Part shown: positions 1 to 64,000 of the stretch, piece by piece | How positions within the stretch are numbered: the first letter of the stretch is position 1 | How the letters are laid out: each line of letters starts with the position of its first letter | The notes under the pieces: generated by a model | Database searches by the model: none | What the model saw: the letters and a program-made list of their open reading frames with translations, nothing else | What the model was told of the DNA's origin: nothing | Position numbers and translations under genes: made by a program | NCBI GenBank assembly: GCA_041666845.1 | Contig: JBAYGC010000001.1 | Coordinates: 28,864-92,863, forward strand | Direction of reading: 5' to 3' | Origin: Patescibacteria group bacterium | Lineage (GTDB): Bacteria; Patescibacteriota; Patescibacteriia; UM-FILTER-42-10 | Length of the DNA: 64,000 nt

Positions 1-165
1 CTCCTTGCGAAGGAGGGGAGCAGAATATTTTACTATTTTAAAATCATGTTCCGGAGGGGTGGTAAAGAGCGCTATTGACCCCGCCAAGGCGGGGCGGGAC
101 TTGCTTCTAGTGGCATTTGATAATGTATAAACGCATCTGCTGATATTAGGCTACAGGCCTGACTA

Positions 166-194
166 TTGACAGCAATACCAGGCCATGCTATCAT
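166..194 (+). promoter_or_regulatory. Candidate sigma70-type promoter (TTGACA-17 nt-TATCAT) inside the 500-nt leader upstream of the first paralog
   Basis: ttgaca at 166-171, 17-nt spacer, tatcat at 189-194. Pattern match only. Confidence 0.25.
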
Positions 195-393
195 ACAATC
201 TCAAGTATTTAATGGTTTTATAGTAGCACTTCAGAAAGTAATACAGACACACAATAAATTGCGTGTTGTTGCGAAGATCAGGCATACAGAAACCAAAACA
301 GTATCAGTTTTTCTCGGAATGAGTTAATAGCGTTCATACATCCAACCCAAGTAATACAGCGGTTATCAGGATAGAAAACGTCACTCGTCGGAA

Positions 394-446
394 GTTAATT
401 GGGACCCTTTAAATGAGGGTTTTTTGATTTGTTAGGGATAAGGGCT
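394..446 (+). repeat. Copy A of a ~50-nt intergenic repeat (gttaattgggaccctttaaatgagggttttttgatttgttagggataagggct). It contains a 5-bp hairpin (accct/agggt) plus T-run.
   Basis: Near-identical to 2236-2294 and partially to 1361-1391. accct...agggt stem followed by tttttt at 421-426. Confidence 0.85.
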
Positions 447-504
447 CAAGAGTTATGGATTATATGGGGTTGATTTTAGTACTAAAATGTGATAAGATTG
501 TTGT

Positions 505-1356
505 ATGAATGAAGCAAAATCATTTGGGAATTTTGGGAATGTGCCGGAAACGCCGAAAGATTCAAATGCAGACAGCAATGAATCAGACATAGTTATTTCC
601 ATTGAGAAATTGAAGGAGATGAATGCAGATGGTAGTCTTGCACAGCTTGGTATTACTGCTGAATTTAATCCCGAAGATCCTCAGAGTATCGCCGAGATTA
701 GAAGGCAAATAGAAGAAAAGGTACAAGCTGAACTAAAAAAAGAACCTGCACCATGGCCGGGTTTAATGACGAGTTTAGGCAAGGACCATACTGCTAGAAA
801 TATGATGATTGGTTTAGGATTGTTTGGTTCAGGGATAGCTGCTATAGACGTTAAGCAAAATTATGAAGAAGATAAAAAGATTAAACAGGAGATCCTTAAC
901 GACGATTCAATTGATGTTTCTACGGAGACAGGCTATATTTATTCTTATGTAAGTGAGTGGAAGGCTAAACATCCGGAAATAACACATATTCAATTGGTTT
1001 CTATGCGTGCATTAAAGGGGAAAAATAACAACCCTGGCGTAAGCGTAGGAATGGGAGGTAAATTTGTTTTTGGGATGTCTATAAATGACGGCAGTTTCGA
1101 CGCTAACGAGATAACTTTATTAATAGGAAGAAAATCAGATTCTCCGGTCATGATTAGGCTAAAAGAGCTTGCAGGAAAAGTAATAAGTGACGAAGATGAA
1201 CAAGAAATGCGAGGGCAGGGGGCGGTAACAATTGAAGAAGATTGGCACGAGATTGGTCTGGGTGACGACGTACTCAATAGTACTATTAAACGTTCTTTGC
1301 TGACACAAGCATTGGATGTGTATGATGAAAAGTATCCATCGGAAACGTCTTCGTAA
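505..1356 (+). CDS. Hypothetical protein, paralog 1 of a tandem pair (283 aa). No recognisable domain; mid-protein hydrophobic Gly-rich segment.
   Basis: Complete ORF. About half of the residues are identical to the ORF at 1398-2231 along the full length (MNExKSF...LGxTAEFNPEDP...HIQL...ALDVYDxxYPSExSS). Weak SD. Confidence 0.7.
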   Translation: MNEAKSFGNFGNVPETPKDSNADSNESDIVISIEKLKEMNADGSLAQLGITAEFNPEDPQSIAEIRRQIEEKVQAELKKEPAPWPGLMTSLGKDHTARNMMIGLGLFGSGIAAIDVKQNYEEDKKIKQEILNDDSIDVSTETGYIYSYVSEWKAKHPEITHIQLVSMRALKGKNNNPGVSVGMGGKFVFGMSINDGSFDANEITLLIGRKSDSPVMIRLKELAGKVISDEDEQEMRGQGAVTIEEDWHEIGLGDDVLNSTIKRSLLTQALDVYDEKYPSETSS

Positions 1357-1360
1357 ATTA

Positions 1361-1391
1361 CCATAAGTTAATCGGGACCCTTTAAATGAGG
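1361..1391 (+). repeat. Copy B (truncated) of the intergenic repeat; the second half of the hairpin is replaced by the SD/start of the next gene
   Basis: ccataagttaatcgggaccctttaaatgagg, then taaaacATG. The agggt half-stem and T-run are lost, so there is probably no terminator between the paralogs. Confidence 0.8.
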
Positions 1392-1397
1392 TAAAAC

Positions 1398-2231
1398 ATG
1401 AATGAAGGAAAATCATTTGATAATAATAATGTTCCTGAAATACCGGAAGATTTGAATGCCGGTAGCAATGAGTCAGGAATAGCTGATACGTTAGAGAGGT
1501 TGAAGGCGATGAGCGCGGATGGCAGTCTCGCGAAGCTTGGTGTTACTGCAGAATTCAATCCTGAAGATCCGGAAAGCATAACGGAAGTAAGAAGTCAGTT
1601 GTCAGAATTGGCACAGAAGAAAATGCAAAAGGGAGTAAAGAGGTCATCCGGATTAATGACAAACATTGGTAGTGATCATACCATGAGAAATATGGGGATC
1701 GGGTTAAGTTTATTCATTTTGGGAAGTGGTGGTGTGGGTCTTAGAAATGCATATGAAGATTATAATAAAATCGAACAAGAGATGAATAGTGACGATTCGA
1801 TTGATGTCGGACGGGAATATAGCATGATATATGATTTAGTTAGTAAGTGGAAAGCAAAACGCCCGGAAGTGACACATATTCAGCTGGCGTCTGCGCGGGC
1901 GCTTAAAGGTAAGTTTAAAGATGGTGACGGAGGTGGGTACTTTGGAATTCAGGGAGATGATGACAGTAGTTTTAACGCATACGAAGTAAACATGATAATT
2001 GGAAGAAAATCCGACGCGCCGGTTGTTTTAAGAGTAAAAAGCGCTGAAGGGCAAGTTATTAGTGATGCGGAAGAAGAAGCGATGAGGCAACGTGGAGAAG
2101 TCAAAATTAAGGAAGAATGGCATGATGTCGACATTAATGGTGAGGAGTTTGGTTATATGCCGAAATATTATATGCTTATGCATGCGTTGGATGTGTATGA
2201 TAAGACTTATCCATCCGAACAGTCTTCGTAA
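1398..2231 (+). CDS. Hypothetical protein, paralog 2 of the tandem pair (277 aa)
   Basis: Complete ORF; GAGG SD 8 nt upstream; paralogous to 505-1356. Confidence 0.7.
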   Translation: MNEGKSFDNNNVPEIPEDLNAGSNESGIADTLERLKAMSADGSLAKLGVTAEFNPEDPESITEVRSQLSELAQKKMQKGVKRSSGLMTNIGSDHTMRNMGIGLSLFILGSGGVGLRNAYEDYNKIEQEMNSDDSIDVGREYSMIYDLVSKWKAKRPEVTHIQLASARALKGKFKDGDGGGYFGIQGDDDSSFNAYEVNMIIGRKSDAPVVLRVKSAEGQVISDAEEEAMRQRGEVKIKEEWHDVDINGEEFGYMPKYYMLMHALDVYDKTYPSEQSS

Positions 2232-2235
2232 GTTA

Positions 2236-2294
2236 CCATAAGTTAATTGGGACCCTTTAAATGAGGGTTTTTTGATTTGTTAGGGATAAGGGCT
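2236..2294 (+). repeat. Copy C (full length) of the intergenic repeat with hairpin plus T-run (likely intrinsic terminator of the paralog pair)
   Basis: Identical over ~50 nt to copy A; gaccctttaaatgagggtttttt at 2251-2274. Confidence 0.85.
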
Positions 2295-2335
2295 TTGGAG
2301 GTAGGGGTTGGGGTGCAGATTTTTTATCCTTCCAA

Positions 2336-2344
2336 TGCTATAAT
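2336..2344 (+). promoter_or_regulatory. Extended -10 promoter element (TGcTATAAT) within a conserved 23-nt motif ttatccttc[c/a]aatg[c/g]tataatg
   Basis: tgctataat at 2336-2344, 32 nt upstream of the helicase start. The same motif recurs at 3785-3808 (extended -10 at 3799-3807). Confidence 0.4.
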
Positions 2345-2375
2345 GCCTGCACTAAGATAAATATTAATAATCGTA

Positions 2376-3701
2376 ATGAAGCAATCGGAAGCGCTGGATA
2401 TATTGAAAATGGGACACAATGTGTTTCTGACGGGATTTGCCGGGAGCGGCAAAACTTTTTTATTAAACAAATATATTGAATATCTGGAGCAGAATGACGT
2501 GGCAGTAGGAGTGACCGCGTCCACAGGCATTGCCGCCACCCATATGGAAGGGCGGACGATCCATTCCTGGGTGGGGATGGGCATTAATTCGGCGATGACT
2601 AAAGCGGAAATCCGGAAGATTCTGAAGAAGCCCCATCTGAAGAAAAGGATTGCGGGGGCGCGGGTTTTGATTATAGATGAAATATCCATGCTGGGACACC
2701 GCCAGCTGGACCTCGTGGATGCGATCTGTAGGCTCGGTAAAAAGCAGGATGTGCCGTTCGGCGGGATGCAGGTGATCCTGTCCGGAGATTTTTTCCAGTT
2801 ACCGCCGATCAACCGAAGTGGAGATGAAGAGCCAAGCGAATTTGCCACGGAGTCTTCAGTGTGGAGAGAGATGGAACTAAAAATTTGTTATCTGGACGAG
2901 CAGTTCCGCCAGTCGGACCAGGTGTTTACCAAGGTTCTGAATGATATACGCGATGACCGCGTAACCGCGGAGACGATCAGCACGTTGATGTCCCGTCTGA
3001 ATATTGAAATTGACCGGGAAGTGATCCCGACGAAACTGAATACGCACAACGCAGATGTGGATGCGATCAATAACCGCGAGCTTGATAAAATTCAGGGAAA
3101 ATCTGTGGAGTTTGAGATGGATTATCATGGCGCCACCGAACTTGTGAAAACTTTGAAGAAGGGATGTCTCGCACCGGAAAAGATTACGCTGAAAAAAGGA
3201 GCGATCGTGATGTTTGTAAAAAATAATTTCAACAAAGGATATGTCAACGGCTCGCTCGGCACGGTGATGAATTTTGATTCGGAAAAAGGCTGGCCGGTCG
3301 TTAAATTACGTTCCGGCAGATTAATTATTGCTGAGCCGGAAAGCTGGGCGATCGAGGAAGACGGAAAAGTAATTGCGGAAGTGGATCAGGTACCTTTGCG
3401 TTTAGCGTGGGCGATCAGCGTGCACAAAAGCCAGGGGATGAGTTTGGAGGCGGCGGAAATTGATCTGAGCCGGGCTTTTGAATGCGGGATGGGTTATGTG
3501 GCATTGTCCCGCGTGCGAACACTGGACGGAATTAAACTGACGGGGATCAATAACAAAGCGCTGGAAGTGAACAAAGCGGTGGTCGGTTTGAACCGGGAAT
3601 TAATCATTCGTTCGCAGATGGATTCTGACCGACTGAAGGATTTGGGGAAGAATAAGGTACACAAAATGCAGAAGGATTTTATTAGTGAGGCGCGAGAGTA
3701 G
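2376..3701 (+). CDS. pif1: Pif1/RecD-family ATP-dependent DNA helicase (SF1B)
   Basis: Walker A GFAGSGKTF, Walker B LIIDEISM, C-terminal AISVHKSQGMSLE motif typical of Pif1/RecD. 441 aa. Confidence 0.85.
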   Translation: MKQSEALDILKMGHNVFLTGFAGSGKTFLLNKYIEYLEQNDVAVGVTASTGIAATHMEGRTIHSWVGMGINSAMTKAEIRKILKKPHLKKRIAGARVLIIDEISMLGHRQLDLVDAICRLGKKQDVPFGGMQVILSGDFFQLPPINRSGDEEPSEFATESSVWREMELKICYLDEQFRQSDQVFTKVLNDIRDDRVTAETISTLMSRLNIEIDREVIPTKLNTHNADVDAINNRELDKIQGKSVEFEMDYHGATELVKTLKKGCLAPEKITLKKGAIVMFVKNNFNKGYVNGSLGTVMNFDSEKGWPVVKLRSGRLIIAEPESWAIEEDGKVIAEVDQVPLRLAWAISVHKSQGMSLEAAEIDLSRAFECGMGYVALSRVRTLDGIKLTGINNKALEVNKAVVGLNRELIIRSQMDSDRLKDLGKNKVHKMQKDFISEARE

Positions 3702-3707
3702 ATAAGC

Positions 3708-3766
3708 GCAGGCGATACGCTCGCCTCGTTTCGAGTCGAAGCGGGCGTATCGCCTGCATAGTTTTC
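3708..3766 (+). terminator. Intrinsic terminator candidate downstream of the helicase (13-bp perfect stem gcaggcgatacgc/gcgtatcgcctgc, then atagtttt)
   Basis: Perfect inverted repeat at 3708-3720 and 3745-3757, with a T-rich tail. Confidence 0.5.
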
Positions 3767-3798
3767 CAATGGCGCGTGTTTTTTATTTATCCTTCAAA

Positions 3799-3807
3799 TG
3801 GTATAAT
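3799..3807 (+). promoter_or_regulatory. Extended -10 promoter element (TGgTATAAT), second copy of the conserved promoter motif
   Basis: tggtataat at 3799-3807; flanking sequence nearly identical to 2316-2344. Confidence 0.4.
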
Positions 3808-3849
3808 GATAATTAGCAAATTATTCTAATTAATATTAATATCAAAATT

Positions 3850-4425
3850 ATGAAAAGAAATGAAGCAGCCAGGGTGTTTGATGCCAGTGAAAAAGAAAGA
3901 AAATTAAAGGGTAGGGGCGAAAAACAGCCAATTTTTCCGGTAGAAGAACCGGAAGATACTGACATGCCACCTGCTGCTAAGATGACATCGTTGGAGGAAT
4001 TTGATCTTGCAGAAAGACAGCTTCAAGCTGAAGAAAAGCGACAGAAAGAATTGGCGGTTCTGCGGGCCAATATGGCTAATTTTATCAACGAAGCCGGTAC
4101 GACGCTGATTAATTTGGATAAGCCTGGTTCTGTGCCGGAGGATAATTTTGAAGACACTGAGGAAATGGGTCGGATTAATGAAATATTCGGAGTGATTGAA
4201 CAAAGCGGTCTCGACAGCGCAACAGTTGAACAACTGTTTGAAACGCTGGAGAATCTGATCATTGCTATAACTCCGGATCAGATTGACCAGGAGAAAATTG
4301 ACCAAATAATTGAAGTGATTGAAGCAAGTGAACTAGAACCCACCCGCAGGCAGGAATTAATCTTGGAACTGAAGAATATGATTGCAACAGCGGTAATGGA
4401 TATGGATGATGCTTCTATTGCATAG
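3850..4425 (+). CDS. Hypothetical acidic protein (191 aa, Glu/Asp-rich)
   Basis: Complete ORF, no recognisable domain. Confidence 0.55.
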   Translation: MKRNEAARVFDASEKERKLKGRGEKQPIFPVEEPEDTDMPPAAKMTSLEEFDLAERQLQAEEKRQKELAVLRANMANFINEAGTTLINLDKPGSVPEDNFEDTEEMGRINEIFGVIEQSGLDSATVEQLFETLENLIIAITPDQIDQEKIDQIIEVIEASELEPTRRQELILELKNMIATAVMDMDDASIA

Positions 4426-4445
4426 ATAATTTACTGTATAAGATT

Positions 4446-5087
4446 ATGCGTAAAATTTTATTAGCTTCTCGAGGCACTTATGTAACGGACGGAAAATATG
4501 ATCTTTTTGACAAACCCCGCAATGAAATAAAATGGGCATATATTACAACGGCCGGAAAAAGTGTGCCAAATACGGAATATATTAGAAAACATAATCAGCG
4601 GATGCGGGAGCTCGGTTGGGATTTTGAAGAGCTGGATATTGACGGGAAAACTCCGGACCAGTTAAGGCAAATTTTAGCGGATAAAGACGCGATCAATATG
4701 CTGGGCGGTAATTCCTTTTTTCTGATCAAATGCATCAGAGAAAGCGGGTTTAAAAAAGTTTTGGAAGAATTCTTGGAACGTGGGGGAGTATATTGCGGTT
4801 CCAGTGCCGGTTCATATGTTGCTTGTCCGAGTATGGAAATGGCAACCTGGAAAAAACCGGCCAAATTCGACCGTCACGGCATTACTGACTTTGCCGGGAT
4901 GAATTTGGTGCCTTTTCTGATCGTCGCGCACTGCACGCCGGAAATTATTGCCATGGTCAAACCGCAGATCGAAAAATCAAAATATGATGTAAAATTGTTA
5001 AATGACCAGCAGGCGATCCAGATTAAAGATGGCCGTATAGAATTTCTGGAGGATCTGAATATTCAATTCAAGAATTTCGGGGGATGA
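4446..5087 (+). CDS. Peptidase S51 family (dipeptidase E / cyanophycinase-like, class I glutamine amidotransferase-like fold)
   Basis: GGNSFFL and CGSSAGS (nucleophilic Ser in GxSxG) motifs; 213 aa. Confidence 0.7.
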   Translation: MRKILLASRGTYVTDGKYDLFDKPRNEIKWAYITTAGKSVPNTEYIRKHNQRMRELGWDFEELDIDGKTPDQLRQILADKDAINMLGGNSFFLIKCIRESGFKKVLEEFLERGGVYCGSSAGSYVACPSMEMATWKKPAKFDRHGITDFAGMNLVPFLIVAHCTPEIIAMVKPQIEKSKYDVKLLNDQQAIQIKDGRIEFLEDLNIQFKNFGG

Positions 5088-5156
5088 TAGCAGCAACCAT
5101 TGCGACCCCGAGTGAGCCGAGGGGGCGCGCGATCCCGTTATTTACACTATTATCAA

Positions 5157-5582
5157 ATGAAAGAACAAAAACAAATTGAAATAGTATTAAGAGCAATTAT
5201 TGTTATCAACAATAAACTCTTAATGTGTGTTTTGCATGATCAGCCGCCGGTGCATTTTTTGCCCGGTGGGCATTTGGAATTCGGGGAAACTTTGGAGGAT
5301 GGTTTGAAAAGGGAAATAAAAGAAGAAATGGGAGTTGAAATAAAATCAATGGAATTTTTGAAGCAATTTGAGAATATTTATGAAATGCATGGAATAAAAC
5401 ACCACGAAATAAATCTGGTACATAAAGTTTCCTTAAATATTGAAAGAACGGAAGAAATTAAAGCACAGGAGGATCATATTTCATTTACCTGGGTTGGAAT
5501 AGAAAAGATAAAGGATATTAAAATGCTGCCGCCGGTAATCCTCCGGTATCTGGTAGAATATTTTTCCGGTAAAGCTTCATAA
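5157..5582 (+). CDS. NUDIX hydrolase
   Basis: Nudix box GGHLEFGETLEDGLKREIKEEMGVE. I place the start at ATG 5157; the ORF-track start at 5100 is a TTG. Confidence 0.8.
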   Translation: MKEQKQIEIVLRAIIVINNKLLMCVLHDQPPVHFLPGGHLEFGETLEDGLKREIKEEMGVEIKSMEFLKQFENIYEMHGIKHHEINLVHKVSLNIERTEEIKAQEDHISFTWVGIEKIKDIKMLPPVILRYLVEYFSGKAS

Positions 5583-6151
5583 TGAAAAAACAGGTTGCTA
5601 TTAATAATGAAGTGCTAACCTACACCGTGCGGAAGAGTCTGCGCGCGAGGAGAATGCGCCTCGCGGTGCACAGCGACGGCACAGTAGTCGTGACTATGCC
5701 GTTTCGGTTTACAAACCGTCTGGCCGATAAATTTGTACAGGAGAAACATGACTGGATTATTCGGAAGATTGCCTATTTTAAGCAGCGCAAAAAACCCGCA
5801 TCACTGGTATATACCAAAAAAGATTATTTGAAATACCGGGAGGTTGCGAAGAATTTTGCACTGGAGCGAGTGGAGCATTTTAATGAAACATATAATTTCA
5901 AATACAACCGTGTCAGTATCCGCAACCAGAAAACAAGGTGGGGGAGCTGTTCCGGCAAGGGCAATCTGAATTTTAATTATAAAATCGTCCATTTGCCCCT
6001 GCGGATTGCTGATTATATTGTTGTGCATGAATTGTGCCATTTAAAGGAAATGAATCATTCCAAAAAGTTCTGGGATTTAGTAGGGATGTTTTTTCCGGAC
6101 CACAAGGCAATCAGAAAAGAGCTGAAGAGGTTGAGTATAGATTTGAATTAG
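5582..6151 (+). CDS. DUF45/YgjP-like (M48-related, WLM-like) zinc metallohydrolase
   Basis: HELCHLKEMNHS HExxH motif near the C-terminus, typical of the YgjP/DUF45 family. Start overlaps the NUDIX stop (TAATG). Confidence 0.75.
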   Translation: MKKQVAINNEVLTYTVRKSLRARRMRLAVHSDGTVVVTMPFRFTNRLADKFVQEKHDWIIRKIAYFKQRKKPASLVYTKKDYLKYREVAKNFALERVEHFNETYNFKYNRVSIRNQKTRWGSCSGKGNLNFNYKIVHLPLRIADYIVVHELCHLKEMNHSKKFWDLVGMFFPDHKAIRKELKRLSIDLN

Positions 6152-6162
6152 TGGTATTAATT

Positions 6163-6171
6163 TGATATAAT
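6163..6171 (+). promoter_or_regulatory. Extended -10 element TGaTATAAT upstream of ORF 6200
   Basis: tgatataat at 6163-6171. Confidence 0.3.
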
Positions 6172-6199
6172 CAACCTATAATTATTTATCGATAAATCA

Positions 6200-6760
6200 A
6201 TGACCGAAGGGGAAATCAAATATCCAAATGCGCAGGAAGAAGGGGTAACTCCGGAAATAGATCAGGCTCGTAAGCTTGGTATTTTTACACCAATGTCGGA
6301 AGATATGACATGGTTAAGTTCAAAAGCAGAAAGTGAACTTAAAGCAAATAACGAACAGGTAGCTTCGGAGCAGGAGCAGCCAGATTATTTAATTGCAAAA
6401 GAAAAAGATGATGTTGGTAATTTACAGGATCCTCATGTGAGAGAAAATCTTGAATCAAAGTATGCCATTGATAGAGGGCTGGTGGAAGCTAGGAGGCTGC
6501 GTGAAGTAAATAATGCTATGGAAAAAGAAATCGCCGGCATGCTTCTGGGTCATGATATAGAACAGTTCCGCACACCAAACCAAGCGCAATTACTGGCCAT
6601 CCGTGAAACACTTAATGTCGCTTATCAGCAAGATCCTCAGATTAATGATCGACCACAGGCAAAAGAACGTATCAGAGAAATTATTGCTTTAGAAAAACAG
6701 TTATCCGAATTGCTTGTAACTTTTGGACAAGAGGTACAGGATATTGCCAGCAGTCGGTAA
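6200..6760 (+). CDS. Hypothetical protein (186 aa)
   Basis: Complete ORF; no domain recognised. Confidence 0.5.
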   Translation: MTEGEIKYPNAQEEGVTPEIDQARKLGIFTPMSEDMTWLSSKAESELKANNEQVASEQEQPDYLIAKEKDDVGNLQDPHVRENLESKYAIDRGLVEARRLREVNNAMEKEIAGMLLGHDIEQFRTPNQAQLLAIRETLNVAYQQDPQINDRPQAKERIREIIALEKQLSELLVTFGQEVQDIASSR

Positions 6761-6942
6761 CTGATTTAGATGTGAGCTCATATTTAAATTAGATCCCCGG
6801 GTAATCCCGATGATGACAGTATTACAATTTGTCATTCCCGCGAAACTTGTCCTCGACCTGATCGGGGAGCGGGAATCTACACTTTTTATACCATCGTTTC
6901 GATTTTGGTCGAAGCAGGAGTGTTTATCTTTTTAATGTTAAG

Positions 6943-6982
6943 ATAAAAAAATACCGCCGGGCTCTCGAGGGAGAGGGGCGGT
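6943..6982 (-). terminator. Intrinsic terminator of the minus-strand gene 7013-7903 (GC stem ccgcc.../...ggcgg followed by a T-run on the minus strand)
   Basis: Plus strand reads aaaaaaat + accgccgggctctcgagggagaggggcgg. The minus-strand reading is a hairpin followed by tattttttt. Confidence 0.55.
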
Positions 6983-7012
6983 TTTCGGTTGCCTACAGGG
7001 TAGGCGAAGGTG

Positions 7013-7903
7013 CTATTCCAAACGCTCTTGGAGCGGATCGAAGTCCGAGTAGAGCGTGAACAGAAGATCGATCATGCCGGCTCCGAATTCCTCGTCGGAT
7101 GTGGCGCACTGTTCGATCATGAGCATGTTGGCGCTCACGATCATGTCGGTTGCATAGAACCCGGCGTCGAGCGGGGACTCAATCGAAACGCAGTTGCGGA
7201 TCAGGTCTTCGTCCGAGGGTACAGGGCCCATCGTGTAGGCGTAGGGTTCATTACTCTCCGCCATGATTCGCTGGCGCTGCTTTGCGCTTTCCTGCGCGGC
7301 TTCGAGCCACTTCCCATTGGTCATCTCGTTGATGACCATGAACACCGTGTGGTGTGCTTCGTATTCTTCGAAGAGCCACAGGTCGGAGAGCGGCTCCGCG
7401 ACGATTTCCCCGTCTTCATCGGTGCAGTCCCGGGCGTGGACGATTTCGTGTGCGAGACAGAGTCCGCGCACGAGCGGTCCGAACCCGCAGGTTGCCAGTA
7501 TCACCGAGCGCGATTCGCAGAAGAACTCTGCGAAAATCGCATCCTCTTCCCGAAGAAGCGGAATCGGATTCGGATTCGCTACGATGAAGAAGTCGAGCGG
7601 ACTGTCCAGCGGTTCCACCACCTCGAAGAGCCTGGAGTCGACGTACTTCGCACGCACGGCGTGCGCGTCGTAGAACTCGAGGAGTTCCTTGGCGGTTGCC
7701 GATAGCTCGGCGAGCGCTGCGAGATCATCCCGCGCCGTGTCGAGAATCTGGTTCTCGGCTTCGGTCAGCACGGGCAGGGCCAGTGCGGAGTAGGTGCTGT
7801 CTTCTTGGGACTGGGCGGGAACGCAATAAGCGAAGACACAGAACATGAGGGCCAGGAGCAGGTAGAGAGCGACCTTGTGCCGGGTACGCATGGGAGGTTC
7901 CAT
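7013..7903 (-). CDS. Secreted hypothetical protein with an HExxH motif (putative metallopeptidase-like); GC-rich foreign composition
   Basis: N-terminal signal/TM segment VALYLLLALMFCVFAYCVPAQSQ; AHEIVHARD motif. This is the most protein-like of the overlapping frames in the GC-rich block. Confidence 0.55.
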   Translation of the reverse strand: MEPPMRTRHKVALYLLLALMFCVFAYCVPAQSQEDSTYSALALPVLTEAENQILDTARDDLAALAELSATAKELLEFYDAHAVRAKYVDSRLFEVVEPLDSPLDFFIVANPNPIPLLREEDAIFAEFFCESRSVILATCGFGPLVRGLCLAHEIVHARDCTDEDGEIVAEPLSDLWLFEEYEAHHTVFMVINEMTNGKWLEAAQESAKQRQRIMAESNEPYAYTMGPVPSDEDLIRNCVSIESPLDAGFYATDMIVSANMLMIEQCATSDEEFGAGMIDLLFTLYSDFDPLQERLE

Positions 7904-8163
7904 CCTTTCGGGTCTTCCTGTTTTCGGTTGCCGTGTGAAATTGCACCTGACTGCGAGTTTCGTTCAGAAACCTGTAAATCTCCTTTCAAGCAGGAATTCT
8001 GACTATCCTATATAACATTATATTTAAATTTTGTCCAGACCCGAAAGCCGTTATTGCAAAAATTCATATTGGAATTAGCATATTTAGCTTGCAAAAAATT
8101 CCGGTTATGTTAGGGTGGCGATAGTTGTAAGTTGCCCGAAGTCTTCAAACGAGGACGGATGCC

Positions 8164-8385
8164 ATGAGCCATCGATTCACCCCAGCCCGCCTCAACGAGG
8201 TCCTGATTGCCGCCAACGCGTCGCGCCTATCGGATGCTGTCGAAGCGACCACGCTGTTGCGGGAATTCATGGACCGCGAGGATCTGATCGGCTCCGACGA
8301 CACTGAGAGTCACGTGCATGTGCCGGACTATCTGATCGGCGTCGTCGAGTTCAACTGGAGCGGGCATTCCCAGCCCGCCCACTAG
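8164..8385 (+). CDS. Small hypothetical protein (73 aa) in the GC-rich block
   Basis: Good SD (gagga, 7 nt before ATG); convergent terminators downstream. Confidence 0.4.
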   Translation: MSHRFTPARLNEVLIAANASRLSDAVEATTLLREFMDREDLIGSDDTESHVHVPDYLIGVVEFNWSGHSQPAH

Positions 8386-8391
8386 CCCTTT

Positions 8392-8446
8392 CCGCGGTTT
8401 TCCAAGACCGCGCCCGACTCTTTCCCAACCGGAAGAGTTTTTTATT
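8392..8446 (+). terminator. Terminator candidates (two short hairpins, T-run 8438-8446) after ORF 8164-8385
   Basis: ccgcggttttccaagaccgcg and ctctttcccaaccggaagag + tttttt. Confidence 0.4.
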
Positions 8447-8467
8447 TGATCAAGAGCCATATTAAAT

Positions 8468-8509
8468 AATAAAAAAATCGAGGGTGAGTCCGGATGGGCT
8501 CACTCTCGG
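8468..8509 (-). terminator. Intrinsic terminator for the minus-strand gene 8583-9152
   Basis: Hairpin cgagggtgagtcc...gggctcactctcg preceded by aaaaaaat on plus, i.e. followed by a T-run on minus. Confidence 0.5.
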
Positions 8510-8582
8510 TTGAAGGAATGATCAAAATGATGAAGAGCAGAAGGTGTGGTGCAGCATGAACGCGCGGGATCGCGGATCGGGA

Positions 8583-9152
8583 TCAGAGTTCGATGCGCTC
8601 AGTCGGAGCATCACCGCTCTGGTCGTCCGTGGCGGGGGCGGTCGCCTCCATGACCGGTTCGGTCTCGGCGCCAGCGACGGCCGGATCGTCGGCCGCGACA
8701 ACGGCCGGGTCCACCTCGGGGGCGGCGTCGATGTCCGCAGCGGCGGCCACGACGGGGTCCTCCACGCTGGCGGCAGCGAGCGGGGTCGCGTCCGTCCCTT
8801 CCTCGAGATCCGCGGGCTGGGGATCGTCGACGGTCGCGGCGGCCAGATGTTCGGCGGGAGCATCGTCCGTCTCCGCGGCGGAAGCCTCGTCCTCGTCCTC
8901 GGGCGCATCCTCCCAGGGCGCATCCTCGGGGATCAGCATCGTGCCGATCATCATGTCGTCTTCGGTGAGGAGGTCGTAGAGATCGACCTCGGTCACCGTC
9001 GGCTTCCCCTCGTTGGACAGGCCGAGGATCACGATCAGGTGCTGGTTCTCGTCGTACTGGATTCCCCGCGCCTTGAGAGCCTCCAGGACGGGAGTGCCTT
9101 CCTCCCCTTCGAACAGCGGATGAAGGCGGAGACAGGGTTTCGTTCTCGACAT
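8583..9152 (-). CDS. Hypothetical protein: ~75-aa N-terminal globular region followed by a long acidic Ala/Asp/Pro/Glu-rich low-complexity tail
   Basis: The AAGGAG SD sits 8 nt upstream of ATG 9152; the ORF-track start at 9161 is a GTG. The other frames over the same span (8544-9185 +, 8611-9183 -) are Arg/Gly-rich, typical of wrong frames in GC-rich DNA. Confidence 0.5.
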   Translation of the reverse strand: MSRTKPCLRLHPLFEGEEGTPVLEALKARGIQYDENQHLIVILGLSNEGKPTVTEVDLYDLLTEDDMMIGTMLIPEDAPWEDAPEDEDEASAAETDDAPAEHLAAATVDDPQPADLEEGTDATPLAAASVEDPVVAAAADIDAAPEVDPAVVAADDPAVAGAETEPVMEATAPATDDQSGDAPTERIEL

Positions 9153-9317
9153 AGCACACACTCCTTCTGCGGAATGGGACCATGATTTGCTGGCGGTTTA
9201 TCCGTCAGCACGAACATGTCAGATGTTATCATGCCTCTTTACTCATGTCAAAATACTATATTCATCTGTTAGTTGGATGAGTTCTTTTATTGTATAAATA
9301 AAATTAAGTATTTATAG

Positions 9318-9346
9318 TTGACATTCTATAGTCATAGGTGTTAAAT
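9318..9346 (+). promoter_or_regulatory. Candidate sigma70 promoter (TTGACA-17-TTAAAT) in the AT-rich spacer
   Basis: ttgaca 9318-9323, 17-nt spacer, ttaaat 9341-9346. Confidence 0.3.
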
Positions 9347-9390
9347 GGGCATGAAAACCAAAGCACAAAACTGTCGCTCTTTGAAAGGGG

Positions 9391-9843
9391 GTGACCAGGG
9401 TGAACATTATTCTCAAGATTGTGCTAGCCATTGTTTTTCTGCTGATGCTTCTCATATTGATTCTGAACGAAATTGGAAATCGTCAGAATCAGAGGAAGGC
9501 AGCGATTCTCGCAGAGATCGAGGAAAAGAGAAGGCAGGAAGAACAAGTAAGGCAGGAACAACGTCGTAGGGAACTTGCTGCTTTGGCAGCAAAGAAGGAA
9601 AAGGAAGAACAGGAGAAAGAAAAGCAGAGAAAAGATAGAGAACTCGAAAGACAATATACAATTATACGGCAGCAACGGAAAGAAGCTATGGAGCGTGGAG
9701 AAGTGTTTGAGGAAGAGAAAGAAGAGGATGAAACTTGTGGTTCTCCTTATTCATGTTCAAGAACTGTGTATACACGAGGGGCGTGGTGTTCGTATTGTGA
9801 TGCACAGTGGCATAGCGAACATGATTTTGACGATGAAGACTAG
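9391..9843 (+). CDS. Membrane-anchored protein with a highly charged E/K/R/Q coiled-coil region and a C-terminal Cys/His-rich (zinc-ribbon-like) tail
   Basis: N-terminal TM IILKIVLAIVFLLMLLILIL; ~90 aa of EEKRRQEEQVRQEQRRRE-type sequence; C-terminal CGSPYSC...WCSYCDAQWH. GTG start with a purine-rich SD. Confidence 0.5.
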   Translation: MTRVNIILKIVLAIVFLLMLLILILNEIGNRQNQRKAAILAEIEEKRRQEEQVRQEQRRRELAALAAKKEKEEQEKEKQRKDRELERQYTIIRQQRKEAMERGEVFEEEKEEDETCGSPYSCSRTVYTRGAWCSYCDAQWHSEHDFDDED

Positions 9844-9929
9844 TTCGTTCAAGACTCTACAGTTTAGAGTCTTTTTTATTGAATCTTGATCTATTTCACC
9901 CGTATAATAAATTGTGGTACGATTAATCT

Positions 9930-10661
9930 ATGAATTTAGAAGAAAAACTGGAACTATATTTCTTTGATCCTACCAAAGGAGAAGAGGAGTATTTTAAGAG
10001 GTTTAAAGAGTGTGCAGACATTCAGATATCCTATGCGCCGCTGTATTTATTGCGTCGGCAGATTTTGCTGTTAACCGGCAAACTGATCACTTTTCCCAAC
10101 CCGCCCATCCATCAGATTCCGTATTTTTCCGCTATTTTACTGGCGCACATTGCGGTAAAAAAAATGACCATGCTGTCGAGCGGTCAGGATTATGTTAAAT
10201 ATGGCGATTACATTTTGTTTTATGATAAGTACCTGGGCATGAAACCGCTGGATTACGTGGCGGCCAGACTCCTGCGCAACGGAATAGAACACAATAATTT
10301 CCAGTTGTATATGCGCCTGAAAGCGGACAGCGCACCGATGTTCCGGGAGTTTGCCCGATATTTTATCAACAATAAGCTAATGACCAGGCAGCAGCTGAAA
10401 TCTGTCCGCAATTTTAATGTGACATTTGCAATGATCGAAACAGGCCATACTGGTGCGATTGTTTCTCCGCCGGAACTTTTGAAATTTGATCCGGAGCTGG
10501 GGATCGCACGGATCCAGTTCTATATTCAACCCTATTTGTTTTTGGAAGCATTTGAAAAGGGAGTGCAAAAAGTGGAAAAGGATATTCGCGCATCGAAAGA
10601 ATTGAAAGAGAATTTTGACCGTGCTGTAATTGAAGCGAATTGGATGGATGTGCATCCGTAA
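9930..10661 (+). CDS. Hypothetical protein (243 aa) with an Rx4H motif (LLRNGIEHNNF) compatible with a HEPN-like fold
   Basis: Complete ORF; -10 TATAAT at 9903-9908. HEPN assignment is tentative (motif only). Confidence 0.5.
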   Translation: MNLEEKLELYFFDPTKGEEEYFKRFKECADIQISYAPLYLLRRQILLLTGKLITFPNPPIHQIPYFSAILLAHIAVKKMTMLSSGQDYVKYGDYILFYDKYLGMKPLDYVAARLLRNGIEHNNFQLYMRLKADSAPMFREFARYFINNKLMTRQQLKSVRNFNVTFAMIETGHTGAIVSPPELLKFDPELGIARIQFYIQPYLFLEAFEKGVQKVEKDIRASKELKENFDRAVIEANWMDVHP

Positions 10662-10760
10662 TTTGTAATCGGTAATTAGCAACTGGTAATTATTGTTTCG
10701 AATCTGTAATTAGTAATTTGTGATCAAAACATTTGCCGTAATTGGCGGGTGTTTTTGTTT
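10662..10760. repeat. Array of six GTAAT[T/C] direct repeats within ~95 nt
   Basis: gtaatc 10667, gtaatt 10674, 10690, 10712, 10719, 10750; includes taattag twice. Confidence 0.6.
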
Positions 10761-10765
10761 TGGGA

Positions 10766-10825
10766 AAATAAAAAAACCGGGGAGGAGAGAACACTGCTTG
10801 CGCAATGTTTCTCCCGCCCCGGGGT
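10766..10825 (-). terminator. Intrinsic terminator for the minus-strand lipoprotein gene (long GC hairpin followed by T8 on minus)
   Basis: Plus strand: aaaaaaaa + ccggggaggagagaaca...tgtttctcccgccccgg. Confidence 0.55.
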
Positions 10826-10853
10826 GACCCCGCTGAGCGGGATCGAAGAACAA

Positions 10854-12971
10854 CTAGTGCTGTTCGACCGGATTGTACGTGGTACTTTCCAGGCGAACGA
10901 CGGGGATGTCAGAATAGGCTGCCGGGATTTCGTAGCATCCCATCAGCTTCTCCATTGAGATCCAGCCGGTACACAAGATGGACTTGCCGGCGTCGCCAGT
11001 CCAGATGAGACGAATCTCCTGGACATTCTCAATGTCTGCTTCGCCGAAATCGATCATGAGGTACGCCGGACGCTGCGGGTACAGATCGGGAACCTGCCAG
11101 AAGCGGTGGGACCCGTCGGTGTAGATGAACTCCATGATCGTGTCCTCATGCTGCAGGACATCGAACTTGAAGAGTCCCCACATCCGCTGCCAAGCAGGAT
11201 GGCCGGTCGTCACGAACGCGCAGTCCGTGAGATCATTCGGCCCCACCTTGAAGTCGTTGATGTCGACTTCCCAACAGACGGTTTCCGGGTCCGAAGCGGA
11301 TCGGACACGGTTGTAGGTTTCACCCTGCTGTACTTCGCCGGTGACGTTGTCCATCACCTCGACGTAGAACAGGTGATTACCCGCGTACAGCCCCGGATAT
11401 TCGCAGACCGGCGTGGTCGCGAACGGGAATTGCTCGAGGTACCCCCACTTCACCGAGTTGTCACCGGAACCACCCTGGATGATGACCTGGAGGCTCGCGG
11501 TGACCGGCTCGATCTGGTCCTGCGGACTGCTGAAGACCTGAATGGTCATCGGCGGGTACAGGACGGCCTTCACACGGATGGCGACGTCGCCGTTCAGAAC
11601 GAGGCCGGTGACGTTGTCCGTCACCTGCACGTAGAACACGTGTACGCCGGCCATCAGACCCATGACTTCAGCAGTCGGAGTGGTGCCGATGACGTTGCCG
11701 TCGTAGGTCCACCTGTAGCTGAAGTTGCCGGATCCGTTCGTCACGACCACCCAAACCTGGCCGGTGACCGGTTCGGTCAGGTCCTGCGGTCCGCCGTTCG
11801 GAGCAATCGTCATCGGAATGATGGGATCGTCCTCGCGGGGCAGGGCGGTAACCGACACGCTCGCCTGAGCCGTATGGCCTTCGGCATCCATGACGGTAAT
11901 CGAGAAACAGCGGGTGCCGGCTTCGGAAAATCCGAGCCGGACGCTTTTCGTCGTGGCGACGACGTTGTTACCCTCGTGCCATGTGTAGGTGAAGGGGTAA
12001 ACGCCGCCGATGACATCGACGTCCAGCGTGCTGTCGAATGCAACCCTGATTCCGCTTGTCGAAGCCGTGGGATTGATGGTCAGCGGAATCGGCTCGCCGG
12101 TGTCCACGCAGACCGTCACGTCCTGGAAGGTGGAACCGTTGCCGGTGCCATCGTCCAAGAAAACGGTGAAAGTGTGCGTGCCATCGGGCAGGTTGGGGTA
12201 GGCGGCGAACAGGCTCTGCGAGAACATGGTGCCCTCGTAGAACCAGCGGTAACGGTAGTTCCCGTCGCCGCCGGACCCGTGTGCTTCGAGATAGGCCTTG
12301 TCGCCGATCGCGAAGCCGAAGGCATCCAACGTCAGTGCGGGAAGTTCGCCAGAAGCGCCGGCACAGATGGTACGGTTGATGGTAACCTCGTTGCCGTCGG
12401 CATCGGTAATCGTACCAGCCACCGGGTAGTTTCCGGGCAGTTCAGCCAGGAACGTGATGGTCGGCTCGGTGTACACCGTGCCGTTGACGACGATGTCGAA
12501 CGAGTAAGGCAGCTTGCCCCCCCAGCCAATGAGCGAGATCGACGCCTGGAAAGGCGCCGTCAGGCCGTTCGGCGTGACGATCATCATGCCTTGGAGCGGG
12601 CTGTCGGGTTCGACTGCCTGCTCGCTGGCCGTGATGGTCAGCTCGCGGGTGATCAGGGTGTCCGGATAGACGACCCTGAGTTCGAAGTCCCAGGAGCCGG
12701 GTTCGGGCGCCGTAAACACGGTGTCCGTACCGGTCGCGTAGAACTCGCCGTCCTTGTAGATTGTGGCACGGTCGGGCTTGCCGATCACGGTTCCCCACAA
12801 CGTGGCGGTTTCCACGTAAGGGAGAAACAGGTTGAGCGGCGAAGCGTTGAACGTCGCGCTGTACTCGGGAAGGATGGGGACCTGCGGTGTCACCAGATCA
12901 GCCTCGCTCTCGCAACCTGCGAGCACGAGACCGAGGGCTATTACCGCAAGCAATGCGGTGATTCTCTTCAT
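10854..12971 (-). CDS. Lipoprotein with four or five tandem PKD/Ig-like repeats and a C-terminal domain (cell-surface protein), GC-rich
   Basis: Signal peptide plus lipobox LVLAGC; ~90-aa repeats beginning P[LM]TI.P...G.Y.[FY].W; 705 aa. The antisense 722-aa ORF is rejected. Confidence 0.7.
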   Translation of the reverse strand: MKRITALLAVIALGLVLAGCESEADLVTPQVPILPEYSATFNASPLNLFLPYVETATLWGTVIGKPDRATIYKDGEFYATGTDTVFTAPEPGSWDFELRVVYPDTLITRELTITASEQAVEPDSPLQGMMIVTPNGLTAPFQASISLIGWGGKLPYSFDIVVNGTVYTEPTITFLAELPGNYPVAGTITDADGNEVTINRTICAGASGELPALTLDAFGFAIGDKAYLEAHGSGGDGNYRYRWFYEGTMFSQSLFAAYPNLPDGTHTFTVFLDDGTGNGSTFQDVTVCVDTGEPIPLTINPTASTSGIRVAFDSTLDVDVIGGVYPFTYTWHEGNNVVATTKSVRLGFSEAGTRCFSITVMDAEGHTAQASVSVTALPREDDPIIPMTIAPNGGPQDLTEPVTGQVWVVVTNGSGNFSYRWTYDGNVIGTTPTAEVMGLMAGVHVFYVQVTDNVTGLVLNGDVAIRVKAVLYPPMTIQVFSSPQDQIEPVTASLQVIIQGGSGDNSVKWGYLEQFPFATTPVCEYPGLYAGNHLFYVEVMDNVTGEVQQGETYNRVRSASDPETVCWEVDINDFKVGPNDLTDCAFVTTGHPAWQRMWGLFKFDVLQHEDTIMEFIYTDGSHRFWQVPDLYPQRPAYLMIDFGEADIENVQEIRLIWTGDAGKSILCTGWISMEKLMGCYEIPAAYSDIPVVRLESTTYNPVEQH

Positions 12972-12983
12972 CTTGTCGACCTC

Positions 12984-14036
12984 CTACAGACCGAAGTTGT
13001 AGTTGATGCCGGCGGCGATGGAAGGCTCGACCGAGCGATCCGTGCCGAGGCGATCGAAGAACATGAGACCGGGCGTGATGTAGCCCAGGACGTGTCCCTT
13101 GGTAATCGCGAAACCCCCGTAGAGGCCGTAGCCGTTCTGGAGGTACTCGCCGAACGTCTCCACGCATTCGGAAGCGTAGAGGATTCTTGCGGTCAGACCG
13201 AACCACGGTTTGTTGCCGTAGAAATGCATCGCGTTCAGGCTGAACAGCTTCTGTTCGACGGTTTGCTCGGCTGAGCCGAAGTGCTCAGAACCGAAGCTAC
13301 CGTAGCCGAGGGTACCGGAGATGAAGTTGCGCCCGCTCCGAATCCCGAAGGAAACAGACGGGACCAACGTAGGTTCACCACCTGATACGGCAGCCCATTC
13401 CGCTCCGAATCCGAGCATGTAACTCTTGTCGGACTTGGTCGGGCGAACACAGGGCGCCGGCCGTTCGATGATCCGTTCGGTGACGATGCGTTCGATCACG
13501 CGCTCCTGCGGTTTCGTGGCCAGCTTGTCCACGTAGATGTGGATGTAGCGGTCACCGACGCGCTGGGAGCGGATGTGGAAGTAGTCGATCGGGACCTTGA
13601 ACGGGTCCACGCCGACGTACACCAGCACCTGGTTGGCCGAAGCCTCCCGGGCGCCGTTCGTTCCGCCATCCCAGTCCAGGTTCTGAGCATCGAAGTCGAT
13701 GTCCTTGAACCGGGGGTCATCCTTGAAGATCTCGAGGATGCCGTACTTCGTGGGGTCCGTGCAACAGACCACCACGATGCGCTTGTTCCCGGCGCGGACG
13801 CTGTCGAGCTCAGCCCGGAACTCTTCGGTCACCAGCGGAAGAACCTCTTCCTTGGTCACCAAGTGTCCGGGCTTGCCCTTGCCCAGCTCGATGAAGATGC
13901 CGCGATCCCGGGGGATCACGGTGTGGTCAGGTTTCGCCCACACGACGCTCGACCCGAGGGTCAAGGCCAGCAGGACGACGAGAAACAGGGTATTTTTCCT
14001 CACTACACTCTCCTTCAGTTTTGCTGTCATATCCAT
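12984..14036 (-). CDS. Secreted protein with an N-terminal domain and a C-terminal outer-membrane beta-barrel-like domain, GC-rich
   Basis: Signal peptide LFLVVLLALTLGSSVVWA. The C-terminal ~170 aa shows alternating hydrophobic/Gly beta-strand pattern (LGFGAEW, SVSFGIRSG, TLGYGSFGS, GLYGGFAIT, GINYNFGL). Confidence 0.6.
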   Translation of the reverse strand: MDMTAKLKESVVRKNTLFLVVLLALTLGSSVVWAKPDHTVIPRDRGIFIELGKGKPGHLVTKEEVLPLVTEEFRAELDSVRAGNKRIVVVCCTDPTKYGILEIFKDDPRFKDIDFDAQNLDWDGGTNGAREASANQVLVYVGVDPFKVPIDYFHIRSQRVGDRYIHIYVDKLATKPQERVIERIVTERIIERPAPCVRPTKSDKSYMLGFGAEWAAVSGGEPTLVPSVSFGIRSGRNFISGTLGYGSFGSEHFGSAEQTVEQKLFSLNAMHFYGNKPWFGLTARILYASECVETFGEYLQNGYGLYGGFAITKGHVLGYITPGLMFFDRLGTDRSVEPSIAAGINYNFGL

Positions 14037-14290
14037 TATGACAGCGGTGAAACCTCGAACAGGACTAAGGCTCTAACCGAAAAACGCGAAAACAATGGGT
14101 TTTCAAATAACACCTCTCCTAAAGATAAGACACCTTAGTAGAGGGGAGTGAGGACATTTGTTAATCTCCCGGATCCTCTCAACTAACATGCAGGATTTGC
14201 GGATTATATGTAAATATCCGCTGAGCCACTTCTAAATTAACTTAATGATATTTTCTGATAATATTGACAATTAATAAATAATTTACGACT

Positions 14291-14300
14291 TGCTAATATA
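14291..14300 (+). promoter_or_regulatory. Extended -10-like element TGcTAATAT upstream of the ECF sigma gene
   Basis: Pattern only; a TTGACA at 14264-14269 is too far away (25 nt) to pair with it. Confidence 0.2.
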
Positions 14301-14380
14301 TACTTATTTAATCGTTTTGTCAAGAGCATTCGTTCCTGCTACAATGAAATAATATTAATTAAAAATGCGTAATAGTTACA

Positions 14381-14965
14381 ATGGCTGTCATCAGAGACTG
14401 TAGTCAAAAATCGGATGAGGAGTTGGTTGCATTAACACTTTCTGATCAAGGGTGGTATTTGTGTTTGATGCAAAGGTATGAGGCCAAGTTAACCAGGTTT
14501 ATCAGACGCATCTCGGGGGTTAACGACCAGGATTTGGAGGATATCCTGCAGGATGTGTTTATTAAAGCTTATCGTAACCTGAACAGTTTTGATCTGGATT
14601 TGAAATTTTCTTCCTGGATCTATCGTATCTGCAGAAACCACGTCATCAGCCATTATCGCAAAGTACAAAGCCGTCCGGAGTTAATCGGCGGTGATGATGG
14701 AGAAATGATTTTGAATCAGATTAAGGATGATAGCGATCCGCACGCTTTGATTGACGAAGTATTATCCAACGAAAAAATTCAAGGTGTGCTGGCTAAAATG
14801 GATAAAAAATACCAGGAAGTAATAATTTTGAAATATCTGGAAGATAAAGATTATCAGGAAATAGCGGACATTTTGAAAAAACCGGTAGGCACAGTAGGGA
14901 CGTTGTTAAGTCGGGCAAAAGAACAGTTTAAAACAATCACTCAAAAACAAGGAACCGAATTTTAA
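14381..14965 (+). CDS. ECF-type RNA polymerase sigma factor (sigma-70 regions 2 and 4)
   Basis: Region 2 ...DVFIKAYRNLNSFD...WIYRICRNHVISHYRK; region 4 ...YQEIADILKKPVGTVGTLLSRAKEQFK. Confidence 0.85.
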   Translation: MAVIRDCSQKSDEELVALTLSDQGWYLCLMQRYEAKLTRFIRRISGVNDQDLEDILQDVFIKAYRNLNSFDLDLKFSSWIYRICRNHVISHYRKVQSRPELIGGDDGEMILNQIKDDSDPHALIDEVLSNEKIQGVLAKMDKKYQEVIILKYLEDKDYQEIADILKKPVGTVGTLLSRAKEQFKTITQKQGTEF

Positions 14966-14966
14966 T

Positions 14967-15725
14967 ATGGAAGATACATCAAAACAAGTATTAGCAAAAA
15001 TTGAAAAGGAAAAAATCACTCCAAAACCAAAGTGGCAGTTTCGGTTAGAACAGATTGGTATTTGGTTTCTGGCTATTATTTCTGTATTGATCGGCAGCAA
15101 CGCTTTTGCGGTAATAATCTTTGCCATGGTAAATAACGACTGGGAAGTGCTGGAACTCCTGGAAAGAAATCCGGTCAGCCACACGCTAGCAACCATCCCA
15201 TACCTTTGGTTGGTTGTATTGGCATTGTTTGTCCTGCTGACATACTATAATACCCGGCATACCAATAAGGGTTATCGCTACAATACATATGGCATTGTTA
15301 TCGGCAGTATCCTTGCTAGCATATTGGTTGGAACAATTTTATATTTAGTGGGTTTTGCTCCGGGTGTGGATCGGTTGATCAGGGGGGTGCCGGGCGTAAA
15401 CATGTTAATGCATAACCGTGAAGAAATTTGGAACCATCCCGAGGACGGATTTGTTGCAGGAGAAATAACTAATATGTTAGGTGGTGCCGGAGCGTTTGAA
15501 TTGGTTGATTTGGATAATAAGGAATGGATTATCCGGACGGATAATGTAGTAACTCATCCTAAAGTTGTGATTAGAGTGGGTGAGTCGCTGAGGATTATTG
15601 GTAAAATAGATGAATCAAATATTTTTGACGCGTATCAGATTATGCCGTGGCAGTTTAACGCACCTGCAAATATTCGTATTTTCCAAATGCCGAAAGGTCA
15701 TATGTTTAATCGTGAAATAGAATAA
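14967..15725 (+). CDS. Membrane protein, putative anti-sigma factor cognate to the ECF sigma
   Basis: Starts 1 nt after the sigma stop; 3-4 TM helices followed by a soluble C-terminal domain. Confidence 0.5.
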   Translation: MEDTSKQVLAKIEKEKITPKPKWQFRLEQIGIWFLAIISVLIGSNAFAVIIFAMVNNDWEVLELLERNPVSHTLATIPYLWLVVLALFVLLTYYNTRHTNKGYRYNTYGIVIGSILASILVGTILYLVGFAPGVDRLIRGVPGVNMLMHNREEIWNHPEDGFVAGEITNMLGGAGAFELVDLDNKEWIIRTDNVVTHPKVVIRVGESLRIIGKIDESNIFDAYQIMPWQFNAPANIRIFQMPKGHMFNREIE

Positions 15726-15752
15726 TAAGTTTCGGCTTAAGCATTGTAAAAA

Positions 15753-15788
15753 CAGTAAAAGCTAATCGACTTTTGCTGTTTATTTTTG
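15753..15788 (+). terminator. Intrinsic terminator after the sigma/anti-sigma operon
   Basis: cagtaaaagc...cttttgctg + tttattttt. Confidence 0.5.
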
Positions 15789-15891
15789 GAGAAAATAATC
15801 TGGTATATTAGAGTGAAATAAATTACTGTTGGCCAGCGTAGTAGATGGTGAAAGGTCGAACATTTAAAACTAAAGAAAGGACAAACTAAGC

Positions 15892-16392
15892 ATGAAAAGA
15901 ATGCTTCTAACCGCCCTTGTATCGGCAGTAGCACTTGCTACAGTTGGTATCGGTTTCACAATGGCTCAAGGAATCGCATTGTCAGATAAACAAGTTGCTG
16001 TGACTGACACAGCAAATGCTGCAGATACCCCAACTGATGAAGTAGCGGATTGTGCTTCTGGCAGACATCTGGGCGCTGGTCCAGGCTTTGAGAAAATGCT
16101 CGACCAGAAAGCGGAAATGCTTAACCTGACTACAGATGAACTCCAGGCAAAGCTAGATGAAGGCAAGACTTTCATCGAAATAGCTGAAGAGCAGGGAGTG
16201 ACTTATACTGATATTCAAAATTACATGAATACCCAGTTTGAGGAAAACCTCCAGGCGCGCATAGACTCTGGATTCCTGACTCAGGAACAAGCAGACCAGC
16301 TCCGTGTGCAAAGAGACGAAAATAGCGGACAAATGTTTGGTATGGGATTGGGCGAGGGCTTGGGAATGCGTCATGGTGGGATGCATTTCTAA
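15892..16392 (+). CDS. Secreted hypothetical protein (166 aa) with a Gly/Met-rich C-terminus
   Basis: Signal peptide LLTALVSAVALATVGIGFTMAQG; AAAGG-type SD. Confidence 0.55.
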   Translation: MKRMLLTALVSAVALATVGIGFTMAQGIALSDKQVAVTDTANAADTPTDEVADCASGRHLGAGPGFEKMLDQKAEMLNLTTDELQAKLDEGKTFIEIAEEQGVTYTDIQNYMNTQFEENLQARIDSGFLTQEQADQLRVQRDENSGQMFGMGLGEGLGMRHGGMHF

Positions 16393-16419
16393 AATAGAAA
16401 TAGCTTGCCTGCGCACAAA

Positions 16420-16449
16420 AAGGCCGGTTGACCTACGCCGGTCTTTTTG
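16420..16449 (+). terminator. Intrinsic terminator
   Basis: aggccgg-N10-ccggtct + ttttgt. Confidence 0.45.
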
Positions 16450-16545
16450 TATTGCGGAATACTGGTTTTCCCGTTTATCGTCACTTTATTTATTTAAGGT
16501 TTTGTGTTAAAATAGCACAAGCAAAATAGACTAAAAATAAGTGAT

Positions 16546-17463
16546 ATGCCGCGAACAACAATCGAGCACCAGGGTTTGGAGTGGACAAATATTATCCAGC
16601 CGACTGAGGATGATACAACACATTTGAAGACCAAATATGGTTTTCATTATTTTGACTTGCGTGATTGTCTATCCGTCACCGAATCACCAAAACTGGATAT
16701 TTATGATAAATATCTGTTCATTGTTTTTCACTTTCCGGACTATGATCGGAAAGAAAAAAGAATGATTTATCGGAGGTTGAATGTATTTATCGGAGACGGG
16801 TTCTTAGTAACCCTACATAAAGGTGAATTTGACGCGGTGGAAGGTATGATGAACTATGTACAGGAAAATATCGAACCAAGAAACCAGTTTATGGGCAAGG
16901 GTTCCGGTTACTTATTATATAATCTAATCAACCCGATTTTTAAAAAAGCATTTCCGATGGTTGATAAAATCGGAGAAAATTTGAGGGGAATTGAGGAAGA
17001 TATTTACAGTGATAAGACGATTGACGTGGTGAAGGAACTGGCGATGGAACGTCGCAATATTCTTAATTTCAGAAGAATAATTGAACCGCAGAGGTTTTTG
17101 ATCGACACCATGGTGCATCTTAAGCGGGGGTTTTTAGGTACGGATTCCGATATTTATTTTGATGATATTCATGATCATATTGAAAGGATCTGGATGTTAT
17201 TGGAAAATTACCGGGAAATTGTGAGAGGACTCAGTGATACTAACGACGCGCTTATTTCCCACAAAATGAATGAAACAATGAAGATGCTGACTTTGATTTC
17301 CGTGTGTTTATTACCACTGACTTTAATTGCTAGCATTTATGGTATGAACGTAACGGGTTTACCGTTCGCAGAGAGTCCAGCGGCGGTGTGGGGCTTTTTT
17401 GTAATAATGGTTTCATTAATTGCCGGAACAGTTATTTATTTCAGGAAAAGAGGCTTAATTTAA
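16546..17463 (+). CDS. corA: CorA-family Mg2+/Co2+ transporter
   Basis: C-terminal YGMNVTGLP (GMN motif) followed by two TM helices; 305 aa. Extended -10 TGtTAAAAT at 16506-16514. Confidence 0.85.
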   Translation: MPRTTIEHQGLEWTNIIQPTEDDTTHLKTKYGFHYFDLRDCLSVTESPKLDIYDKYLFIVFHFPDYDRKEKRMIYRRLNVFIGDGFLVTLHKGEFDAVEGMMNYVQENIEPRNQFMGKGSGYLLYNLINPIFKKAFPMVDKIGENLRGIEEDIYSDKTIDVVKELAMERRNILNFRRIIEPQRFLIDTMVHLKRGFLGTDSDIYFDDIHDHIERIWMLLENYREIVRGLSDTNDALISHKMNETMKMLTLISVCLLPLTLIASIYGMNVTGLPFAESPAAVWGFFVIMVSLIAGTVIYFRKRGLI

Positions 17464-17481
17464 ATTAATAATTTCATCCCA

Positions 17482-17943
17482 GTGTTAAAGTCCTTAAAAC
17501 AGTTTGGTTATCCGTATGTCGTGTTTTTTTTGGTAGTTGGTTTATTGATGGGCTATAAGGAGTTAATTTCAACTCCGACTGTATCGGAAAAAGTCACGGT
17601 CCTTTCCGCAACTGTATCGGCTGATGATGAACCGGAAGTGATGCCTGAAGAGCTGGTAAGCGCTTATCAGGAGGATATTACATCCATCGTATCGGAGCTG
17701 GAATCAATTTTAGACCAGAAAAAGACGGATCCGGATAATTTGGCAATTACAAAAGAAATCAGCGGTATTGAACAGGAATTATTGAATAAAAAAGTTCCAG
17801 AAATATACCGGAATTTGCATTTGGATATTTTTAGTATCACACAATCAGTGAAGCAGTTCACCGCAAAGCAATCTGATCAGCCGGATGGCTCAGATATTCA
17901 GGCTAAAATCTTAACAATAAAAAATCAGTATGCTTGGTTTTAG
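17482..17943 (+). CDS. Membrane-anchored hypothetical protein
   Basis: N-terminal TM; no domain recognised. Confidence 0.45.
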   Translation: MLKSLKQFGYPYVVFFLVVGLLMGYKELISTPTVSEKVTVLSATVSADDEPEVMPEELVSAYQEDITSIVSELESILDQKKTDPDNLAITKEISGIEQELLNKKVPEIYRNLHLDIFSITQSVKQFTAKQSDQPDGSDIQAKILTIKNQYAWF

Positions 17944-19015
17944 CAAAATCAGCGTTCAAATAAAATATTTTTATATTATTTTTATTTTGTTAATTATTAT
18001 CCTGATAGGTGGGGGAATACTGGTTTTGATCAACCGGCAGGATAGCAGGCAGGTGCTTTCCTCACAAACGGATAATGCGGATAACATCCGGCCTTCCAAA
18101 AATGCGATTGCTTATATATCAGACCGTGACGGCAATGCTGAAATATATCTTCAAAATGCCGATGATCAAAAAATTCAACGGGTAACAGCAACAGAGGTGC
18201 CAGAGTTTAATCCGACTTTGTCTTTGGACGGCAGGAAACTGGCGTTTTTCTCCGAGGATGACGGTTTTTACGGAATCTGGATATATTCTCTGGAGAATTA
18301 TGAAAAAAACCTGTTAGCAATAACAAAAGCCGTCCCCAATAGATTACTATTTTCTCCGGACGGACTTCTACTGGCATATCTTGAGCGGGATAATAGCCAG
18401 AATCATTTGTATATTATTAATACAGTCAACGGCCATAAGGAGCGAGTTACTTCATCTGCATACGATTTTTCCTGGTCGGATGACAGTTCGTCGATTGTTT
18501 ATACGGAAAATTCTTCGTCAGGTATCGCAAAGACTGAAATAATTATCCGGACAATCGCTGAAGACGGAAAACTGGAAGACCCGAATACCATGTTTGTCGG
18601 CGGGGTAGGGCCGGTGTTTGTGTCGGGGAGTGAAAGGCTTTATTTTATTGATGCCAGCGGTGAATATATTAGTCTGGCGTCAATCAGTTTGCGTGGAGAA
18701 GGTTATTCGGAAGAGTTTCAGATTAAAATTCAGCCGAAAGATGGAATGCTATACCGACTGGTAAAGAGTCCGGTGGGGAATGAATTGTTGTTATCGATAT
18801 TTTCAGAAGAAAAACTTGCCGGAACTCTGTTTATTTCACTGGATGATAAAGTTGCGCTTCCAGTTAATTATAAAGTATCAGCAATTACCTGGGATAACAA
18901 CGGAAAAATTATGTTTGTGGAAAAAGATGATAATGAGGAAAATCAGGTCTGGCTGAAAAATGATTATGATGCCCAATCAGTTAAATTAACCAGTAAGCAT
19001 AATAATTGGTTTTAA
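17930..19015 (+). CDS. Membrane-anchored TolB-like / WD40-like beta-propeller repeat protein
   Basis: N-terminal TM; repeated ...SPDG..LAY/F... PD40-type motifs (AYISDRDGNAEIY, LSLDGRKLAFFSEDDG, FSPDGLLLAYLERD). Confidence 0.65.
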   Translation: MLGFSKISVQIKYFYIIFILLIIILIGGGILVLINRQDSRQVLSSQTDNADNIRPSKNAIAYISDRDGNAEIYLQNADDQKIQRVTATEVPEFNPTLSLDGRKLAFFSEDDGFYGIWIYSLENYEKNLLAITKAVPNRLLFSPDGLLLAYLERDNSQNHLYIINTVNGHKERVTSSAYDFSWSDDSSSIVYTENSSSGIAKTEIIIRTIAEDGKLEDPNTMFVGGVGPVFVSGSERLYFIDASGEYISLASISLRGEGYSEEFQIKIQPKDGMLYRLVKSPVGNELLLSIFSEEKLAGTLFISLDDKVALPVNYKVSAITWDNNGKIMFVEKDDNEENQVWLKNDYDAQSVKLTSKHNNWF

Positions 19016-19019
19016 TGGT

Positions 19020-19784
19020 ATGATAATCATACGCAGAATCAGTTCCATTTTTTCTTTACTAGCTGTTCTAGCTTTGTTTGAAATTTTAGTTTTTAATCCG
19101 AACTGGTTTTTATACATCATACTAATTCTGGAGGCGATAGTAGTCATTTCAATAATCGGTTTAGCCTGGAAAAAAATAGAATTAAAGGAAATATGGCAAT
19201 TTTTAATACCGCCGGTCTTTTTAATTGCCTCTGCCTATATTTTTATTTTTTTTGTCGAAGGTGTAATTTCAACGCAGTTGTTCATCTTCTTTGTGGTATT
19301 TTTGTACGGGGTTTTCATTGAGAATACTTTTTTATATTTGTATCAGCCGGTCAAATATCAGCCTTACGCCTTAGAAAATATTTCAGCATATGTTAACCTG
19401 GTATCCGTATTTTTTATGGGAGCTTCCTTTCACAGTAATATGGTATTTTTTGGAACATCCGGAGCGATGTCAGCACTCTTTGTATTAATCTTTACTTATG
19501 TATTAGTCATCCAGATGATTTGGATAAATAAGATTGTTTTAAAAGGTAATTATACAGTGGCTGGCATGCTAGCTTTGCTTGTCGCGGAAATATTCTGGGC
19601 AACGGTGTTTCTGCCTTCCAGTTATCTGGTTAACGGAATTATTATTGCGCTCAGTTATTATTTTCTGGTCGGCATATTCCGTTATTGGCTGCTCAAGAGC
19701 CTTGATCGTAAAGTGTTTAAACGATATATTATAATCAGTGTTTCGGTTTTTATTGTAGTCGCTTTATCCGCAAGATGGACATAA
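19020..19784 (+). CDS. Polytopic membrane protein, hypothetical
   Basis: About eight predicted hydrophobic helices. Confidence 0.5.
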   Translation: MIIIRRISSIFSLLAVLALFEILVFNPNWFLYIILILEAIVVISIIGLAWKKIELKEIWQFLIPPVFLIASAYIFIFFVEGVISTQLFIFFVVFLYGVFIENTFLYLYQPVKYQPYALENISAYVNLVSVFFMGASFHSNMVFFGTSGAMSALFVLIFTYVLVIQMIWINKIVLKGNYTVAGMLALLVAEIFWATVFLPSSYLVNGIIIALSYYFLVGIFRYWLLKSLDRKVFKRYIIISVSVFIVVALSARWT

Positions 19785-19812
19785 ATTTATAAAATAAGTC
19801 TTAAAAAAATAT

Positions 19813-21096
19813 ATGAAAACAAAACCAGTACCAACATCACCAAAGGTGCGAAACAAAAAAGATATAGTGGCAGATATCTACAAATCAGACGGGCAGACTT
19901 CTTTTGACAAACCGCGGATAAAACAGCACAACGGAGTGCTGATTCTAGTACTAGCGATTCTGTCCGGTTTTTTTGCAGGAATTTTCGGCGAGACCATTGT
20001 AAATGCCTTGGCGGTAGCATATCCTAATCTGCCAGTGATCAGCTCGCTGTATGTCAGAACGTATCCGAATGAAGGCAATGTTGTAATTGTAAAAAATGAA
20101 AAAACAATTGAAGCTCAGGAACTGCAAGTACTCAACACATTGAGTCAAATACAACCCGCTGTGGTCACGATATTTGAAAAGAAAGGTACCAACCCGGACA
20201 ACGCGGATCTATTGGATGATAATTACCAGTTTGGCAATGCGTTGGGTAATGCGCTAATTCTTACCAATGACGGACTGTTGGTGACGACAAATCAAATAAT
20301 AACTGATCTGGCAAAAGAATATGTGGCAGTGACGTCTGACCGGAAAATATATCTAGCTGAAAAGGTAATGTCGGATTCCGCGACGAATCTTATTTTCTTC
20401 AGGATTAGCACTACGGGTTTATCCATAGCAGAATTCATTAATCCTCAGGACTTGCATATCGGTCAGCAGGTGCTGGCTCTGTCCAATAAAGTAAATGGAA
20501 CTTATGAAAGTGAATCTTCAACAATCAGAGACTTACTCTACTACCCTGATCATGAACTTACTGATATTGTGTATTCCTCGGAAAAACTCAACGATCAGAT
20601 ACAAATAACAAATTCTCTGCCGGATGTTTTTCTGGGTGGGCCGCTCGTTACAAATGACGGAAAAGTAGTCGGGATCGCAACAGCTGACCAGAATAATATA
20701 ATAGATCAGATTCTGCCGGGCGAATATATTCAGAAGATAATTCCGGAAATTCTGACAAATAGTGCACCGGGCAGGGTATACTTTGGAACAAGGTATATTG
20801 ATTTAAGCCGGACCACCCAGCTCGATATCAATATTGTCGGTGAAAACACGGTCGGTGCATTATTATACGGAAACGATTCATTATCAATCACAGCAGTTGA
20901 GAACGGCAGTCCTGCGGAAATAGCGGGTTTAAAGAAAGACGACATTATTACAGCAATTGATGGAAAAGAGATATCAAAAACCGATAGTTTGTCGGAGCTT
21001 ATTCAAAATCATAAGGCGGGGGACAAAGTTGATATTCAGTACATCCGCTCGGGAGAGAAGTTGACATTATTGGGGGTGACGCTGGCGGAAAAATAA
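19813..21096 (+). CDS. HtrA/DegP-like trypsin-fold protein with a C-terminal PDZ domain and N-terminal membrane anchor. The catalytic triad appears substituted (H->Q, D->N, S->L), i.e. a pseudoprotease.
   Basis: Aligns to HtrA motifs: TNNHVV -> TTNQII; SDIALIQI -> ATNLIFFRI; GNSGGPLVN -> VFLGGPLVTNDGKVVGI. PDZ: ...SLSITAVENGSPAEIAGLKKDDIITAIDGKEI. Confidence 0.7.
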   Translation: MKTKPVPTSPKVRNKKDIVADIYKSDGQTSFDKPRIKQHNGVLILVLAILSGFFAGIFGETIVNALAVAYPNLPVISSLYVRTYPNEGNVVIVKNEKTIEAQELQVLNTLSQIQPAVVTIFEKKGTNPDNADLLDDNYQFGNALGNALILTNDGLLVTTNQIITDLAKEYVAVTSDRKIYLAEKVMSDSATNLIFFRISTTGLSIAEFINPQDLHIGQQVLALSNKVNGTYESESSTIRDLLYYPDHELTDIVYSSEKLNDQIQITNSLPDVFLGGPLVTNDGKVVGIATADQNNIIDQILPGEYIQKIIPEILTNSAPGRVYFGTRYIDLSRTTQLDINIVGENTVGALLYGNDSLSITAVENGSPAEIAGLKKDDIITAIDGKEISKTDSLSELIQNHKAGDKVDIQYIRSGEKLTLLGVTLAEK

Positions 21097-21098
21097 AT

Positions 21099-21563
21099 AT
21101 GAAGAAAATATATCACGCTATCAAAAACCACGAACAGATCAGAAGTCGCCCATATATTGCGCAATTTATTAAATTTGCAATTATCGGTACCGCTAACACA
21201 TTTGTTGACTTTGGCATTTACTTCGGTTTAACCCGTTCCTCGCAATTTTGGGAAACGCACTACTTGTGGGCAAACTTTATTGCTTTTGTTGTTGCTGCTT
21301 CTTCCAGTTATATATTCAACAAAAACTGGACTTTTAAGGATAAAAATAAAAGAATCCGAATTCAATATTCAAAATTCATACTGGTAAGCGCAGTCGGACT
21401 ATCATTGAACGAGACAATCCTTTACTTTTTGGTCACGAGGGTGGGGTTGCACGACCTAATATCAAAAGCAATGGCAATCAGCGTGGTATTGTTCTGGAAT
21501 TTCACAATTAACAAAATATGGACTTTTCGACCAGAAGTAACAGACCAAAACGGCGAGTTGTAA
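21099..21563 (+). CDS. gtrA: GtrA-family membrane protein (polyprenyl-phosphate-sugar flippase-associated)
   Basis: 154 aa, four TM; FIKFAIIGTANTFVDFGIYFGL signature. Confidence 0.7.
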   Translation: MKKIYHAIKNHEQIRSRPYIAQFIKFAIIGTANTFVDFGIYFGLTRSSQFWETHYLWANFIAFVVAASSSYIFNKNWTFKDKNKRIRIQYSKFILVSAVGLSLNETILYFLVTRVGLHDLISKAMAISVVLFWNFTINKIWTFRPEVTDQNGEL

Positions 21564-21600
21564 AATATTGAAGTTTAAGTTATAATCACGATGATCAGAA

Positions 21601-22341
21601 ATGAATAAAGTACCCATATTTAAAGCACTTTCCCTTGTAATTCCGGTTTATAACGAGGAAAAAAGAATTGCGAAATCACTGGCAATAATCATCAAGTACC
21701 TTGATCAGGTTTGTCAGGAATATGAGATTATCATTGTTGATGACGGGAGTAATGATCGGACTTTAGATGTAATAAGTGAACTGAGTACGGATCGTTTTCG
21801 GATAATAAAATTGGAGCAGAACAGGGGAAAAGGATACGCGGTAAAACAAGGCATGTTAGCGGCCAAATACGAGTATATTCTTTTTTCTGACTCGGATCTT
21901 TCAACACCGATTGAAGAAGTGGAAAAATTCGTACAATACACAAAAGATTTTGACGTGGTTATCGGTTCACGGGCAATGAAAGGTTCAAATATAGAAATTC
22001 ATCAGCCGAAGTTTAAGGAATTTTTAGGCAGAGTCGGAAACAAATTCATCCAGCTGATACTGCTCCCCGGGATTCAGGACACACAATGCGGATTTAAACT
22101 TTTTAACAAAAGAACTGTCGCAGTATTTGAAAATCAAACTATTGACCGGTGGGGGTTTGATTTTGAGGTTTTGTGGCTGGCCAAGCAGATGGGGTTCAAG
22201 ATTAAGGAGGTGCCGGTGCATTGGATCAACGATTTTGCCACAAAAGTTTCGGGATTTTCCAATTACGTGAGTACTTTCATGGAACTCATGAAAATAAAAT
22301 GGAACTCCATGACTAATAAATATAATATTCAAAAAAAATGA
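21601..22341 (+). CDS. GT2 glycosyltransferase, polyprenyl-phosphate sugar synthase type (DPM1/GtrB-like, soluble form)
   Basis: SLVIPVYNEE...IIIVDDGSNDRT...DSDLS motifs. Confidence 0.75.
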   Translation: MNKVPIFKALSLVIPVYNEEKRIAKSLAIIIKYLDQVCQEYEIIIVDDGSNDRTLDVISELSTDRFRIIKLEQNRGKGYAVKQGMLAAKYEYILFSDSDLSTPIEEVEKFVQYTKDFDVVIGSRAMKGSNIEIHQPKFKEFLGRVGNKFIQLILLPGIQDTQCGFKLFNKRTVAVFENQTIDRWGFDFEVLWLAKQMGFKIKEVPVHWINDFATKVSGFSNYVSTFMELMKIKWNSMTNKYNIQKK

Positions 22342-23360
22342 CTGAGACACCGATTTTTGACCAAGAGAATGTCCTAGTCTCCGGCGGGGCCGGGTTTATT
22401 GGATCGCATCTGTGCGATGAGCTGGTGAAAAAATACAAAGTCATTTGTATTGATAATTTTATTACCGGACAAGAACGCAATATTGACCACTTACTCGATC
22501 ATCCGAATTTTGAGTTTGTCCGCCATGACATTAATGAGCCAATAGATTTGGCCAAGTATCCGGGTTTGAAAAAATTCAAAGTGGAATTCCAGGGCATACA
22601 ACAGATATTTAATCTGGCCTGCCCGACTTCTCCGAAAGAATACAATAGAATCCCGATTGAAACACTTTTAACCAATTCGCACGGTACGCGCAACATGTTG
22701 GAACTGGCGGTAAAATATAAGGCTAAGTTTCTGCATGTTTCCAGTTCGTCAGTTTACGGCGAACCGCTGGAAAACGCCCCCTTTCAGGAAGATTACTGGG
22801 GCTTTATTAACCCGGTCGGACCCAGAAGTTGTTATAACGAGGGAAAAAGATTTGCTGAGAGCATGGTTACGAATTATAAGCGGGCGTATGAATTAGAGAC
22901 GAAAATTCTGCGTGTTTTTAATACTTTCGGTCCTCGAATGCGTATGGATGACGGCAGGATGATTCCTGATTTCGTTGTATCCGCGATCGAAAACAGGGAT
23001 ATTGAAATTTACGGCGATGAAAATGCCAACAGTACTTTTTGTTATATCAATGATTTGATCGAAGCAATAACCCGGGCAATGAAGGCGAGTTTCACCGGGA
23101 TACTGAATATCGGCAATCCGGAGGAGCATAGGATAGTTGATATAGCGAGCGAGATTATTAATATTACCGGGTCAAGTTCAAAAGTTGTATATAAGGAGGC
23201 ATTGCCCTTTACCTCCAAACAAGGGGTGCCTGATATAACATTAGCGAAAGCAAAACTAGGCTGGTTTCCGGTCGTACCATTGTCGAGTGGACTGAAGGAA
23301 ACTATCGAATATATGCGTGGGAGCAGTCATATTTTAAATTTTAATCCTAACAAACCTTAA
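22338..23360 (+). CDS. NAD-dependent epimerase/dehydratase, UDP-glucuronate decarboxylase (UXS)-like paralog
   Basis: [16 protein letters not shown]; YxxxK region; overall collinear with 24560-25495 but more diverged. Confidence 0.65.
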   Translation: MTETPIFDQENVLVSGGAGFIGSHLCDELVKKYKVICIDNFITGQERNIDHLLDHPNFEFVRHDINEPIDLAKYPGLKKFKVEFQGIQQIFNLACPTSPKEYNRIPIETLLTNSHGTRNMLELAVKYKAKFLHVSSSSVYGEPLENAPFQEDYWGFINPVGPRSCYNEGKRFAESMVTNYKRAYELETKILRVFNTFGPRMRMDDGRMIPDFVVSAIENRDIEIYGDENANSTFCYINDLIEAITRAMKASFTGILNIGNPEEHRIVDIASEIINITGSSSKVVYKEALPFTSKQGVPDITLAKAKLGWFPVVPLSSGLKETIEYMRGSSHILNFNPNKP

Positions 23361-23371
23361 CAAAATAAATA

Positions 23372-24553
23372 ATGTCTAAAACTGTAAAAAATAAGCGGAA
23401 TTATATTTTCACATCCGAATCAGTAACCGAAGGTCATCCGGATAAAGTCTGTGATCAGATTTCGGATGCTATTTTAGATGAATTATTAAAACAAGATAAA
23501 TTTTCGCACGCGGGAATCGAAACTTTTGCCACAACCGGACTAGTGGTGGTTGGTGGTGAAATCAGGACTAAAGGATACGTGGATGTTGCGGGAGTTGTGA
23601 GGAAAACCATCAAAGAAATCGGTTATGATGACCACGAAATCGGTTTTCATTGGGAGGATTGCGGTGTGATGGTAACAATTAACGAACAGAGCCCGGATAT
23701 CGCCCAGGGTGTGGATAGCGGAAAGGGCAAGTTCAAGGAACAGGGGGCGGGCGACCAGGGATTAATGTTCGGTTACGCTACCAATGAAACTAAGGACTAT
23801 ATGCCGCTGCCGATTGCGTTGGCGCATAAAATAACCCATCGGTTGGCTCAGGTAAGGAAAAACAAAACACTGCCATACCTAAGACCGGACGGTAAATCAG
23901 CCGTAGCCGTGGAATATCAGAACGGTAAACCAAAAAGAATTGATACGGTAATTGTAGCCACTAGCCATAACGAAAATGTATCATCCAAAAAAATTGAAAG
24001 AGATGTGATCAATAAAGTCATCAAGCCGGTCTGTGGTAAGTACATTGATGCTAAAACCAGATTTTTTGTGAATGCTACGGGGCGTTTCGTAAAATGCGGT
24101 CCTCCTGCTGATGCCGGACTCACTGGGAGAAAAATTATTGTTGATACTTACGGCGGACACGGTAGCCATGGTGGAGGAGCATTCTCCGGAAAAGATCCGT
24201 CAAAGGTTGACCGCTCCGCTTCCTATATGGCGCGTTATATTGCCAAAAACATTGTTGCGGCCGGACTGGCGGAAAAATGTGAAGTGCAACTCGCTTATGT
24301 CATCGGTTACGCCAAGCCGATCAGTGTTTTGGTGGATACCAAAGGTACCGGAAAAATTTCCGAGGAAAAAATTGTAGAGCTGGTGAAAAAGAATTTCCCA
24401 ATGACCCCGGCCGGTATTATCAATCATCTGAAACTGCTTAGACCGATCTACAAAAAGACCGCGGCCTACGGCCATTTCGGTAGGAGTGATAAAGATTTTA
24501 CCTGGGAGAAAACTGATAAAGTCGCAGTGCTGAAAAAAGCATTAAAGAAATAA
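23372..24553 (+). CDS. metK: S-adenosylmethionine synthetase
   Basis: [24 protein letters not shown]; [12 protein letters not shown]; full-length 393 aa. Confidence 0.9.
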
Positions 24554-24559
24554 TATAAT

Positions 24560-25495
24560 ATGGCCAAGATTCTAGTTACAGGCGGTGCGGGTTTTATCGG
24601 CTCGCATTTATGCGAGTACCTGCTCAACAAAGGGGATGAGGTTATTTGTATTGATAACTTTTTTACCGGTCAGAAAAAAAACATTCAACTCTTGCTTGCA
24701 AATAATAATTTTGAGCTGATCAGGCACGATATTACATTTCCTATTTTTTTGGAAGTGGATCAAATCTACAACCTGGCATGTCCGGCTTCTCCAATTCACT
24801 ATCAAAAAAATCCGGTTAAGACCATCAAACTTTCTACAGTCGGAATGGTGAACATGCTGGGAATGGCCAGAAGATGCAATGCGCGTATTCTACAGGCATC
24901 CACCTCTGAAGTGTATGGAGATCCCAAAGAACATCCGCAAAAAGAAGGGTATTGGGGTAATGTCAACCCAATCGGCCCGAGGAGCTGTTATGATGAAGGT
25001 AAAAGGGTCTCTGAGTCTCTGATGTACGCGTACAAACTACAAAATAAAGCGGATATCCGCATTGTCAGAATATTCAACACTTACGGACCGAAGATGGCCT
25101 TTAACGACGGCAGAGTAGTATCAAACTTCATCTTGCAGGCTTTACGCGGAGAGGATATTACAATCTATGGCAAGGGCGATCAGACCAGAAGTTTCTGTTT
25201 TGTGTCGGATATGGTTCGAGGCATTGTAACTATGATGAATACGGAGAATTTCGACGGACCGGTAAATCTCGGCAATCCGGTGGAAAGCACAATCCTGGAA
25301 CTGGCGGAAAAAATAATTAAAATGACGGGATCCAACTCCAAGATTATTTATGAAGATCTGCCACAGGACGATCCAGTTCGCAGAAAGCCGGATATTTCAT
25401 TAGCCAAGCAAAAATTAAATTGGACTCCGGAAGTCGGGATTGATGAAGGTTTAAATACAACGATTGAATGGTTTAAAAAAGAGTTAAATAAATAA
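24560..25495 (+). CDS. uxs: UDP-glucuronate decarboxylase (UDP-xylose synthase)
   Basis: [15 protein letters not shown]...[12 protein letters not shown]...[10 protein letters not shown]...[11 protein letters not shown], typical UXS. Confidence 0.8.
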
Positions 25496-25521
25496 CTGGA
25501 AATAATTAATACAAAGAGCAT

Positions 25522-26811
25522 ATGAAAATATCAGTCATTGGCATAGGATATGTCGGTCTCGTCACCGCCACCTGTTTTGCAGAGTTAGGTAATACCGTAA
25601 CCTGCGTAGACATCGATAAAAATAGAATAGAGAATTTGAAAAAGGGGATCATTCCTATTTATGAACCGGGTCTTTCCGAGCTGGTAAAGAAGAATATCAA
25701 ACAGAAAAGGATTATCTTTACCACTAGCACTAAGCTGGCAGTACAAAATGGCAAAGTGATTTTCATTGCCGTAGGAACTCCTTCGGATAAAGACGGTCAA
25801 GCAGATTTAAAATATGTAAAGCAAGTTGCCAAGGAAATTGCACTGAGTATGGATGGCTATCGGATTATTGTGAATAAAAGCACGGTCCCGGTCGGAACAG
25901 GGGATATTGTAAAAGGAATAATTCAGAAAAAATATAAAGGAAACTTTAGTGTGGTATCCAATCCGGAATTTTTAAGAGAGGGATCGGCAATTTATGATAC
26001 GATGAATCCAGATAGAGTAGTGATAGGTAATGGTGATGATAAGGCCAGGAAAATAATGGAAGAATTATATCGTCCTTTCAAGGCCCCGATCGTATTTACG
26101 GATGTAAAAAGTGCGGAACTGATCAAATACGCCTCAAATTCAATGCTGGCAACACAAATTTCATTTATCAATAGCCTGGCCAATATCTGCGAGAAGGTCG
26201 GAGCGGATGTAGATTTCGTGGCGGAAGGTATGAAGCTGGATAAGAGAATCGGTAAGCATTCTTTCTTATCCGCGGGCGGAGGGTATGGCGGTAGCTGTTT
26301 CCCGAAGGACGTAAAAGCATTAATCAAGGCTTCAGATAGATACGGTTATAATTTTTCCATTCTGAAAGCTGTGGAAGATGTAAATGATGCTCAAAAAAGA
26401 CATGTTGTCACAAAGACAAAAAAACTGATTGGAAGTCTGAAAGGAAAAAAGATTGGTATTTGGGGCCTGGCTTTTAAACCGCATACGGATGATATGCGGG
26501 AGTCAATTTCTATTGTTGTTATAGATAAATTATTGCAGGAAGGTGTAAAAGTAAAGGCTTTTGATCCTGTGGCGCAGGATGAGGCAAGAAAAATATTCAA
26601 AGATAAGATTACATATTGTGCAGATGTCTGGGAAACAGTAAAAGATGTGGATGCGCTGATTATTCTGACCGAATGGCCGGAGTTTAAGGAAATAGATTTA
26701 TTCAAGCTGAAGAAAATAATGGATAAGCCCTATATTATGGATGCCAGAAATATCTTCACGCTGGAAGAAATGGAAGAAAAGGGATTTCACTACTTAAGTA
26801 TTGGCAGATAA
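25522..26811 (+). CDS. ugd: UDP-glucose 6-dehydrogenase
   Basis: MKISVIGIGYVGLVTATCFAELG; catalytic GGSCFPKD; 429 aa. Confidence 0.85.
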   Translation: MKISVIGIGYVGLVTATCFAELGNTVTCVDIDKNRIENLKKGIIPIYEPGLSELVKKNIKQKRIIFTTSTKLAVQNGKVIFIAVGTPSDKDGQADLKYVKQVAKEIALSMDGYRIIVNKSTVPVGTGDIVKGIIQKKYKGNFSVVSNPEFLREGSAIYDTMNPDRVVIGNGDDKARKIMEELYRPFKAPIVFTDVKSAELIKYASNSMLATQISFINSLANICEKVGADVDFVAEGMKLDKRIGKHSFLSAGGGYGGSCFPKDVKALIKASDRYGYNFSILKAVEDVNDAQKRHVVTKTKKLIGSLKGKKIGIWGLAFKPHTDDMRESISIVVIDKLLQEGVKVKAFDPVAQDEARKIFKDKITYCADVWETVKDVDALIILTEWPEFKEIDLFKLKKIMDKPYIMDARNIFTLEEMEEKGFHYLSIGR

Positions 26812-27766
26812 AAAAATGCGATTAATTGTCACAATTCCGGCTTACAACGAGGAGGAAAATATTGAAGCAGTTATTAAAGAAATTCCACGCGTAATTAGTG
26901 GAATTACTGATGTGAAGGTTTTAGTTTTAGATGACGGCTCTCGGGACCGGACAGTTGAGCTGGCAAAAACAGCCGGAGCGGATTATGTTATATCGCATAA
27001 ACAGAATAAGGGGCTGGCAGCAACGTTTCAGGATGCAATGGCGGCCGCTCTGGAGAGAGGTGCGGATATAGTTGTGAACACTGATGGTGACAATCACTAT
27101 AATCAGTCTCGAATACCGGATCTGATCAGGCCTATTTTAGATCAGAGGGCGGATATTGTAATTGGTGACCGGGAGATAAGAAAGCTAGAATACATGCCGG
27201 CTGCCAATAAGTACCTGAATTTAATGGGTAGTTACTTTGTTTCCCGTTTGATTGGTGTGAAAAAGACTCTGGATGTTTCATCTGGATTCCGTGCCTATAC
27301 CAGGGAAGCGGTGATGAGAATATCAATTCTTTCTAGGCATACGTATACACATGAAACACTGATTCAGGCAGTTGATAACAATTTAATTGTGACGTCCGTT
27401 CCGATTATGGCGCGCAAGGTCACCAGAAAATCCAGGCTAATCAAAAGTATTCCAAAACATTTAGCAAGATCTATATTTGTTATCTTAAGGGTGTTTACAG
27501 TATATAAGCCTTTGAGGGTATTATCATTTATTGGATCATTAATTATAATCCCAGGTATTATTCTGGTTATTAGATTTTTATATTATTTCATTCATGATAT
27601 CAGGGGTGGGGATGGCCATATTCAGTCATTGATAATTGCCGCGATTCTCATATTAGTTGGATTTCAAGTGCTTGTGTTAGCACTAATTGCATCAGCAATC
27701 GGTTGGAACAGAAAAACTTTAGAAGAAATACTGTACCGGAGTAAGAAAAATACTTTGCAAAAATGA
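26801..27766 (+). CDS. GT2 polyprenyl-phosphate sugar synthase (ArnC/DPM1-like) with C-terminal TM helices
   Basis: IVTIPAYNEEENI...VLVLDDGSRDRT...NTDGD; two C-terminal TM segments. Confidence 0.75.
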   Translation: MADKKMRLIVTIPAYNEEENIEAVIKEIPRVISGITDVKVLVLDDGSRDRTVELAKTAGADYVISHKQNKGLAATFQDAMAAALERGADIVVNTDGDNHYNQSRIPDLIRPILDQRADIVIGDREIRKLEYMPAANKYLNLMGSYFVSRLIGVKKTLDVSSGFRAYTREAVMRISILSRHTYTHETLIQAVDNNLIVTSVPIMARKVTRKSRLIKSIPKHLARSIFVILRVFTVYKPLRVLSFIGSLIIIPGIILVIRFLYYFIHDIRGGDGHIQSLIIAAILILVGFQVLVLALIASAIGWNRKTLEEILYRSKKNTLQK

Positions 27767-28830
27767 AAGTACTGTTTATTACCAGAAAATACCCTCCACA
27801 AGTGGGCGGGATGGAGAATTACAGTTACGGCCTGATTAATAATATTAATTGCCGGAAATATGTAATCGCTTTAAAGCATTCCCAGTACCATCTGGTCTGG
27901 TTTTTGCCGTATGCCTTCCTGAAGACTTTGGTGCTTTTTTGGCGTGTGGATGTAATCTATCTGTGCGATGCATTGCTGGTGCCGATGGGATATTTATTGA
28001 AGCTGATAACACGAAAACCGGTTTTCGTGACTGCGCACGGACTGGATGTTACGTATAACAAGTTTCAATATCAGAAGCTGGTTACGCCTTTCTTGAAAAA
28101 AATGGATCGAGTATTCGCGGTCAGTCAGAATACGGTGGAGGAGTGTATTAAAAGGGGGGTAAAGAGAAAGAAATGCAAATTTGTGCCGAATGGAGTAGCT
28201 GTTCCGGCTAATGGAAATGAATTTCATAAAAATGATTTGGAAAAATTCATTGACCTGTCGCTGGATAACAGAAAAGTGTTATTATCGCTGGGCAGGTTAA
28301 TTCCGCGAAAAGGTGTGGAATGGTTTATCAGTGAAGTATTTGAAAAACTGCCGCCGGAAGTTATATACATTGTAGTTGGTGAAGGGGTGAACCGGGAGGA
28401 AATAGAACATTCCGTTCATGAACGGGGGTTGGGCAATCGGATATTTATTGTTGGCAGGGTTGGTGATAAGGAAAGGGAAATGCTTTTTCAAACCGCGGAT
28501 ATTTTTATTATGCCCAATATACGGGTCGAAGGAGATGTCGAGGGATTCGGGATTGTGGCGATTGAAGCCGCAATTCAAGGTTTACCGGTCGTGGCATCCA
28601 ATATAGAAGGAATCAACGACGCAATCATCGAAGGGCACAATGGGTTCCTGGTGGAATCGGGTAATGCTCAGGCGTTTGAAGATAAAATCAGGGATATTCT
28701 GGATAATGTTGATCTAGATGAGCTGTCTCTGCAGGTTTCGGAATACACGAAACAGAACTACAGTTGGCAACAGGTCAGTGATCTGTATTTAAAGGAATTT
28801 CTGCGGATTCAAAAAGATCCCGCTGCATAA
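27763..28830 (+). CDS. GT4 glycosyltransferase
   Basis: EGFGIVAIEAAIQGLPVVASNIEGINDAIIEGHNGFLVE (GT4 E-x7-E region). Confidence 0.75.
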   Translation: MKVLFITRKYPPQVGGMENYSYGLINNINCRKYVIALKHSQYHLVWFLPYAFLKTLVLFWRVDVIYLCDALLVPMGYLLKLITRKPVFVTAHGLDVTYNKFQYQKLVTPFLKKMDRVFAVSQNTVEECIKRGVKRKKCKFVPNGVAVPANGNEFHKNDLEKFIDLSLDNRKVLLSLGRLIPRKGVEWFISEVFEKLPPEVIYIVVGEGVNREEIEHSVHERGLGNRIFIVGRVGDKEREMLFQTADIFIMPNIRVEGDVEGFGIVAIEAAIQGLPVVASNIEGINDAIIEGHNGFLVESGNAQAFEDKIRDILDNVDLDELSLQVSEYTKQNYSWQQVSDLYLKEFLRIQKDPAA

Positions 28831-28872
28831 TTTTATCATATCAGGGTAAATAACTAATATTAAAAATAGTTA

Positions 28873-29733
28873 ATGCATCATAAGCTGTATATTATAATTG
28901 TCACCTGGAATGGGGAGAAATACATTTATGATTGTCTGAGTTCAGTTTATAATCAACCGGAACTGGATTTTGGTGTGATTGTAGTGGATAACGGCTCAAA
29001 CGACCGGACTGTCGAAATTATCAAAGAAAAATTCGGAAATGTCACGTTGATTGAAAATAAAAAAAACCTCGGGTTTGCAGGTGGAAATAACATCGGAATC
29101 AAAAAAGCACTGTCCCTCGGCGCTGATTACGTCGCGTTACTTAACCAGGATACTGAAGTATCAAACAATTTTGTATCCGCCTGTGTAAATTATCTTGCGG
29201 ACCATAAAGATGCCGGCATGGTATCGCCGATAGTTCTGTATCCGAACAACAATAGAATCTGGTTTGCCGGATCACGTATTTTTAGGGGGGTAGAAATTCT
29301 TAAACATCCGACCACCAAGGTGGGGGAACATATTAATAAAAAGGCCATCATGAATGATGAAGTAAAGAGTTTTGGAGCAGATTGGCTTTCGGGATGTGCT
29401 TTATTTATCAGAAAGTCAGTATTTGATAAGATCGGCTTCATCGATGAGAAATTCTTCATGTACGGTGAAGACGTCGACTTCAGTCTTCGAGCGGTTAAAG
29501 CAGGTTATAAGTTGGGTGTCGTCAATAGTACTACAATTATTCATAAAGAAGAGCTGAATACCAAATTAAAAATAAATTCATATTTGTTTAAAAAAGCTGC
29601 ATATATGATTAAGGCCAGATGGACAATTGTCCATCGCTATTATGGTTTTAAAGAAAAGTGCTATTATATAATAAAGCTTGTGTATACACCTTTTTTTCAA
29701 TTAATATATGCGGTTAGAAAAATTATTTCTTAG
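28873..29733 (+). CDS. GT2 glycosyltransferase
   Basis: IIIVTWNGEKY...VIVVDNGSNDRT...NLGFAGGNNIG...LLNQDT. Confidence 0.75.
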   Translation: MHHKLYIIIVTWNGEKYIYDCLSSVYNQPELDFGVIVVDNGSNDRTVEIIKEKFGNVTLIENKKNLGFAGGNNIGIKKALSLGADYVALLNQDTEVSNNFVSACVNYLADHKDAGMVSPIVLYPNNNRIWFAGSRIFRGVEILKHPTTKVGEHINKKAIMNDEVKSFGADWLSGCALFIRKSVFDKIGFIDEKFFMYGEDVDFSLRAVKAGYKLGVVNSTTIIHKEELNTKLKINSYLFKKAAYMIKARWTIVHRYYGFKEKCYYIIKLVYTPFFQLIYAVRKIIS

Positions 29734-31888
29734 AATCAGCATTCTATTTACTGTCTACTTATCATCTATTTTATTGCTGGCTGTTTTCGGCTATTTTACT
29801 TTTCTACCCGTAATTTTGCTGACTGTTTTAGCAGCCGTAGCATGTATATATTTTATATTTGATATTATAAAACGGACGGAAAAGGAAAAAAGCAATGTAC
29901 TGGCACTAGTTTCATTTATTTTTATTGCCGTGTTTTGTTTTGTCATCGGATATTTTCACCACGACATGCCGACGGGCCGGGATGATTTGAGCTATATTTA
30001 TGCGGCGGATCGGTTGTCGATATCAGGTTCCCTGGAATGGAATGATTATTTTTCACGTCCGGTCCATGGAGTAAGGAGTTTGGGAGGGGATACATTCACT
30101 TCACAATTTTTACCATCTTATACGACATACCTCGCGGTGTATAATTTGTTCGGCGGTTTGGGAGCATTAATGTGGGCAAATGTCCTGCTATTTTTTCTAA
30201 CATTCGGAGTATTTTATTATCTGATAAAAAATTTGGCCGGCAGAAAAGCATCTTTAATTGGGATATTGCTAATGTCATCATCCTATGTATTTTTCTGGTT
30301 TCCGAAACGGACTACTTCTGAAAACATCTCGATTTTTTTAATCTGGCTTGGTATATGGCTACTGATATCGGCGTTAAAGAATAAGAAAACCGGATACTTA
30401 TTACTTGGATTAATTCCATATTCTTTACTGCTTTTAACCAGACCGGAAGGGGTTATATTTTTTGCGGTTTACTGTATCGTCACCCTATTTCTGATAATTA
30501 GAAAAAATAGTGATATTGTTTTTAGAGATAAGTTTGCATGCATTATTGGATTGGTAATTACATTTGTTAATCTGCTCATCTTTTATTTTTATATTTCGAA
30601 ATACAAGGCTGGTTATATATTAACCCAGGCAGTTGACGTTTTTGAAGGTTTTGATTTTGTTTATAAAAATATTTATATTCTTTTATTGTTTGTACTGGTG
30701 CTGATAGCCCTAGTGGTATCTGTAATTAAACTCAGAAAGAAAATTGATTTTCAGCAGTTGGTTTTTTGGTCCATAGTCGGACTGATCATAATTTTTGAAG
30801 CGGTTTTTCTGTATTCAATCAGGGTCGGTGATTTAAAATGGATAGTTTATCGTACCCAGTATGTTATGGAAAATTTTGTGTTTTATTTTTACTTCCTTTA
30901 TATTTTCATAATATTGCTTGGATTAAAAAAGAAAATATTTACGCAAAAAGAACTGTGGATAACAGTAATTTTACTGCCCGCATTTTTCTTTATCATTGAA
31001 CCGAATATTGCGCTGGACCAACCGTGGTTTATGAGAAGATTTTTCCCAACCTTAATACCGCTATTTATAATAATGTCAGCGGTTGTTTTGTCCCGATTAA
31101 ATCTAGCTGGCCGAAAATTGAAATATGTTGCTTTTTCTTTAGTACTTATCGGAATAGTTACGACCAGATCAATTTTCTTTTTTGTAGAGAACGACGGAAT
31201 TTTGGATCAGGTAGAATCATTTAATAAAATATTTCCCAAAGAATCACTGGTAGTAATGAACCCCGGGTGGGATTGGCAAAAAATAGCGGTGATTCAGCAC
31301 TATTTCTATGATATGGATGCGCTACCGAATATTGATTTATATCGTGTTGAAGACTTTAAGAAAGATTTACCCGCGTTGCTGTTAAAATACCCGAATTGGG
31401 AGCAGAGTGATGAAGATTTGACTTCAATAATGAATTGGGAAAATAGCCGGTCAGAGCAGGATTTTATTCAGCTACTTGATAATTATAAAGAGGTCTACAT
31501 TGTGACGGATGAGCCGAATTCAAACTATTTCAAAGGATATAGGGACGATAATCTTGAATTTGTTGATGCATTTACATTCAAATACAACGAACTGAATCAA
31601 GAGTCGAATCTGACTGGGTACATTCAGCAGACGGAAATCATCGATATTAACAAAGTTCGCAATATGCAAAATAGCATTCCTCCAAATGTGATAAACTCCA
31701 TAGAAACTGAGTTATATGTATACAAAGTCAAAGATGCTAACGCATATATACCATTAAAGTACGTTCTTGAAATAGTGGAAGGTTTGGATCAAGGATATAA
31801 TTATATCGCATTAAAACAGGTCGATCTCGCGGCATACAAAAAAGACTTACAAAGCATTGTAAGAAATATCGGGCTTGGGTTGGATTAA
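29708..31888 (+). CDS. Large polytopic membrane protein, GT-C fold glycosyltransferase (ArnT/PMT-like)
   Basis: ~400-aa N-terminal multi-TM region with a DD/DE motif (GRDDLSYIYAADRL) and ~300-aa soluble C-terminus; 726 aa. Confidence 0.55.
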   Translation: MRLEKLFLRISILFTVYLSSILLLAVFGYFTFLPVILLTVLAAVACIYFIFDIIKRTEKEKSNVLALVSFIFIAVFCFVIGYFHHDMPTGRDDLSYIYAADRLSISGSLEWNDYFSRPVHGVRSLGGDTFTSQFLPSYTTYLAVYNLFGGLGALMWANVLLFFLTFGVFYYLIKNLAGRKASLIGILLMSSSYVFFWFPKRTTSENISIFLIWLGIWLLISALKNKKTGYLLLGLIPYSLLLLTRPEGVIFFAVYCIVTLFLIIRKNSDIVFRDKFACIIGLVITFVNLLIFYFYISKYKAGYILTQAVDVFEGFDFVYKNIYILLLFVLVLIALVVSVIKLRKKIDFQQLVFWSIVGLIIIFEAVFLYSIRVGDLKWIVYRTQYVMENFVFYFYFLYIFIILLGLKKKIFTQKELWITVILLPAFFFIIEPNIALDQPWFMRRFFPTLIPLFIIMSAVVLSRLNLAGRKLKYVAFSLVLIGIVTTRSIFFFVENDGILDQVESFNKIFPKESLVVMNPGWDWQKIAVIQHYFYDMDALPNIDLYRVEDFKKDLPALLLKYPNWEQSDEDLTSIMNWENSRSEQDFIQLLDNYKEVYIVTDEPNSNYFKGYRDDNLEFVDAFTFKYNELNQESNLTGYIQQTEIIDINKVRNMQNSIPPNVINSIETELYVYKVKDANAYIPLKYVLEIVEGLDQGYNYIALKQVDLAAYKKDLQSIVRNIGLGLD

Positions 31889-31899
31889 TTTAGGAGAAG

Positions 31900-32751
31900 T
31901 TAGCGGATAAAACGGATATATTTTTTTTCAATATCCCGGTTTTTATATACTTTTCTGAAAAAGTATATCTCTTTTAGAATAAGAAATACTGAATAAAATA
32001 CCGTCAAATACAGAGATAGAGGATATATACCCTGTGCCGAATATTTATTGATAAGTAAGTCAGCAATTACCGTTAGCGTAATAATATTCATTGATGTCGG
32101 ATATTCTGAGATATCCTTTGCTACTGATTCGATTATATTGGAAAGCATTTTTTTCTTAACCGGCATATCTGGTGATAACTGTGTATTCTGTTCTTCGGTA
32201 TGTAATTCCTCATCCTGTGTCATATTCTCAAACTTGTATTTAGGGTTTTCCCGTCTTTCCAGCATATAAAATAATGTGGAGAGCATACCTTTTTTTACCG
32301 GGTCGCCGGAGATGATCACCAGAACTAAGCCGACGTAAAGTATCCATATTTCATTTACTAAATTATATGAGAAAATAACTAAACCAAGGAAAATAAATGG
32401 TATTACTACTGAGTGGTTAAGCGAGTCGAGGAATATACCATTTACAGATGATTTCTTTCGATATCGCGCAATTTCACCGTCTACACAATCAAATACATAT
32501 CCTAGTTGGATTAAAAGCAGTGCCAATAGGGACCATTGATATCCGCCAAAAGCAAGCAACACCGCGCCGGCAATTCCCAGCACCATCTGTATCAATGTTG
32601 CCTGATTAGCGGTCAAAGGCGTATGCAACAATATCCAGGTAAAATAAATTGATACCTTTCTTATTATATACTTTGCATACCATACCGTTTCTTTTTTGGG
32701 ATCCGGCTGTATGGTTGCTTTTAGTTCCTTAATCGATGGGAGCTTTTCCAT
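31900..32751 (-). CDS. CDP-alcohol phosphatidyltransferase family protein
   Basis: DCVDGEIARYRKKSSVNGIFLDSLNH = D-G-x2-A-R-x8-G-x3-D-x3-D signature. Start moved to ATG 32751, 1 nt after the upstream stop. Confidence 0.75.
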   Translation of the reverse strand: MEKLPSIKELKATIQPDPKKETVWYAKYIIRKVSIYFTWILLHTPLTANQATLIQMVLGIAGAVLLAFGGYQWSLLALLLIQLGYVFDCVDGEIARYRKKSSVNGIFLDSLNHSVVIPFIFLGLVIFSYNLVNEIWILYVGLVLVIISGDPVKKGMLSTLFYMLERRENPKYKFENMTQDEELHTEEQNTQLSPDMPVKKKMLSNIIESVAKDISEYPTSMNIITLTVIADLLINKYSAQGIYPLSLYLTVFYSVFLILKEIYFFRKVYKNRDIEKKYIRFIR

Positions 32752-32752
32752 G

Positions 32753-33454
32753 CTAGATTTCTCCGTTTTTAGTATCAAGTGTATTAATATAATTTTGAAC
32801 TTCAAGCAGGTCCTGTTCAAAATCAATTTCCTTGCAATAATAATTGCCGATATTAATAGCTCTAAGGTTCAGTTTGCCAGAAAGCGTGAGGTTTTCTAAA
32901 GCTTTTTCAAAATAGTCCTTTTGACCGACATTGCGCAATTCACTGACAAAATTATCTAGATCTTTTTGCTTAATCAGGTTTATCCCCACCGCTTCTCCTA
33001 CTCCTTCTTTTACTTCCTTTGACAGCTCTTTAATAAATCCCTGATCAGTCTGTTTGTACTTAATTTCCTCGTCACCACATTTCTTAGTATCCACTAAACA
33101 GGCGGATGTATCCGAATTTACTAGCAGGTCTAAAATTGCTGAGTCAAAATACACGTCACCATTCAGCCAAATGACGTCATCATTAATTTTTTCCAGGGCA
33201 GTAAGCAAGCTTTTGGCTGTGTTGGTGTGGGCATAAGCATCATTGTAAACAAATATCCCTTCCGGGTGCGCTTCCATTATTATTTCTTTTTTATAACCCA
33301 CAACAATAAAAATATTATCCAATCCCTCGACCTTAGACAGTTTGGTTATCTGTGAATCTAAAATCGTTTTCTCGTTTTTCAGACTCGTCAAAGGTTTTGG
33401 AATTAATGTGCCAAATCTGGTTCCCATCCCTGCCGCCAAAATTACCGCTTTCAT
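32753..33454 (-). CDS. Sugar/alcohol-phosphate nucleotidyltransferase (LicC/IspD/TarI-like cytidylyltransferase)
   Basis: MKAVILAAGMGTRFG N-terminal signature; 233 aa. Confidence 0.7.
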   Translation of the reverse strand: MKAVILAAGMGTRFGTLIPKPLTSLKNEKTILDSQITKLSKVEGLDNIFIVVGYKKEIIMEAHPEGIFVYNDAYAHTNTAKSLLTALEKINDDVIWLNGDVYFDSAILDLLVNSDTSACLVDTKKCGDEEIKYKQTDQGFIKELSKEVKEGVGEAVGINLIKQKDLDNFVSELRNVGQKDYFEKALENLTLSGKLNLRAINIGNYYCKEIDFEQDLLEVQNYINTLDTKNGEI

Positions 33455-33467
33455 TATTTTATATTTA

Positions 33468-34481
33468 TTACTTAAATATTATATCCCGTATTGCTTCAAC
33501 TTTGATATTCTTTTTCACAATCAACGAATGAAGAAATTTCAGAAGAGGGTAGTCAGCTAAGGGTACAATTTTATTCAGAATAGAAATAGTATTAATTCCC
33601 TCAACGGTCTTTCCCAGTTTTTTCATGCGCAAGATTGCTATATCGGGTGTTACCCCTTTGCCTAATAGTATACCAAATTCCCTGTTTCTAGTAGACCCTG
33701 TGCAACTCATCCAGAGATCGTTACTCCAAGCCTGGCTTTTCATGCTAAATGTAGCTTTTTTGCCTCCTAAATGCCCCGTCACGATGTTTTCCAGCTCAGC
33801 TGCGATAACTGTAATAATATGTGTTTCCGAGCCGTAGGAAAAGCCCATTCCCTTGATTATCCCGGCCAGTATGGAAACTACGTTTTTAAAGGCCGAAGCA
33901 TATTCAACACCCGAAAGATCAGAGCTGGGATAGACGCGGAGGTTCGTTGATTCAAATACTTTTATCAGCCTGGTTAATGTCTTCTGGTCACCGCAGGCCA
34001 TAGTGGCGCCCAGCGGTTCGTGTCGGAATAAATCGGCCGCAATGGTACCGCCGGCAAATAGGGCATATTGATAATTCATTCCTCTTAATTCTTTATAAAT
34101 GATCTCCGAAAGTCTGCCACCTGTTTGATAATCAAGTGCCTTTGATGTATTTACAATAATAATATCGTTTGGTAAGTATGGTTTGATTTTTTTGATAACT
34201 TCTCTGGTGGCATGTGACGGGGCGGCAAGAACCAGTATGTCGCAGTCGTCAAGGAGCTCTTTCATGCTGTCGGCAAATATAACATCTTTTGAAACCCTAT
34301 ATTCCTGATACAGCGAAAGATGAGTACGATCCTTTTTTAGATGTTCAATCAGTTTTTTATCCCGGTCAAATCCATAGATTAATAGGTCGGTATGCTTTCT
34401 GTCGAAATGTTTCAGAAACGCATAGCCAAAATTCCCCAAGCCATAAATAGCGATCTTTATTTTTTTATCGTCCTTATTCAT
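33468..34481 (-). CDS. gpsA: NAD(P)-dependent glycerol-3-phosphate dehydrogenase-like
   Basis: KIAIYGLGNFGYAF Rossmann motif; GVEYASAFKNVVSILAGI; C-terminal GSTRNREFGILLGKG. All match GpsA-family blocks. Confidence 0.65.
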   Translation of the reverse strand: MNKDDKKIKIAIYGLGNFGYAFLKHFDRKHTDLLIYGFDRDKKLIEHLKKDRTHLSLYQEYRVSKDVIFADSMKELLDDCDILVLAAPSHATREVIKKIKPYLPNDIIIVNTSKALDYQTGGRLSEIIYKELRGMNYQYALFAGGTIAADLFRHEPLGATMACGDQKTLTRLIKVFESTNLRVYPSSDLSGVEYASAFKNVVSILAGIIKGMGFSYGSETHIITVIAAELENIVTGHLGGKKATFSMKSQAWSNDLWMSCTGSTRNREFGILLGKGVTPDIAILRMKKLGKTVEGINTISILNKIVPLADYPLLKFLHSLIVKKNIKVEAIRDIIFK

Positions 34482-35937
34482 TGGATATGTTTTGTTTGTT
34501 TACTGAGGATTTATCGAGAAACGGAAATATTTCTTTAATCAATTTAATATCGTATGATTCTAAAAATCTGATAAAATATAATGCTAATAAATATATTGAT
34601 GTGCTGATTATCGAATTAAATATTATATTCATTTTATCAGAAAGCGCAAAAAATATTATTGCCATTAATGATCCGCAGATGAGGGTCGGTAGCAGGTATT
34701 TCAGACTTTTGAGAATCCCGTGTTGAAAGTATCTTTCGATATAAACATAAAACAGCACCCCAAGCACCAGCTCGGATATCAGGGTGGCAATAGCCGACCC
34801 CGTGTAACTGTATAACGGAATTAAAAACAGATTCAGCACAATGTTCAGTCCTGCCGTAATTCCCTCGATTCCCGCCCGGACTTTTTGTTTGTTGATTGCG
34901 GTAATTGATTCTGATGAACCATAGGTAAAGAAACGGATAATGATAATGACACCCATTATTTGCATTACGATTGTAGCCGGAAGGTATTCCGCGCCGTAGA
35001 CGATTTTAATAATCTGTTCAGCTCCCAGCCACAGTATAACGGTTATAGGGACAGCGATCGCCAGCAGAAATTTTTGTATCGTATGGGTTATCCTGATCAG
35101 TTTTTCTTTATTACTCAGACTGAACTTATATATTTGTGGTAGGGCAACCTGAAATATAATCTGCGGTATCATATAAAATGCCACCACCAAACGATACGCG
35201 GCGGAATACAGTCCGACCTCAACTTCAGATTTCATAATCGAAAGCATCACAGCGTCGATCTGAAAATATACGATAAAAAAAACAGACGAAATGCAAAAAA
35301 TCCACGAACGTTTTAATAGGGAAGGTATCTCGCGCAATTTAACAATCGGGCGGACATATTTAAACACAAATATCAGATAGAACAAAAATAGTAGCGCGGA
35401 AACAAAGAGCTGAATGTAGGCAACTAATTTAACTTCGGGTTTATAGAACATGGCCGCCAGCACAAGCAGGAAAAACAGTACGGAATAAATAATCTGTTGC
35501 CAACTGATCAGGCTAAATTTTGTTAACGCCTGCAGGGTGGATTGATAAATTTTTCTGCTTTCAAACAGCAGTTCGGCGATTGCCAGTATTATAAATAGAT
35601 TAACAATTATTCCCGAGTAACCGATTAATTTCACAATCACGGCCATCAAGCCAAATAGAACCAACGATAGCACGAGTTCGATGATTAGTCCGTTACCCAA
35701 TAAAGTTCCTAATTTTTCTTTATCTCTCGATCCTTCAAGCAGGCTTAATCTGGAAACACCCAAGTCGTTGAATACCATAAATAAATTGACAAAGGCGATT
35801 ACGGTTGCATATTGACCGAATTGTTCTATACCCAGGTATCTTGCCAAAAGTATTCCAATCAGGGCACTCATTATCCGAAAGAAAATACGCGAAAACAGCA
35901 TAAATAGAGTAGATGAAAATGTCTTTCTAATTGTCAT
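34474..35937 (-). CDS. Polysaccharide biosynthesis protein / Wzx-like oligosaccharide flippase (MOP superfamily)
   Basis: 487 aa, ~12-14 TM; RIFFRIMSALIGILLARYLGIEQFGQYA N-terminal signature. Confidence 0.7.
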   Translation of the reverse strand: MTIRKTFSSTLFMLFSRIFFRIMSALIGILLARYLGIEQFGQYATVIAFVNLFMVFNDLGVSRLSLLEGSRDKEKLGTLLGNGLIIELVLSLVLFGLMAVIVKLIGYSGIIVNLFIILAIAELLFESRKIYQSTLQALTKFSLISWQQIIYSVLFFLLVLAAMFYKPEVKLVAYIQLFVSALLFLFYLIFVFKYVRPIVKLREIPSLLKRSWIFCISSVFFIVYFQIDAVMLSIMKSEVEVGLYSAAYRLVVAFYMIPQIIFQVALPQIYKFSLSNKEKLIRITHTIQKFLLAIAVPITVILWLGAEQIIKIVYGAEYLPATIVMQIMGVIIIIRFFTYGSSESITAINKQKVRAGIEGITAGLNIVLNLFLIPLYSYTGSAIATLISELVLGVLFYVYIERYFQHGILKSLKYLLPTLICGSLMAIIFFALSDKMNIIFNSIISTSIYLLALYFIRFLESYDIKLIKEIFPFLDKSSVNKQNISNE

Positions 35938-36120
35938 AATGGCGGGCCATTTTGATTAAACATGCATATAAATCAAATGCAAGTATATCAGAAAATAGAC
36001 CTCATGAAAAGATATAATTAATCATTAGTAATCAGAATTATAGACATGCCAATTCTACTAAATATTAGCAATACGTGTTTGACCAATGACTAAATAGCCC
36101 ATATAATTAAGCAGTAATTT

Positions 36121-37629
36121 ATGATCTATAAGAAAGTTTTAACTATTTTACTTTGGGGAATTAAGATAGCCGCTTTAGGCGTATCCGTAATGCTTTTTGT
36201 AATGGTTTTTAACAAATATTTTGTACCACTGGGTAAGCTGGAAGTTGTTTATGATTTCTCTGAAGGTTCTGATTATATTTCCAAGTTAGAACCCTGGCAG
36301 CGATTGTTACCACCTGAGGAGATAAACGGAGATTGGTCACAGGCGATGAAGGATGATTTGGTGTATTTTGATGTTAAAATACCACGGTGGTTTCAGACTG
36401 TAACGGCAGAAATAACTTTCCAAAATGACGCCGTACCGATTCTGGAAATTGGTGCGCGGGCGGATAGCGCGGGAAACTATCTTTCCAAGCCACTTCAGAA
36501 CAAGCTGATCGATTTGCTCGATTGGAAGAAAGAAACACTGAATCAAACAACCCTTTACCAAAAGGATGATAAATACGCTGATGTGCAGAGTTTTATCACA
36601 AGACCTCCCATAGATGAAATGGTGGGGGAGTATTTTTATAGTTTGGAAAAAAATAAAATAATTCCGGACTACCAAAAATCCCGGGATAAAACTGTGATTG
36701 ACAGCAGTCTACGGGGTAGTCATACACTATATACATATTTGAAGGATGAAGATTTGAATTTCAGTTTTGGTAAATTTGACTTGAACTGGTATGCCGGACC
36801 GGATACTGTTACGGTTGATGTTTATAGGCAGAGTAATGGTGAAAAAATATATACGGCCGAGCTTTCCGATGACGGGGAGACAGGAATTACTGGAATCTAC
36901 AAATCAAATCAGAATTTGTCTGTGATTATTCCAAACTTGGCGGAGGGTGTATACCGTATGGAAATAAGAGGAAGCGATGATACAGTGATCAGCAGAATAT
37001 CTGCCGATCAGCACCTGATCGTCTTTGGTAAGTCGCTGTTCCTTATGGATAATCAAGAGTATTTTAAGACATTAGCCCCAGGTAGTAAGCCGACAAAACT
37101 AATTACTGCATCCTCAGTTTTGAATTTTAAAACATCACATCCTGCTGGACTGCAGAAGGTTCTGGTTGGAGCCCAGACAGTTAATATTGATTTAGTTAAC
37201 AAGGATTTTAATTACCAAAATAATTCTGGTCTTGTACAAATCAGCGTTCCTAATAATGATTTAAACATCAGTTATAACGGATTTATGGCCTTTACTCGAA
37301 ATCAGTATTTTAATCCCTTGCCTGATAATATTTCCGGGATTAATGGTAATACAGATATTAATTCTCTGGATTATATAATTACCGATTACACATCACCCAA
37401 AAATGAAGGGGGGTGGATGATGAATACTGCTACTTTTGATTTGAATAGGTTGTATAAGACTGACAACGACAATATCAGATTTCGAATAAGCGCCCCGCAA
37501 TTGAGTGGTACGGGTGAAGTAATAAAAATTAGCCAAATTAAAATTAGCTATGAGAAACCTCCTTTAACATTACAGAGTCTGCCAAATAAAATTAAATCAT
37601 ATTTAAGTAAATTATTCACCAAGAATTAG
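36121..37629 (+). CDS. Signal-anchored extracytoplasmic hypothetical protein (502 aa)
   Basis: One N-terminal TM then a large soluble domain; TATAAT at 36098-36103. Confidence 0.5.
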   Translation: MIYKKVLTILLWGIKIAALGVSVMLFVMVFNKYFVPLGKLEVVYDFSEGSDYISKLEPWQRLLPPEEINGDWSQAMKDDLVYFDVKIPRWFQTVTAEITFQNDAVPILEIGARADSAGNYLSKPLQNKLIDLLDWKKETLNQTTLYQKDDKYADVQSFITRPPIDEMVGEYFYSLEKNKIIPDYQKSRDKTVIDSSLRGSHTLYTYLKDEDLNFSFGKFDLNWYAGPDTVTVDVYRQSNGEKIYTAELSDDGETGITGIYKSNQNLSVIIPNLAEGVYRMEIRGSDDTVISRISADQHLIVFGKSLFLMDNQEYFKTLAPGSKPTKLITASSVLNFKTSHPAGLQKVLVGAQTVNIDLVNKDFNYQNNSGLVQISVPNNDLNISYNGFMAFTRNQYFNPLPDNISGINGNTDINSLDYIITDYTSPKNEGGWMMNTATFDLNRLYKTDNDNIRFRISAPQLSGTGEVIKISQIKISYEKPPLTLQSLPNKIKSYLSKLFTKN

Positions 37630-37630
37630 A

Positions 37631-37834
37631 ATGAATTTGCTATGGATTAAAGAAACAAGAGTATTTATCAGTAAAGCAAGTTGGTTTGTGTTTGTTGTTG
37701 CTTTGATTGATTATCTTATTTTGTTTACTTTCAATTCTATAGCCAACAACTTTCTTACCGCATTTTTTGATATAAAAAGCATACTGATTGTCATTATTGT
37801 CTCGGGATTATTATATATTATATCTAGAGACTGA
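37631..37834 (+). CDS. Small membrane protein (67 aa, two TM)
   Basis: Starts 2 nt after the upstream stop. Confidence 0.4.
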   Translation: MNLLWIKETRVFISKASWFVFVVALIDYLILFTFNSIANNFLTAFFDIKSILIVIIVSGLLYIISRD

Positions 37835-37850
37835 ATTTACGTGAATAAGG

Positions 37851-37881
37851 AAAAAGCACTAAGTTTAGTGCTTTTGATTTT
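37851..37881. terminator. Bidirectional intrinsic terminator between convergent genes
   Basis: aaaaa + agcacta-agtt-tagtgct + tttgatttt. Confidence 0.55.
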
Positions 37882-37900
37882 ACATTACCCAAAGGCAGGG

Positions 37901-40897
37901 TTATTTTTTAGTGTAGATTTTCATATTCGATACCCAAATTGGGCAGATTTTTTGTTCATTGTTTCCTTGATCAAGAATAGTGATTGTCATCTGATTTATT
38001 CCGTTTTCCAGTGAATTCAAGGAAGTCAGCGACAATGTCTGATAATCAGTTCCATTCAGTGTAAATTTCGCATCATCTTTGCCGTTTATTTTAATTTCTG
38101 CGAAAGTATTCTCATTTGAGCATGTTCTAACATCAAATGTCAGGTTGATCTGCTTTCCTTCATAGGAATATAGATATAGATACGCCTCATCATTGATTTT
38201 CCGTCTTTTGTTTGTGCCAAATTTATTTTCCAGAATATCCCAGCCGCCACTGATAACAAATGGCACGCTGTCATTAATGGCAACCCCATTTATTTTATAA
38301 ATAATATAATCATGTCCTTCAATTTTTTGTATTGATGGAATTAATTCTTCAAGATAATTTGATAGTTCGTCTTCTATTTTTTCATCGACGATGTTTTTAT
38401 CAAGATAGATGTATCCAATATCTTTATCATGCAGTATTCTAGCAATGCAGTCTTTGTAGTAATTAATTTCACGGATATCCCGGAAAGGTAATAATTCTTT
38501 ATTTTCGTTCTGGTATGGTATGTGAAATAGCTCATTGATCAGCGGTAAGGTATTGAACAATTTCTGATTGCCATTATGATCTGGTTCAATGAAGTCCTGC
38601 AATGAAATAACCGGGTGGTTATTTATTTTCTGCCCATCATTGTCTGCTGTATTAATTGAATCAGACTGGATGGGAGGGTTAAGCATTAAAACAGCTTTAG
38701 TATCATCATTATCAAGATAATTAAAATCAGAATGCATTTCCACCTGCTCAGAGATAATTTGATAGTGAATATTTTTGAAATATACCCTCGGATCCTTATA
38801 TGGCTCGTTAATATTTGAAATTCTGATTTCCATTGTGCTTTCACCTGCAACGACGTTATCTAATTTGATGTTGGTAGTGGTACTATCTTCATATGCAAAG
38901 TGTTTGGCGACTAACTGATTGTTATAATAAAATTCCACCAAGTTATATTCGTTCTTGTATGAGTTAATTTCCAGATCAATGTTTAAACTTGTTTCATGGT
39001 CGTTTAGATTAAATATTTGTAAATCAGCCTTGTCAGTAATCTTTCTGTTGTAATCGTTGATATTAAAATCATCCCATCCGTCACCGATAGAAATATAGAC
39101 TGAGTCTGGTTTTATTTCCTGTTTTATTTTGTAGGAGTAAATATAATTATCCTGATATTTATTTTCAATGTCAAAGTTATTTTCTATAAAAGCTCTGAGC
39201 CTATTAAAACTATCCGGCTTGATATAATCGAGTCCTGTCCCGATAAACTCCTTCTGAATTATCAGATAGGGGATATGGTAATAAGTGAATATGCTGTTGG
39301 CCAGTCTTTCATAATCATGGTTGATAATATCTCTCGGAATGTCTTTTCCATTTGGAAGATTATACAGAATTTCAGATAAAACTGGTGTTGTGGATTGAAA
39401 ATCCCAGTTGCCTTCTATTTTTCTGGCAGGATCCAATCCTGATATACGCTCTTTTTGGTAAATTGAGGCATAGTAGCGCGTCTTACCGTCCGCAAGGTAA
39501 TTTGTGGAACCAGGTAGGTCTACAACGCCAAAATCTCCTTTTTCGGCTTTAATCTGGTCATAAAACGGAGAATAGTTTAATGTCGATAAGGTAGTCGGTA
39601 GAGCTAAATACTCAGCACTAAGCATAACTATTATTAAAAAGCCAAGCAGTAGTTGGTATATATATTTTCTGTTGGCAATAACATACTGTACACCAAACGC
39701 GGCAGCAATCGAAAAACAAAGCAGTGCAATAGCCCATAATCTTCCAACTGATCTGATATTGTCAAAAAAAGGAACATACTTATAGATCAGCAGATAGGGG
39801 AGGGGAATTTTAGGTTCAATAGTTCCTCCGAAATGAAGAAAGGGTCCGAGCGAGAGGACAAAAAAACCGATTGCGGAAATAATCCAGAAATACAGTTCTT
39901 TAATTTTCTGCTTTGAGTAAAATATCAGTGAGCAAATAAACAGTGCCAATCCTGTATAGCCTAGGTAGTTTGAATTTTCAGCTGTATTGCCAGTAAATAG
40001 ATTTCTTAGTGGAGTAAATAATTTTGAAAATAACGTACTGAATTCCGGAGGAGTGATTATTGAAAGCGCATCTGATGAGTATCTTATTGTTTGCTCAATT
40101 CCTGGGTTCAGATAATTTTCTTCTGATGTTGATATGTTAATTAAAGGGATATAGTGCCAAAGTAACAAGAGGATTCCCAAAGCAAGTCCAATGATGGCAT
40201 ATCTTCTGAAAAACGTGGTTTTCATTATCCTATTATTGGAGTAAAGATAAAATATGAGGAAAGGAATCAGAAAAATAAAAAAGAAGGCGGCGAAGTGTGG
40301 TTCACCCTGCATAAGGAGGACAAAAAATATTCCAGACGAAAGCAAATATTTTAGGCTCGGTTTTTTTATGAACTTCATTATATAAAGTACGGTAAAAGGA
40401 ATCCATTCAATATGTGTTGCCCCTCTAAAACCGCCCCATGCAAAGTGAGCCGGACTGAAAGCATAAATAAACCCAGCAATGAATGCGGAAATTTGTAATC
40501 GCGCTCCGGTGAACTTCAGTTGAGTGAAAATGTATTTTGTCAGTAGATATACGCTGAACCCTGATGCGACAAATGAGAAAAACCAAAATATATTATAGCC
40601 AGCCGGTTGCCCAAATAAAAACATGAAATATGTATTAATTGTTACCGGATCCAGATTTGCATTACTAACAGTGTCCCAGATGCTCTGGAGATGCCCTAGT
40701 GCTTTGAGTCTTTCAAAGTCATTAATAATTTCAGCCAAACTTTGAAAAACATCACCGCCATTACCGATAATTTTGTTCTTGTAATTTAGTATAAGCGGAA
40801 ATGTTAGGAGTATGGAGAAAATGAAATACAAAAAAACAGCAAGCACATTTTGCTTATATATTGATTTATTCTTTCCAGATTGGCGCTTTTTATTCAC
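37901..40897 (-). CDS. Giant polytopic membrane protein, YfhO-like / GT-C-type glycosyltransferase (998 aa)
   Basis: ~550-aa N-terminal region with ≥12 TM helices and a ~450-aa extracytoplasmic C-terminus. Confidence 0.55.
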   Translation of the reverse strand: MNKKRQSGKNKSIYKQNVLAVFLYFIFSILLTFPLILNYKNKIIGNGGDVFQSLAEIINDFERLKALGHLQSIWDTVSNANLDPVTINTYFMFLFGQPAGYNIFWFFSFVASGFSVYLLTKYIFTQLKFTGARLQISAFIAGFIYAFSPAHFAWGGFRGATHIEWIPFTVLYIMKFIKKPSLKYLLSSGIFFVLLMQGEPHFAAFFFIFLIPFLIFYLYSNNRIMKTTFFRRYAIIGLALGILLLLWHYIPLINISTSEENYLNPGIEQTIRYSSDALSIITPPEFSTLFSKLFTPLRNLFTGNTAENSNYLGYTGLALFICSLIFYSKQKIKELYFWIISAIGFFVLSLGPFLHFGGTIEPKIPLPYLLIYKYVPFFDNIRSVGRLWAIALLCFSIAAAFGVQYVIANRKYIYQLLLGFLIIVMLSAEYLALPTTLSTLNYSPFYDQIKAEKGDFGVVDLPGSTNYLADGKTRYYASIYQKERISGLDPARKIEGNWDFQSTTPVLSEILYNLPNGKDIPRDIINHDYERLANSIFTYYHIPYLIIQKEFIGTGLDYIKPDSFNRLRAFIENNFDIENKYQDNYIYSYKIKQEIKPDSVYISIGDGWDDFNINDYNRKITDKADLQIFNLNDHETSLNIDLEINSYKNEYNLVEFYYNNQLVAKHFAYEDSTTTNIKLDNVVAGESTMEIRISNINEPYKDPRVYFKNIHYQIISEQVEMHSDFNYLDNDDTKAVLMLNPPIQSDSINTADNDGQKINNHPVISLQDFIEPDHNGNQKLFNTLPLINELFHIPYQNENKELLPFRDIREINYYKDCIARILHDKDIGYIYLDKNIVDEKIEDELSNYLEELIPSIQKIEGHDYIIYKINGVAINDSVPFVISGGWDILENKFGTNKRRKINDEAYLYLYSYEGKQINLTFDVRTCSNENTFAEIKINGKDDAKFTLNGTDYQTLSLTSLNSLENGINQMTITILDQGNNEQKICPIWVSNMKIYTKK

Positions 40898-41032
40898 TAT
40901 ATCTCAGTATATACTATTGAAGTGTAATTGAATATTAGCAGTAAAGCATCAGTAATTCAAGTTTTGTACATACGTTCGTAGTATGATATATTTAGTTGGA
41001 AAGAAGGCTGTATAATCAATGAAAATGTATTT

Positions 41033-43411
41033 GTGAAAGTAAATTTTCTTAAATTACGCAATAAGATTTTAATCAGACGTAAGTATCACAGGCTACATCA
41101 GTTTGCCCAGGTTATGTCTGTTTTTGGCATTGTAGGTTCAATTATAGTACTGTTTTCGCAGTTGCCACTGATGCAAAAATTTACATGGACGTTTAATTTG
41201 GATATATTTGTGTTTTTGCTTATTTTACTGGATTCTATTGTATTATTTGGTGTGCTTGGAAGAAAGAAATTTGTTCGAAACAGGACTTGGGTATGGGTAT
41301 TCTTTCTACTGCTGTTGATGAATTCACTTTGGGAACTGGCCGGGCAGACTTATATAGATATTTATCAGTTCAATATTTGGCAGAATTATTTGATATTGTT
41401 TGTCGGCTTATTACTGTTGGAACCTGTCAGAAATTACATTAAGAGTTTCCATGAAAAACCAATCAATATTAATATCGATTTTAATAATGAGAGAGAAAAA
41501 GATGAAATCGACGAGCAGAAAAAAACAGATATATTTAAGAAGAAATACGCGAGGGTAAACAATATTCCTCTATTGAATAAACTCGCGTTATGGTTCTATA
41601 AGCAGGGGAAATGGTATAGCGTCGGATTAGTATCCATTTTCATTTTAGGATTTTTAATTCGGCTAATACTTGCAGTTAGAGGGGGCATCGATTTCGATGA
41701 AGGAATTCATATCTATGACGCAAAAATGGTTTTTGATGGACTTTTACCGTTCCGGGATTATTTCACCAGAGAACCCTATTATATTTATTTACTAGCGATA
41801 TTTGTTAAAATATTCGGAGCAAATTTACTGACCTCCCGTTTATTATCAGTTGGTTTTTCAAGTGCCACTATCTTTATTATTTATTTAATCGGAAAAAGAA
41901 TTTCAGCAAAAAAGGTCGGATTGATTTCCGCTGGTTTTTTTGCGTTTTCACCATTTGTAATATACAACACTTATCTGGGGAATCTATATGGCGTATATCC
42001 TTTTGTACTGGCTCTGTTAATTTTATCTACACTGAATATTCTGAAAAATAAAGGAAATTCAAATATAGTGTTTGCAGGAATTACTGCTGGGCTGGCGGCG
42101 CATTTTTATCGGATAACTATTTTTTATTTTCCGATCATTGGATTTATATTTGGATTAAGATACGCCAGTGAATTTGGTATAAGAAAATTGTTTAAATATT
42201 ATATTTTTCTATCAATACCATTTTTCTTTCCAATAATATTTTTTTCTTACTATGCAGGATATAGAAATTTTGAGATTATATATGGCACAAATGAACTTCT
42301 AATAGGCTATATATTTGTATTAATAGGATATTTATTAGGAGTCATGAAAGCCAAATGGTTTTCAAGTGATAAAACCAATATATTCTTAACTACTGTTGTA
42401 CCTGTGGCCATTGTTGGACTATATGTTGTTTCCATGTATAAATTTGGAGCGGGATTTGGGAATAAAATAAAAATTTTGTTTGATTCGCTCATAAAGAATT
42501 ATCATTACGTTTATTTGATTCTATTTGCCATATTGATATACATAAAGAATATATTCAGAAATAAGCCGTACCTGTATAGAATACTACTCGTTTTATCTGT
42601 TCTTATTATGATTATGATTGGATATCTCGGTTATATTTCTCTGGAAGGTCTTCAGCTCTGGGGGGTTAGTGTGTTGACGAACGATTTCAAGTATTTATTT
42701 TTTATTTTAATAGTATTTTCACTTTTAATACTGCTATTCTTTTTATCAAAATGTAATTTCAATAAAGTAAAATTTCCCAATGACATGGGAGTCCTATTTC
42801 TGATTTTCTTTGCGCCGATACCATTTTTTATTGTCAGTGCTCAGTGGTTTGCTGGCTATTTTTTACCCTTTACTATCGCTGGTAGTGTCATCGCAATTAT
42901 CGGCATAATCATTTTAACTAGAGTTTATAAGGTTTTGAGTTTAGTTGAGAAACTATTTGTCATTTTAGTTATACTAGGGATATGGTATGTATCGATATCA
43001 ATTTATGTAAATAATCCTATTCGTCAACGATCAATTTGGAGTCAAAAGTCATATATTGAAATAGGCGAATATATTCGGGAGAACACAAGTGAGAACGAAG
43101 AAGTTTTTACGAATGCGCTAGTATATATTACCCCCAATAACCGCAGGTCAGTAATGGATTTATCGCGTATTTCACTTTACGCTGTTAGCCCGGTTGATAT
43201 GCCGGATTATATTGGTACGGCAAAGAATCTGATTCCTTCCGGTGAATTGTCTGAATATGTGAAGAATAATGTAAATCTTATTCTCATGGACAGCCGGACA
43301 AAGGTAATATTTAATACTAATTCTGACTTTGCCGATATTCTGGACGGATATCACATAGATAAAAGCTGGCCGGAATATGAGATTTCCGCCTGGAAAAGAA
43401 ATATTAAATGA
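41033..43411 (+). CDS. GT-C fold glycosyltransferase (ArnT/PMT, GT39/GT83-like), 792 aa
   Basis: Multi-TM; FDEGIHIYDAKMVFDG (DE motif in the first extracytoplasmic loop). The start (GTG at 41033) is uncertain. Confidence 0.55.
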   Translation: MKVNFLKLRNKILIRRKYHRLHQFAQVMSVFGIVGSIIVLFSQLPLMQKFTWTFNLDIFVFLLILLDSIVLFGVLGRKKFVRNRTWVWVFFLLLLMNSLWELAGQTYIDIYQFNIWQNYLILFVGLLLLEPVRNYIKSFHEKPININIDFNNEREKDEIDEQKKTDIFKKKYARVNNIPLLNKLALWFYKQGKWYSVGLVSIFILGFLIRLILAVRGGIDFDEGIHIYDAKMVFDGLLPFRDYFTREPYYIYLLAIFVKIFGANLLTSRLLSVGFSSATIFIIYLIGKRISAKKVGLISAGFFAFSPFVIYNTYLGNLYGVYPFVLALLILSTLNILKNKGNSNIVFAGITAGLAAHFYRITIFYFPIIGFIFGLRYASEFGIRKLFKYYIFLSIPFFFPIIFFSYYAGYRNFEIIYGTNELLIGYIFVLIGYLLGVMKAKWFSSDKTNIFLTTVVPVAIVGLYVVSMYKFGAGFGNKIKILFDSLIKNYHYVYLILFAILIYIKNIFRNKPYLYRILLVLSVLIMIMIGYLGYISLEGLQLWGVSVLTNDFKYLFFILIVFSLLILLFFLSKCNFNKVKFPNDMGVLFLIFFAPIPFFIVSAQWFAGYFLPFTIAGSVIAIIGIIILTRVYKVLSLVEKLFVILVILGIWYVSISIYVNNPIRQRSIWSQKSYIEIGEYIRENTSENEEVFTNALVYITPNNRRSVMDLSRISLYAVSPVDMPDYIGTAKNLIPSGELSEYVKNNVNLILMDSRTKVIFNTNSDFADILDGYHIDKSWPEYEISAWKRNIK

Positions 43412-43420
43412 TATAATTAA

Positions 43421-44314
43421 TTACGCTTTCCTGGTTTTTAGAAAAGCTTTTATTTGCGCTTTTTCAAATATAGCTCGCAAGTAGAAATTTTTTTTGCGGT
43501 TGAAAATACTTGCAAATAATATAATAGCGGCATCTTTTATCAGAATAAGCTTTAGAAAACTGTGGTTACTCCATAAATTATTCAGCTCGGGATGAAGATT
43601 TAACAGAATTCTTTTATTCCTTCCGGCTGATTCCTGTCGTTTGGTGTAGCTATTAATATCTGCATAAAAATGATCATGGTATACGACCGCCTTTTGGTTA
43701 TAGTGTATCTTGTGTCCTAGTTTTTCCAGCCGGTAACCAAGCTCAATATCTTCAAGATTGCATCCTGGAAACCCCTCATTAAACTTTTCTGTTTTTAGAA
43801 TATGAGCTGGTACGGAAATATTTGAAGTATAAAATCTTCGATACCCAACATCTGTGATGTTTTTGATTCTGAAATCAAACTGAGGCCCGGCCGGAGAAAT
43901 AAATCTCATCAGGCTGTTTAATTTCAAATTTTTGTCCCAGTCGACAAAGCCCAGAGCACTTATCTCAGCGCCGGCATTTTTATGGCTTCGCAGATGCTCG
44001 GACAGCAGATCAATACTTGCATAGGTGTCATCGCCCAGGAATATTATATACTGACCGTTGGCATTATCTATACCCATATTGCGTGCGGCGGCGGCACCTT
44101 TGTTGTTTTGGATCAAATATACTAATTCAAATGAGTAGTTATTTTTTAGTGAAATTGTATTTTTATATTCCGGTTGGGTGGATCCGTCATTAATAACAAT
44201 CACTTCGAATGCTTGTTTCGAAAACGACTGATTTTCCAGCGACTGCAAAACTTTCACCAGTTTTTCAAATCGGTTAAATGTGGGGACTATTACGGAAAAA
44301 GTATATTTATACAT
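43421..44314 (-). CDS. GT2 glycosyltransferase
   Basis: FSVIVPTFNR...VIVINDGST...AAARNMGI...GDD. Start moved to the internal ATG (MYKYTF), 4 nt after the upstream stop. Confidence 0.7.
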   Translation of the reverse strand: MYKYTFSVIVPTFNRFEKLVKVLQSLENQSFSKQAFEVIVINDGSTQPEYKNTISLKNNYSFELVYLIQNNKGAAAARNMGIDNANGQYIIFLGDDTYASIDLLSEHLRSHKNAGAEISALGFVDWDKNLKLNSLMRFISPAGPQFDFRIKNITDVGYRRFYTSNISVPAHILKTEKFNEGFPGCNLEDIELGYRLEKLGHKIHYNQKAVVYHDHFYADINSYTKRQESAGRNKRILLNLHPELNNLWSNHSFLKLILIKDAAIILFASIFNRKKNFYLRAIFEKAQIKAFLKTRKA

Positions 44315-44318
44315 TAAA

Positions 44319-45005
44319 TTATTTTTCAATAAAATATATTTTTCTGTAGCATTTGCCGGAATTAACTGAAGAGGCAAGCCTTCTGCCAGTATCTGATTTT
44401 GATTGCGAAATTTTGCTTGAGATTTTATTCAATAGGGGGAGGCTTTCAAATACAACCAGCAAAAAATGGAATATAACATTTTCGTTTTTTACTACGGAAT
44501 ATTTATAACCTTTCTGTTTCAGAATTTCATCAATAAAGTGCTCGGACGGGTATTCAATGGATAAATGTTCAGTCAGCCATAACGGCGCCTTTCTGCCGAA
44601 TAACCGGTAGTATTTATTGATGAGTATATCCATTTTTTTTGCCGGTTCACCGCAGGGGAAACCGATTACGGCGTATTTGCTTGCCACTCTCAATATTTCA
44701 TTCACTGATTGTTCCCGCGCTGTCTGGCTGATATGTTCAAATGTATCAAGCGAAAAAACCAGATCAACACCGGATGATTCTAGGGGGATACGGTCGGCGC
44801 TTGCCACTATTCGGCGCATCCTGGTGTTCTGATTAGTTTTTATTTCTTTACTATAATCATCAAAAGTCGTATCGATACCGATAAAATCAATGTCCAAAAA
44901 CCGACCAATACCATAACTGCCACTGCCTATTTCACAGATAGTCGCCGGTTTTTTTTCAGCGATATAATTAATAACTGGGATGTATCTGACTAGTTGATTT
45001 AGCAT
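44319..45005 (-). CDS. Class I SAM-dependent methyltransferase
   Basis: ICEIGSGSYGIG (motif I) ... DLVFSLDTFEHI. Confidence 0.7.
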   Translation of the reverse strand: MLNQLVRYIPVINYIAEKKPATICEIGSGSYGIGRFLDIDFIGIDTTFDDYSKEIKTNQNTRMRRIVASADRIPLESSGVDLVFSLDTFEHISQTAREQSVNEILRVASKYAVIGFPCGEPAKKMDILINKYYRLFGRKAPLWLTEHLSIEYPSEHFIDEILKQKGYKYSVVKNENVIFHFLLVVFESLPLLNKISSKISQSKSDTGRRLASSVNSGKCYRKIYFIEK

Positions 45006-45019
45006 AAAAAGTAATTAAA

Positions 45020-45841
45020 TTATTTCTTAATTCCAACTGCCCAAATGTTATTAGCAAAGATATCCTTTAAAAATGGGAGTAATGAAGGGGTTAATAGTAA
45101 ATATCGAAATATACCAATAGGGCTTTTGAGTAGAAAAAGGTCACTGAGATATGCTTTGTTTATAACGAATTTGGCTCGAACTAAGTTAGATTTTACAGAC
45201 GCCAGCGTTTGTTCGTTTACATGCATAATTTTATCATATGGTATGCGCGGATCATCATCGTATCTGATTTTTCTCTTAAGGAATGGTTCAAATAATATTT
45301 TACTTAATATATGGTAAATGTGTTTTGTGTAGTACTTGTAGCCGATTTCAAAATATTTTTTATTAGGATATGTATGCAATATTATCCTGCCACCCGGCTT
45401 TAATACGCGGAAGATTTCAGTCAAAGCCTGATCAACCTCTTCCTGATACAAATGCTCAATAACATCAAGGAAATATACCATATCAAATGTGTTGTCAGAA
45501 AAGGGGAGAATTTTGGATGTTTGAAGTGCAATTTTTATTCTACTTTGGGTTTCCATATCGCATGCCGAACGTGCTTCCTCAGCTAGTGAAATTGCATCTG
45601 ATGCATAATCAATTCCCCAAATATATGCACCGTGTTGAGCCGATTGAACCAACATTTCTCCTCGGCCACAACCATAGTCTAAAATCCTTTCGCCTGATCT
45701 AATTTGGGCAAGTTTTACAGACTTTTGCAGACGTTTATCAACCTTTTTTCCTTTGTATGTTTCCCATACTTCTGCACTTCCACATCCTCCATCAGTTGTA
45801 AAGTATTCTTTATCGTATTCCTTCTGATCTACTTGTTTCAT
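45020..45841 (-). CDS. Class I SAM-dependent methyltransferase
   Basis: ILDYGCGRGEM (motif I) ... LKPGGRIIL. Confidence 0.75.
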   Translation of the reverse strand: MKQVDQKEYDKEYFTTDGGCGSAEVWETYKGKKVDKRLQKSVKLAQIRSGERILDYGCGRGEMLVQSAQHGAYIWGIDYASDAISLAEEARSACDMETQSRIKIALQTSKILPFSDNTFDMVYFLDVIEHLYQEEVDQALTEIFRVLKPGGRIILHTYPNKKYFEIGYKYYTKHIYHILSKILFEPFLKRKIRYDDDPRIPYDKIMHVNEQTLASVKSNLVRAKFVINKAYLSDLFLLKSPIGIFRYLLLTPSLLPFLKDIFANNIWAVGIKK

Positions 45842-47063
45842 AATTTGTTGGTCTTAGTTTATATATTATTAGTAAAATTATCGCTGATAATAACATACTT
45901 GTGAACGCACTATACGCAGCACCAATTGAGCCGTATCGGGGAATTAACCACAAATTGATGCCAATATTTATTAGTACATTAAAACACGTTACATATAAGG
46001 CAGTTCTTTGCCTATTAGTTGACGAAAGGAGTACACCTAAAAAATTTGTTAAAAATGCAAAAGGAAGAACAAAACCAAGAACCTGTAGTGACGAAGCTCC
46101 GGGGAGATATTCATTACCATAAACAATTGAAATCAGCCATTCTGCACTAAAATATATCCCGATAGCCATAATAATTCCGATGGCAAATTGAATTAGTAGC
46201 CACATATTGATTTTTTGTTTCAGAAGATGCAGTTCTTTGTGTTGTTTTGATAAAACCGGATAGATTGCTGCATTTGCTAGACTCGGAAATAGCATTGAAA
46301 TAAACAGGAAATTATAGGCGGCACTGTACCAACCTGTCTCAAGGTCGCCTTTGATAAATGAAACCATAACTGTATCAATATTAAAATATGCAGTGACAAA
46401 GATCCCAGAGAGTGCAAAGGGCCAGCCTTCTTTAATAAGAAAGAGTAAGGTCTGTTTATCAAATTTTAAACTGAATTTAGAAAAAAATTTCTTAATCCAA
46501 CGTACGGAAATGATAAATGTAACGGCGGATGCGAATACAAAACCAAAAATCAACACGGTCATATCTTTGATATATATACTTGCAAATACTACGTATAAAA
46601 CCAGAATAATACTCTCTATCAGCTTCAGAAGTGTTTCAAATTTCATCTTCTCAAACGCGCGGTAAATTGATTTGGAAAATGTGTTATAGGAATTGAATAC
46701 CACGTAAAAAGATAGGACATAAACCAACAGATTTACTTCAGCCGGTTTGTTTGTAAAGATTGTTGAAATAATGATGAACACAACAGTTAGAATGCTTAGT
46801 ATGATTTTAAGGATCATACTGTTTCCGATCAATAATACTGCGCTTTCTTTATCCCGCGCCACTTCTCTGATGATCAGATTATTTATGCCAAAATCGGCAA
46901 TCACCGAAAAAATTATTACAAATGATATCGCGTAGTTGAATTGTCCGAACAGGTCACTACCGAATGATCTTGCAATAATTATCGTAATTAGAAAAAACAC
47001 GCCTTTATTCAGTAATTCGGCGACAGCGAGCCAGCTGGCGTTTTTTAGAATGTTCTTGATCAT
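45810..47063 (-). CDS. Wzx-like flippase / polysaccharide biosynthesis protein (MOP superfamily)
   Basis: 417 aa, ~12 TM, N-terminal AVAELLNKGVFFLITIIIARSFGSDLFGQF. Confidence 0.7.
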   Translation of the reverse strand: MIKNILKNASWLAVAELLNKGVFFLITIIIARSFGSDLFGQFNYAISFVIIFSVIADFGINNLIIREVARDKESAVLLIGNSMILKIILSILTVVFIIISTIFTNKPAEVNLLVYVLSFYVVFNSYNTFSKSIYRAFEKMKFETLLKLIESIILVLYVVFASIYIKDMTVLIFGFVFASAVTFIISVRWIKKFFSKFSLKFDKQTLLFLIKEGWPFALSGIFVTAYFNIDTVMVSFIKGDLETGWYSAAYNFLFISMLFPSLANAAIYPVLSKQHKELHLLKQKINMWLLIQFAIGIIMAIGIYFSAEWLISIVYGNEYLPGASSLQVLGFVLPFAFLTNFLGVLLSSTNRQRTALYVTCFNVLINIGINLWLIPRYGSIGAAYSAFTSMLLSAIILLIIYKLRPTNYETSRSEGIR

Positions 47064-47067
47064 ATTA

Positions 47068-48108
47068 TTATTTGAAAACCATATCCTTCATTGATACTGG
47101 AAATTTTTTAAACCAACTTGCTATCTCATAATTACTCACTTGCTTTGTTTTCTGAATATGACGTCTTTTTGTGAGCATATTTGGTAAATTGATTAAAACA
47201 CTGAACCAACCTTTTAAAACTATTTTAAATGGTGTGAGTAGTCCAGAGCTTCTTCTTAACTCATGCGACGGCCCCCTTTTTGTCCTTATACTGCCTATTA
47301 GAAGATAATATCTGTAAGGTGTTAGTAATACTGCCCGCCAAAAATATTTAGCTGGGAGGTCCTTAATTATGACAAAAAAGCGATTGCGATTGATGTGGTA
47401 GGATTTAAAAGGCGAGAAAGACTGTGCTGTTGCTGAATGAATGTGATAAACAATTGCTTGCGGGCAAGAGAATGCTTTCCAGCTACGTAGCCTCAATTCC
47501 CAGGCTAAATCAAAATCTTCATAATAGGCGAAAAATTCGCTGTCAAAAATCTCGTCTTTATATTTAATTTGTTTAAGTGCATCAACTCTGTATAAAGCAG
47601 CACCGGCGCAGACGCCGAATATTTCTTCTTGTTTATCATATTGGCCATGATCGATTTCTTTGGAACCCCTACCTAAACCACCACCATCAATTCCGACAGT
47701 CACTCCAATACTATCGATTAGATTATTTTGGTGATAATATATCATTTTAGGAGCAATTGAGCCGATTTGCCTGTCTGATTCTGCAAGTAGTACAAGATTT
47801 GCCAAAAAATTAATATCAGCTTTCGTATCATTATTTAAAGTAACAATATACTCGATTTCATTATCTTTAAAAACTTCACGCAACGCAACGTTATTACCTT
47901 CTGCAAAACCAACATTTTTTTTCAATCGGATAATTTTAGTATCAGGAAAATTTTCTTCAACTAAATGTACGGAATTGTCGTTGGAACCGTTGTCAACAAA
48001 ATATATATCAAAATTCTGAAATGTCTGACTCTGTATTGAAGTGAAACAGTTTTTTAGAAATTTAGCCCCATTCCAATTTACAATGATTATTGCAACTTTA
48101 TTTTTCAT
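47068..48108 (-). CDS. GT2 glycosyltransferase
   Basis: VAIIIVNWNG...IYFVDNGSNDNS...NVGFAEGNN. Confidence 0.75.
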   Translation of the reverse strand: MKNKVAIIIVNWNGAKFLKNCFTSIQSQTFQNFDIYFVDNGSNDNSVHLVEENFPDTKIIRLKKNVGFAEGNNVALREVFKDNEIEYIVTLNNDTKADINFLANLVLLAESDRQIGSIAPKMIYYHQNNLIDSIGVTVGIDGGGLGRGSKEIDHGQYDKQEEIFGVCAGAALYRVDALKQIKYKDEIFDSEFFAYYEDFDLAWELRLRSWKAFSCPQAIVYHIHSATAQSFSPFKSYHINRNRFFVIIKDLPAKYFWRAVLLTPYRYYLLIGSIRTKRGPSHELRRSSGLLTPFKIVLKGWFSVLINLPNMLTKRRHIQKTKQVSNYEIASWFKKFPVSMKDMVFK

Positions 48109-48823
48109 TCTTTCTCGCTAACAAAATTATTTCTCCAAAGTATGGATAAAATCTGGAAGGAACTAAATTTACCAGATAATTAAGAATTTTCCATAAGAAA
48201 TTATACTTTGTAAAAAAACCGGAAAACATAACAGAGTTGTATGTTTTAATCTTTTCTACCGTAAAGCCATGGTCGGTCAAGTATTTTCTTAGATATTCCG
48301 TGTCATAGTATCTGAGATGTCCCTCGTGGTATTTACCGGCAATCATTTCAGAAAACCATCCTGAAAAAGGAACCTCAATTATGATCGCAGTATCTTGGTT
48401 GGCGATTTTTCCTACACTATTTATTAAAGCGTCCGGTTCGAACGCATGTTCAAGTACATCTAACATTACAATTACACTAGCTTTTACAACATTTGGTATA
48501 TTTTTACCGTCAAAATCAAAAAAACTTAGTTTTTCAGTAGTGTATTGTTTTCTATTTTCTTCAATTACTTTTTTTGAGATGTCTATTCCCACTCCATAAT
48601 TGATTTGATTTTCTATCTTGCGAAGAAAAAGACCTTTTGAACAGCCAATATCTAACACATTGTCATTTGCTGAAAAATTATACAAAGTATTCAGTCTGTT
48701 GAGTTTAATCTCCATCTTTTTGTCCTGATCATCACCATGTTGTCTGATTGAAGTATTATTATAAAAATTGATTAATTTTTTCTCAATTTCAGAATTAAAT
48801 GGGTATTCGAAATACTTTTTCAT
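48098..48823 (-). CDS. Class I SAM-dependent methyltransferase
   Basis: VLDIGCSKGLF motif I. Confidence 0.7.
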   Translation of the reverse strand: MKKYFEYPFNSEIEKKLINFYNNTSIRQHGDDQDKKMEIKLNRLNTLYNFSANDNVLDIGCSKGLFLRKIENQINYGVGIDISKKVIEENRKQYTTEKLSFFDFDGKNIPNVVKASVIVMLDVLEHAFEPDALINSVGKIANQDTAIIIEVPFSGWFSEMIAGKYHEGHLRYYDTEYLRKYLTDHGFTVEKIKTYNSVMFSGFFTKYNFLWKILNYLVNLVPSRFYPYFGEIILLARKNEK

Positions 48824-49978
48824 TTAGTTATTAATTAATGTAATATATCTTTTCGCAATATGGTTTGATGCGTAATTTGTAGGCAATTTAATATTCATCT
48901 TGCTCATATTTTCTCTAGTTTCTTTATTGTTGATAATATTTTCAACACCATTTGCAATTGCCTGTTCATTCATTGTTTCTATCAATAAGCCATTCTCATT
49001 ATCTATAACTAAATCTGTTTGTCCCCCTTGTTTTGTAGCTACAATCGGCAAGCCTACTTGCATCGCTTCCAATAAAACGATTCCAAATCCCTCATGCAGT
49101 GAACTTAGTACATATACATCTGAAATACTGAGGTATTGAAATTTCTGTTCTTCGGTAGTTACGCCAAGGAGATGTACTCTACAATTTAAATTCAACTCAT
49201 TTGATAGTGCCTTTAGATTCATCATTTCCGGTCCGTCACCGATAATCAGTAGCTCTATATTTTCATCAAGACGGGTAAGCGATTTAATTAAATAATCAAA
49301 GCCTTTTCTTTTCACCATTCTGCCGACTGATACTATATATTTTTTTGAATTTTCTAATCCAAGTTCTTCACGACTTTTTGTTGCAAAATCAAATATTTCA
49401 TATGCTAATGGAATTATCTCAATGTTGTGTTTTGGTTTATATAAATTTAATGCATTGAGCTTTGTGTTATTGGATTGCGCGACAACCACTGAAGAATTGT
49501 TTAGAATATTTCTGATTATTTTTCGGTAATACCAGTGTCTGTGTGGGGAGCTTTCTTTTGAAGGGTCATAAATGTCTCCACCGTGGATTGAAAGAATATT
49601 TTTTAGGTGAAAAATCTTTGATAGTAAATAACCGATTGGGCCAGTCGGCAGTACAAAGTGAGTATTGATAAATTTGTATTTATACTTTTTACATAGTGCA
49701 AATCCTTTGATAAATCCGAAAAATATATATGATAGCATCGATAAAAAAGATGCGGCATGCGGATCTTTTCGGTTAAATATTTTAACTCTATGTACGTTGA
49801 TGTTATCTACAACTTCGAATTTTTTCGCATTACCAAAACGACTGGTTACGTAATCCACTTCGTAACCCAGGCTTATAAATCCCTTGGCAAGTTTGTAGGC
49901 GGCAACTCCACCGCCACCACCTAGCGGTGGAAATTCATAATTAAGTATCAGAATTCTCATCACTATCCTTGTTCTCAA
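48824..49978 (-). CDS. GT4 glycosyltransferase
   Basis: EGFGIVLLEAMQVGLPIVATKQGGQTDLVIDNENGLLIE. Confidence 0.75.
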   Translation of the reverse strand: MRTRIVMRILILNYEFPPLGGGGGVAAYKLAKGFISLGYEVDYVTSRFGNAKKFEVVDNINVHRVKIFNRKDPHAASFLSMLSYIFFGFIKGFALCKKYKYKFINTHFVLPTGPIGYLLSKIFHLKNILSIHGGDIYDPSKESSPHRHWYYRKIIRNILNNSSVVVAQSNNTKLNALNLYKPKHNIEIIPLAYEIFDFATKSREELGLENSKKYIVSVGRMVKRKGFDYLIKSLTRLDENIELLIIGDGPEMMNLKALSNELNLNCRVHLLGVTTEEQKFQYLSISDVYVLSSLHEGFGIVLLEAMQVGLPIVATKQGGQTDLVIDNENGLLIETMNEQAIANGVENIINNKETRENMSKMNIKLPTNYASNHIAKRYITLINN

Positions 49979-50912
49979 TTACTTCTTTGATTGAATAGAT
50001 TGTGCGTTTGCGGTCGTAGAATGTTTTGACGGCGATATCGGCAAGCAGTCCGGATACAAAAAGTTGTACACCGGTCAACATCAGAAATACGGCAATCAGA
50101 GGCCAGATGCTGTTTTGGAGTGCTATTCTACCCAGTATTCTTGCGATAGCCAGGTATATACCGAGTAATGTTCCGGCTGTACCCAAAAATACGCCCATGC
50201 TCCCGAACAGATGCAAAGGACGACCGGAATACTTGCGCCAAAACCATACCGATATCATATCAATCAAACCCTTGATAACTCGTTTCCAGTTATATTTTGT
50301 TGTGCCAGTAGTTCTGGGTCTATGATTGACCTTTACCTCGCCAATTCTGAAACCCTGCCATTTGAGAATTCCCGGAATGAACCGGTGGATCTCGCCGTAA
50401 AGCGTAAGATTTTCAAAACATTCGCTTCTAAAAGCTTTTAATGTACAGCCGGAATCGTGGATTTTATCGTTGATGAAAAATTTTCTTAAAAAATCTGCGC
50501 CTCTGGAAACAAACCGCTTGGAAAAATCATCTTTCCGGTCAAACCGCCAACCGGAAACAACATCATATCCATCAGCCATTTTATTTAGGAGATTTGGAAT
50601 ATCCCTCGGATCATTCTGGCCGTCGCCGTCCATGGTGATAAATATTTCACCCTCCGCATTTTTGAAACCGGCATCCATAGCGGCTGTCTGTCCGAAATTC
50701 TTTCTAAATCTGATTATTTTGATAGGGGATAATGACTGCAATCTCTCAAAAGTGTGGTCATTTGATCCATCGTCTACGAATATTATCTCGTATGGTTCGT
50801 TTAGACCCCCCATCACTGATTTAATTTCAACAAATAAAGGCTGAACGGCATCCTGTTCGTTAAATGCGGGTACGATTATGGAATATTTATATTTCTTTTC
50901 TGTGTCACTCAT
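49941..50912 (-). CDS. GT2 polyprenyl-phosphate sugar synthase (ArnC/DPM1/GtrB-like) with C-terminal TM helices
   Basis: YSIIVPAFNEQD...IIFVDDGSNDHT...TMDGDGQNDP; two C-terminal TM. Confidence 0.8.
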   Translation of the reverse strand: MSDTEKKYKYSIIVPAFNEQDAVQPLFVEIKSVMGGLNEPYEIIFVDDGSNDHTFERLQSLSPIKIIRFRKNFGQTAAMDAGFKNAEGEIFITMDGDGQNDPRDIPNLLNKMADGYDVVSGWRFDRKDDFSKRFVSRGADFLRKFFINDKIHDSGCTLKAFRSECFENLTLYGEIHRFIPGILKWQGFRIGEVKVNHRPRTTGTTKYNWKRVIKGLIDMISVWFWRKYSGRPLHLFGSMGVFLGTAGTLLGIYLAIARILGRIALQNSIWPLIAVFLMLTGVQLFVSGLLADIAVKTFYDRKRTIYSIKEVIENKDSDENSDT

Positions 50913-50917
50913 TGTAT

Positions 50918-51871
50918 TTATTTATAATATTCTTTATACCACTCAATAAATTGATGAATACCTCCCTCAATATTTGTTTTCGGTTCAAATCCGAGCATTG
51001 ATTTAGCTTTGCTAATATCAGCATGTGTCTTCTCTACATCACCGGCCTGCATTGGAAGCATTTTCATTTTCGCCTTCAAACCAAGCTCTTTTTCTATCAG
51101 TCTAATAAAATATTCGAGACTAACAGTATGTGAATTGCCTAAATTAAAAATCTCATATTTATGCGGAAGCTTCAACGCACTAATCACGCCGTCAATTACA
51201 TCATCAATATAGGTAAAATCGCGGTGGTGCTTGCCGAAGTTATAGACGTCTATCTCATCACCGGCGATAATTTTCTTGGTGAATTTATAATATGCCATAT
51301 CGGGGCGACCGTACGGTCCGTAGGCAGTAAAAAAACGTAGTCCCGTAACATTTAAATCATATAATTTGTGATATACGTGCGCCAGCAGTTCGCAGGATTT
51401 TTTCGTTGCCGCATAGACAGAAATAGGGGAGTCAACCGGATCGTTTTCAGAAAATGGGATTTTTGTATTTCCGCCATATACTGAAGATGAGGAGGCAAAA
51501 ACAAAATTTGTAATATTATAATCTTTTGCTAATTCTAAAAGATTTAATGTTCCGCGGATATTTACATCCTGATAGATAAATGGGTCTTCAATTGATGCTC
51601 TTACACCGGCCCTGGCCGCTAAATGGCAGATTCGGTCAATTTTATGCTCTTTAAATATTTGTTTTAATCGTTCAAACTCTCTGATATCTGCCCGATATAT
51701 CGGAAACTTAAACTTACCTAGGAGTTTATTTATCCTGTCCTCTTTTAATTGTGGATCGTAATAATCGTTGAAATCATCAACGCAGACAACGTTTTCGCCG
51801 TTTTCAATAAGGCGTTTTATGGTGTGTGAGCCGATGAATCCAGCTCCACCAGTTACAAGCGTAGTGGACAT
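50918..51871 (-). CDS. UDP-glucuronate 4-epimerase (CapI/WbpP/Gla family SDR)
   Basis: [12 protein letters not shown]...DDFNDYYDPQLK...ASSSSVYG...SPISVYAATKKSCELLAHVY...TGLRFFTAYGPYGRPDMAYYKFTK...RDFTYIDD. -10 TATAAT (minus) at 51905-51910. Confidence 0.75.
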   Translation of the reverse strand: MSTTLVTGGAGFIGSHTIKRLIENGENVVCVDDFNDYYDPQLKEDRINKLLGKFKFPIYRADIREFERLKQIFKEHKIDRICHLAARAGVRASIEDPFIYQDVNIRGTLNLLELAKDYNITNFVFASSSSVYGGNTKIPFSENDPVDSPISVYAATKKSCELLAHVYHKLYDLNVTGLRFFTAYGPYGRPDMAYYKFTKKIIAGDEIDVYNFGKHHRDFTYIDDVIDGVISALKLPHKYEIFNLGNSHTVSLEYFIRLIEKELGLKAKMKMLPMQAGDVEKTHADISKAKSMLGFEPKTNIEGGIHQFIEWYKEYYK

Positions 51872-51991
51872 TAATTAACTGTAATTTATTGAATATACTC
51901 TGAGATTATACAAATTTTACAAGTTTTTGGCAACTTTTGCTTGTCAAACACAAAACTAAGAATGAATGTTCCAGAATATAACTTTTTTTAA

Positions 51992-53176
51992 CTAAATTAT
52001 TTTGTATTTCTTTCCGACTTTTTCAAAAGCAGAAATTGCTTTATCCAGATCTGCTTTAGTATGCCCGGCGGATATCTGTACTCTGATTCTAGCTTTGCCT
52101 TGTGGTACAACAGGGTAATAGAAACCGATAACATAGATTCCCTCAGCCAATAAATCTTCCGACATTTTCTGGGCCAGTTCTGCTTCATACAGCATGATCG
52201 GAACGATCGGGTGGACACCTTCTTTGATATCGAAACCAATTTTGGTCATTTCGGTACGGAAGTATTTGGCATTATCCATTACCGTTTCACGGAAAGACGG
52301 ATTCTTTTGGATGATATCTAAAATTGCAATAGATGTTGCGGTAACTAGTGGAGATAAAGAATTAGAGAAAAGATATGTTCGGGAACGTTGGCGCAGGAGA
52401 TCAACAATTTCTTTCCGACCGGAGACAAATCCGCCGGATGCACCACCCAGCGCTTTACCTAGAGTACCGGTAACTAAATCAACTTTGTTTGCAACTTCAT
52501 AATATTCAGGCGTGCCTTTGCCACTCTTTCCGATAAAACCCGATGCGTGTGAATCGTCAACGACAACCAAAGCCCCGTATTTTTCCGCCAACTCACAGAT
52601 GGATTTAATATCTGCGATGTGACCATCCATACTGAACACGCCGTCGGTGGCAATTATTTTTCGGCGAAAATCCTTACTTTCCTTTAGCTTTGTTTCCAGG
52701 TCATCCATATCCATGTGCTGGAATATCTTCCTTTCCGCTTTAGAAAGGCGCACGCCGTCAATAATACTGGCATGGTTCAGTTCGTCGGAGATTATTACAT
52801 CATCCTTGGACGTAATTGTCTCAAACAGACCGGTGTTGGCATCAAAGCATGAAGAATACAATATTGTATCTTCTGTGCCGAGAAACTCTGACAGTTTATT
52901 TTCCAGAGTCTTATGAATAGATTGTGTACCGCAGATGAACCGGACGGATGACAGACCATAGCCCCACTGGTCAAGGGAACTTTTCGCTACAGTGACTACA
53001 TCCGGGTGGTTTGCGAGTCCCAGGTAGTTATTTGCACAAAAATTCAGCAATTCTTTTCCATCAGCAATAATTTTCGCGCCCTGCGGTGTTTCCAGAACCC
53101 TTTCTTTTTTATACAGATTATTTTCTTTTATCGTGTTAATCTCCGAGAGAAAACCGTCTTTTGTGGTATTGTCCAT
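51992..53176 (-). CDS. kbl: 2-amino-3-ketobutyrate CoA ligase / glycine C-acetyltransferase (alpha-oxoamine synthase family)
   Basis: FCANNYLGLANHPDV; VRFICGTQSIH; LYSSCFDAN; NHASIIDG; PLP-Lys region GTLGKALGG. Confidence 0.8.
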   Translation of the reverse strand: MDNTTKDGFLSEINTIKENNLYKKERVLETPQGAKIIADGKELLNFCANNYLGLANHPDVVTVAKSSLDQWGYGLSSVRFICGTQSIHKTLENKLSEFLGTEDTILYSSCFDANTGLFETITSKDDVIISDELNHASIIDGVRLSKAERKIFQHMDMDDLETKLKESKDFRRKIIATDGVFSMDGHIADIKSICELAEKYGALVVVDDSHASGFIGKSGKGTPEYYEVANKVDLVTGTLGKALGGASGGFVSGRKEIVDLLRQRSRTYLFSNSLSPLVTATSIAILDIIQKNPSFRETVMDNAKYFRTEMTKIGFDIKEGVHPIVPIMLYEAELAQKMSEDLLAEGIYVIGFYYPVVPQGKARIRVQISAGHTKADLDKAISAFEKVGKKYKII

Positions 53177-53330
53177 ATTTTTAAAAATTATAGTAAAAAA
53201 TTAATTAGAAAAAGCATTCATCAGAAACGATGAGGTAATGCGGTCAAGAATTATCGCAAATACACCTTTATTGTATCAGGAGCTGTAATTTTTTTGTAGT
53301 GTATAAGTATTAAATCAGGATACACTTGTT

Positions 53331-53359
53331 TTGACTTCGTGCGTAAATATTAGTAAAAT
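53331..53359 (+). promoter_or_regulatory. Candidate sigma70 promoter TTGACT-17-TAAAAT upstream of rmlA
   Basis: ttgact 53331-53336, 17-nt spacer, taaaat 53354-53359. Confidence 0.35.
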
Positions 53360-53436
53360 AGAAGCTGTAATTGCTGATTCTGTCGGATAAACGTCAGCCT
53401 TTACAATGCAATAAATGACAATAACGAACAAAATTT

Positions 53437-54159
53437 ATGAAAGGTATAATTTTAGCGGGAGGACAGGCCACTAGACTACGGCCACTGACCCTGGTTACCA
53501 ATAAGCATCTTTTGCCGGTTTATGATAAACCGATGATTTATTATCCTTTGTTGACCCTGGCCAATGCCGGTATCAAAGATATCATGATTATTTCCGGCAA
53601 AGGGCACGCCGGCCACTTTTTGGAGCTATTGCGCTCCGGCGAAGAATTTGGTGTGCGATTATCCTATGGGGTACAGGAAGAGGCCGGCGGGATTGCGCAG
53701 GCTCTGGCTTTATGCCGGGATTTTGCGGATGAGGATAAGATCGCGGTAATTCTCGGCGACAATATTTTTGAAGATAATGTGGCAAAACAAGCCGCATTGG
53801 ATTTCGAACAGCAGGAAAAGGGGGCAAAAATATTTCTTAAAGAAGTTCCGGATCCGGAACGTTTTGGTGTGGCGGAAATCAGCGGTGATAAAATACTTGG
53901 CATTGAAGAAAAACCGAAAAGTCCGAAGAGCTCCATGGCCGTCGTTGGTTTGTATATGTATGACAATCAGGTATGGAAAGTTATAGAAAATCTGAAACCG
54001 TCCGGCAGGGGAGAGTTGGAAATTACTGATGTGAATAACTATTATATTAATCAGGGGACAATGACTTACGAAGTTTTGAGTGGCTTATGGACGGACGCGG
54101 GCACGTTTGATTCGCTTTATCGCGCTAATAAAATCGTAGCAGAAAGAAATAAACAATAA
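53437..54159 (+). CDS. rmlA: Glucose-1-phosphate thymidylyltransferase, short form (RmlA-like sugar nucleotidyltransferase)
   Basis: MKGIILAGGQATRLRPLT...KHLLPVYDKPMIYYPL; 240 aa. Confidence 0.75.
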   Translation: MKGIILAGGQATRLRPLTLVTNKHLLPVYDKPMIYYPLLTLANAGIKDIMIISGKGHAGHFLELLRSGEEFGVRLSYGVQEEAGGIAQALALCRDFADEDKIAVILGDNIFEDNVAKQAALDFEQQEKGAKIFLKEVPDPERFGVAEISGDKILGIEEKPKSPKSSMAVVGLYMYDNQVWKVIENLKPSGRGELEITDVNNYYINQGTMTYEVLSGLWTDAGTFDSLYRANKIVAERNKQ

Positions 54160-54163
54160 TCAT

Positions 54164-54643
54164 ATGATTGACGGAGTAAAAATCAAAGAGCTAATTGTCA
54201 GGCAGGACATTCCTGATACCGATGAAGCCACGGAAAAACCCGGGTTCCTGATGGAGGTATTGCGTGATGACGAGAATTTACTGACTAAATACGGACAAAC
54301 AACTTTTACCGTCGCTTACAAAGGAACAATTAAGGCATTCCATTACCACGAAAAACAGGACGACCTTTGGTTTGTCGCAACCGGCAAAGCGATGATTGTT
54401 CTGCATGATTTAAGGCCGGAATCGCCGACTCATGGTGAAACGCAGGTGATCAATGCCGGGGTTGATGATTATAAACTGGTGGTCATTCCGATCGGTGTTG
54501 CACACGGCTACAAGGTGCTTTCAGACGAGCCGGTACTGCTTTTTTATCACACTACAGAAAGTTACAACGCTCAAGAGCCGGATGAGAAGCGGATGGCGTA
54601 TAATGATTCGAAAGTGGGATTTGACTGGAGTCGGAATTCATAA
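54164..54643 (+). CDS. rmlC: dTDP-4-dehydrorhamnose 3,5-epimerase-like cupin
   Basis: IKAFHYHEKQDDLWFVATGKAMIVLHDLR matches the RmlC core (RGLHYQ...G...DV.VDLR). Confidence 0.65.
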   Translation: MIDGVKIKELIVRQDIPDTDEATEKPGFLMEVLRDDENLLTKYGQTTFTVAYKGTIKAFHYHEKQDDLWFVATGKAMIVLHDLRPESPTHGETQVINAGVDDYKLVVIPIGVAHGYKVLSDEPVLLFYHTTESYNAQEPDEKRMAYNDSKVGFDWSRNS

Positions 54644-54703
54644 ATAAATTGGCAGAATCTGGTAAATCGTATCATTCCAGACTGTTTTAAAAAATAATCA
54701 CAT

Positions 54704-55639
54704 ATGAAAATACACATCTCAGGATCGCTGGCGTACGACCGGATTATGGATTTCCCGGGACATTTTAAAGATCATATTTTATCGGAAAAAGTTCATATGA
54801 TCAATGTCAGTTTTGGTATTAATGTGCTGAAGGAAAATTTCGGCGGTACAGCCGGCAACATTGCCTATACCTTAAAATTATTGGGCAGTGACCCGACAAT
54901 TGTCGGTACAGCCGGCAGAGATTTCAGGCCGTACGCGGAGTGGTTGAGAAAGCATAAAATAAGCATGGCCGGAATCAAAATAATACCGTCCGAACTGACG
55001 GCCGGAGCCTATATTATTACGGACCGGTCGAATAATCAGATTACTGCCTTTCACTTTGGTGCGATGTCCCATTCGGTGGGAAAATTGGGTACGCCTGGTA
55101 AAAACAGCCTGGTTATTATTTCCCCCGGCAATGCTTCAGATATGGTAAAAACAGTCAGAGCCTGTAAAAAAGGCGGGATGCCGTACATTTTTGATCCGGG
55201 TCAGCAGATTCCGGCGCTTATCACAAAGGATCTTCGATATCTGCTGGAGGGTTCGGATATGTTCATCGTTAATGACTATGAATATGCCTTAGTTACCAAG
55301 AGATTGAAGCTCAGTCAGACGAAGTTAATGAAAATGACTAATACGGCGATTATTACCAAGGGTGACAAGGGTTCGCAGGTGACCACTGCAAACGGGACTT
55401 TCTCAGTCAGGGCAGTTACACCCAGAAAAGTAGTTGATCCGACAGGTGCCGGGGATGCATTTCGTTCCGGGCTAATTCATGGTATAATAAAAAAGTACCC
55501 GTTAAAGAAAGCTGTTCAGCTGGCCACATTGGTCGCTACCTATCCGATTGAGCACCACGGTACGCAGGAACATCGTTTTACAAAAAAAGAGATTGCTAAC
55601 CGGTTTATTAGCAATTTTAAAGCAAAATTAACTAATTAA
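54704..55639 (+). CDS. PfkB-family carbohydrate kinase (ribokinase-like)
   Basis: GGTAGNIAYTLKLLG; C-terminal DPTGAGDAFRSG anion-hole motif. Confidence 0.75.
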   Translation: MKIHISGSLAYDRIMDFPGHFKDHILSEKVHMINVSFGINVLKENFGGTAGNIAYTLKLLGSDPTIVGTAGRDFRPYAEWLRKHKISMAGIKIIPSELTAGAYIITDRSNNQITAFHFGAMSHSVGKLGTPGKNSLVIISPGNASDMVKTVRACKKGGMPYIFDPGQQIPALITKDLRYLLEGSDMFIVNDYEYALVTKRLKLSQTKLMKMTNTAIITKGDKGSQVTTANGTFSVRAVTPRKVVDPTGAGDAFRSGLIHGIIKKYPLKKAVQLATLVATYPIEHHGTQEHRFTKKEIANRFISNFKAKLTN

Positions 55640-55645
55640 TAAATA

Positions 55646-55771
55646 ATGAGTTCTATGAATCTCTCATTTTCCAAACAAAGCCCGACAACAAAAGTACTGG
55701 TTATAGTACTTGGTCTTGCATTGCTGGCATTCCTGGTTTTCGGGGTTATAACGGTAGTTCTGGGTAAATAA
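55646..55771 (+). CDS. Small hydrophobic protein (41 aa, single TM), not in the ORF track
   Basis: ATG 55646; MSSMNLSFSKQSPTTKVLVIVLGLALLAFLVFGVITVVLGK; stop 55769-55771. Confidence 0.3.
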   Translation: MSSMNLSFSKQSPTTKVLVIVLGLALLAFLVFGVITVVLGK

Positions 55772-55840
55772 ATTCGCTTAATCAAATGCAAAAAGTAGGG
55801 GGTATCTCCTCTGCTTTTGTGTCTTAAAATCATTAATTAA

Positions 55841-57130
<1,290 letters not shown>

Positions 57131-57185
57131 ATAATGAATAATGTATGATTTAAATCGGTTAATTATACATTTTACATTTTAAATT

Positions 57186-58199
57186 ATGAATTTACTAATT
57201 ACTGGAGGAGCGGGGTTTATCGGCTCCAACTTCATCCACTACTGGCTGAAAAGTCATCCGGAAGATCACATTGTGAATCTGGATAAATTGACGTACTGTG
57301 GAAATCTGGAGAATCTAAAAAGTATCGAAGCCAGTCCAAATTATAAATTTGTAAAAGGGGATGTTTGTGATGCGCAGTTAGTAAATAAGGTACTGCAGGG
57401 AATTGATACGGTCGTGCATTTTGCGGCAGAGAGTCATGTGGATCGATCAATTTTAGAACCCGATGCATTCATAAAGACAAATATATTAGGAACACATGTT
57501 CTGCTTGATGCGTCATTGAAAAATAATATTAAACGATTTCATCATATCTCGACTGATGAAGTTTTTGGCGCGCTTCCCTTGGAGGACAATTCCAAATTCT
57601 CTGAAAGCACAAAATATGACCCCCGGAGCCCGTATTCCGCTTCTAAAGCCGCTTCTGACCACCTTGTGAATGCGTATTATACGACCTACGGTCTGCCGGT
57701 GACAATTACCAACACGTCAAACAATTACGGTCCGTTTCAGTATCCGGAAAAACTGTTGCCGTTGGCCATTACCAATTTGATTGAAAATAAAAAAGTACCA
57801 ATTTACGGTGACGGTAAATATGTCCGCGACTGGCTCTATGTGGAAGACCACTGCCGGGCGGTGGAATTAGTATTGGAGAAGGCAAAAATCGGTGAAACAT
57901 ACCTGATCGGCGGACTGACTGAAGATGTAAACAATCTGGAATTGATCAGAAGAGTATTAAAGATTATGGGAAAATCAGAGGAAATGCTGGAATATGTTAA
58001 AGACCGTCCGGGGCATGACCGGCGCTATGCGGTGGATTGGAGTAAGGCGAAGAATGATCTGGGTTATAAACCGCTATACGATTTGGATACTTATCTGGAA
58101 AAGACGATTGACTGGTATCAGAAAAATGAAGATTGGTGGAAACGTATCAAGTCCGGGGATTATTTGAAATATTACAAAACACAATATGAGAAGCGATAA
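57186..58199 (+). CDS. rmlB: dTDP-glucose 4,6-dehydratase
   Basis: [13 protein letters not shown]...LDKLTYCGN...HFAAESHVDRSI. Confidence 0.85.
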   Translation: MNLLITGGAGFIGSNFIHYWLKSHPEDHIVNLDKLTYCGNLENLKSIEASPNYKFVKGDVCDAQLVNKVLQGIDTVVHFAAESHVDRSILEPDAFIKTNILGTHVLLDASLKNNIKRFHHISTDEVFGALPLEDNSKFSESTKYDPRSPYSASKAASDHLVNAYYTTYGLPVTITNTSNNYGPFQYPEKLLPLAITNLIENKKVPIYGDGKYVRDWLYVEDHCRAVELVLEKAKIGETYLIGGLTEDVNNLELIRRVLKIMGKSEEMLEYVKDRPGHDRRYAVDWSKAKNDLGYKPLYDLDTYLEKTIDWYQKNEDWWKRIKSGDYLKYYKTQYEKR

Positions 58200-59019
58200 A
58201 TTGGTATTAATCCTGGGAGCGAAAGGAATGCTCGGATCCGAGCTTTCTCTTATTTTCAGCGATCTGCAACCGATCTGCTGGGATATTGATGATCTGGATA
58301 TTACTAAAGAGGAAATAGTACAAAAAAGAATCAGGGAGATGTCGCCATCCGTGATCATTAACGCTTCTGCTTATACAAATGTGGACGGTGCGGAGGACAA
58401 TGAAGAATTGGCGAATCGAATCAACGGAACGGCCGTCGGACATTTGGCGAAAACCGCGGAACTGATCGGTGCGAAACTGATCCACTATTCTACCGATTAC
58501 GTTTTTAACGGTGAATGTGAGTCCGGTTATCAAGAATCCGACAAACCGGATCCGGTCAATGCGTATGGCCGGTCAAAACTGCTGGGAGAGCAGGCGATTC
58601 AGAAAGAGTGTAAAGATTACTATATTATCCGCACTTCCTGGCTTTATGGCCGGGGAGGGAAAAATTTTGTCGATACAATGATTAAACTGGGCAAAGAAAA
58701 TAAAGCAGTAAAAGTAGTAAACGATCAGTTCGGCAAGCCGACCTATACCGCTGATTTGGCTAGGCAGACCAGAAAATTGATTGAGGGTGATAAACCGTAT
58801 GGTATTTATCATGTCACCAACGAAAAACAGGCTAGCTGGTTTGATTTCGCGGAAAAGATATTTGAGCTTTCCGGGATTAAAACGACAGTTATTCCTGTCA
58901 CATCCGGTGAATTTCCGCGTCCGGCCAAAAGACCGAACTATTCTTCATTAATTAATACAAAAATTCCCAAGCAAAGGAGCTGGGAAAGCGCGCTGTCTGA
59001 ATATCTGTCCGCAAGATAA
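58186..59019 (+). CDS. rmlD: dTDP-4-dehydrorhamnose reductase
   Basis: LILGAKGMLGSEL...INASAYTNVDGAE...YSTDYVFNG. Confidence 0.8.
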   Translation: MRSDKLVLILGAKGMLGSELSLIFSDLQPICWDIDDLDITKEEIVQKRIREMSPSVIINASAYTNVDGAEDNEELANRINGTAVGHLAKTAELIGAKLIHYSTDYVFNGECESGYQESDKPDPVNAYGRSKLLGEQAIQKECKDYYIIRTSWLYGRGGKNFVDTMIKLGKENKAVKVVNDQFGKPTYTADLARQTRKLIEGDKPYGIYHVTNEKQASWFDFAEKIFELSGIKTTVIPVTSGEFPRPAKRPNYSSLINTKIPKQRSWESALSEYLSAR

Positions 59020-59021
59020 AT

Positions 59022-60359
59022 CTATTGCAACTGTTTTTGGAATAAATTCTGCGAAGAGTCATAGTAAAACATGACTCTTGTGTTTATATTGACACCAAAC
59101 GGTATTGAATCAGTCTGAGCAAGATTTAGCATGTTCCGCTTGCCACGCCCGTCTAACTCAATTGCTTTAATAAATCCCTCCTGGCTGTAAATGATCCATT
59201 TGCCGTCGGGTGACCAGGTTGCATATTTTATTTTACCGCTGGATCTGATCAGCAGGTCCTGCTGTTTCAGTTCCGGATTGTATACCCAGATTTCGAAATC
59301 ATTATACAGCAATAAATTACTGGCATCCGGCGACCAACTAAAACCAATAACATCCGGGTTGAGTTTATCCAATGTGATTGAAAACTGGTTCTGAATTTTT
59401 ATTAATGATAACTCCTTATTTTTTTGATCATGAACTGTTAAGTAACCCTGGGCTGAATGCGATAATTGGTATTGATCATTGCTTGAAAATGTTGATATTT
59501 CTTCAGCACTATTAAAATTTATCGCACTCGATTGATATAGTACGGGATAATTGTCCTTATTTTGTATGTAGTAGACTGATTCGTTGATCACTAAGGCATC
59601 CTGAATCTGACCAGCAATTAACAGCTGAATCGAATTTTCTGCAAGATTGAGCCGACTTAATCCATTTTCCGATACTGTGTACAGCGCAGAGTCCGTACCC
59701 GTCGCAATAAGGTCGGATATTGAAAACCCAGTAATGTCTTTCAGCAGAATATCATACTGTCCGGATAGTGAAAGGATTCTAGAAATGTAATTCGTTTTAA
59801 TGTCCTGTAAAAAAATGAACCGTTCATCTTCTGAAAATACCGGTTGCTGACCACTTTCTATTTTACTGATGGATAAAACGGTTCGCAGAGTATTTTGTTG
59901 TTTAACTGTCAGCGCCGGATTAGTATCGTTTGTATTTGTGACATAGGCAAAATATGAATTGTCTGCCGAAAAAATCAGATCCGTAACTTTCTCTTCCGCA
60001 ACTAGTGTCGGACTGTCTGTTTTTAAAAGACCAACTCTTTCTGTTGTGGTTGATTGATTGGCAAAGACAGGTAGCGTTTTCTCCCACGGAAAATACCCCA
60101 GTTTTTCAATTGAAACGGAGTATTCACCGGGAAACAGATTTTTTATCACCTTGGGGGTTTTTGACCCGGTGGCTTCGCCATTAATTTCTATTTGCGCATT
60201 GCGCGGATCTGAATCAACAGCTAAAACACCGGTTTTAATTACTTTATATTCATTGAAATCATATCGAAAACCGGTTGCGTATAATATCAGTAGGGGAGCA
60301 ACGATGATAAACACAAAAACCAGGCTTAATGCGTATATTCTGCGGTATTTCTTCTTCAT
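59022..60359 (-). CDS. Membrane-anchored PEGA-domain protein with C-terminal TolB-like beta-propeller repeats
   Basis: N-terminal TM; PEGA-like ...DSDPRNAQIEINGEATGSKTPKVIKNLFPGEYSVSIEKLGY; C-terminal WSPDGKWIIYS-type repeats. Confidence 0.6.
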   Translation of the reverse strand: MKKKYRRIYALSLVFVFIIVAPLLILYATGFRYDFNEYKVIKTGVLAVDSDPRNAQIEINGEATGSKTPKVIKNLFPGEYSVSIEKLGYFPWEKTLPVFANQSTTTERVGLLKTDSPTLVAEEKVTDLIFSADNSYFAYVTNTNDTNPALTVKQQNTLRTVLSISKIESGQQPVFSEDERFIFLQDIKTNYISRILSLSGQYDILLKDITGFSISDLIATGTDSALYTVSENGLSRLNLAENSIQLLIAGQIQDALVINESVYYIQNKDNYPVLYQSSAINFNSAEEISTFSSNDQYQLSHSAQGYLTVHDQKNKELSLIKIQNQFSITLDKLNPDVIGFSWSPDASNLLLYNDFEIWVYNPELKQQDLLIRSSGKIKYATWSPDGKWIIYSQEGFIKAIELDGRGKRNMLNLAQTDSIPFGVNINTRVMFYYDSSQNLFQKQLQ

Positions 60360-60443
60360 TTTGACCAGAATGAAATTAGTAGGTAATATACATCATGTAG
60401 GATATCTTATTCTACCATATTTTTAAATTATAGGAATTTTTTT

Positions 60444-61706
60444 ATGGAAAAATTTATTATCAACGGCGGCAGTCAACTTTCAGGCGAGATTGAAGTTGGC
60501 GGAGCAAAAAATGCGGTACTTAAGATACTGCCGGCTGCTTTATTGTCCAGCGAAACTCTTACGATAAGGAATTTTCCATTGATTGAAGATATTCATAGAG
60601 CCTCCGATTTATTAAAGGATTTAGGGGCGTCGGTTGATATGAACGGCAGAAGCTGCACGGTAAGTATACCGGAAATTAAGAAAAACATTCTAGAGCCGGA
60701 GTTTGTCAATAAATTCCGCGCTTCAATTATGTTTGTCGGGCCGATGCTGGCCAGAACTGGGGAAGTTCGATTTCCACATCCGGGTGGTTGTGTAATTGGC
60801 GCGGGCAAGAGACCGATTGATTTATTTCTTGAAGGTTTTAAGGCATTGGGTGCCGAGGTACAGGAAAAAGATGATATGTATGTCATAAAAGCCAAAAAAC
60901 TTAAAGGCTGTGATTATTTTTTCACCACAGTCAGTGTTACCGGAACAGAAGGAATGATTTTAACCGCAGTATTGGCGGAAGGTGTCACGACGCTGAAGAA
61001 TTGCGCTATGGAACCGGAGATTGTGGCATTAAGCGAATATTTAAATTTGAATGGAGCTAAGATTAAGGGTGCAGGTTCGCCGACTATTACCATAGAAGGA
61101 GTCGCGAAATTATCCGCTGGTGAGTATACAATCATCCCGGACCGCATTGAAACAGGTACTTTTGCGATACTGGCGGCGGCAGCTAAATCGGAACTAATGA
61201 TTACCAAATGCAATCCGAATCACATCGAATCATTATTGAGTGTACTCAGTAAAACGGGCGTTACGTTTGAAAAGGGTGATGATTGGCTCAAAATTAAAGC
61301 CGCTAAAAAGATAAACCCGTACGACATAAAAACACACGAATATCCGGGTTTTCCGACGGATCTGCAGTCGCCCTATACCGTGTTGATGACTCAGGCCTCT
61401 GGTAGGTCGACAATTCACGAGGTGATCTATGACCGGCGTCTGCTATTCACTGATATGCTTGTGCAAATGGGAGCGGACATTATCATGTGTGATCCGCACC
61501 GCGTGGTAATCAGTGGTCCGACGAAACTGTATGGCAGGAAATTAACCAGTCCGGATCTGCGCGCCGGTATTGCGATTGTGATCGCCGCGGCGATTGCGGA
61601 GGGCAAGACCGAAATTGACAATATTTATCAGATTGACCGAGGTTACGAAAAAATTGAGGAACGACTGAGAAATATCGGCGTTAATATAAAAAGAGTAAAC
61701 GAATAA
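60444..61706 (+). CDS. murA: UDP-N-acetylglucosamine 1-carboxyvinyltransferase
   Basis: Full-length 420 aa; KFIINGGSQLSGEIEVGGAKNAVLKILPAALL and FPTDLQSPY motifs. Confidence 0.85.
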   Translation: MEKFIINGGSQLSGEIEVGGAKNAVLKILPAALLSSETLTIRNFPLIEDIHRASDLLKDLGASVDMNGRSCTVSIPEIKKNILEPEFVNKFRASIMFVGPMLARTGEVRFPHPGGCVIGAGKRPIDLFLEGFKALGAEVQEKDDMYVIKAKKLKGCDYFFTTVSVTGTEGMILTAVLAEGVTTLKNCAMEPEIVALSEYLNLNGAKIKGAGSPTITIEGVAKLSAGEYTIIPDRIETGTFAILAAAAKSELMITKCNPNHIESLLSVLSKTGVTFEKGDDWLKIKAAKKINPYDIKTHEYPGFPTDLQSPYTVLMTQASGRSTIHEVIYDRRLLFTDMLVQMGADIIMCDPHRVVISGPTKLYGRKLTSPDLRAGIAIVIAAAIAEGKTEIDNIYQIDRGYEKIEERLRNIGVNIKRVNE

Positions 61707-62948
61707 ATGGAAAACAATATAAATAGAAAATCACACCTGCAAAAGTATTTCAGATTTTACATCGGGGTATTACTACTTGTGATCACTTTTATGGGCGGAA
61801 TGGTGGTCGGTGCCTGGAAGATTAACGGTGTTGCAATATCGCAGGTCGGTGATGTAGTCGTCAATAAGTTTGCCAATGACCCGGAAACTAAACAGATTGA
61901 TTTTGATATATTTTGGGAAACGTGGAAGACATTACAGAATAAATATTATGCCCGCCCAGTAAGCGAGAGTGATCTATTCTACGGAGCGCTGGCCGGAATG
62001 TCTGCGAGTGTTGGCGATCCGTACACAGTTTTCTTTGATCCGGAAATCAGCAAAGATTTTACTGCGCAAATTAATGGAACTTTTGACGGTATCGGGATTG
62101 AGATCGGTATAAAAGATGAAAAACTGGTGGTGATTGCACCGTTGCCGGAAACTCCGGCGGCTAAGGCGGGTATTGTGGCCGGCGACCATATCGCAAGTAT
62201 TAATGGTAACGACACGACGGGAATGACTTTGGATGCGGCGGTAACTATGATTCGTGGTGAAAAGGGGACAAGTGTCGATTTGGGTATAATTAAGGAAGGA
62301 AGCGAGGAAGTAGTTAATTTATCTATTATCAGGGATACAATAGTAGTTGAATCAGTGCACTGGGAGATGTTAGATGGAAATATCGCGCACTTGGTACTTT
62401 CCGATTTCAACGAAAATACCGATGCCGGTTTTGAAAAGGCAATCCGTGAGATTACACTTGCGCAGCCTAAAGGTATTATCTTTGATTTAAGGAATAACCC
62501 GGGCGGATTCCTGACAACTGCTGTGAATGTAGCCGGGTATTTTATCCCGAAGGACGGAGTGGTTTTGATTGAGGATTTCGGGAACGGAAACAAGCACGAG
62601 TATACTGTTGAGAATGGCGATAATTTTGTCGACTACACGATGGTTGTACTGGTTAACGGCGGTACGGCCTCAGCATCGGAAATTGTAGCCGGAGCTATCC
62701 AGGATCACAAAGTAGCCACTGTTCTTGGTGAACAAAGCTTCGGTAAAGGAACTGTTCAGGAACTGAAGGAGTTTGCTGATGGTTCGTCGCTTAAAATCAC
62801 CGTGGCACAGTGGCTGACACCGGATGGACGTTCGATCAATAAAGCAGGAATTACACCGGATGTAATTGTAGAAAATACTCAGGCGGACGTTGAGGCCGGT
62901 ATCGATGCCCAGTTAAACCAGGCGGTTAAAATATTAACCGAGCAGTAA
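61707..62948 (+). CDS. ctpA: Carboxyl-terminal processing protease (S41 family, PDZ-containing)
   Basis: PDZ ...KAGIVAGDHIASINGNDT...; catalytic region LVNGGTASASEIVAGA and GEQSFGKGTVQ. N-terminal TM. Confidence 0.8.
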   Translation: MENNINRKSHLQKYFRFYIGVLLLVITFMGGMVVGAWKINGVAISQVGDVVVNKFANDPETKQIDFDIFWETWKTLQNKYYARPVSESDLFYGALAGMSASVGDPYTVFFDPEISKDFTAQINGTFDGIGIEIGIKDEKLVVIAPLPETPAAKAGIVAGDHIASINGNDTTGMTLDAAVTMIRGEKGTSVDLGIIKEGSEEVVNLSIIRDTIVVESVHWEMLDGNIAHLVLSDFNENTDAGFEKAIREITLAQPKGIIFDLRNNPGGFLTTAVNVAGYFIPKDGVVLIEDFGNGNKHEYTVENGDNFVDYTMVVLVNGGTASASEIVAGAIQDHKVATVLGEQSFGKGTVQELKEFADGSSLKITVAQWLTPDGRSINKAGITPDVIVENTQADVEAGIDAQLNQAVKILTEQ

Positions 62949-63095
62949 ACAATTCCGGCTTTTTCTGATATACTCAAACAGGAATAAATACGCAGAATAT
63001 GGTTATTCGGCATTGTATGATGTGGAATTTTACTATATAATGGGCTGGAAAATAGTAGCAATTTAACTGTTATTTAAATAATAAGGCAATACTGT

Positions 63096-63542
63096 ATGAA
63101 AGTAGTATTTTTAAAGGATGTAAAACCAAATGTGAAAAAAGGACAGGTGAAAAATGTGGCGGACGGTTACGCCCGTAATTATTTATTTGCAAAAAAAATC
63201 GCAGCTCCTTATACGAAAATTGTAGAAGCACAGTTACAGATTGCAAAAGAAAAGGCGGAACGGAATGAAATAAAAAAGGTAAAAAAAGCGGAAAATATTC
63301 TGGATAATCTAAGTGGTAAAAAAGTAATCATCAAAGCGAAAGCCAGTGAAGATGGAACGTTGTATGCCGGAATCGGGAAAAAGGAAATTATTCAGCAGGT
63401 GTTAACTGCGTATAAAACAGCTTTGTCTGAAGATCAAATAGTTTTGGAGAAGCCGATAAAGACAATCGGTAATCATGAGGTGGTTGTTATGGCAGATGCA
63501 AAAAAACAATTTAACTTATTGGTAACAATTAATAAAGAATAA
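63096..63542 (+). CDS. rplI: 50S ribosomal protein L9
   Basis: [31 protein letters not shown], classic L9 N-terminus; 148 aa. Confidence 0.85.
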
Positions 63543-63581
63543 ACACGACTCATTTGGCGCATGTTTATTTGGAAAAAATCT

Positions 63582-64000
63582 ATGCCGAAATCAAAAAAGA
63601 AAACTAAATATATATTCGTAGTTGGTGGGGTAATGTCGTCCGTGGGTAAAGGTGTTACTACGGCGTCCATCGGTAGAATATTACAAAGTAGGGGATATAA
63701 TATAGCCACAATCAAGTGCGATATGTATATCAACATCGACGCGGGAACCATCCGTCCGACGGAGCACGGTGAAGTTTTTGTCGGCGAAGACGGGATTGAG
63801 GCAGACCAGGATTTGGGTAATTATGAAAGATTTACCGGTGTAAACTGCACTGCGGATAATTACATCACAACCGGCCAGGTGTACCGTGAAGTTATCAGAA
63901 AAGAAAGAAACCTGGAGTATGCCGGTGAGGATGTGGAAGTTGTTCCGGATATCCCTAATGAGATAATCCGCAGGATAAATGTTGCTGCAAGAAAGAATAA
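63582..64000 (+). CDS. pyrG: CTP synthase, 5' partial (runs off the window end)
   Basis: KYIFVVGGVMSSVGKGVTTASIGRIL...IDAGTIRPTEHGEVFVGEDGIEADQDLGNYERF. ATG at 63582; no stop in window. Confidence 0.85.
   Translation, partial: MPKSKKKTKYIFVVGGVMSSVGKGVTTASIGRILQSRGYNIATIKCDMYINIDAGTIRPTEHGEVFVGEDGIEADQDLGNYERFTGVNCTADNYITTGQVYREVIRKERNLEYAGEDVEVVPDIPNEIIRRINVAARKN

What the first reader, a model, noticed from the sequence alone, without database searches (positions are those of the whole stretch)
394..2294. Tandem diverged paralogs bracketed by three copies of a near-identical ~50-nt hairpin repeat
Two adjacent genes (505-1356, 1398-2231) encode full-length paralogs that have diverged substantially (about half of residues identical by eye; several blocks differ completely, e.g. 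KNNNPGVSVGMGGKFVFGMS vs FKDGDGGGYFGIQGDD). The ~50-nt non-coding element that precedes, separates and follows them is almost base-for-base identical between copy A (394-446) and copy C (2236-2294). The middle copy (1361-1391) is cut exactly where the hairpin's second half-stem and T-run would be, and is fused to the SD/start of paralog 2. Strongly conserved flanks around fast-diverging coding sequence suggests the repeat is a functional RNA/DNA element kept homogeneous by selection or gene conversion, with the pair read through as one transcript. It could be a terminator/attenuator, an RNA processing site or a recombination site. The paralog family has no recognisable domain. Both copies have a central Gly/hydrophobic segment and a conserved C-terminal ALDVYDxxYPSExSS.
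Basis: seen in the sequence. Interest (0 to 1): 0.55.

Follow-up and report, generated by a model that had tools for sequence, protein, structure and literature searches.

The report
ncRNA terminator copied around orphan paralogs
The repeated hairpin is the terminator end of an unannotated, strongly conserved small RNA gene of a Patescibacteria lineage, and copies of that end bracket a lineage-specific insertion of two orphan paralogous genes; the new RNA and its use as an insertion point are the interesting parts, and the rest is ordinary.

Summary
The paralogs at 505-1356 and 1398-2231 are 51% identical. Copy A (392-446) and copy C (2240-2294) match at 55/55 bases. Copy B (1365-1391) is a 27-nt 5' piece.

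It is the 3' hairpin and U-run of a roughly 225-nt non-coding RNA gene (promoter 166-194, RNA about 201-425). This gene is conserved in five related Patescibacteria lineages, none of which has the paralogs. Between the window and its closest relative the RNA is 95.7% identical, while synonymous sites differ at 54-58%. It matches no Rfam 15 family.

The paralogs are orphans: nothing credible was found among 1.84 billion representative proteins. They evolve under purifying selection (pN 0.28, pS 0.73). They sit in the variable interval upstream of a PIF1 helicase, where relatives carry restriction and Gabija genes.

My reading is that a 1.8-kb two-gene insertion lies behind the RNA gene, bracketed by a duplication of the RNA's last 35 nt plus 20 nt of spacer. 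A terminates the RNA and C terminates the paralog operon. B cannot fold, so a leaderless promoter at 470-498 reads through both genes.

How the duplication arose is unresolved: recombination at the RNA's 3' end, or an old tandem duplication kept uniform by gene conversion. Protein function is unknown.

The parts
166..194 (+). Promoter of the non-coding RNA gene: TTGACA, 17 nt, TG-n-TATCAT
   Evidence: It matches 11 of 12 consensus positions and has an extended -10. The same promoter sits at the 5' edge of the conserved block in L002, L012, L014 and L020. Similarity to L002 starts abruptly at about position 163.
201..425 (+). Unannotated conserved non-coding RNA of about 225 nt. The ends are inferred from the promoter and the U-run.
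   Evidence: Homologues occur in five lineages (nhmmer E 1e-61 to 1e-72). It is 95.7% identical to L002, while synonymous sites of the flanking genes differ at 54-58%. There is no conserved ORF, and indels of 1, 2 and 4 nt occur between lineages. No Rfam 15 family matches, even at E<=10. Covariation is weak but present.
392..446 (+). Repeat copy A. It consists of the 3' strand of an RNA helix (AAGTTAATTG), the terminator hairpin 401-420, the U-run 420-425, and a 20-nt downstream tail.
   Evidence: It is identical to 2240-2294. The scan finds a terminator-like site at 401-423. The part up to GATT is invariant in all five RNA homologues. The tail from 432 onward is not conserved.
470..498 (+). 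Predicted promoter of the paralog operon: TTGATT, 17 nt, TG-a-TAAGAT, then 6 nt to ATG 505. This would give a leaderless mRNA.
   Evidence: The same design, TTGATT-N17-TAnGAT-N6-ATG, precedes the first gene after the RNA in L012, L014 and L020, and precedes DpnI in L020. The window has 2 such sites against 0.1 in shuffles. This is inferred and not shown experimentally. It falls below the generic sigma-70 scan threshold.
505..1356 (+). Paralog 1, an orphan protein of 283 aa
   Evidence: ATG 505 is supported as the start because the N-terminus is conserved with paralog 2. The NCBI record is MFA6272041.1, 'hypothetical protein'.
1365..1391 (+). Repeat copy B, the truncated 5' part of the module. 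It lacks most of the descending stem, the U-run and the tail.
   Evidence: It matches copy A at 26/27. It has no stable fold. It lies 8 nt after the stop of paralog 1 and 6 nt before the start of paralog 2.
1398..2231 (+). Paralog 2, an orphan protein of 277 aa
   Evidence: Against paralog 1, pN is 0.28 and pS is 0.73. The NCBI record is MFA6272042.1.
2240..2294 (+). Repeat copy C, the complete module. It is the terminator of the paralog operon, and its right-hand flank continues into the native spacer before the PIF1 promoter.
   Evidence: It matches copy A at 55/55. The scan finds a terminator-like site at 2249-2271. Region 2240-2314 aligns with the RNA's 3' end plus downstream spacer of L002 (81% over 81 nt; 15/21 against 11/21 for copy A's flank).
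2336..2344 (+). Extended -10 (TGCTATAAT) of the PIF1 helicase promoter, where synteny with relatives resumes
   Evidence: The alignment with L002 resumes at about 2316. PIF1 at 2376-3701 hits PF05970 at 3e-39.

Best explanation
The three 'repeats' are copies of the 3' terminal module of a non-coding RNA gene that lies immediately upstream.

That gene is unannotated and under strong purifying selection. Its promoter is at 166-194 and the RNA runs from about 201 to 425.

Copy A is the RNA's own last helix strand plus its Rho-independent terminator.

The two orphan paralogs form a lineage-specific segment of about 1.8 kb (447-2239). It is inserted directly behind this RNA gene, in a variable interval upstream of a PIF1 helicase that holds defence genes in relatives.

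The segment is bracketed by a perfect 55-nt direct repeat. The repeat covers the last 35 nt of the RNA gene plus 20 nt of spacer. Copy C therefore terminates the paralog transcript and restores the native junction to the PIF1 promoter.

Copy B is a beheaded copy that cannot form the terminator. Transcription from a leaderless promoter at 470-498 therefore runs through paralog 1 into paralog 2, making one operon.

The identity of A and C reflects selection on the RNA's end together with a young duplication, most likely made by recombination at the RNA gene's 3' end. It does not reflect a function tied to the paralogs.

Shown: the anatomy, the conservation of the RNA, the absence of the paralogs elsewhere, and the relative dating.

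Inferred: termination and read-through, the promoter, and the way the duplication arose.
For: Copy A belongs to the RNA gene:
- The block from the promoter to the U-run is conserved in L002 (94-96%), L020 (79%), L014 (76%) and L012 (75%). All of them lack the paralogs.
- The hairpin and AAGTWAATTG never vary across these lineages.

The RNA is under selection:
- 220 of 230 positions are identical to L002, while third codon positions of PIF1 and the DEAD helicase are only 61-63% identical.

The paralogs are an insertion:
- Synteny with L002 breaks right after the terminator and resumes at the PIF1 promoter.
- The flank of copy C, not that of copy A, continues like the L002 spacer.
- The paralogs have no homologue in any related locus. 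Among 1.84 billion representative proteins only spurious hits to repeat proteins appear.

The duplication is young:
- A and C are identical over the 20-nt tail, which differs between lineages.
- B and C carry the window/L002-specific variants of the module.

Function of the copies:
- A and C have terminator form, and B is unfolded.
- The promoter design recurs at annotated starts in relatives.

The genes are real:
- pN 0.28 is far below pS 0.73.
- The locus is identical in a second assembly.
Against: - There are no transcript data, so the RNA's ends, termination at A and C, and read-through at B are all predictions.
- The hairpin is short and weak (5 G-C/A-U core pairs extended by G-U pairs).
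- No recombinase lies within 10 kb on either side.
- No empty site (RNA followed directly by spacer and PIF1) was seen in any genome.
- B is as well conserved as A and C even though it cannot terminate. A single insertion of a ready-made gene pair does not explain this without extra steps: serial insertions, gene conversion, or selection on B.
- The paralogs' divergence (pS 0.73) looks older than the window-L002 split (pS 0.54-0.58). An origin in place followed by loss in L002 therefore remains possible.
- Structural support for the RNA rests on five sequences and four covarying pairs.
Confidence: 0.62

Rival explanations
1. Old tandem duplication in place, kept uniform by concerted evolution. 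An ancestral gene that already carried this terminator duplicated behind the RNA gene long ago. Gene conversion among the three nearby copies, with the selected copy A as master, keeps them alike while the coding parts drift. L002 and the other relatives later lost the pair.
For: - Paralog divergence is saturated (pS 0.73) and exceeds the window-L002 divergence.
- B and C share the gene-side junction TAA-(a/g)TTACCAT, and the 3' ends of the genes are more alike than the rest (83% over 104 nt).
- B is conserved although it cannot act as a terminator.
- The interval turns over quickly in relatives, so loss would be easy.
Against: - Four related lineages would each have had to lose the pair, or the pair arose after their split, which conflicts with its saturated divergence.
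- Conversion between tracts of 27-55 nt is inefficient.
- The identity block has razor-sharp edges, and the 20-nt unselected tail is perfect.
- No homologue of the proteins exists anywhere else.
Confidence: 0.25
2. The module is a functional tag of the transcripts themselves. A protein or RNase would recognise the same 3' sequence (AAGUUAAUYGGGACCCUUUAAAUGAGG) on the non-coding RNA and on both paralog messages, for processing, stability or localisation. Selection on that recognition, not on termination, would keep all three copies. This is.
For: - B keeps 26/27 of the sequence although it cannot fold or terminate.
- The duplicated part starts inside an RNA helix strand, not at the hairpin foot.
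Against: - It does not explain why A and C are also identical over the 20-nt tail beyond the U-run, which other lineages do not conserve.
- No other gene in 73 kb carries the tag.
- There is no antisense complementarity between the RNA and the paralog message above shuffled controls.
- It cannot be tested with sequence alone.
Confidence: 0.1
3. The conserved block is a cis-acting leader (riboswitch or attenuator), not a free-standing RNA. Copy A would be its regulated terminator, controlling whatever gene follows, here the paralogs.
For: - In all five lineages a gene on the same strand follows within 35-200 nt.
- In three of the five, DUF2196 is the first or second gene downstream.
Against: - The first downstream gene differs between lineages: the orphan paralogs, an unrelated 196-aa ORF, DUF2196 in two lineages, and a Cdd1-like gene.
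- In the window and in L002, DUF2196 lies upstream of the block.
- The downstream genes have their own leaderless promoter. In L012 and L014 its -35 box lies just after the U-run.
- No riboswitch family matches.
Confidence: 0.06
4. The hairpin is a dispersed intergenic repeat (REP, BIME or MITE-like), or an integron attC site, that happens to sit here three times.
For: - These genomes do carry dispersed small palindromic elements.
- A related hairpin with the same flanks but another stem exists in L002.
Against: - There are only three copies in 73 kb of this contig.
- There is one further copy among single genomes of 185,579 species, and it is the RNA gene's own end.
- There are none in viral contigs.
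- The relaxed flank pattern found only chance matches in metagenomes, apart from the L002 contig itself.
- The flank boxes do not fit the attC core sites RYYYAAC and GTTRRRY by my reading of the sequence.
- No integrase lies within 10 kb.
Confidence: 0.02

Closest known systems
Genomic islands and prophages integrated at the 3' ends of tRNA or tmRNA genes (attL/attR direct repeats)
   Same: A direct repeat made of the last part of a structured RNA gene plus a little downstream DNA brackets a strain-specific insert. The RNA gene stays intact. Relatives have other content at the same place.
   Different: The target is a new, unclassified RNA, not a tRNA or tmRNA. The insert is only 1.8 kb and encodes no integrase, and none lies within 10 kb. 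A third, truncated copy lies inside the insert. No empty site or circular form has been seen.
Rho-independent (intrinsic) terminators, including terminators lost between tandem genes to make an operon
   Same: A and C are stem-loops followed by a U-run at the ends of transcription units. B lacks exactly the parts needed for termination.
   Different: The duplicated unit is longer than a terminator. It includes 9 nt of an upstream RNA helix strand and 20 nt of downstream spacer. It is therefore a copied piece of a gene end, not an independently evolved terminator.
Integron gene cassettes with attC sites
   Same: Promoter-poor genes each followed by a hairpin-forming repeat, arranged in tandem in a variable region.
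   Different: There is no intI integrase, attI site or Pc promoter. The flank boxes do not fit the attC core sites. The repeats are near-identical, whereas attC sites vary, and the first copy belongs to an RNA gene.
IS200/IS605-type elements and their palindrome-associated derivatives
   Same: Two near-identical hairpins in direct orientation flank cargo. TTAC lies 5' of copies B and C. A Y1 transposase gene occurs in one related locus (L014).
   Different: Copy A lacks TTAC and is conserved in genomes without the cargo. There is no TnpA or TnpB in or near the unit. The identity extends well beyond the hairpins.
Lineage-specific tandem paralog pairs of orphan genes in defence or variable islands
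   Same: Two adjacent, diverged, co-oriented paralogs with no homologues occupy a slot that holds restriction-modification and Gabija genes in relatives.
   Different: There is no match to any PADLOC model and no recognisable fold, so a defence role is only guilt by association.

Membership tests
Rho-independent terminator | Stable G+C-containing stem-loop directly followed by a U-run | tested here: met
   A (401-425) and C (2249-2273) have 9 pairs, 3 of them G-C, a loop of 5, then six T. The energy is -9.4 kcal/mol, or -12.2 with the flanks, z = -2.2 and -3.0. B fails: it has no stem and no U-run.
Rho-independent terminator | Transcript 3' ends map to the U-run | not testable with these tools
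   No transcript data are available for these metagenome-assembled genomes.
Dispersed intergenic repeats (REP/BIME/MITE) | Many copies scattered over unrelated intergenic regions of the genome | tested here: not met
   There are three copies, all at this locus, in the window plus 9.4 kb upstream. The 12-nt flank with one mismatch gives 2 further hits against 0.84 expected. One further exact copy exists among single genomes of 185,579 species, and it is the orthologous RNA end. The remaining ~107 kb of the 180-kb contig, and the rest of the genome beyond it, were not seen.
Integron cassette / attC | intI tyrosine recombinase with attI next to the array | tested here: not met
   No recombinase family appears among the precomputed Pfam hits for genes within 10 kb on either side.
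Integron cassette / attC | attC core sites R'' (RYYYAAC) and R' (GTTRRRY) flanking an imperfect palindrome | tested here: not met
   I read this directly from the sequence. The boxes are AAGTTAA and TTGATTT. GTTAATT breaks GTTRRRY at position 6, and the bottom-strand box AAATCAA does not fit RYYYAAC.
Island integrated at the 3' end of an RNA gene (att duplication) | The direct repeat equals the 3' part of the RNA gene, and the gene stays intact | tested here: met
   A equals C at 55/55. The repeat covers the last 35 nt of the conserved RNA plus 20 nt downstream.
Island integrated at the 3' end of an RNA gene (att duplication) | Integrase gene at one edge of the insert | tested here: not met
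   The insert holds only the two orphan ORFs, which hit no Pfam, NCBIfam, PHROG or PADLOC family.
Island integrated at the 3' end of an RNA gene (att duplication) | The insert is absent, and the site otherwise conserved, in close relatives | tested here: inconclusive
   The paralogs are absent from all four other lineages that carry the RNA. Each of those has different DNA after the RNA, and no plain empty site was found.
IS200/IS605-type element | Y1 transposase (TnpA) and/or TnpB, with insertion 3' of a fixed tetranucleotide | tested here: inconclusive
   TTAC precedes B and C but not A. There is no Y1_Tnp within 10 kb here. One occurs in L014, 5 kb away from the RNA.
Any described RNA family (Rfam 15) | Covariance-model match | tested here: not met
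   No match at gathering score in the window. No match at E<=10 for the RNA region in the window or in L012. In L020 only a chance hit appears, at E=3.8.
Structured non-coding RNA gene (generic) | Own promoter and terminator, no ORF, conservation above the neutral level, compensatory changes in helices | tested here: met
   The promoter is conserved in all five lineages. Indels are not multiples of three and no ORF is conserved. Identity is 95.7% against 61-63% at third codon positions. Covariation is weak: 4 pairs changed on both sides against 1.8 in shuffles, and the covariation score is 0.102 against 0.079, reached by 0 of 500 shuffles, with only five sequences.
Tandem gene duplicates under selection | Full-length collinear similarity with pN well below pS | tested here: met
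   51% identity over the full length. pN 0.279, pS 0.725, dN 0.35, with dS saturated.

The most novel reading that the evidence does not exclude
The roughly 225-nt RNA is a new class of conserved structured RNA in a Patescibacteria clade. Its 3' end serves as the attachment point for small gene cassettes that carry no integrase. Each cassette would bring a copy of the RNA's terminal module, and recombination would occur in or next to the hairpin. Supporting this, half-hairpins also sit between co-oriented cassette genes in relatives. The orphan paralog pair would be cargo of such a cassette in a defence hot spot, possibly an undescribed defence or counter-defence pair.
Probability: 0.1. Interest if true: 0.75.

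Novelty: new variant of a known kind. Interest (0 to 1): 0.45.

Why it matters
Three things would follow if this holds.

First, it adds an unannotated RNA gene under very strong selection to the small, poorly understood RNA repertoire of Patescibacteria. The gene has clear boundaries and five homologues to start a covariance model from.

Second, it shows an RNA gene other than a tRNA or tmRNA whose 3' end is duplicated around strain-specific DNA. This gives a concrete locus for testing how integrase-less cassettes enter reduced genomes.

Third, it flags a pair of true orphan genes, under purifying selection, in a slot where relatives keep restriction and Gabija systems.

Tried and rejected
1. 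Dispersed repeat. Exact and relaxed pattern scans of the window, the upstream 9.4 kb, the species genomes and the viral contigs found no further copies beyond the orthologous RNA end.

2. My metagenome scan was badly designed. The pattern required seven T/Y before GATT, but the element has six, so it could not match the element itself.

3. Homology between the RNA and the genes' 3' ends upstream of the repeat (AAACGTC...TCGT) is not significant (p 0.06-0.9).

5. Membrane protein. The central segment is too weakly hydrophobic.

6. Antisense pairing between the RNA and the paralog message. The longest complementary run is 15, against a mean of 13.4 and a maximum of 19 in shuffles. The low duplexfold energy came from unrealistic gapped duplexes.

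7. Known RNA classes (6S, RNase P, SRP, tmRNA, riboswitches). There are no Rfam or ARAGORN hits, and my reading of the fold does not fit them.

8. Integron attC and IS200/605. See the membership tests.

9. Literature searches for such an RNA in Patescibacteria found nothing relevant.
Full report
**Observation**

- ORFs 505-1356 and 1398-2231 encode collinear proteins of 283 and 277 aa. They are 51% identical (E=4e-95; alignment).
- The repeat copies are A = 392-446 and C = 2240-2294. They match at 55/55 bases, and identity drops sharply on both sides, to 6/15 before and 9/15 after.
- B = 1365-1391 matches the first 27 nt at 26/27. It stops inside the descending stem, 6 nt before the ATG of paralog 2.
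- A 24-mer of the repeat occurs three times, against none in 100 shuffles.
- A second, independent assembly (JGI 3300037810, also in NCBI; L011) carries the RNA-paralog-PIF1 region base for base. Assembly artefacts are therefore excluded.

**The genes are real orphans**

- Between the paralogs, pN is 0.279 and pS is 0.725 (dN 0.35, dS saturated). Third-position identity is 47% and overall nucleotide identity is 63%. Both copies are therefore maintained by purifying selection and diverged long ago.
- Neither matches Pfam, NCBIfam, PHROGs or PADLOC.
- The word-indexed search of 5.8 billion clusters returned only the protein itself.
- The exhaustive HMMER scan of 1.84 billion representatives returned the protein itself plus three long tandem-repeat proteins (Big_9/cadherin, an unclassified repeat protein, MucBP). 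Their scores are sums of many weak repeat matches.
- Both proteins exist in NCBI only as 'hypothetical protein WC693_02935/02940' of a Patescibacteria MAG.
- tblastn against all related loci and a viral-contig scan found nothing.
- Structure prediction is limited by a two-sequence alignment (pLDDT 56 for the full length; 69 for the C-terminal 153 aa). The C-terminal domain is an alpha/beta sandwich whose best PDB matches (LptE, E>=0.013, TM<=0.40) are not significant.
- The central Gly-rich segment is too weakly hydrophobic for a confident membrane helix.
- Protein function therefore stays unknown.

**Copy A belongs to a conserved RNA gene**

This is the key result.
- Scanning one genome for each of 185,579 species for the repeat found a single further copy. 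It lies in another Patescibacteria MAG (JBAYGW010000004.1, L002).
- In L002, window 163-431 is conserved as one block, and the paralogs are absent.
- The block starts exactly at a near-consensus promoter (TTGACA-17-TGcTATCAT, 11/12, window 166-194). It ends just after the hairpin and U-run.
- I fetched relatives through the neighbouring PIF1 and DEAD-box helicases. This gave three more lineages with the same block: L012, L014 and L020/L021 (nhmmer E 1e-61 to 1e-72).
- All five keep the promoter and the 3' module AAGTWAATTGGGACCCTT-loop-AAGGGTTTTTTGATT.
- The block has no conserved ORF, and the lineages differ by indels of 1, 2 and 4 nt.
- Between the window and L002 it is 95.7% identical over 230 nt. 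Synonymous sites of the flanking PIF1 and DEAD genes differ at 54-58%, and their third positions are 61-63% identical. The binomial probability of that identity under neutrality is about 1e-33.
- It matches no Rfam 15 family at gathering score or at E<=10. ARAGORN finds no tRNA or tmRNA.
- A consensus fold has two domains followed by the terminal hairpin. Covariation support is modest: 4 pairs changed on both sides against 1.8 in shuffles, and the covariation score is 0.102 against 0.079 with 0 of 500 shuffles reaching it, from five sequences.
- I conclude that 166-425 is an unannotated, selected, free-standing non-coding RNA gene of about 225 nt. I could not identify its class.

**What exactly is duplicated**

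- In the consensus fold, AAGUUAAUUG (392-401) is the 3' strand of an invariant helix with CAGUUUUUC (about 305-313). The hairpin 401-420 and U-run 420-425 follow.
- The A/C repeat therefore covers the last 35 nt of the RNA gene plus 20 nt of downstream spacer (GATTTGTTAGGGATAAGGGCT).
- That spacer is not conserved between lineages beyond GATT, yet it matches 20/20 between A and C.
- At the neutral divergence seen between the window and L002, such identity would be unlikely (about 7e-5). The A/C duplication, or the last conversion between them, is therefore young.
- B and C also carry the variants specific to the window/L002 lineage: AAGTTAAT and the loop TTTAAATGA. The other three lineages have AAGTAAAT and other loops. 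B and C therefore derive from this lineage's own RNA end.
- B and C match at 36/38 including the gene-side junction TTACCAT, against 47% identity at the paralogs' silent positions (p about 2e-10).

**The paralogs are an insertion**

- Synteny with L002 ends right after the terminator and resumes at the PIF1 promoter at about 2316.
- The right flank of C (2295-2314) resembles the spacer that follows the RNA in L002 more than the right flank of A does: 15/21 against 11/21, and 81% over 81 nt for C plus its flank. This evidence is weak but points one way: C and its flank are the native continuation, and 447-2239 is the inserted DNA.
- The interval between the DEAD helicase and PIF1 is highly variable.
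  - In L024 and L025 the two helicase genes are adjacent.
  - Elsewhere the interval holds DUF2196, zinc-finger and M15 peptidase genes.
  - Just upstream of PIF1 it holds DpnI plus a Schlafen/AlbA_2 protein (L015, L020), an MvaI/BcnI restriction-modification pair (L021), or GajA/GajB (L018; E 1e-217 and 1e-186).
- The orphan pair thus occupies a slot used by defence genes in relatives. That is only circumstantial evidence for its role.

**Transcription architecture (inferred)**

- A and C have terminator form: -9.4 kcal/mol for the core, -12.2 with the flanking AAGUUAA/UUGAUUU pairs, then six U.
- B has no stable fold, and only 6 nt separate it from ATG 1398. Paralog 2 must therefore be co-transcribed with paralog 1.
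- Upstream of paralog 1, the motif TTGATT (470-475)-17-TGaTAAGAT (490-498)-6-ATG predicts a leaderless message.
- The same design precedes the first gene after the RNA in L012 and L014 (TACGAT) and in L020 (TAGGAT), and precedes DpnI in L020. The window has 2 such sites against 0.1 in shuffles.
- The genome hardly uses Shine-Dalgarno sequences: 7 of 57 genes, mostly weak matches. The GAGG before paralog 2 is therefore best seen as the leftover of the hairpin's descending stem, not as a selected ribosome-binding site. A role as one cannot be excluded.

**How the duplication arose**

The anatomy is that of an insert bracketed by a copy of an RNA gene's 3' end. This is the pattern left by elements that integrate into tRNA and tmRNA genes.

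I favour recombination at the RNA gene's end, possibly more than once, followed by a deletion that beheaded the middle copy and fused the genes into an operon.
- This explains why all three copies look young while the genes look old.
- It explains why the pair is unique to this lineage.
- It explains why A and C are identical even where nothing is selected.

Against this view:
- No recombinase lies within 10 kb.
- No empty site or mobile copy was found.
- Viral contigs hold neither the module nor the proteins.

The main rival is an old tandem duplication in place, homogenised by gene conversion with the selected copy A as template, followed by loss in relatives. I cannot separate the two with sequence alone. 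A selected 'tag' function shared by the RNA and the messages remains possible for B, but it does not explain the identical tail.

One further hint suggests that hairpins are break or recombination points in this region. L002 has a second element with the same flanks but another stem: AGTTAATCGGGA-ACCGCC...GGCGGT-TTTCTTGATT. Its 3' half alone follows the DpnI stop codon in L020 and L015.

**Comparison with known systems**

- It works like an intrinsic terminator reused by duplication, and it looks like an att duplication at an RNA gene.
- It is not a REP or MITE-type repeat (copy number).
- It is not an integron, having neither an integrase nor attC core sites.
- It is not a recognisable IS200/605 element.
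- The RNA is not a member of any Rfam family.
- I rate it a new variant of a known kind. The duplication of a gene end around an insertion is familiar, but the RNA target is new and the cargo is orphan.

**Limits**

- All functional statements rest on sequence.
- Only about 73 kb of this genome was visible.
- The single metagenome scan was wasted on a pattern that could not match the element, so the RNA's true distribution is unknown.
- The five homologues come from one narrow clade.

Noticed in passing
window 72-170: CTATTGAC occurs at 72-79 and again at 163-170, the latter within the -35 region of the RNA promoter. The 83 nt between them, which include a G+C-rich hairpin at 80-98, are absent at the equivalent place in L020 and L002, where the upstream repeat block abuts the promoter. 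It looks like a small insertion with an 8-nt target duplication that rebuilt the -35 box.
   Followed up: partly
L001 9322-9404 (just upstream of the window); L002 3841-3923; L020 9441-9525, 11608-11706, 11959-12003, 12909-12941; L015 815-847; L012 8607-8636: A dispersed palindromic element of about 85 nt (CTGTCATCTTCGGAC...GTCCGAGAATGACA) recurs in intergenic regions of this clade and looks MITE-like. A second dispersed element (ACAGCACCCATTGCGAGG...) occurs at L002 4242-4307, at L020 9323-9388, 12993-13050 and 15779-15839, and in L015.
   Followed up: partly
L002 4346-4385; L020 14089-14109; L015 1995-2015: L002 has a hairpin with the same flanks as the module but a different, stronger stem: AGTTAATCGGGA-ACCGCC-TAAAAA-GGCGGT-TTTCTTGATT, -17 kcal/mol. 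In L020 and L015 only its 3' half follows the DpnI stop codon, ahead of a co-oriented gene. Half-hairpins between cassette genes therefore recur.
   Followed up: partly
L018 2755-6142; L015 1225-3541; L020 13319-15635; L021 13208-16021: The slot just upstream of the PIF1 helicase holds defence systems in relatives. These are GajA/GajB (Gabija) in L018, methyl-directed DpnI plus a Schlafen/AlbA_2 protein in L015 and L020, and an MvaI/BcnI-type restriction-modification pair in L021.
   Followed up: yes
L024 4744-7282; L025 2189-4727: In more distant relatives the DEAD-box helicase and PIF1 genes are directly adjacent, and the RNA is absent from the sequence held for these loci. The interval that holds the RNA, DUF2196 and the variable genes thus looks like an expansion specific to the window's clade.
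   Followed up: partly
window, all genes: Only 7 of 57 long ORFs have any Shine-Dalgarno-like motif. Many starts lie a few bases after a -10-like box, which suggests widespread leaderless or short-leader messages. TTGATT-N17-TAnGAT-N6-ATG is a recurrent design.
   Followed up: partly
window 2280-2316; L002 4205-4240: The spacer after the RNA gene is G-rich, with TTAGGG-like repeats (GGGATAAGGGCTTTGGAGGTAGGGGTTGGGG in the window; GGGGTTAGGGTTTAGGATATAGGGATTAGGG in L002). It could form a G-quadruplex. It is not conserved in L012, L014 or L020.
   Followed up: no
window 2320-2345 and 3783-3808: Two promoter regions are 88% identical over 26 nt (TTWTTTATCCTTCMAATGSTATAATG). One lies before PIF1 and the other before the acidic 191-aa ORF at 3850-4425. 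That ORF has no family match and contains an internal 41-nt repeat at 4174-4214 and 4297-4337.
   Followed up: no
window 7000-9000 and 11000-14000: There are G+C-rich islands (58-68%, against about 40% elsewhere) with long ORFs on both strands, for example 10854-12971 (-) and 11106-13274 (+). The gene caller chose the + strand, but only the - strand product has Pfam hits, and those are weak PKD/Ig-like matches. None of the other ORFs here has a family match.
   Followed up: partly
L016/L017 11394-13013; L018 18-1511: PIF1 homologues about 61% identical to the window's PIF1 lie next to large serine recombinases in other Patescibacteria contigs. One of these contigs comes from the same sample as the window. 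This PIF1 family therefore also travels on integrative elements.
   Followed up: no

Follow-up and report, generated by a model that had tools for sequence, protein, structure and literature searches.

How a surface glycan would be primed, assembled, and attached when no priming phosphoglycosyl transferase (PGT), Wzy, or Wzz gene is recognized near its biosynthetic genes is the question raised by a 38-kb interval (positions 21099–59019) of an uncultivated ultra-small Patescibacterium related to Kerfeldbacteria. This interval lies within the window, that is, the whole 64-kb stretch of DNA that was analyzed. It is a genuine surface-glycan gene cluster with the gene set described in an earlier note, every ORF of which was recovered in place by ORF listing. 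Genes were assigned by Pfam, NCBIfam, and PDB sequence searches. We consider it somewhat probable that this surface-glycan super-locus works by multi-component transmembrane glycosylation with monophosphate-primed oligosaccharides.

Precursor and Methyl Supply

The proposed precursor set (ugd, two UXS genes, a UDP-GlcA-epimerase-like SDR gene, and rmlABCD) was confirmed. Three methyltransferases were detected by Pfam, and the interval also codes for MetK, AhcY, Kbl, and a PfkB kinase:

22338–23360, +, UXS paralog 2 (UDP-glucuronate decarboxylase; human UXS1 structures, 292 bits)
23372–24553, +, S-adenosylmethionine synthetase MetK (all three S-AdoMet_synt domains, Pfam)
24560–25495, +, UDP-glucuronate decarboxylase, UXS (human UXS1 structures, 424 bits)
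25522–26811, +, UDP-glucose 6-dehydrogenase, Ugd (all three UDPG_MGDP_dh domains)
50918–51871, −, SDR epimerase, probably UDP-glucuronate 4-epimerase (PDB 5u4q, 334 bits; Bacillus cereus 6zl6, 180 bits)
51992–53176, −, glycine C-acetyltransferase Kbl (NF005394, 623 bits, above the cut-off of 460)
53437–54159, +, glucose-1-phosphate thymidylyltransferase-like, short RmlA (TIGR01207, 267 bits, below the cut-off of 361)
54164–54643, +, RmlC-like cupin epimerase (dTDP_sugar_isom, 71 bits; TIGR01221, 60 bits, below cut-off)
54704–55639, +, PfkB-family kinase, nucleoside (adenosine) kinase-like (PfkB, 131 bits; nucleoside kinase model, 134 bits, below cut-off)
55850–57130, +, S-adenosylhomocysteine hydrolase AhcY (AdoHcyase, 216 bits; AdoHcyase_NAD, 191 bits)
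57186–58199, +, dTDP-glucose 4,6-dehydratase RmlB (TIGR01181, 478 bits, above the cut-off of 365)
58186–59019, +, dTDP-4-dehydrorhamnose reductase RmlD (TIGR01214, 309 bits, above the cut-off of 224)

RmlB and RmlD pass their equivalog cut-offs, and the RmlA-like and RmlC-like proteins fall short of theirs. For the SDR protein, the best named PDB match is UDP-GlcA 4-epimerase (6zl6). The cytoplasmic enzymes would supply UDP-GlcA, UDP-Xyl, dTDP-Rha, and SAM and, by homology, probably UDP-GalA and CDP-glycerol; xylose, galacturonic acid, rhamnose, methyl groups, and glycerophosphate are accordingly predicted constituents, as suggested by the precursor enzymes. Kbl is probably a housekeeping enzyme outside the glycan system.

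Sugar Synthases, Operon Layout, and Priming

The view that the locus is based on lipid-phosphate-sugar synthases and GT-C transferases was supported by Pfam, NCBIfam, and PDB matches. Three GT2 enzymes match polyprenyl-phosphate sugar synthases best (ArnC, GtrB, DPMS, and AglJ); all three score far below the equivalog cut-offs, so that they are assigned at the family level only:

21099–21563, +, GtrA-family small membrane protein (Pfam GtrA_DPMS_TM, 104 bits)
21601–22341, +, soluble DPMS/GtrB-like GT2, module A with GtrA (Glycos_transf_2, 110 bits; no TM helix)
26801–27766, +, membrane-anchored AglJ/DPMS-like GT2 (AglJ, 118 bits; two C-terminal TM helices)
49941–50912, −, membrane-anchored ArnC/GtrB-like GT2 (ArnC structures, 138 bits, residues 7–313; two C-terminal TM helices)

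The best matches of the soluble GT2 were PgfS (81 bits) and ArnC (68 bits) in NCBIfam and Pyrococcus DPMS (66 bits) and GtrB (56 bits) in PDB. The 26801 enzyme matched a Dol-P-hexose transferase model (91 bits, NCBIfam) as well as DPMS (55 bits) and ArnC (47 bits) in PDB, and the 49941 enzyme matched ArnC (155 bits) and PgfS (150 bits) in NCBIfam. Judging from their sequences, these DPM1/ArnC/AglJ-like enzymes could charge polyprenyl phosphate with sugar, and would fit either elongated products or direct monosaccharide donors.

The two Wzx flippases, three further GT2, and two GT4 enzymes claimed previously were all assigned by Pfam. Genes in operon B (26801–31888) overlap or lie close together (spacing of −11, −4, +42, and −26 bp), and the nine genes of operon C (51871 down to 43421), the first of which encodes the SDR epimerase, overlap or are at most 14 bp apart. 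Apart from the genes listed above and a GT-C gene described below, these operons contain:

27763–28830, +, GT4, operon B (Glycos_transf_1, 123 bits; 4-bp overlap with the preceding gene)
28873–29733, +, rhamnosyl-/galactofuranosyl-transferase-like GT2 (TIGR01556, 81 bits, and GlfT1, 81 bits, both below cut-off)
48824–49978, −, GT4, operon C (Glycos_transf_1, 154 bits; TuaC, 126 bits; PglJ, 123 bits)
48098–48823, −, SAM-dependent methyltransferase (Methyltransf_23, 59 bits)
47068–48108, −, GT2, operon C (Glycos_transf_2, 75 bits)
45810–47063, −, Wzx-type flippase 2 (Polysacc_synt, 161 bits)
45020–45841, −, SAM-dependent methyltransferase (Methyltransf_11, 73 bits)
44319–45005, −, SAM-dependent methyltransferase (Methyltransf_11)
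43421–44377, −, GT2, last gene of operon C (Glycos_transf_2, 86 bits; EpsD, 163 bits; AglG, 48 bits)

In each operon, a membrane-anchored GT2 gene precedes GT4/GT2/methyltransferase genes, to which it is translationally coupled, and then Wzx or GT-C. Operon B lacks a flippase gene of its own. A promoter-like site (51933–51905) is located between Kbl and the epimerase gene of operon C, and others are present in divergent gaps (36079 and 53331).

Published systems in which oligosaccharides are monophosphate-primed, cross the membrane by way of Wzx-like proteins, and are then transferred by a GT-C enzyme are WpsA/B-C-F-G-J/I of Lactococcus (PMC9574508) and AglJ-G-I-E-B with AglD/R/S of Haloferax (PMC3871713). 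The layout of operons B and C matches both PSP assembly in Lactococcus (WpsA..WpsJ; PMC9574508) and AglJ..AglB in Haloferax (PMC3871713). By analogy, the best fit appears to be that oligosaccharides are assembled on polyprenyl monophosphate, with GtrA and its GT2 as one additional monosaccharide module.

Pfam models for Bac_transf, Glycos_transf_4, Wzy_C, O-antigen polymerase, and Wzz had no match in the 64-kb window; the scan took in all ORFs from 140 aa upward, apart from a few that overlap called genes or other ORFs on the list (within the 6–14 kb high-GC patches). PGT, Wzy, and Wzz were also absent from the 10-kb flanks on either side (precomputed Pfam matches of called genes) and, by Pfam, from the ~20-kb neighborhoods of five related Patescibacteria loci, and the previously claimed absence thus held in all three settings. 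Since monophosphate priming needs no PGT, it would explain this absence.

On the other hand, a primer missing from a glycan locus is not unusual. Primers outside the locus are common, and the rhamnan primers TagO/GacO/RgpG of streptococci and lactococci are encoded in this way. The PGT search spanned the window and its flanks, and a primer may be encoded elsewhere in the genome. A review also handles the streptococcal and lactococcal primer TagO/GacO apart from the rgp/cwps loci (PMC9574508). In a classical diphosphate-linked, Wzx-dependent assembly, a WecA/TagO/WbaP-type primer would be encoded elsewhere in the genome, GT4/GT2 enzymes would elongate undecaprenyl-PP-glycans, Wzx would flip them, one or more big membrane proteins would be polymerase or ligase, and the three GT2 enzymes would make only side-chain donors for three-component systems. 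GtrA, GT2, and GT-C indeed form the textbook three-component layout, and the 48824 GT4 resembles PglJ and TuaC, which use PP-linked acceptors. However, three such GT2 enzymes face a single GtrA, the membrane-anchored ones head glycosyltransferase arrays to which they are coupled, no PGT occurs within 84 kb or in the related neighborhoods, and Wzy and Wzz models remain without a match. We therefore regard this assembly as rather unlikely.

The earlier note had instead proposed decoration of an existing acceptor via lipid-linked monosaccharides, as protein O-glycosylation or as modification of a wall polymer, in which three ArnC/ArnT- or GtrABC-like modules would act without any oligosaccharide on the lipid. 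In its favor, three polyprenyl-P GT2-like and three GT-C enzymes are present, and Ugd, UXS, ArnC-like GT2, and PMT_2 GT-C together would recall an Arn pathway in de-aminated form. Nevertheless, both Wzx proteins, the five GT2/GT4 enzymes of the cytoplasm, and all three methyltransferases would be left without a role despite sharing operons with the membrane-anchored GT2 genes, and the swapping of gene cassettes among relatives (see below) suggests oligosaccharide diversity. Decoration by monosaccharides only is thus highly improbable.

Membrane Transferases and Their Neighbors

Of the three to four GT-C enzymes previously counted, only three hold (726, 792, and 998 aa):

29708–31888, +, 726-aa GT-C transferase, ~12 TM helices (PMT_2, 28.8 bits; gathering cut-off 26.1)
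41033–43411, +, 792-aa GT-C transferase, ~14 TM helices (PMT_2, 38.1 bits; gathering cut-off 26.1)
37901–40897, −, 998-aa GT-C-like transferase with a C-terminal beta-sandwich (carbohydrate-binding-like) region (model, Foldseek, remote homology)
36121–37629, +, 502-aa membrane-anchored all-beta ectodomain protein (one N-terminal TM helix; model pLDDT 86)
37631–37834, +, conserved 67-aa two-helix membrane ORF (67-aa ORFs at the equivalent place in L006 and L009)
37852–37875, either strand, terminator-like hairpin with a 10-bp stem between convergent genes

The 502-aa protein was rejected as a fourth GT-C because of its single TM helix and beta-rich ectodomain; it has no Pfam match, and structure searches with its model matched only a generic jelly-roll. 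It is a conserved partner of the 998-aa protein, the 792/998/502 core being repeated in three related loci (L007, L008, and L009).

Orthologs of the 726-aa protein (53–62% identity among relatives) share an invariant HHD..RDD loop motif. The 792-aa protein is the most divergent core gene product, with just 22–23% identity to its positional counterparts. The 998-aa protein belongs to a large family and had no Pfam, NCBIfam, or PDB sequence match. Its predicted model (pLDDT 87) matched AftD (E 3e-7) and STT3 (E 1e-6; TM-score normalized to target 0.43–0.49) in Foldseek, with modest TM-scores of 0.3 when normalized to query, as well as BcsB/CBM domains. Asp49 is invariant in its GGDxxQ loop. Distant relatives match YfhO, DUF6311, PMT_2, or PTPS_related, and just 2 of the 31 proteins in the family have any match to a GT-C Pfam model. 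Its assignment as GT-C-like comes only from structure prediction, from Foldseek, and from transitive homology.

All three proteins could transfer glycans from lipid-linked donors at the external face of the membrane. Candidate acceptors are cell-wall glycopolymers, peptidoglycan, and surface proteins; the CBM-like beta-sandwich domains of the 998-aa enzyme favor a glycan. Neither an acceptor nor an LCP ligase or ABC exporter was recognized.

A further cassette, on the opposite strand to operon B, begins with the first flippase:

34474–35937, −, Wzx-type (MOP) flippase 1, first cassette gene (Polysacc_synt, 90 bits; ~12 TM helices)
33468–34481, −, NAD(P)H glycerol-3-phosphate dehydrogenase-like protein (NAD_Gly3P_dh N and C domains; GpsA subfamily, 183 bits, below cut-off)
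32753–33454, −, cytidylyltransferase-like NTP transferase, LicC/IPCT-like (NTP_transf_3, 61 bits; PDB 6pd1, LicC 1jyk)
31900–32751, −, 283-aa CDP-alcohol phosphotransferase (CDP-OH_P_transf, 48 bits; AF2299, 48 bits)

The start of the last gene was moved from 32826 to 32751 after an identical database protein. Motif analysis of its subfamily revealed that His replaces the fourth signature Asp; the subfamily is without the canonical catalytic Asp.

Related Loci and a Proposed Assembly Route

The module of GT2 (321 aa), GT4 (355 aa), GT2 (286 aa), and GT-C (726 aa) is repeated in L006 and, within the limits of the locus, in L009, the GT4 having an equal-sized ortholog in both. A reduced module (a 287-aa GT2 and a 690–725-aa membrane protein without a Pfam match) is found in L007 and L008. 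In L010 and L011, ~1000-aa homologs occur amid Wzx, glycosyltransferase, and methyltransferase arrays and adjoin membrane proteins of 650–733 aa and GT2s of ~310–330 aa; L010 has a Ugd gene, and L011 has a GacI/GacJ-type pair (230-aa GT2 and DUF2304, 85 bits) directly upstream of the homolog. Whole GT/MT/Wzx arrays are swapped as cassettes between relatives, which looks like repeat-unit or oligosaccharide diversity.

Another question is whether "super-locus" over-reads a mosaic of adjacent unrelated functions, in which several independent glycoconjugate pathways would neighbor housekeeping genes (MetK, AhcY, Kbl, and PfkB) as well as phospholipid head-group synthesis by the GpsA-like protein and the CDP-alcohol transferase. 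Kbl, above its equivalog cut-off, forms its own transcription unit, MetK and AhcY belong to general metabolism, CDP-alcohol transferases are mostly lipid enzymes, and in L006 and L007 a Wzx-GT2 cassette stands in place of the CDP-alcohol cassette. However, L009 keeps the gene order across ~28–51 kb of the window (about 23 kb; 998-aa protein 73% identical), three other lineages also have the CDP-alcohol subfamily next to Wzx, YfhO, or glycosyltransferase genes, and the methyl-cycle genes suit three methyltransferases. A mosaic therefore has little likelihood.

In the monophosphate-primed route that we favor, operon structure and synteny suggest that the 26801 and 49941 enzymes would be initiators, each yielding a polyprenyl-monophosphate-sugar, which the co-transcribed GT4/GT2 enzymes would elongate and the methyltransferases modify. 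Wzx would flip the resulting polyprenyl-P-oligosaccharides, and the GT-C enzymes would transfer them en bloc, with polymerization possible as well. GtrA and the soluble GT2 would supply a monosaccharide side-branch donor; GtrA is a flippase candidate for polyprenyl-P-monosaccharide, alongside the two Wzx candidates. The cassette of Wzx, GpsA-like protein, cytidylyltransferase, and CDP-alcohol transferase would add a glycerophosphate-containing unit.

The lipid-carrier logic itself is not new, being already known from lactococci and archaea. In this Patescibacterium, glycans are probably built on lipid carriers and attached outside the membrane by three large membrane enzymes, and two or three separate glycoconjugates, instead of a single one, may be encoded here.

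Gene Content and Transcription Units of the Glycan Locus

All ORFs named in an earlier note on this DNA were present, each at its claimed position, in a window whose GC content is ~0.38. Family scans assigned the following genes of the glycan locus (single numbers are start coordinates):

21099-21563, forward: GtrA (GtrA_DPMS_TM, 104 bits)
21601, 26801, 28873, 43421, 47068, 49941: GT2 glycosyltransferases
27763, 48824: GT4 glycosyltransferases
29708 (28.8 bits), 41033 (38.1 bits): PMT_2 GT-C proteins (cut-off 26.1)
34474 (90 bits), 45810 (161 bits): Wzx (MOP) flippases, Polysacc_synt
44319, 45020, 48098: methyltransferases (MTs)
23372-24553, forward: MetK
25522-26811, forward: Ugd
54704-55639, forward: PfkB kinase
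55850-57130, forward: AhcY
31900-32751, reverse: CDP-alcohol phosphotransferase, accompanied by an NTP transferase and a GpsA-like dehydrogenase

Among the precursor genes, RmlB and RmlD scored above their equivalog cut-offs and the RmlA-like and RmlC-like proteins below theirs, and the two UXS paralogs matched human UXS1 with 424 and 292 bits. The best PDB match of the SDR protein at 50918 was 5u4q (334 bits), followed by the UDP-GlcA 4-epimerase of Bacillus cereus (180 bits). A GalE-like threonine dehydrogenase (TDH) partnering Kbl was also considered for this gene and rejected: the PDB structures it matches are nucleotide-sugar epimerases, with no TDH among the 50 at E <= 1e-30. Kbl itself (51992-53176, reverse) is a bona fide glycine C-acetyltransferase (623 bits, above cut-off) with no recognizable threonine dehydrogenase partner nearby. 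Within the locus, beside the three methyltransferases, lie genes of the SAM cycle: those for MetK and SAH hydrolase, and one for a PfkB kinase that resembles nucleoside/adenosine kinases.

Gene spacing and overlaps organize the locus as follows, where GT2-TM denotes a membrane-anchored GT2 (26801 and 49941):

Unit A/B, forward: GtrA, GT2, UXS-2, MetK, UXS, Ugd, GT2-TM, GT4, GT2, 726-aa GT-C (overlaps -4, -11, -4, -26 bp)
Unit D, reverse: Wzx, GpsA-like, NTP transferase, CDP-alcohol transferase (gene spacing)
Core, forward: 502-aa gene and a conserved 67-aa ORF (two helices), both convergent with the gene for the 998-aa GT-C-like protein
37852-37875: hairpin with a 10-bp stem, between the 67-aa ORF and the convergent 998-aa gene
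Unit C, reverse, nine genes from 51871 to 43421: epimerase, GT2-TM, GT4, MT, GT2, Wzx, MT, MT, GT2
Precursor unit, forward: RmlA, RmlC, PfkB, AhcY, RmlB, RmlD (gene spacing)

The unit C genes all overlap or lie no more than 14 bp apart, a promoter-like site (51933-51905) separates this unit from Kbl, and the 998- and 792-aa genes are divergent. A sigma-70 scan of the window gave no enrichment over shuffled sequences (77 vs 71; 73 vs 72); only a few well-placed promoter-like sites were used.

Several features around the locus were also observed. An ECF-type sigma factor gene followed by a gene for a 3-TM protein is located upstream, and membrane-anchored PD40 beta-propeller proteins, one of which has a PEGA domain, are encoded on both sides (14381-15725, 17930-19015 and 59022-60359). 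Three gene-sized patches (7100-7900, 8300-9100 and 10700-13900) have a GC content of 0.52-0.69, compared with 0.38 for the genome. Rfam and tRNA scans gave no rRNA, tRNA or other Rfam match in the window; thus, the high-GC region is not an rRNA operon. Its ORFs (7013-7903, reverse; ~8522-9185; 10854-12971, reverse; 12984-14036, reverse) had no convincing Pfam match; the third encodes 705 aa with faint PKD/BiPBP_C matches, and the fourth 350 aa with a signal peptide. A separate 8.8-kb contig of another assembly carries this arrangement as well. The patches might be explained by horizontal transfer or by secreted proteins of biased composition.

Large Membrane Proteins and the Conserved Core

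It had been claimed that three, possibly four, large proteins of this locus are GT-C enzymes. For two of them this was borne out by PMT_2 matches above the gathering score, namely for the 726-aa (29708-31888, forward) and 792-aa (41033-43411, forward) proteins; a PDB sequence search with the latter was empty. The 502-aa protein (36121-37629, forward), the doubtful fourth, has to be dropped: a single TM helix at its N terminus is followed by an ectodomain that is all-beta (model pLDDT 86), Foldseek returned generic jelly-rolls only (TM <0.2), and no Pfam family was matched.

The 998-aa protein (37901-40897, reverse) had no Pfam, NCBIfam or PDB sequence match. Homologs were detected among Patescibacteria, Kerfeldbacteria included, and the distant members carry YfhO, DUF6311 or PMT_2; the protein itself does not match the YfhO model. 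In its AlphaFold model (pLDDT 87, pTM 0.73), a helical membrane domain (residues 1-435) is followed by beta-sandwich domains. Foldseek related the model to the GT-C enzymes AftD (E 3e-7) and STT3 (E 1e-6; TM normalized to target 0.43-0.49), and its C-terminal part to carbohydrate-binding domains of BcsB, CBM22 and GH101 enzymes. Multiple alignment of 31 sequences revealed an invariant Asp49 within a GGDxxQ motif; this would be the conserved acidic residue of the first extracytoplasmic loop, a location that we infer. Just 2 of the 31 aligned members have a YfhO or PTPS_related match, and comparing the family profile with those of the 726- and 792-aa proteins gave probabilities of 21% and 1%, which is uninformative. 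Based on the structural model, we consider the protein GT-C-like with moderate confidence, and its CBM-like domains suggest that the acceptor may be a glycan.

A profile search with the alignment of this family (alignment A1) collected 33,658 clusters (50% identity) at E <= 1e-3, mostly of 550-750 aa, and 8,811 at E <= 1e-30. None of ten sampled members has a Pfam domain. As judged from these searches, this is a large and essentially unannotated family of membrane proteins, most of which appear to have no Pfam model. Next to the 998-aa gene, the 67-aa ORF (37631-37834, forward) encodes two hydrophobic helices, starts 1 bp past the 502-aa gene and has no Pfam match. An ORF of the same size occupies the matching position in two related Patescibacteria loci (L006 and L009), and it may encode a small subunit of the GT-C core.

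The earlier note had called for a synteny comparison with relatives; the core and glycosyltransferase modules do recur, but the cassettes around them are swapped. In L009, whose 998-aa protein is 73% identical, the gene order is the same over the ~23 kb covered. L006 (59% identity) keeps the GT2(321 aa)/GT4(355)/GT2(286)/GT-C(726) module and the head of unit C; its other glycosyltransferase and methyltransferase genes differ, and a Wzx-GT2 cassette, whose Wzx is only 29% identical to the Wzx of the window, stands in place of unit D. Two Kerfeldbacteria loci (L007 and L008) retain the 792/998/502 core and carry WbqC, GT56 and acetyltransferase genes. In two distant Patescibacteria (L010 and L011), a GT-C-like protein of ~1000 aa is encoded amid arrays of Wzx, glycosyltransferase and methyltransferase genes and is adjoined by 650-733-aa membrane proteins and GT2s of ~310-330 aa; Ugd is encoded in L010 as well, and L011 has a GacI/GacJ-type pair (GT2 and DUF2304) directly upstream of the 998-aa homolog. 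It could be argued that the locus is a mosaic of unrelated pathways; the conserved synteny speaks against this, and we regard it as improbable.

Across relatives, identity was 53-73% for the 998-aa gene, 61-73% for the 502-aa gene and 53-62% for the 726-aa gene. Among the core genes, conservation is lowest for the 792-aa gene (22-23% for the positional counterparts in L006 and L007). Such divergence would be expected for a specificity-determining transferase, and the pattern resembles that of serotype-specific Wzy or ligase genes. Two large contigs of JGI sample 3300037810 break off within the window, one of 265 kb stopping at ~4.8 kb and one of 284 kb starting at ~60.3 kb. These breaks flanking the glycan region suggest strain-level heterogeneity, with strain-variable content in between.

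Predicted Carrier Charging and Comparison with Known Glycosylation Systems

Three GT2 proteins resemble enzymes that charge polyprenyl phosphate. The protein at 49941 aligned with ArnC over residues 7-313, membrane region included (138 bits); that at 26801 had AglJ as its best NCBIfam match (118 bits) and a weaker DPMS match (55 bits); and that at 21601 matched PgfS (81 bits), ArnC (68 bits) and DPMS (66 bits). The first two have two C-terminal TM helices each and the third has none. Because these scores are far below the equivalog cut-offs, they support the enzyme class alone, that is, putative polyprenyl-phosphate-sugar synthases.

No priming phosphoglycosyl transferase (PGT) accompanies them. 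Every ORF of at least 140 aa in the window was scanned, except a few overlapping a called gene or another listed ORF, and none matched Bac_transf (WbaP/PglC), Glycos_transf_4 (WecA), Wzy_C, O-antigen polymerase, EpsG, Wzz, LCP (LytR_cpsA_psr) or ABC-exporter models; for Wzy, whose proteins are divergent, a negative by Pfam models is weak. It had been pointed out that a PGT with Wzy/Wzz encoded nearby outside the window would refute this picture. The adjoining 10 kb at either end were examined on contigs that bear the terminal genes of the window, through the precomputed Pfam annotations of their called genes. The upstream flank encodes PBP, FabA, NAGPA and a helicase, and the downstream flank L9, PyrG, L27, type IV pilins and PilO. 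Neither contains an annotated primer, Wzy, Wzz, ABC exporter or LytR_cpsA_psr protein, in agreement with the claim that PGT, Wzy and Wzz are lacking. A PGT is also absent from the neighborhoods of the relatives L006-L011. That a primer is encoded elsewhere in the genome, beyond the regions covered here, is an alternative that we consider rather unlikely.

Each GT2-TM heads an operon of nucleotide-sugar-dependent glycosyltransferases and methyltransferases that ends in Wzx or GT-C. For this reason, we propose that the two GT2-TM enzymes would be initiators of polyprenyl-monophosphate-linked oligosaccharides, in which case no PGT is needed. GtrA and the soluble GT2 (21601) might provide the donor for a monosaccharide side branch. 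Unit D would probably make CDP-glycerol, given that AF2299, the best structural relative of its transferase, binds this compound; a glycerophosphate-containing element could then be added to a lipid-linked species and flipped by the unit's own Wzx. Overall, the functions predicted by homology support a scheme in which nucleotide sugars and SAM are supplied, GT2 enzymes charge lipid phosphate, GtrA or Wzx does the flipping and GT-C enzymes carry out transfer outside the membrane. The lipid-phosphate-sugar synthase/GT-C logic had already been recognized in the earlier note, which read it as pure monosaccharide decoration. That reading leaves too many genes without a role, and we think it highly improbable.

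In Lactococcus lactis, the cwps/PSP pathway has been described as a "complex multi-component glycosylation system," which comprises WpsA/B, WpsC-F, WpsG, WpsJ and WpsI/H and to which the streptococcal GacI/J/K/L proteins are related: WpsA/B form C55-P-GlcNAc, which is elongated by WpsC-F and flipped by the Wzx protein WpsG, and WpsJ and WpsI, both GT-C enzymes, are responsible for transfer and polymerization (PMC9574508). Our proposed assembly shares with it a GT-A GT2 forming a polyprenyl-monophosphate-sugar, elongation by cytoplasmic glycosyltransferases, flipping by Wzx, and GT-C enzymes, mutually dissimilar in sequence, acting outside the membrane; strain-variable glycosyltransferase content, rml genes, a separate three-component side-chain system and, in relatives, glycerophosphate decoration are further parallels (PMC9574508). 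As in Wps, cytoplasmic glycosyltransferases, Wzx and GT-C are encoded with the initiator (operon B, 26801-31888, and operon C), an arrangement conserved in L006 and L009. On the other hand, the window has no DUF2304 activator of the WpsA/WpsB or GacI/GacJ type, and its GT2 enzymes have TM helices of their own; the distant locus L011 alone has GT2 with DUF2304. Neither a rhamnan ABC exporter nor an LCP ligase was found in the window or its annotated flanks, the GT-C proteins lack sequence-level homology to WpsJ or WpsI, and glycerophosphate is predicted to come from a CDP-alcohol phosphotransferase rather than a GacH/LtaS-type enzyme. The organism, moreover, is a Patescibacterium.

In Haloferax, AglJ, G, I and E build a glycan on dolichol phosphate, and a separate mannose branch uses AglD/AglR/AglS (PMC3871713). 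The locus was compared with this N-glycosylation pathway as known from Haloferax volcanii (AglJ, AglG, AglI, AglE and AglB; AglD, AglR and AglS; AglM, AglF and AglP). Besides the AglJ match of 26801, which is below the equivalog cut-off, Ugd corresponds to AglM, the methyltransferases to AglP, the Wzx-like proteins to AglR and the PMT_2 GT-C proteins to AglS, and the monophosphate carrier proposed here would be a shared feature (PMC3871713). No STT3/AglB oligosaccharyltransferase Pfam match was found, however, and the 998-aa model shares only the general GT-C fold with STT3; the organism is bacterial and has peptidoglycan genes, such as MurA (60444).

Similarity to the three-component systems GtrA/GtrB/GtrC and CsbB/GtcA/YfhO lies in the presence of GtrA, GT2 and GT-C, although a single GtrA serves as counterpart for three GT2 enzymes. 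With ArnC/ArnT, the full-length alignment of 49941 including its TM region is shared, and Ugd with UXS-type decarboxylases parallels Ugd/ArnA; the L-Ara4N lipid A pathway is represented by ArnC-like, UXS-like and PMT_2 proteins alone, and ArnB, the ArnA formyltransferase domain, ArnD and ArnE/F are missing. Both types also differ from this locus by its many additional cytoplasmic glycosyltransferases and two Wzx proteins. Compared with the Wzx/Wzy pathway, Wzx is present (90 and 161 bits), but PGT, Wzy and Wzz had no match in the scanned ORFs or flank genes. The locus is a variation on known multi-component transmembrane glycosylation from an uncultivated lineage, and holds two uncharacterized protein families.

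A Divergent CDP-Alcohol Phosphotransferase Subfamily and the Surface of Patescibacteria

The second such family is represented by the 283-aa CDP-alcohol transferase of unit D. Its best PDB matches are AF2299, which binds CDP-glycerol (PMC4634129), and IPCT-DIPPS soluble-donor CDP-alcohol phosphotransferases. The family signature, D1xxD2GxxAR...GxxxD3xxxD4, has eight absolutely conserved residues, with D4 as the catalytic base (PMC4634129). The protein keeps seven of the eight, D4 being replaced by His113. Of 109 relatives with a recognizable motif, 80 have His here, 11 have Gly and only 4 have Asp/Glu. Since the protein scores above the Pfam gathering score (48 vs 22) and yet D4 is replaced, it is assigned on its sequence to a divergent subfamily. 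Like AF2299/IPCT-DIPPS, the gene is paired with a cytidylyltransferase, and CDP-glycerol fits the adjacent GpsA-like gene. It differs in that the cytidylyltransferase is encoded separately, the fourth Asp is His, and the setting is a glycan locus beside Wzx or YfhO.

A cytidylyltransferase usually accompanies the subfamily. In a Marinimicrobia contig (L020), the gene order is Wzx, NTP transferase, CDP-alcohol transferase, and GT4, GT2 and Wzz genes are nearby; L021 has the order GT4, Wzx, CDP-alcohol transferase, with Ugd alongside; and L018 has NTP transferase, CDP-alcohol transferase, small protein, YfhO. Because the subfamily recurs in glycan contexts of other lineages, this supports a putative glycan-related role. 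Ordinary phospholipid synthesis by the GpsA-like protein and the CDP-alcohol transferase is less likely, as the subfamily adjoins Wzx, glycosyltransferase or YfhO genes in these three other lineages.

A more speculative proposal, which we hold to be doubtful, is that the His-variant enzyme, with its cytidylyltransferase (and here the GpsA-like protein), charges polyprenol or polyprenyl phosphate with glycerol-phosphate or another alcohol-phosphate from the CDP-alcohol. The loss of D4 could then reflect a phosphate instead of a hydroxyl nucleophile, and the lipid-linked unit would be flipped by the adjacent Wzx and used outside by GT-C/YfhO-type enzymes, or would serve as a glycan primer. If true, PGTs and DPM1-like GT2s would be joined by a third kind of enzyme that initiates assembly or forms donors and, together with the GT2-initiated operons, the surface glycans of these Patescibacteria would be built entirely without PGTs.

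Patescibacteria (CPR) are ultra-small, and those in cultivation live attached to host cells; therefore, their surface chemistry probably governs host attachment and phage recognition. To our knowledge, no Patescibacteria glycan has been characterized so far, and our literature search found nothing specific on Patescibacteria glycan or GT-C work. The locus provides a testable blueprint, in which a conserved GT-C core of 792-, 998-, 67- and 502-aa proteins is surrounded by swappable glycosyltransferase/methyltransferase/Wzx cassettes, suggesting serotype-like diversity. Assembly is likely to be monophosphate-primed, in the manner of archaea and lactococci. The locus also offers two uncharacterized families for biochemistry: the GT-C-like 998-aa family (at least 8,800 clusters at 50% identity, E <= 1e-30) and the His-variant CDP-alcohol phosphotransferase, a subfamily without the canonical catalytic Asp that recurs in polysaccharide loci of several phyla.
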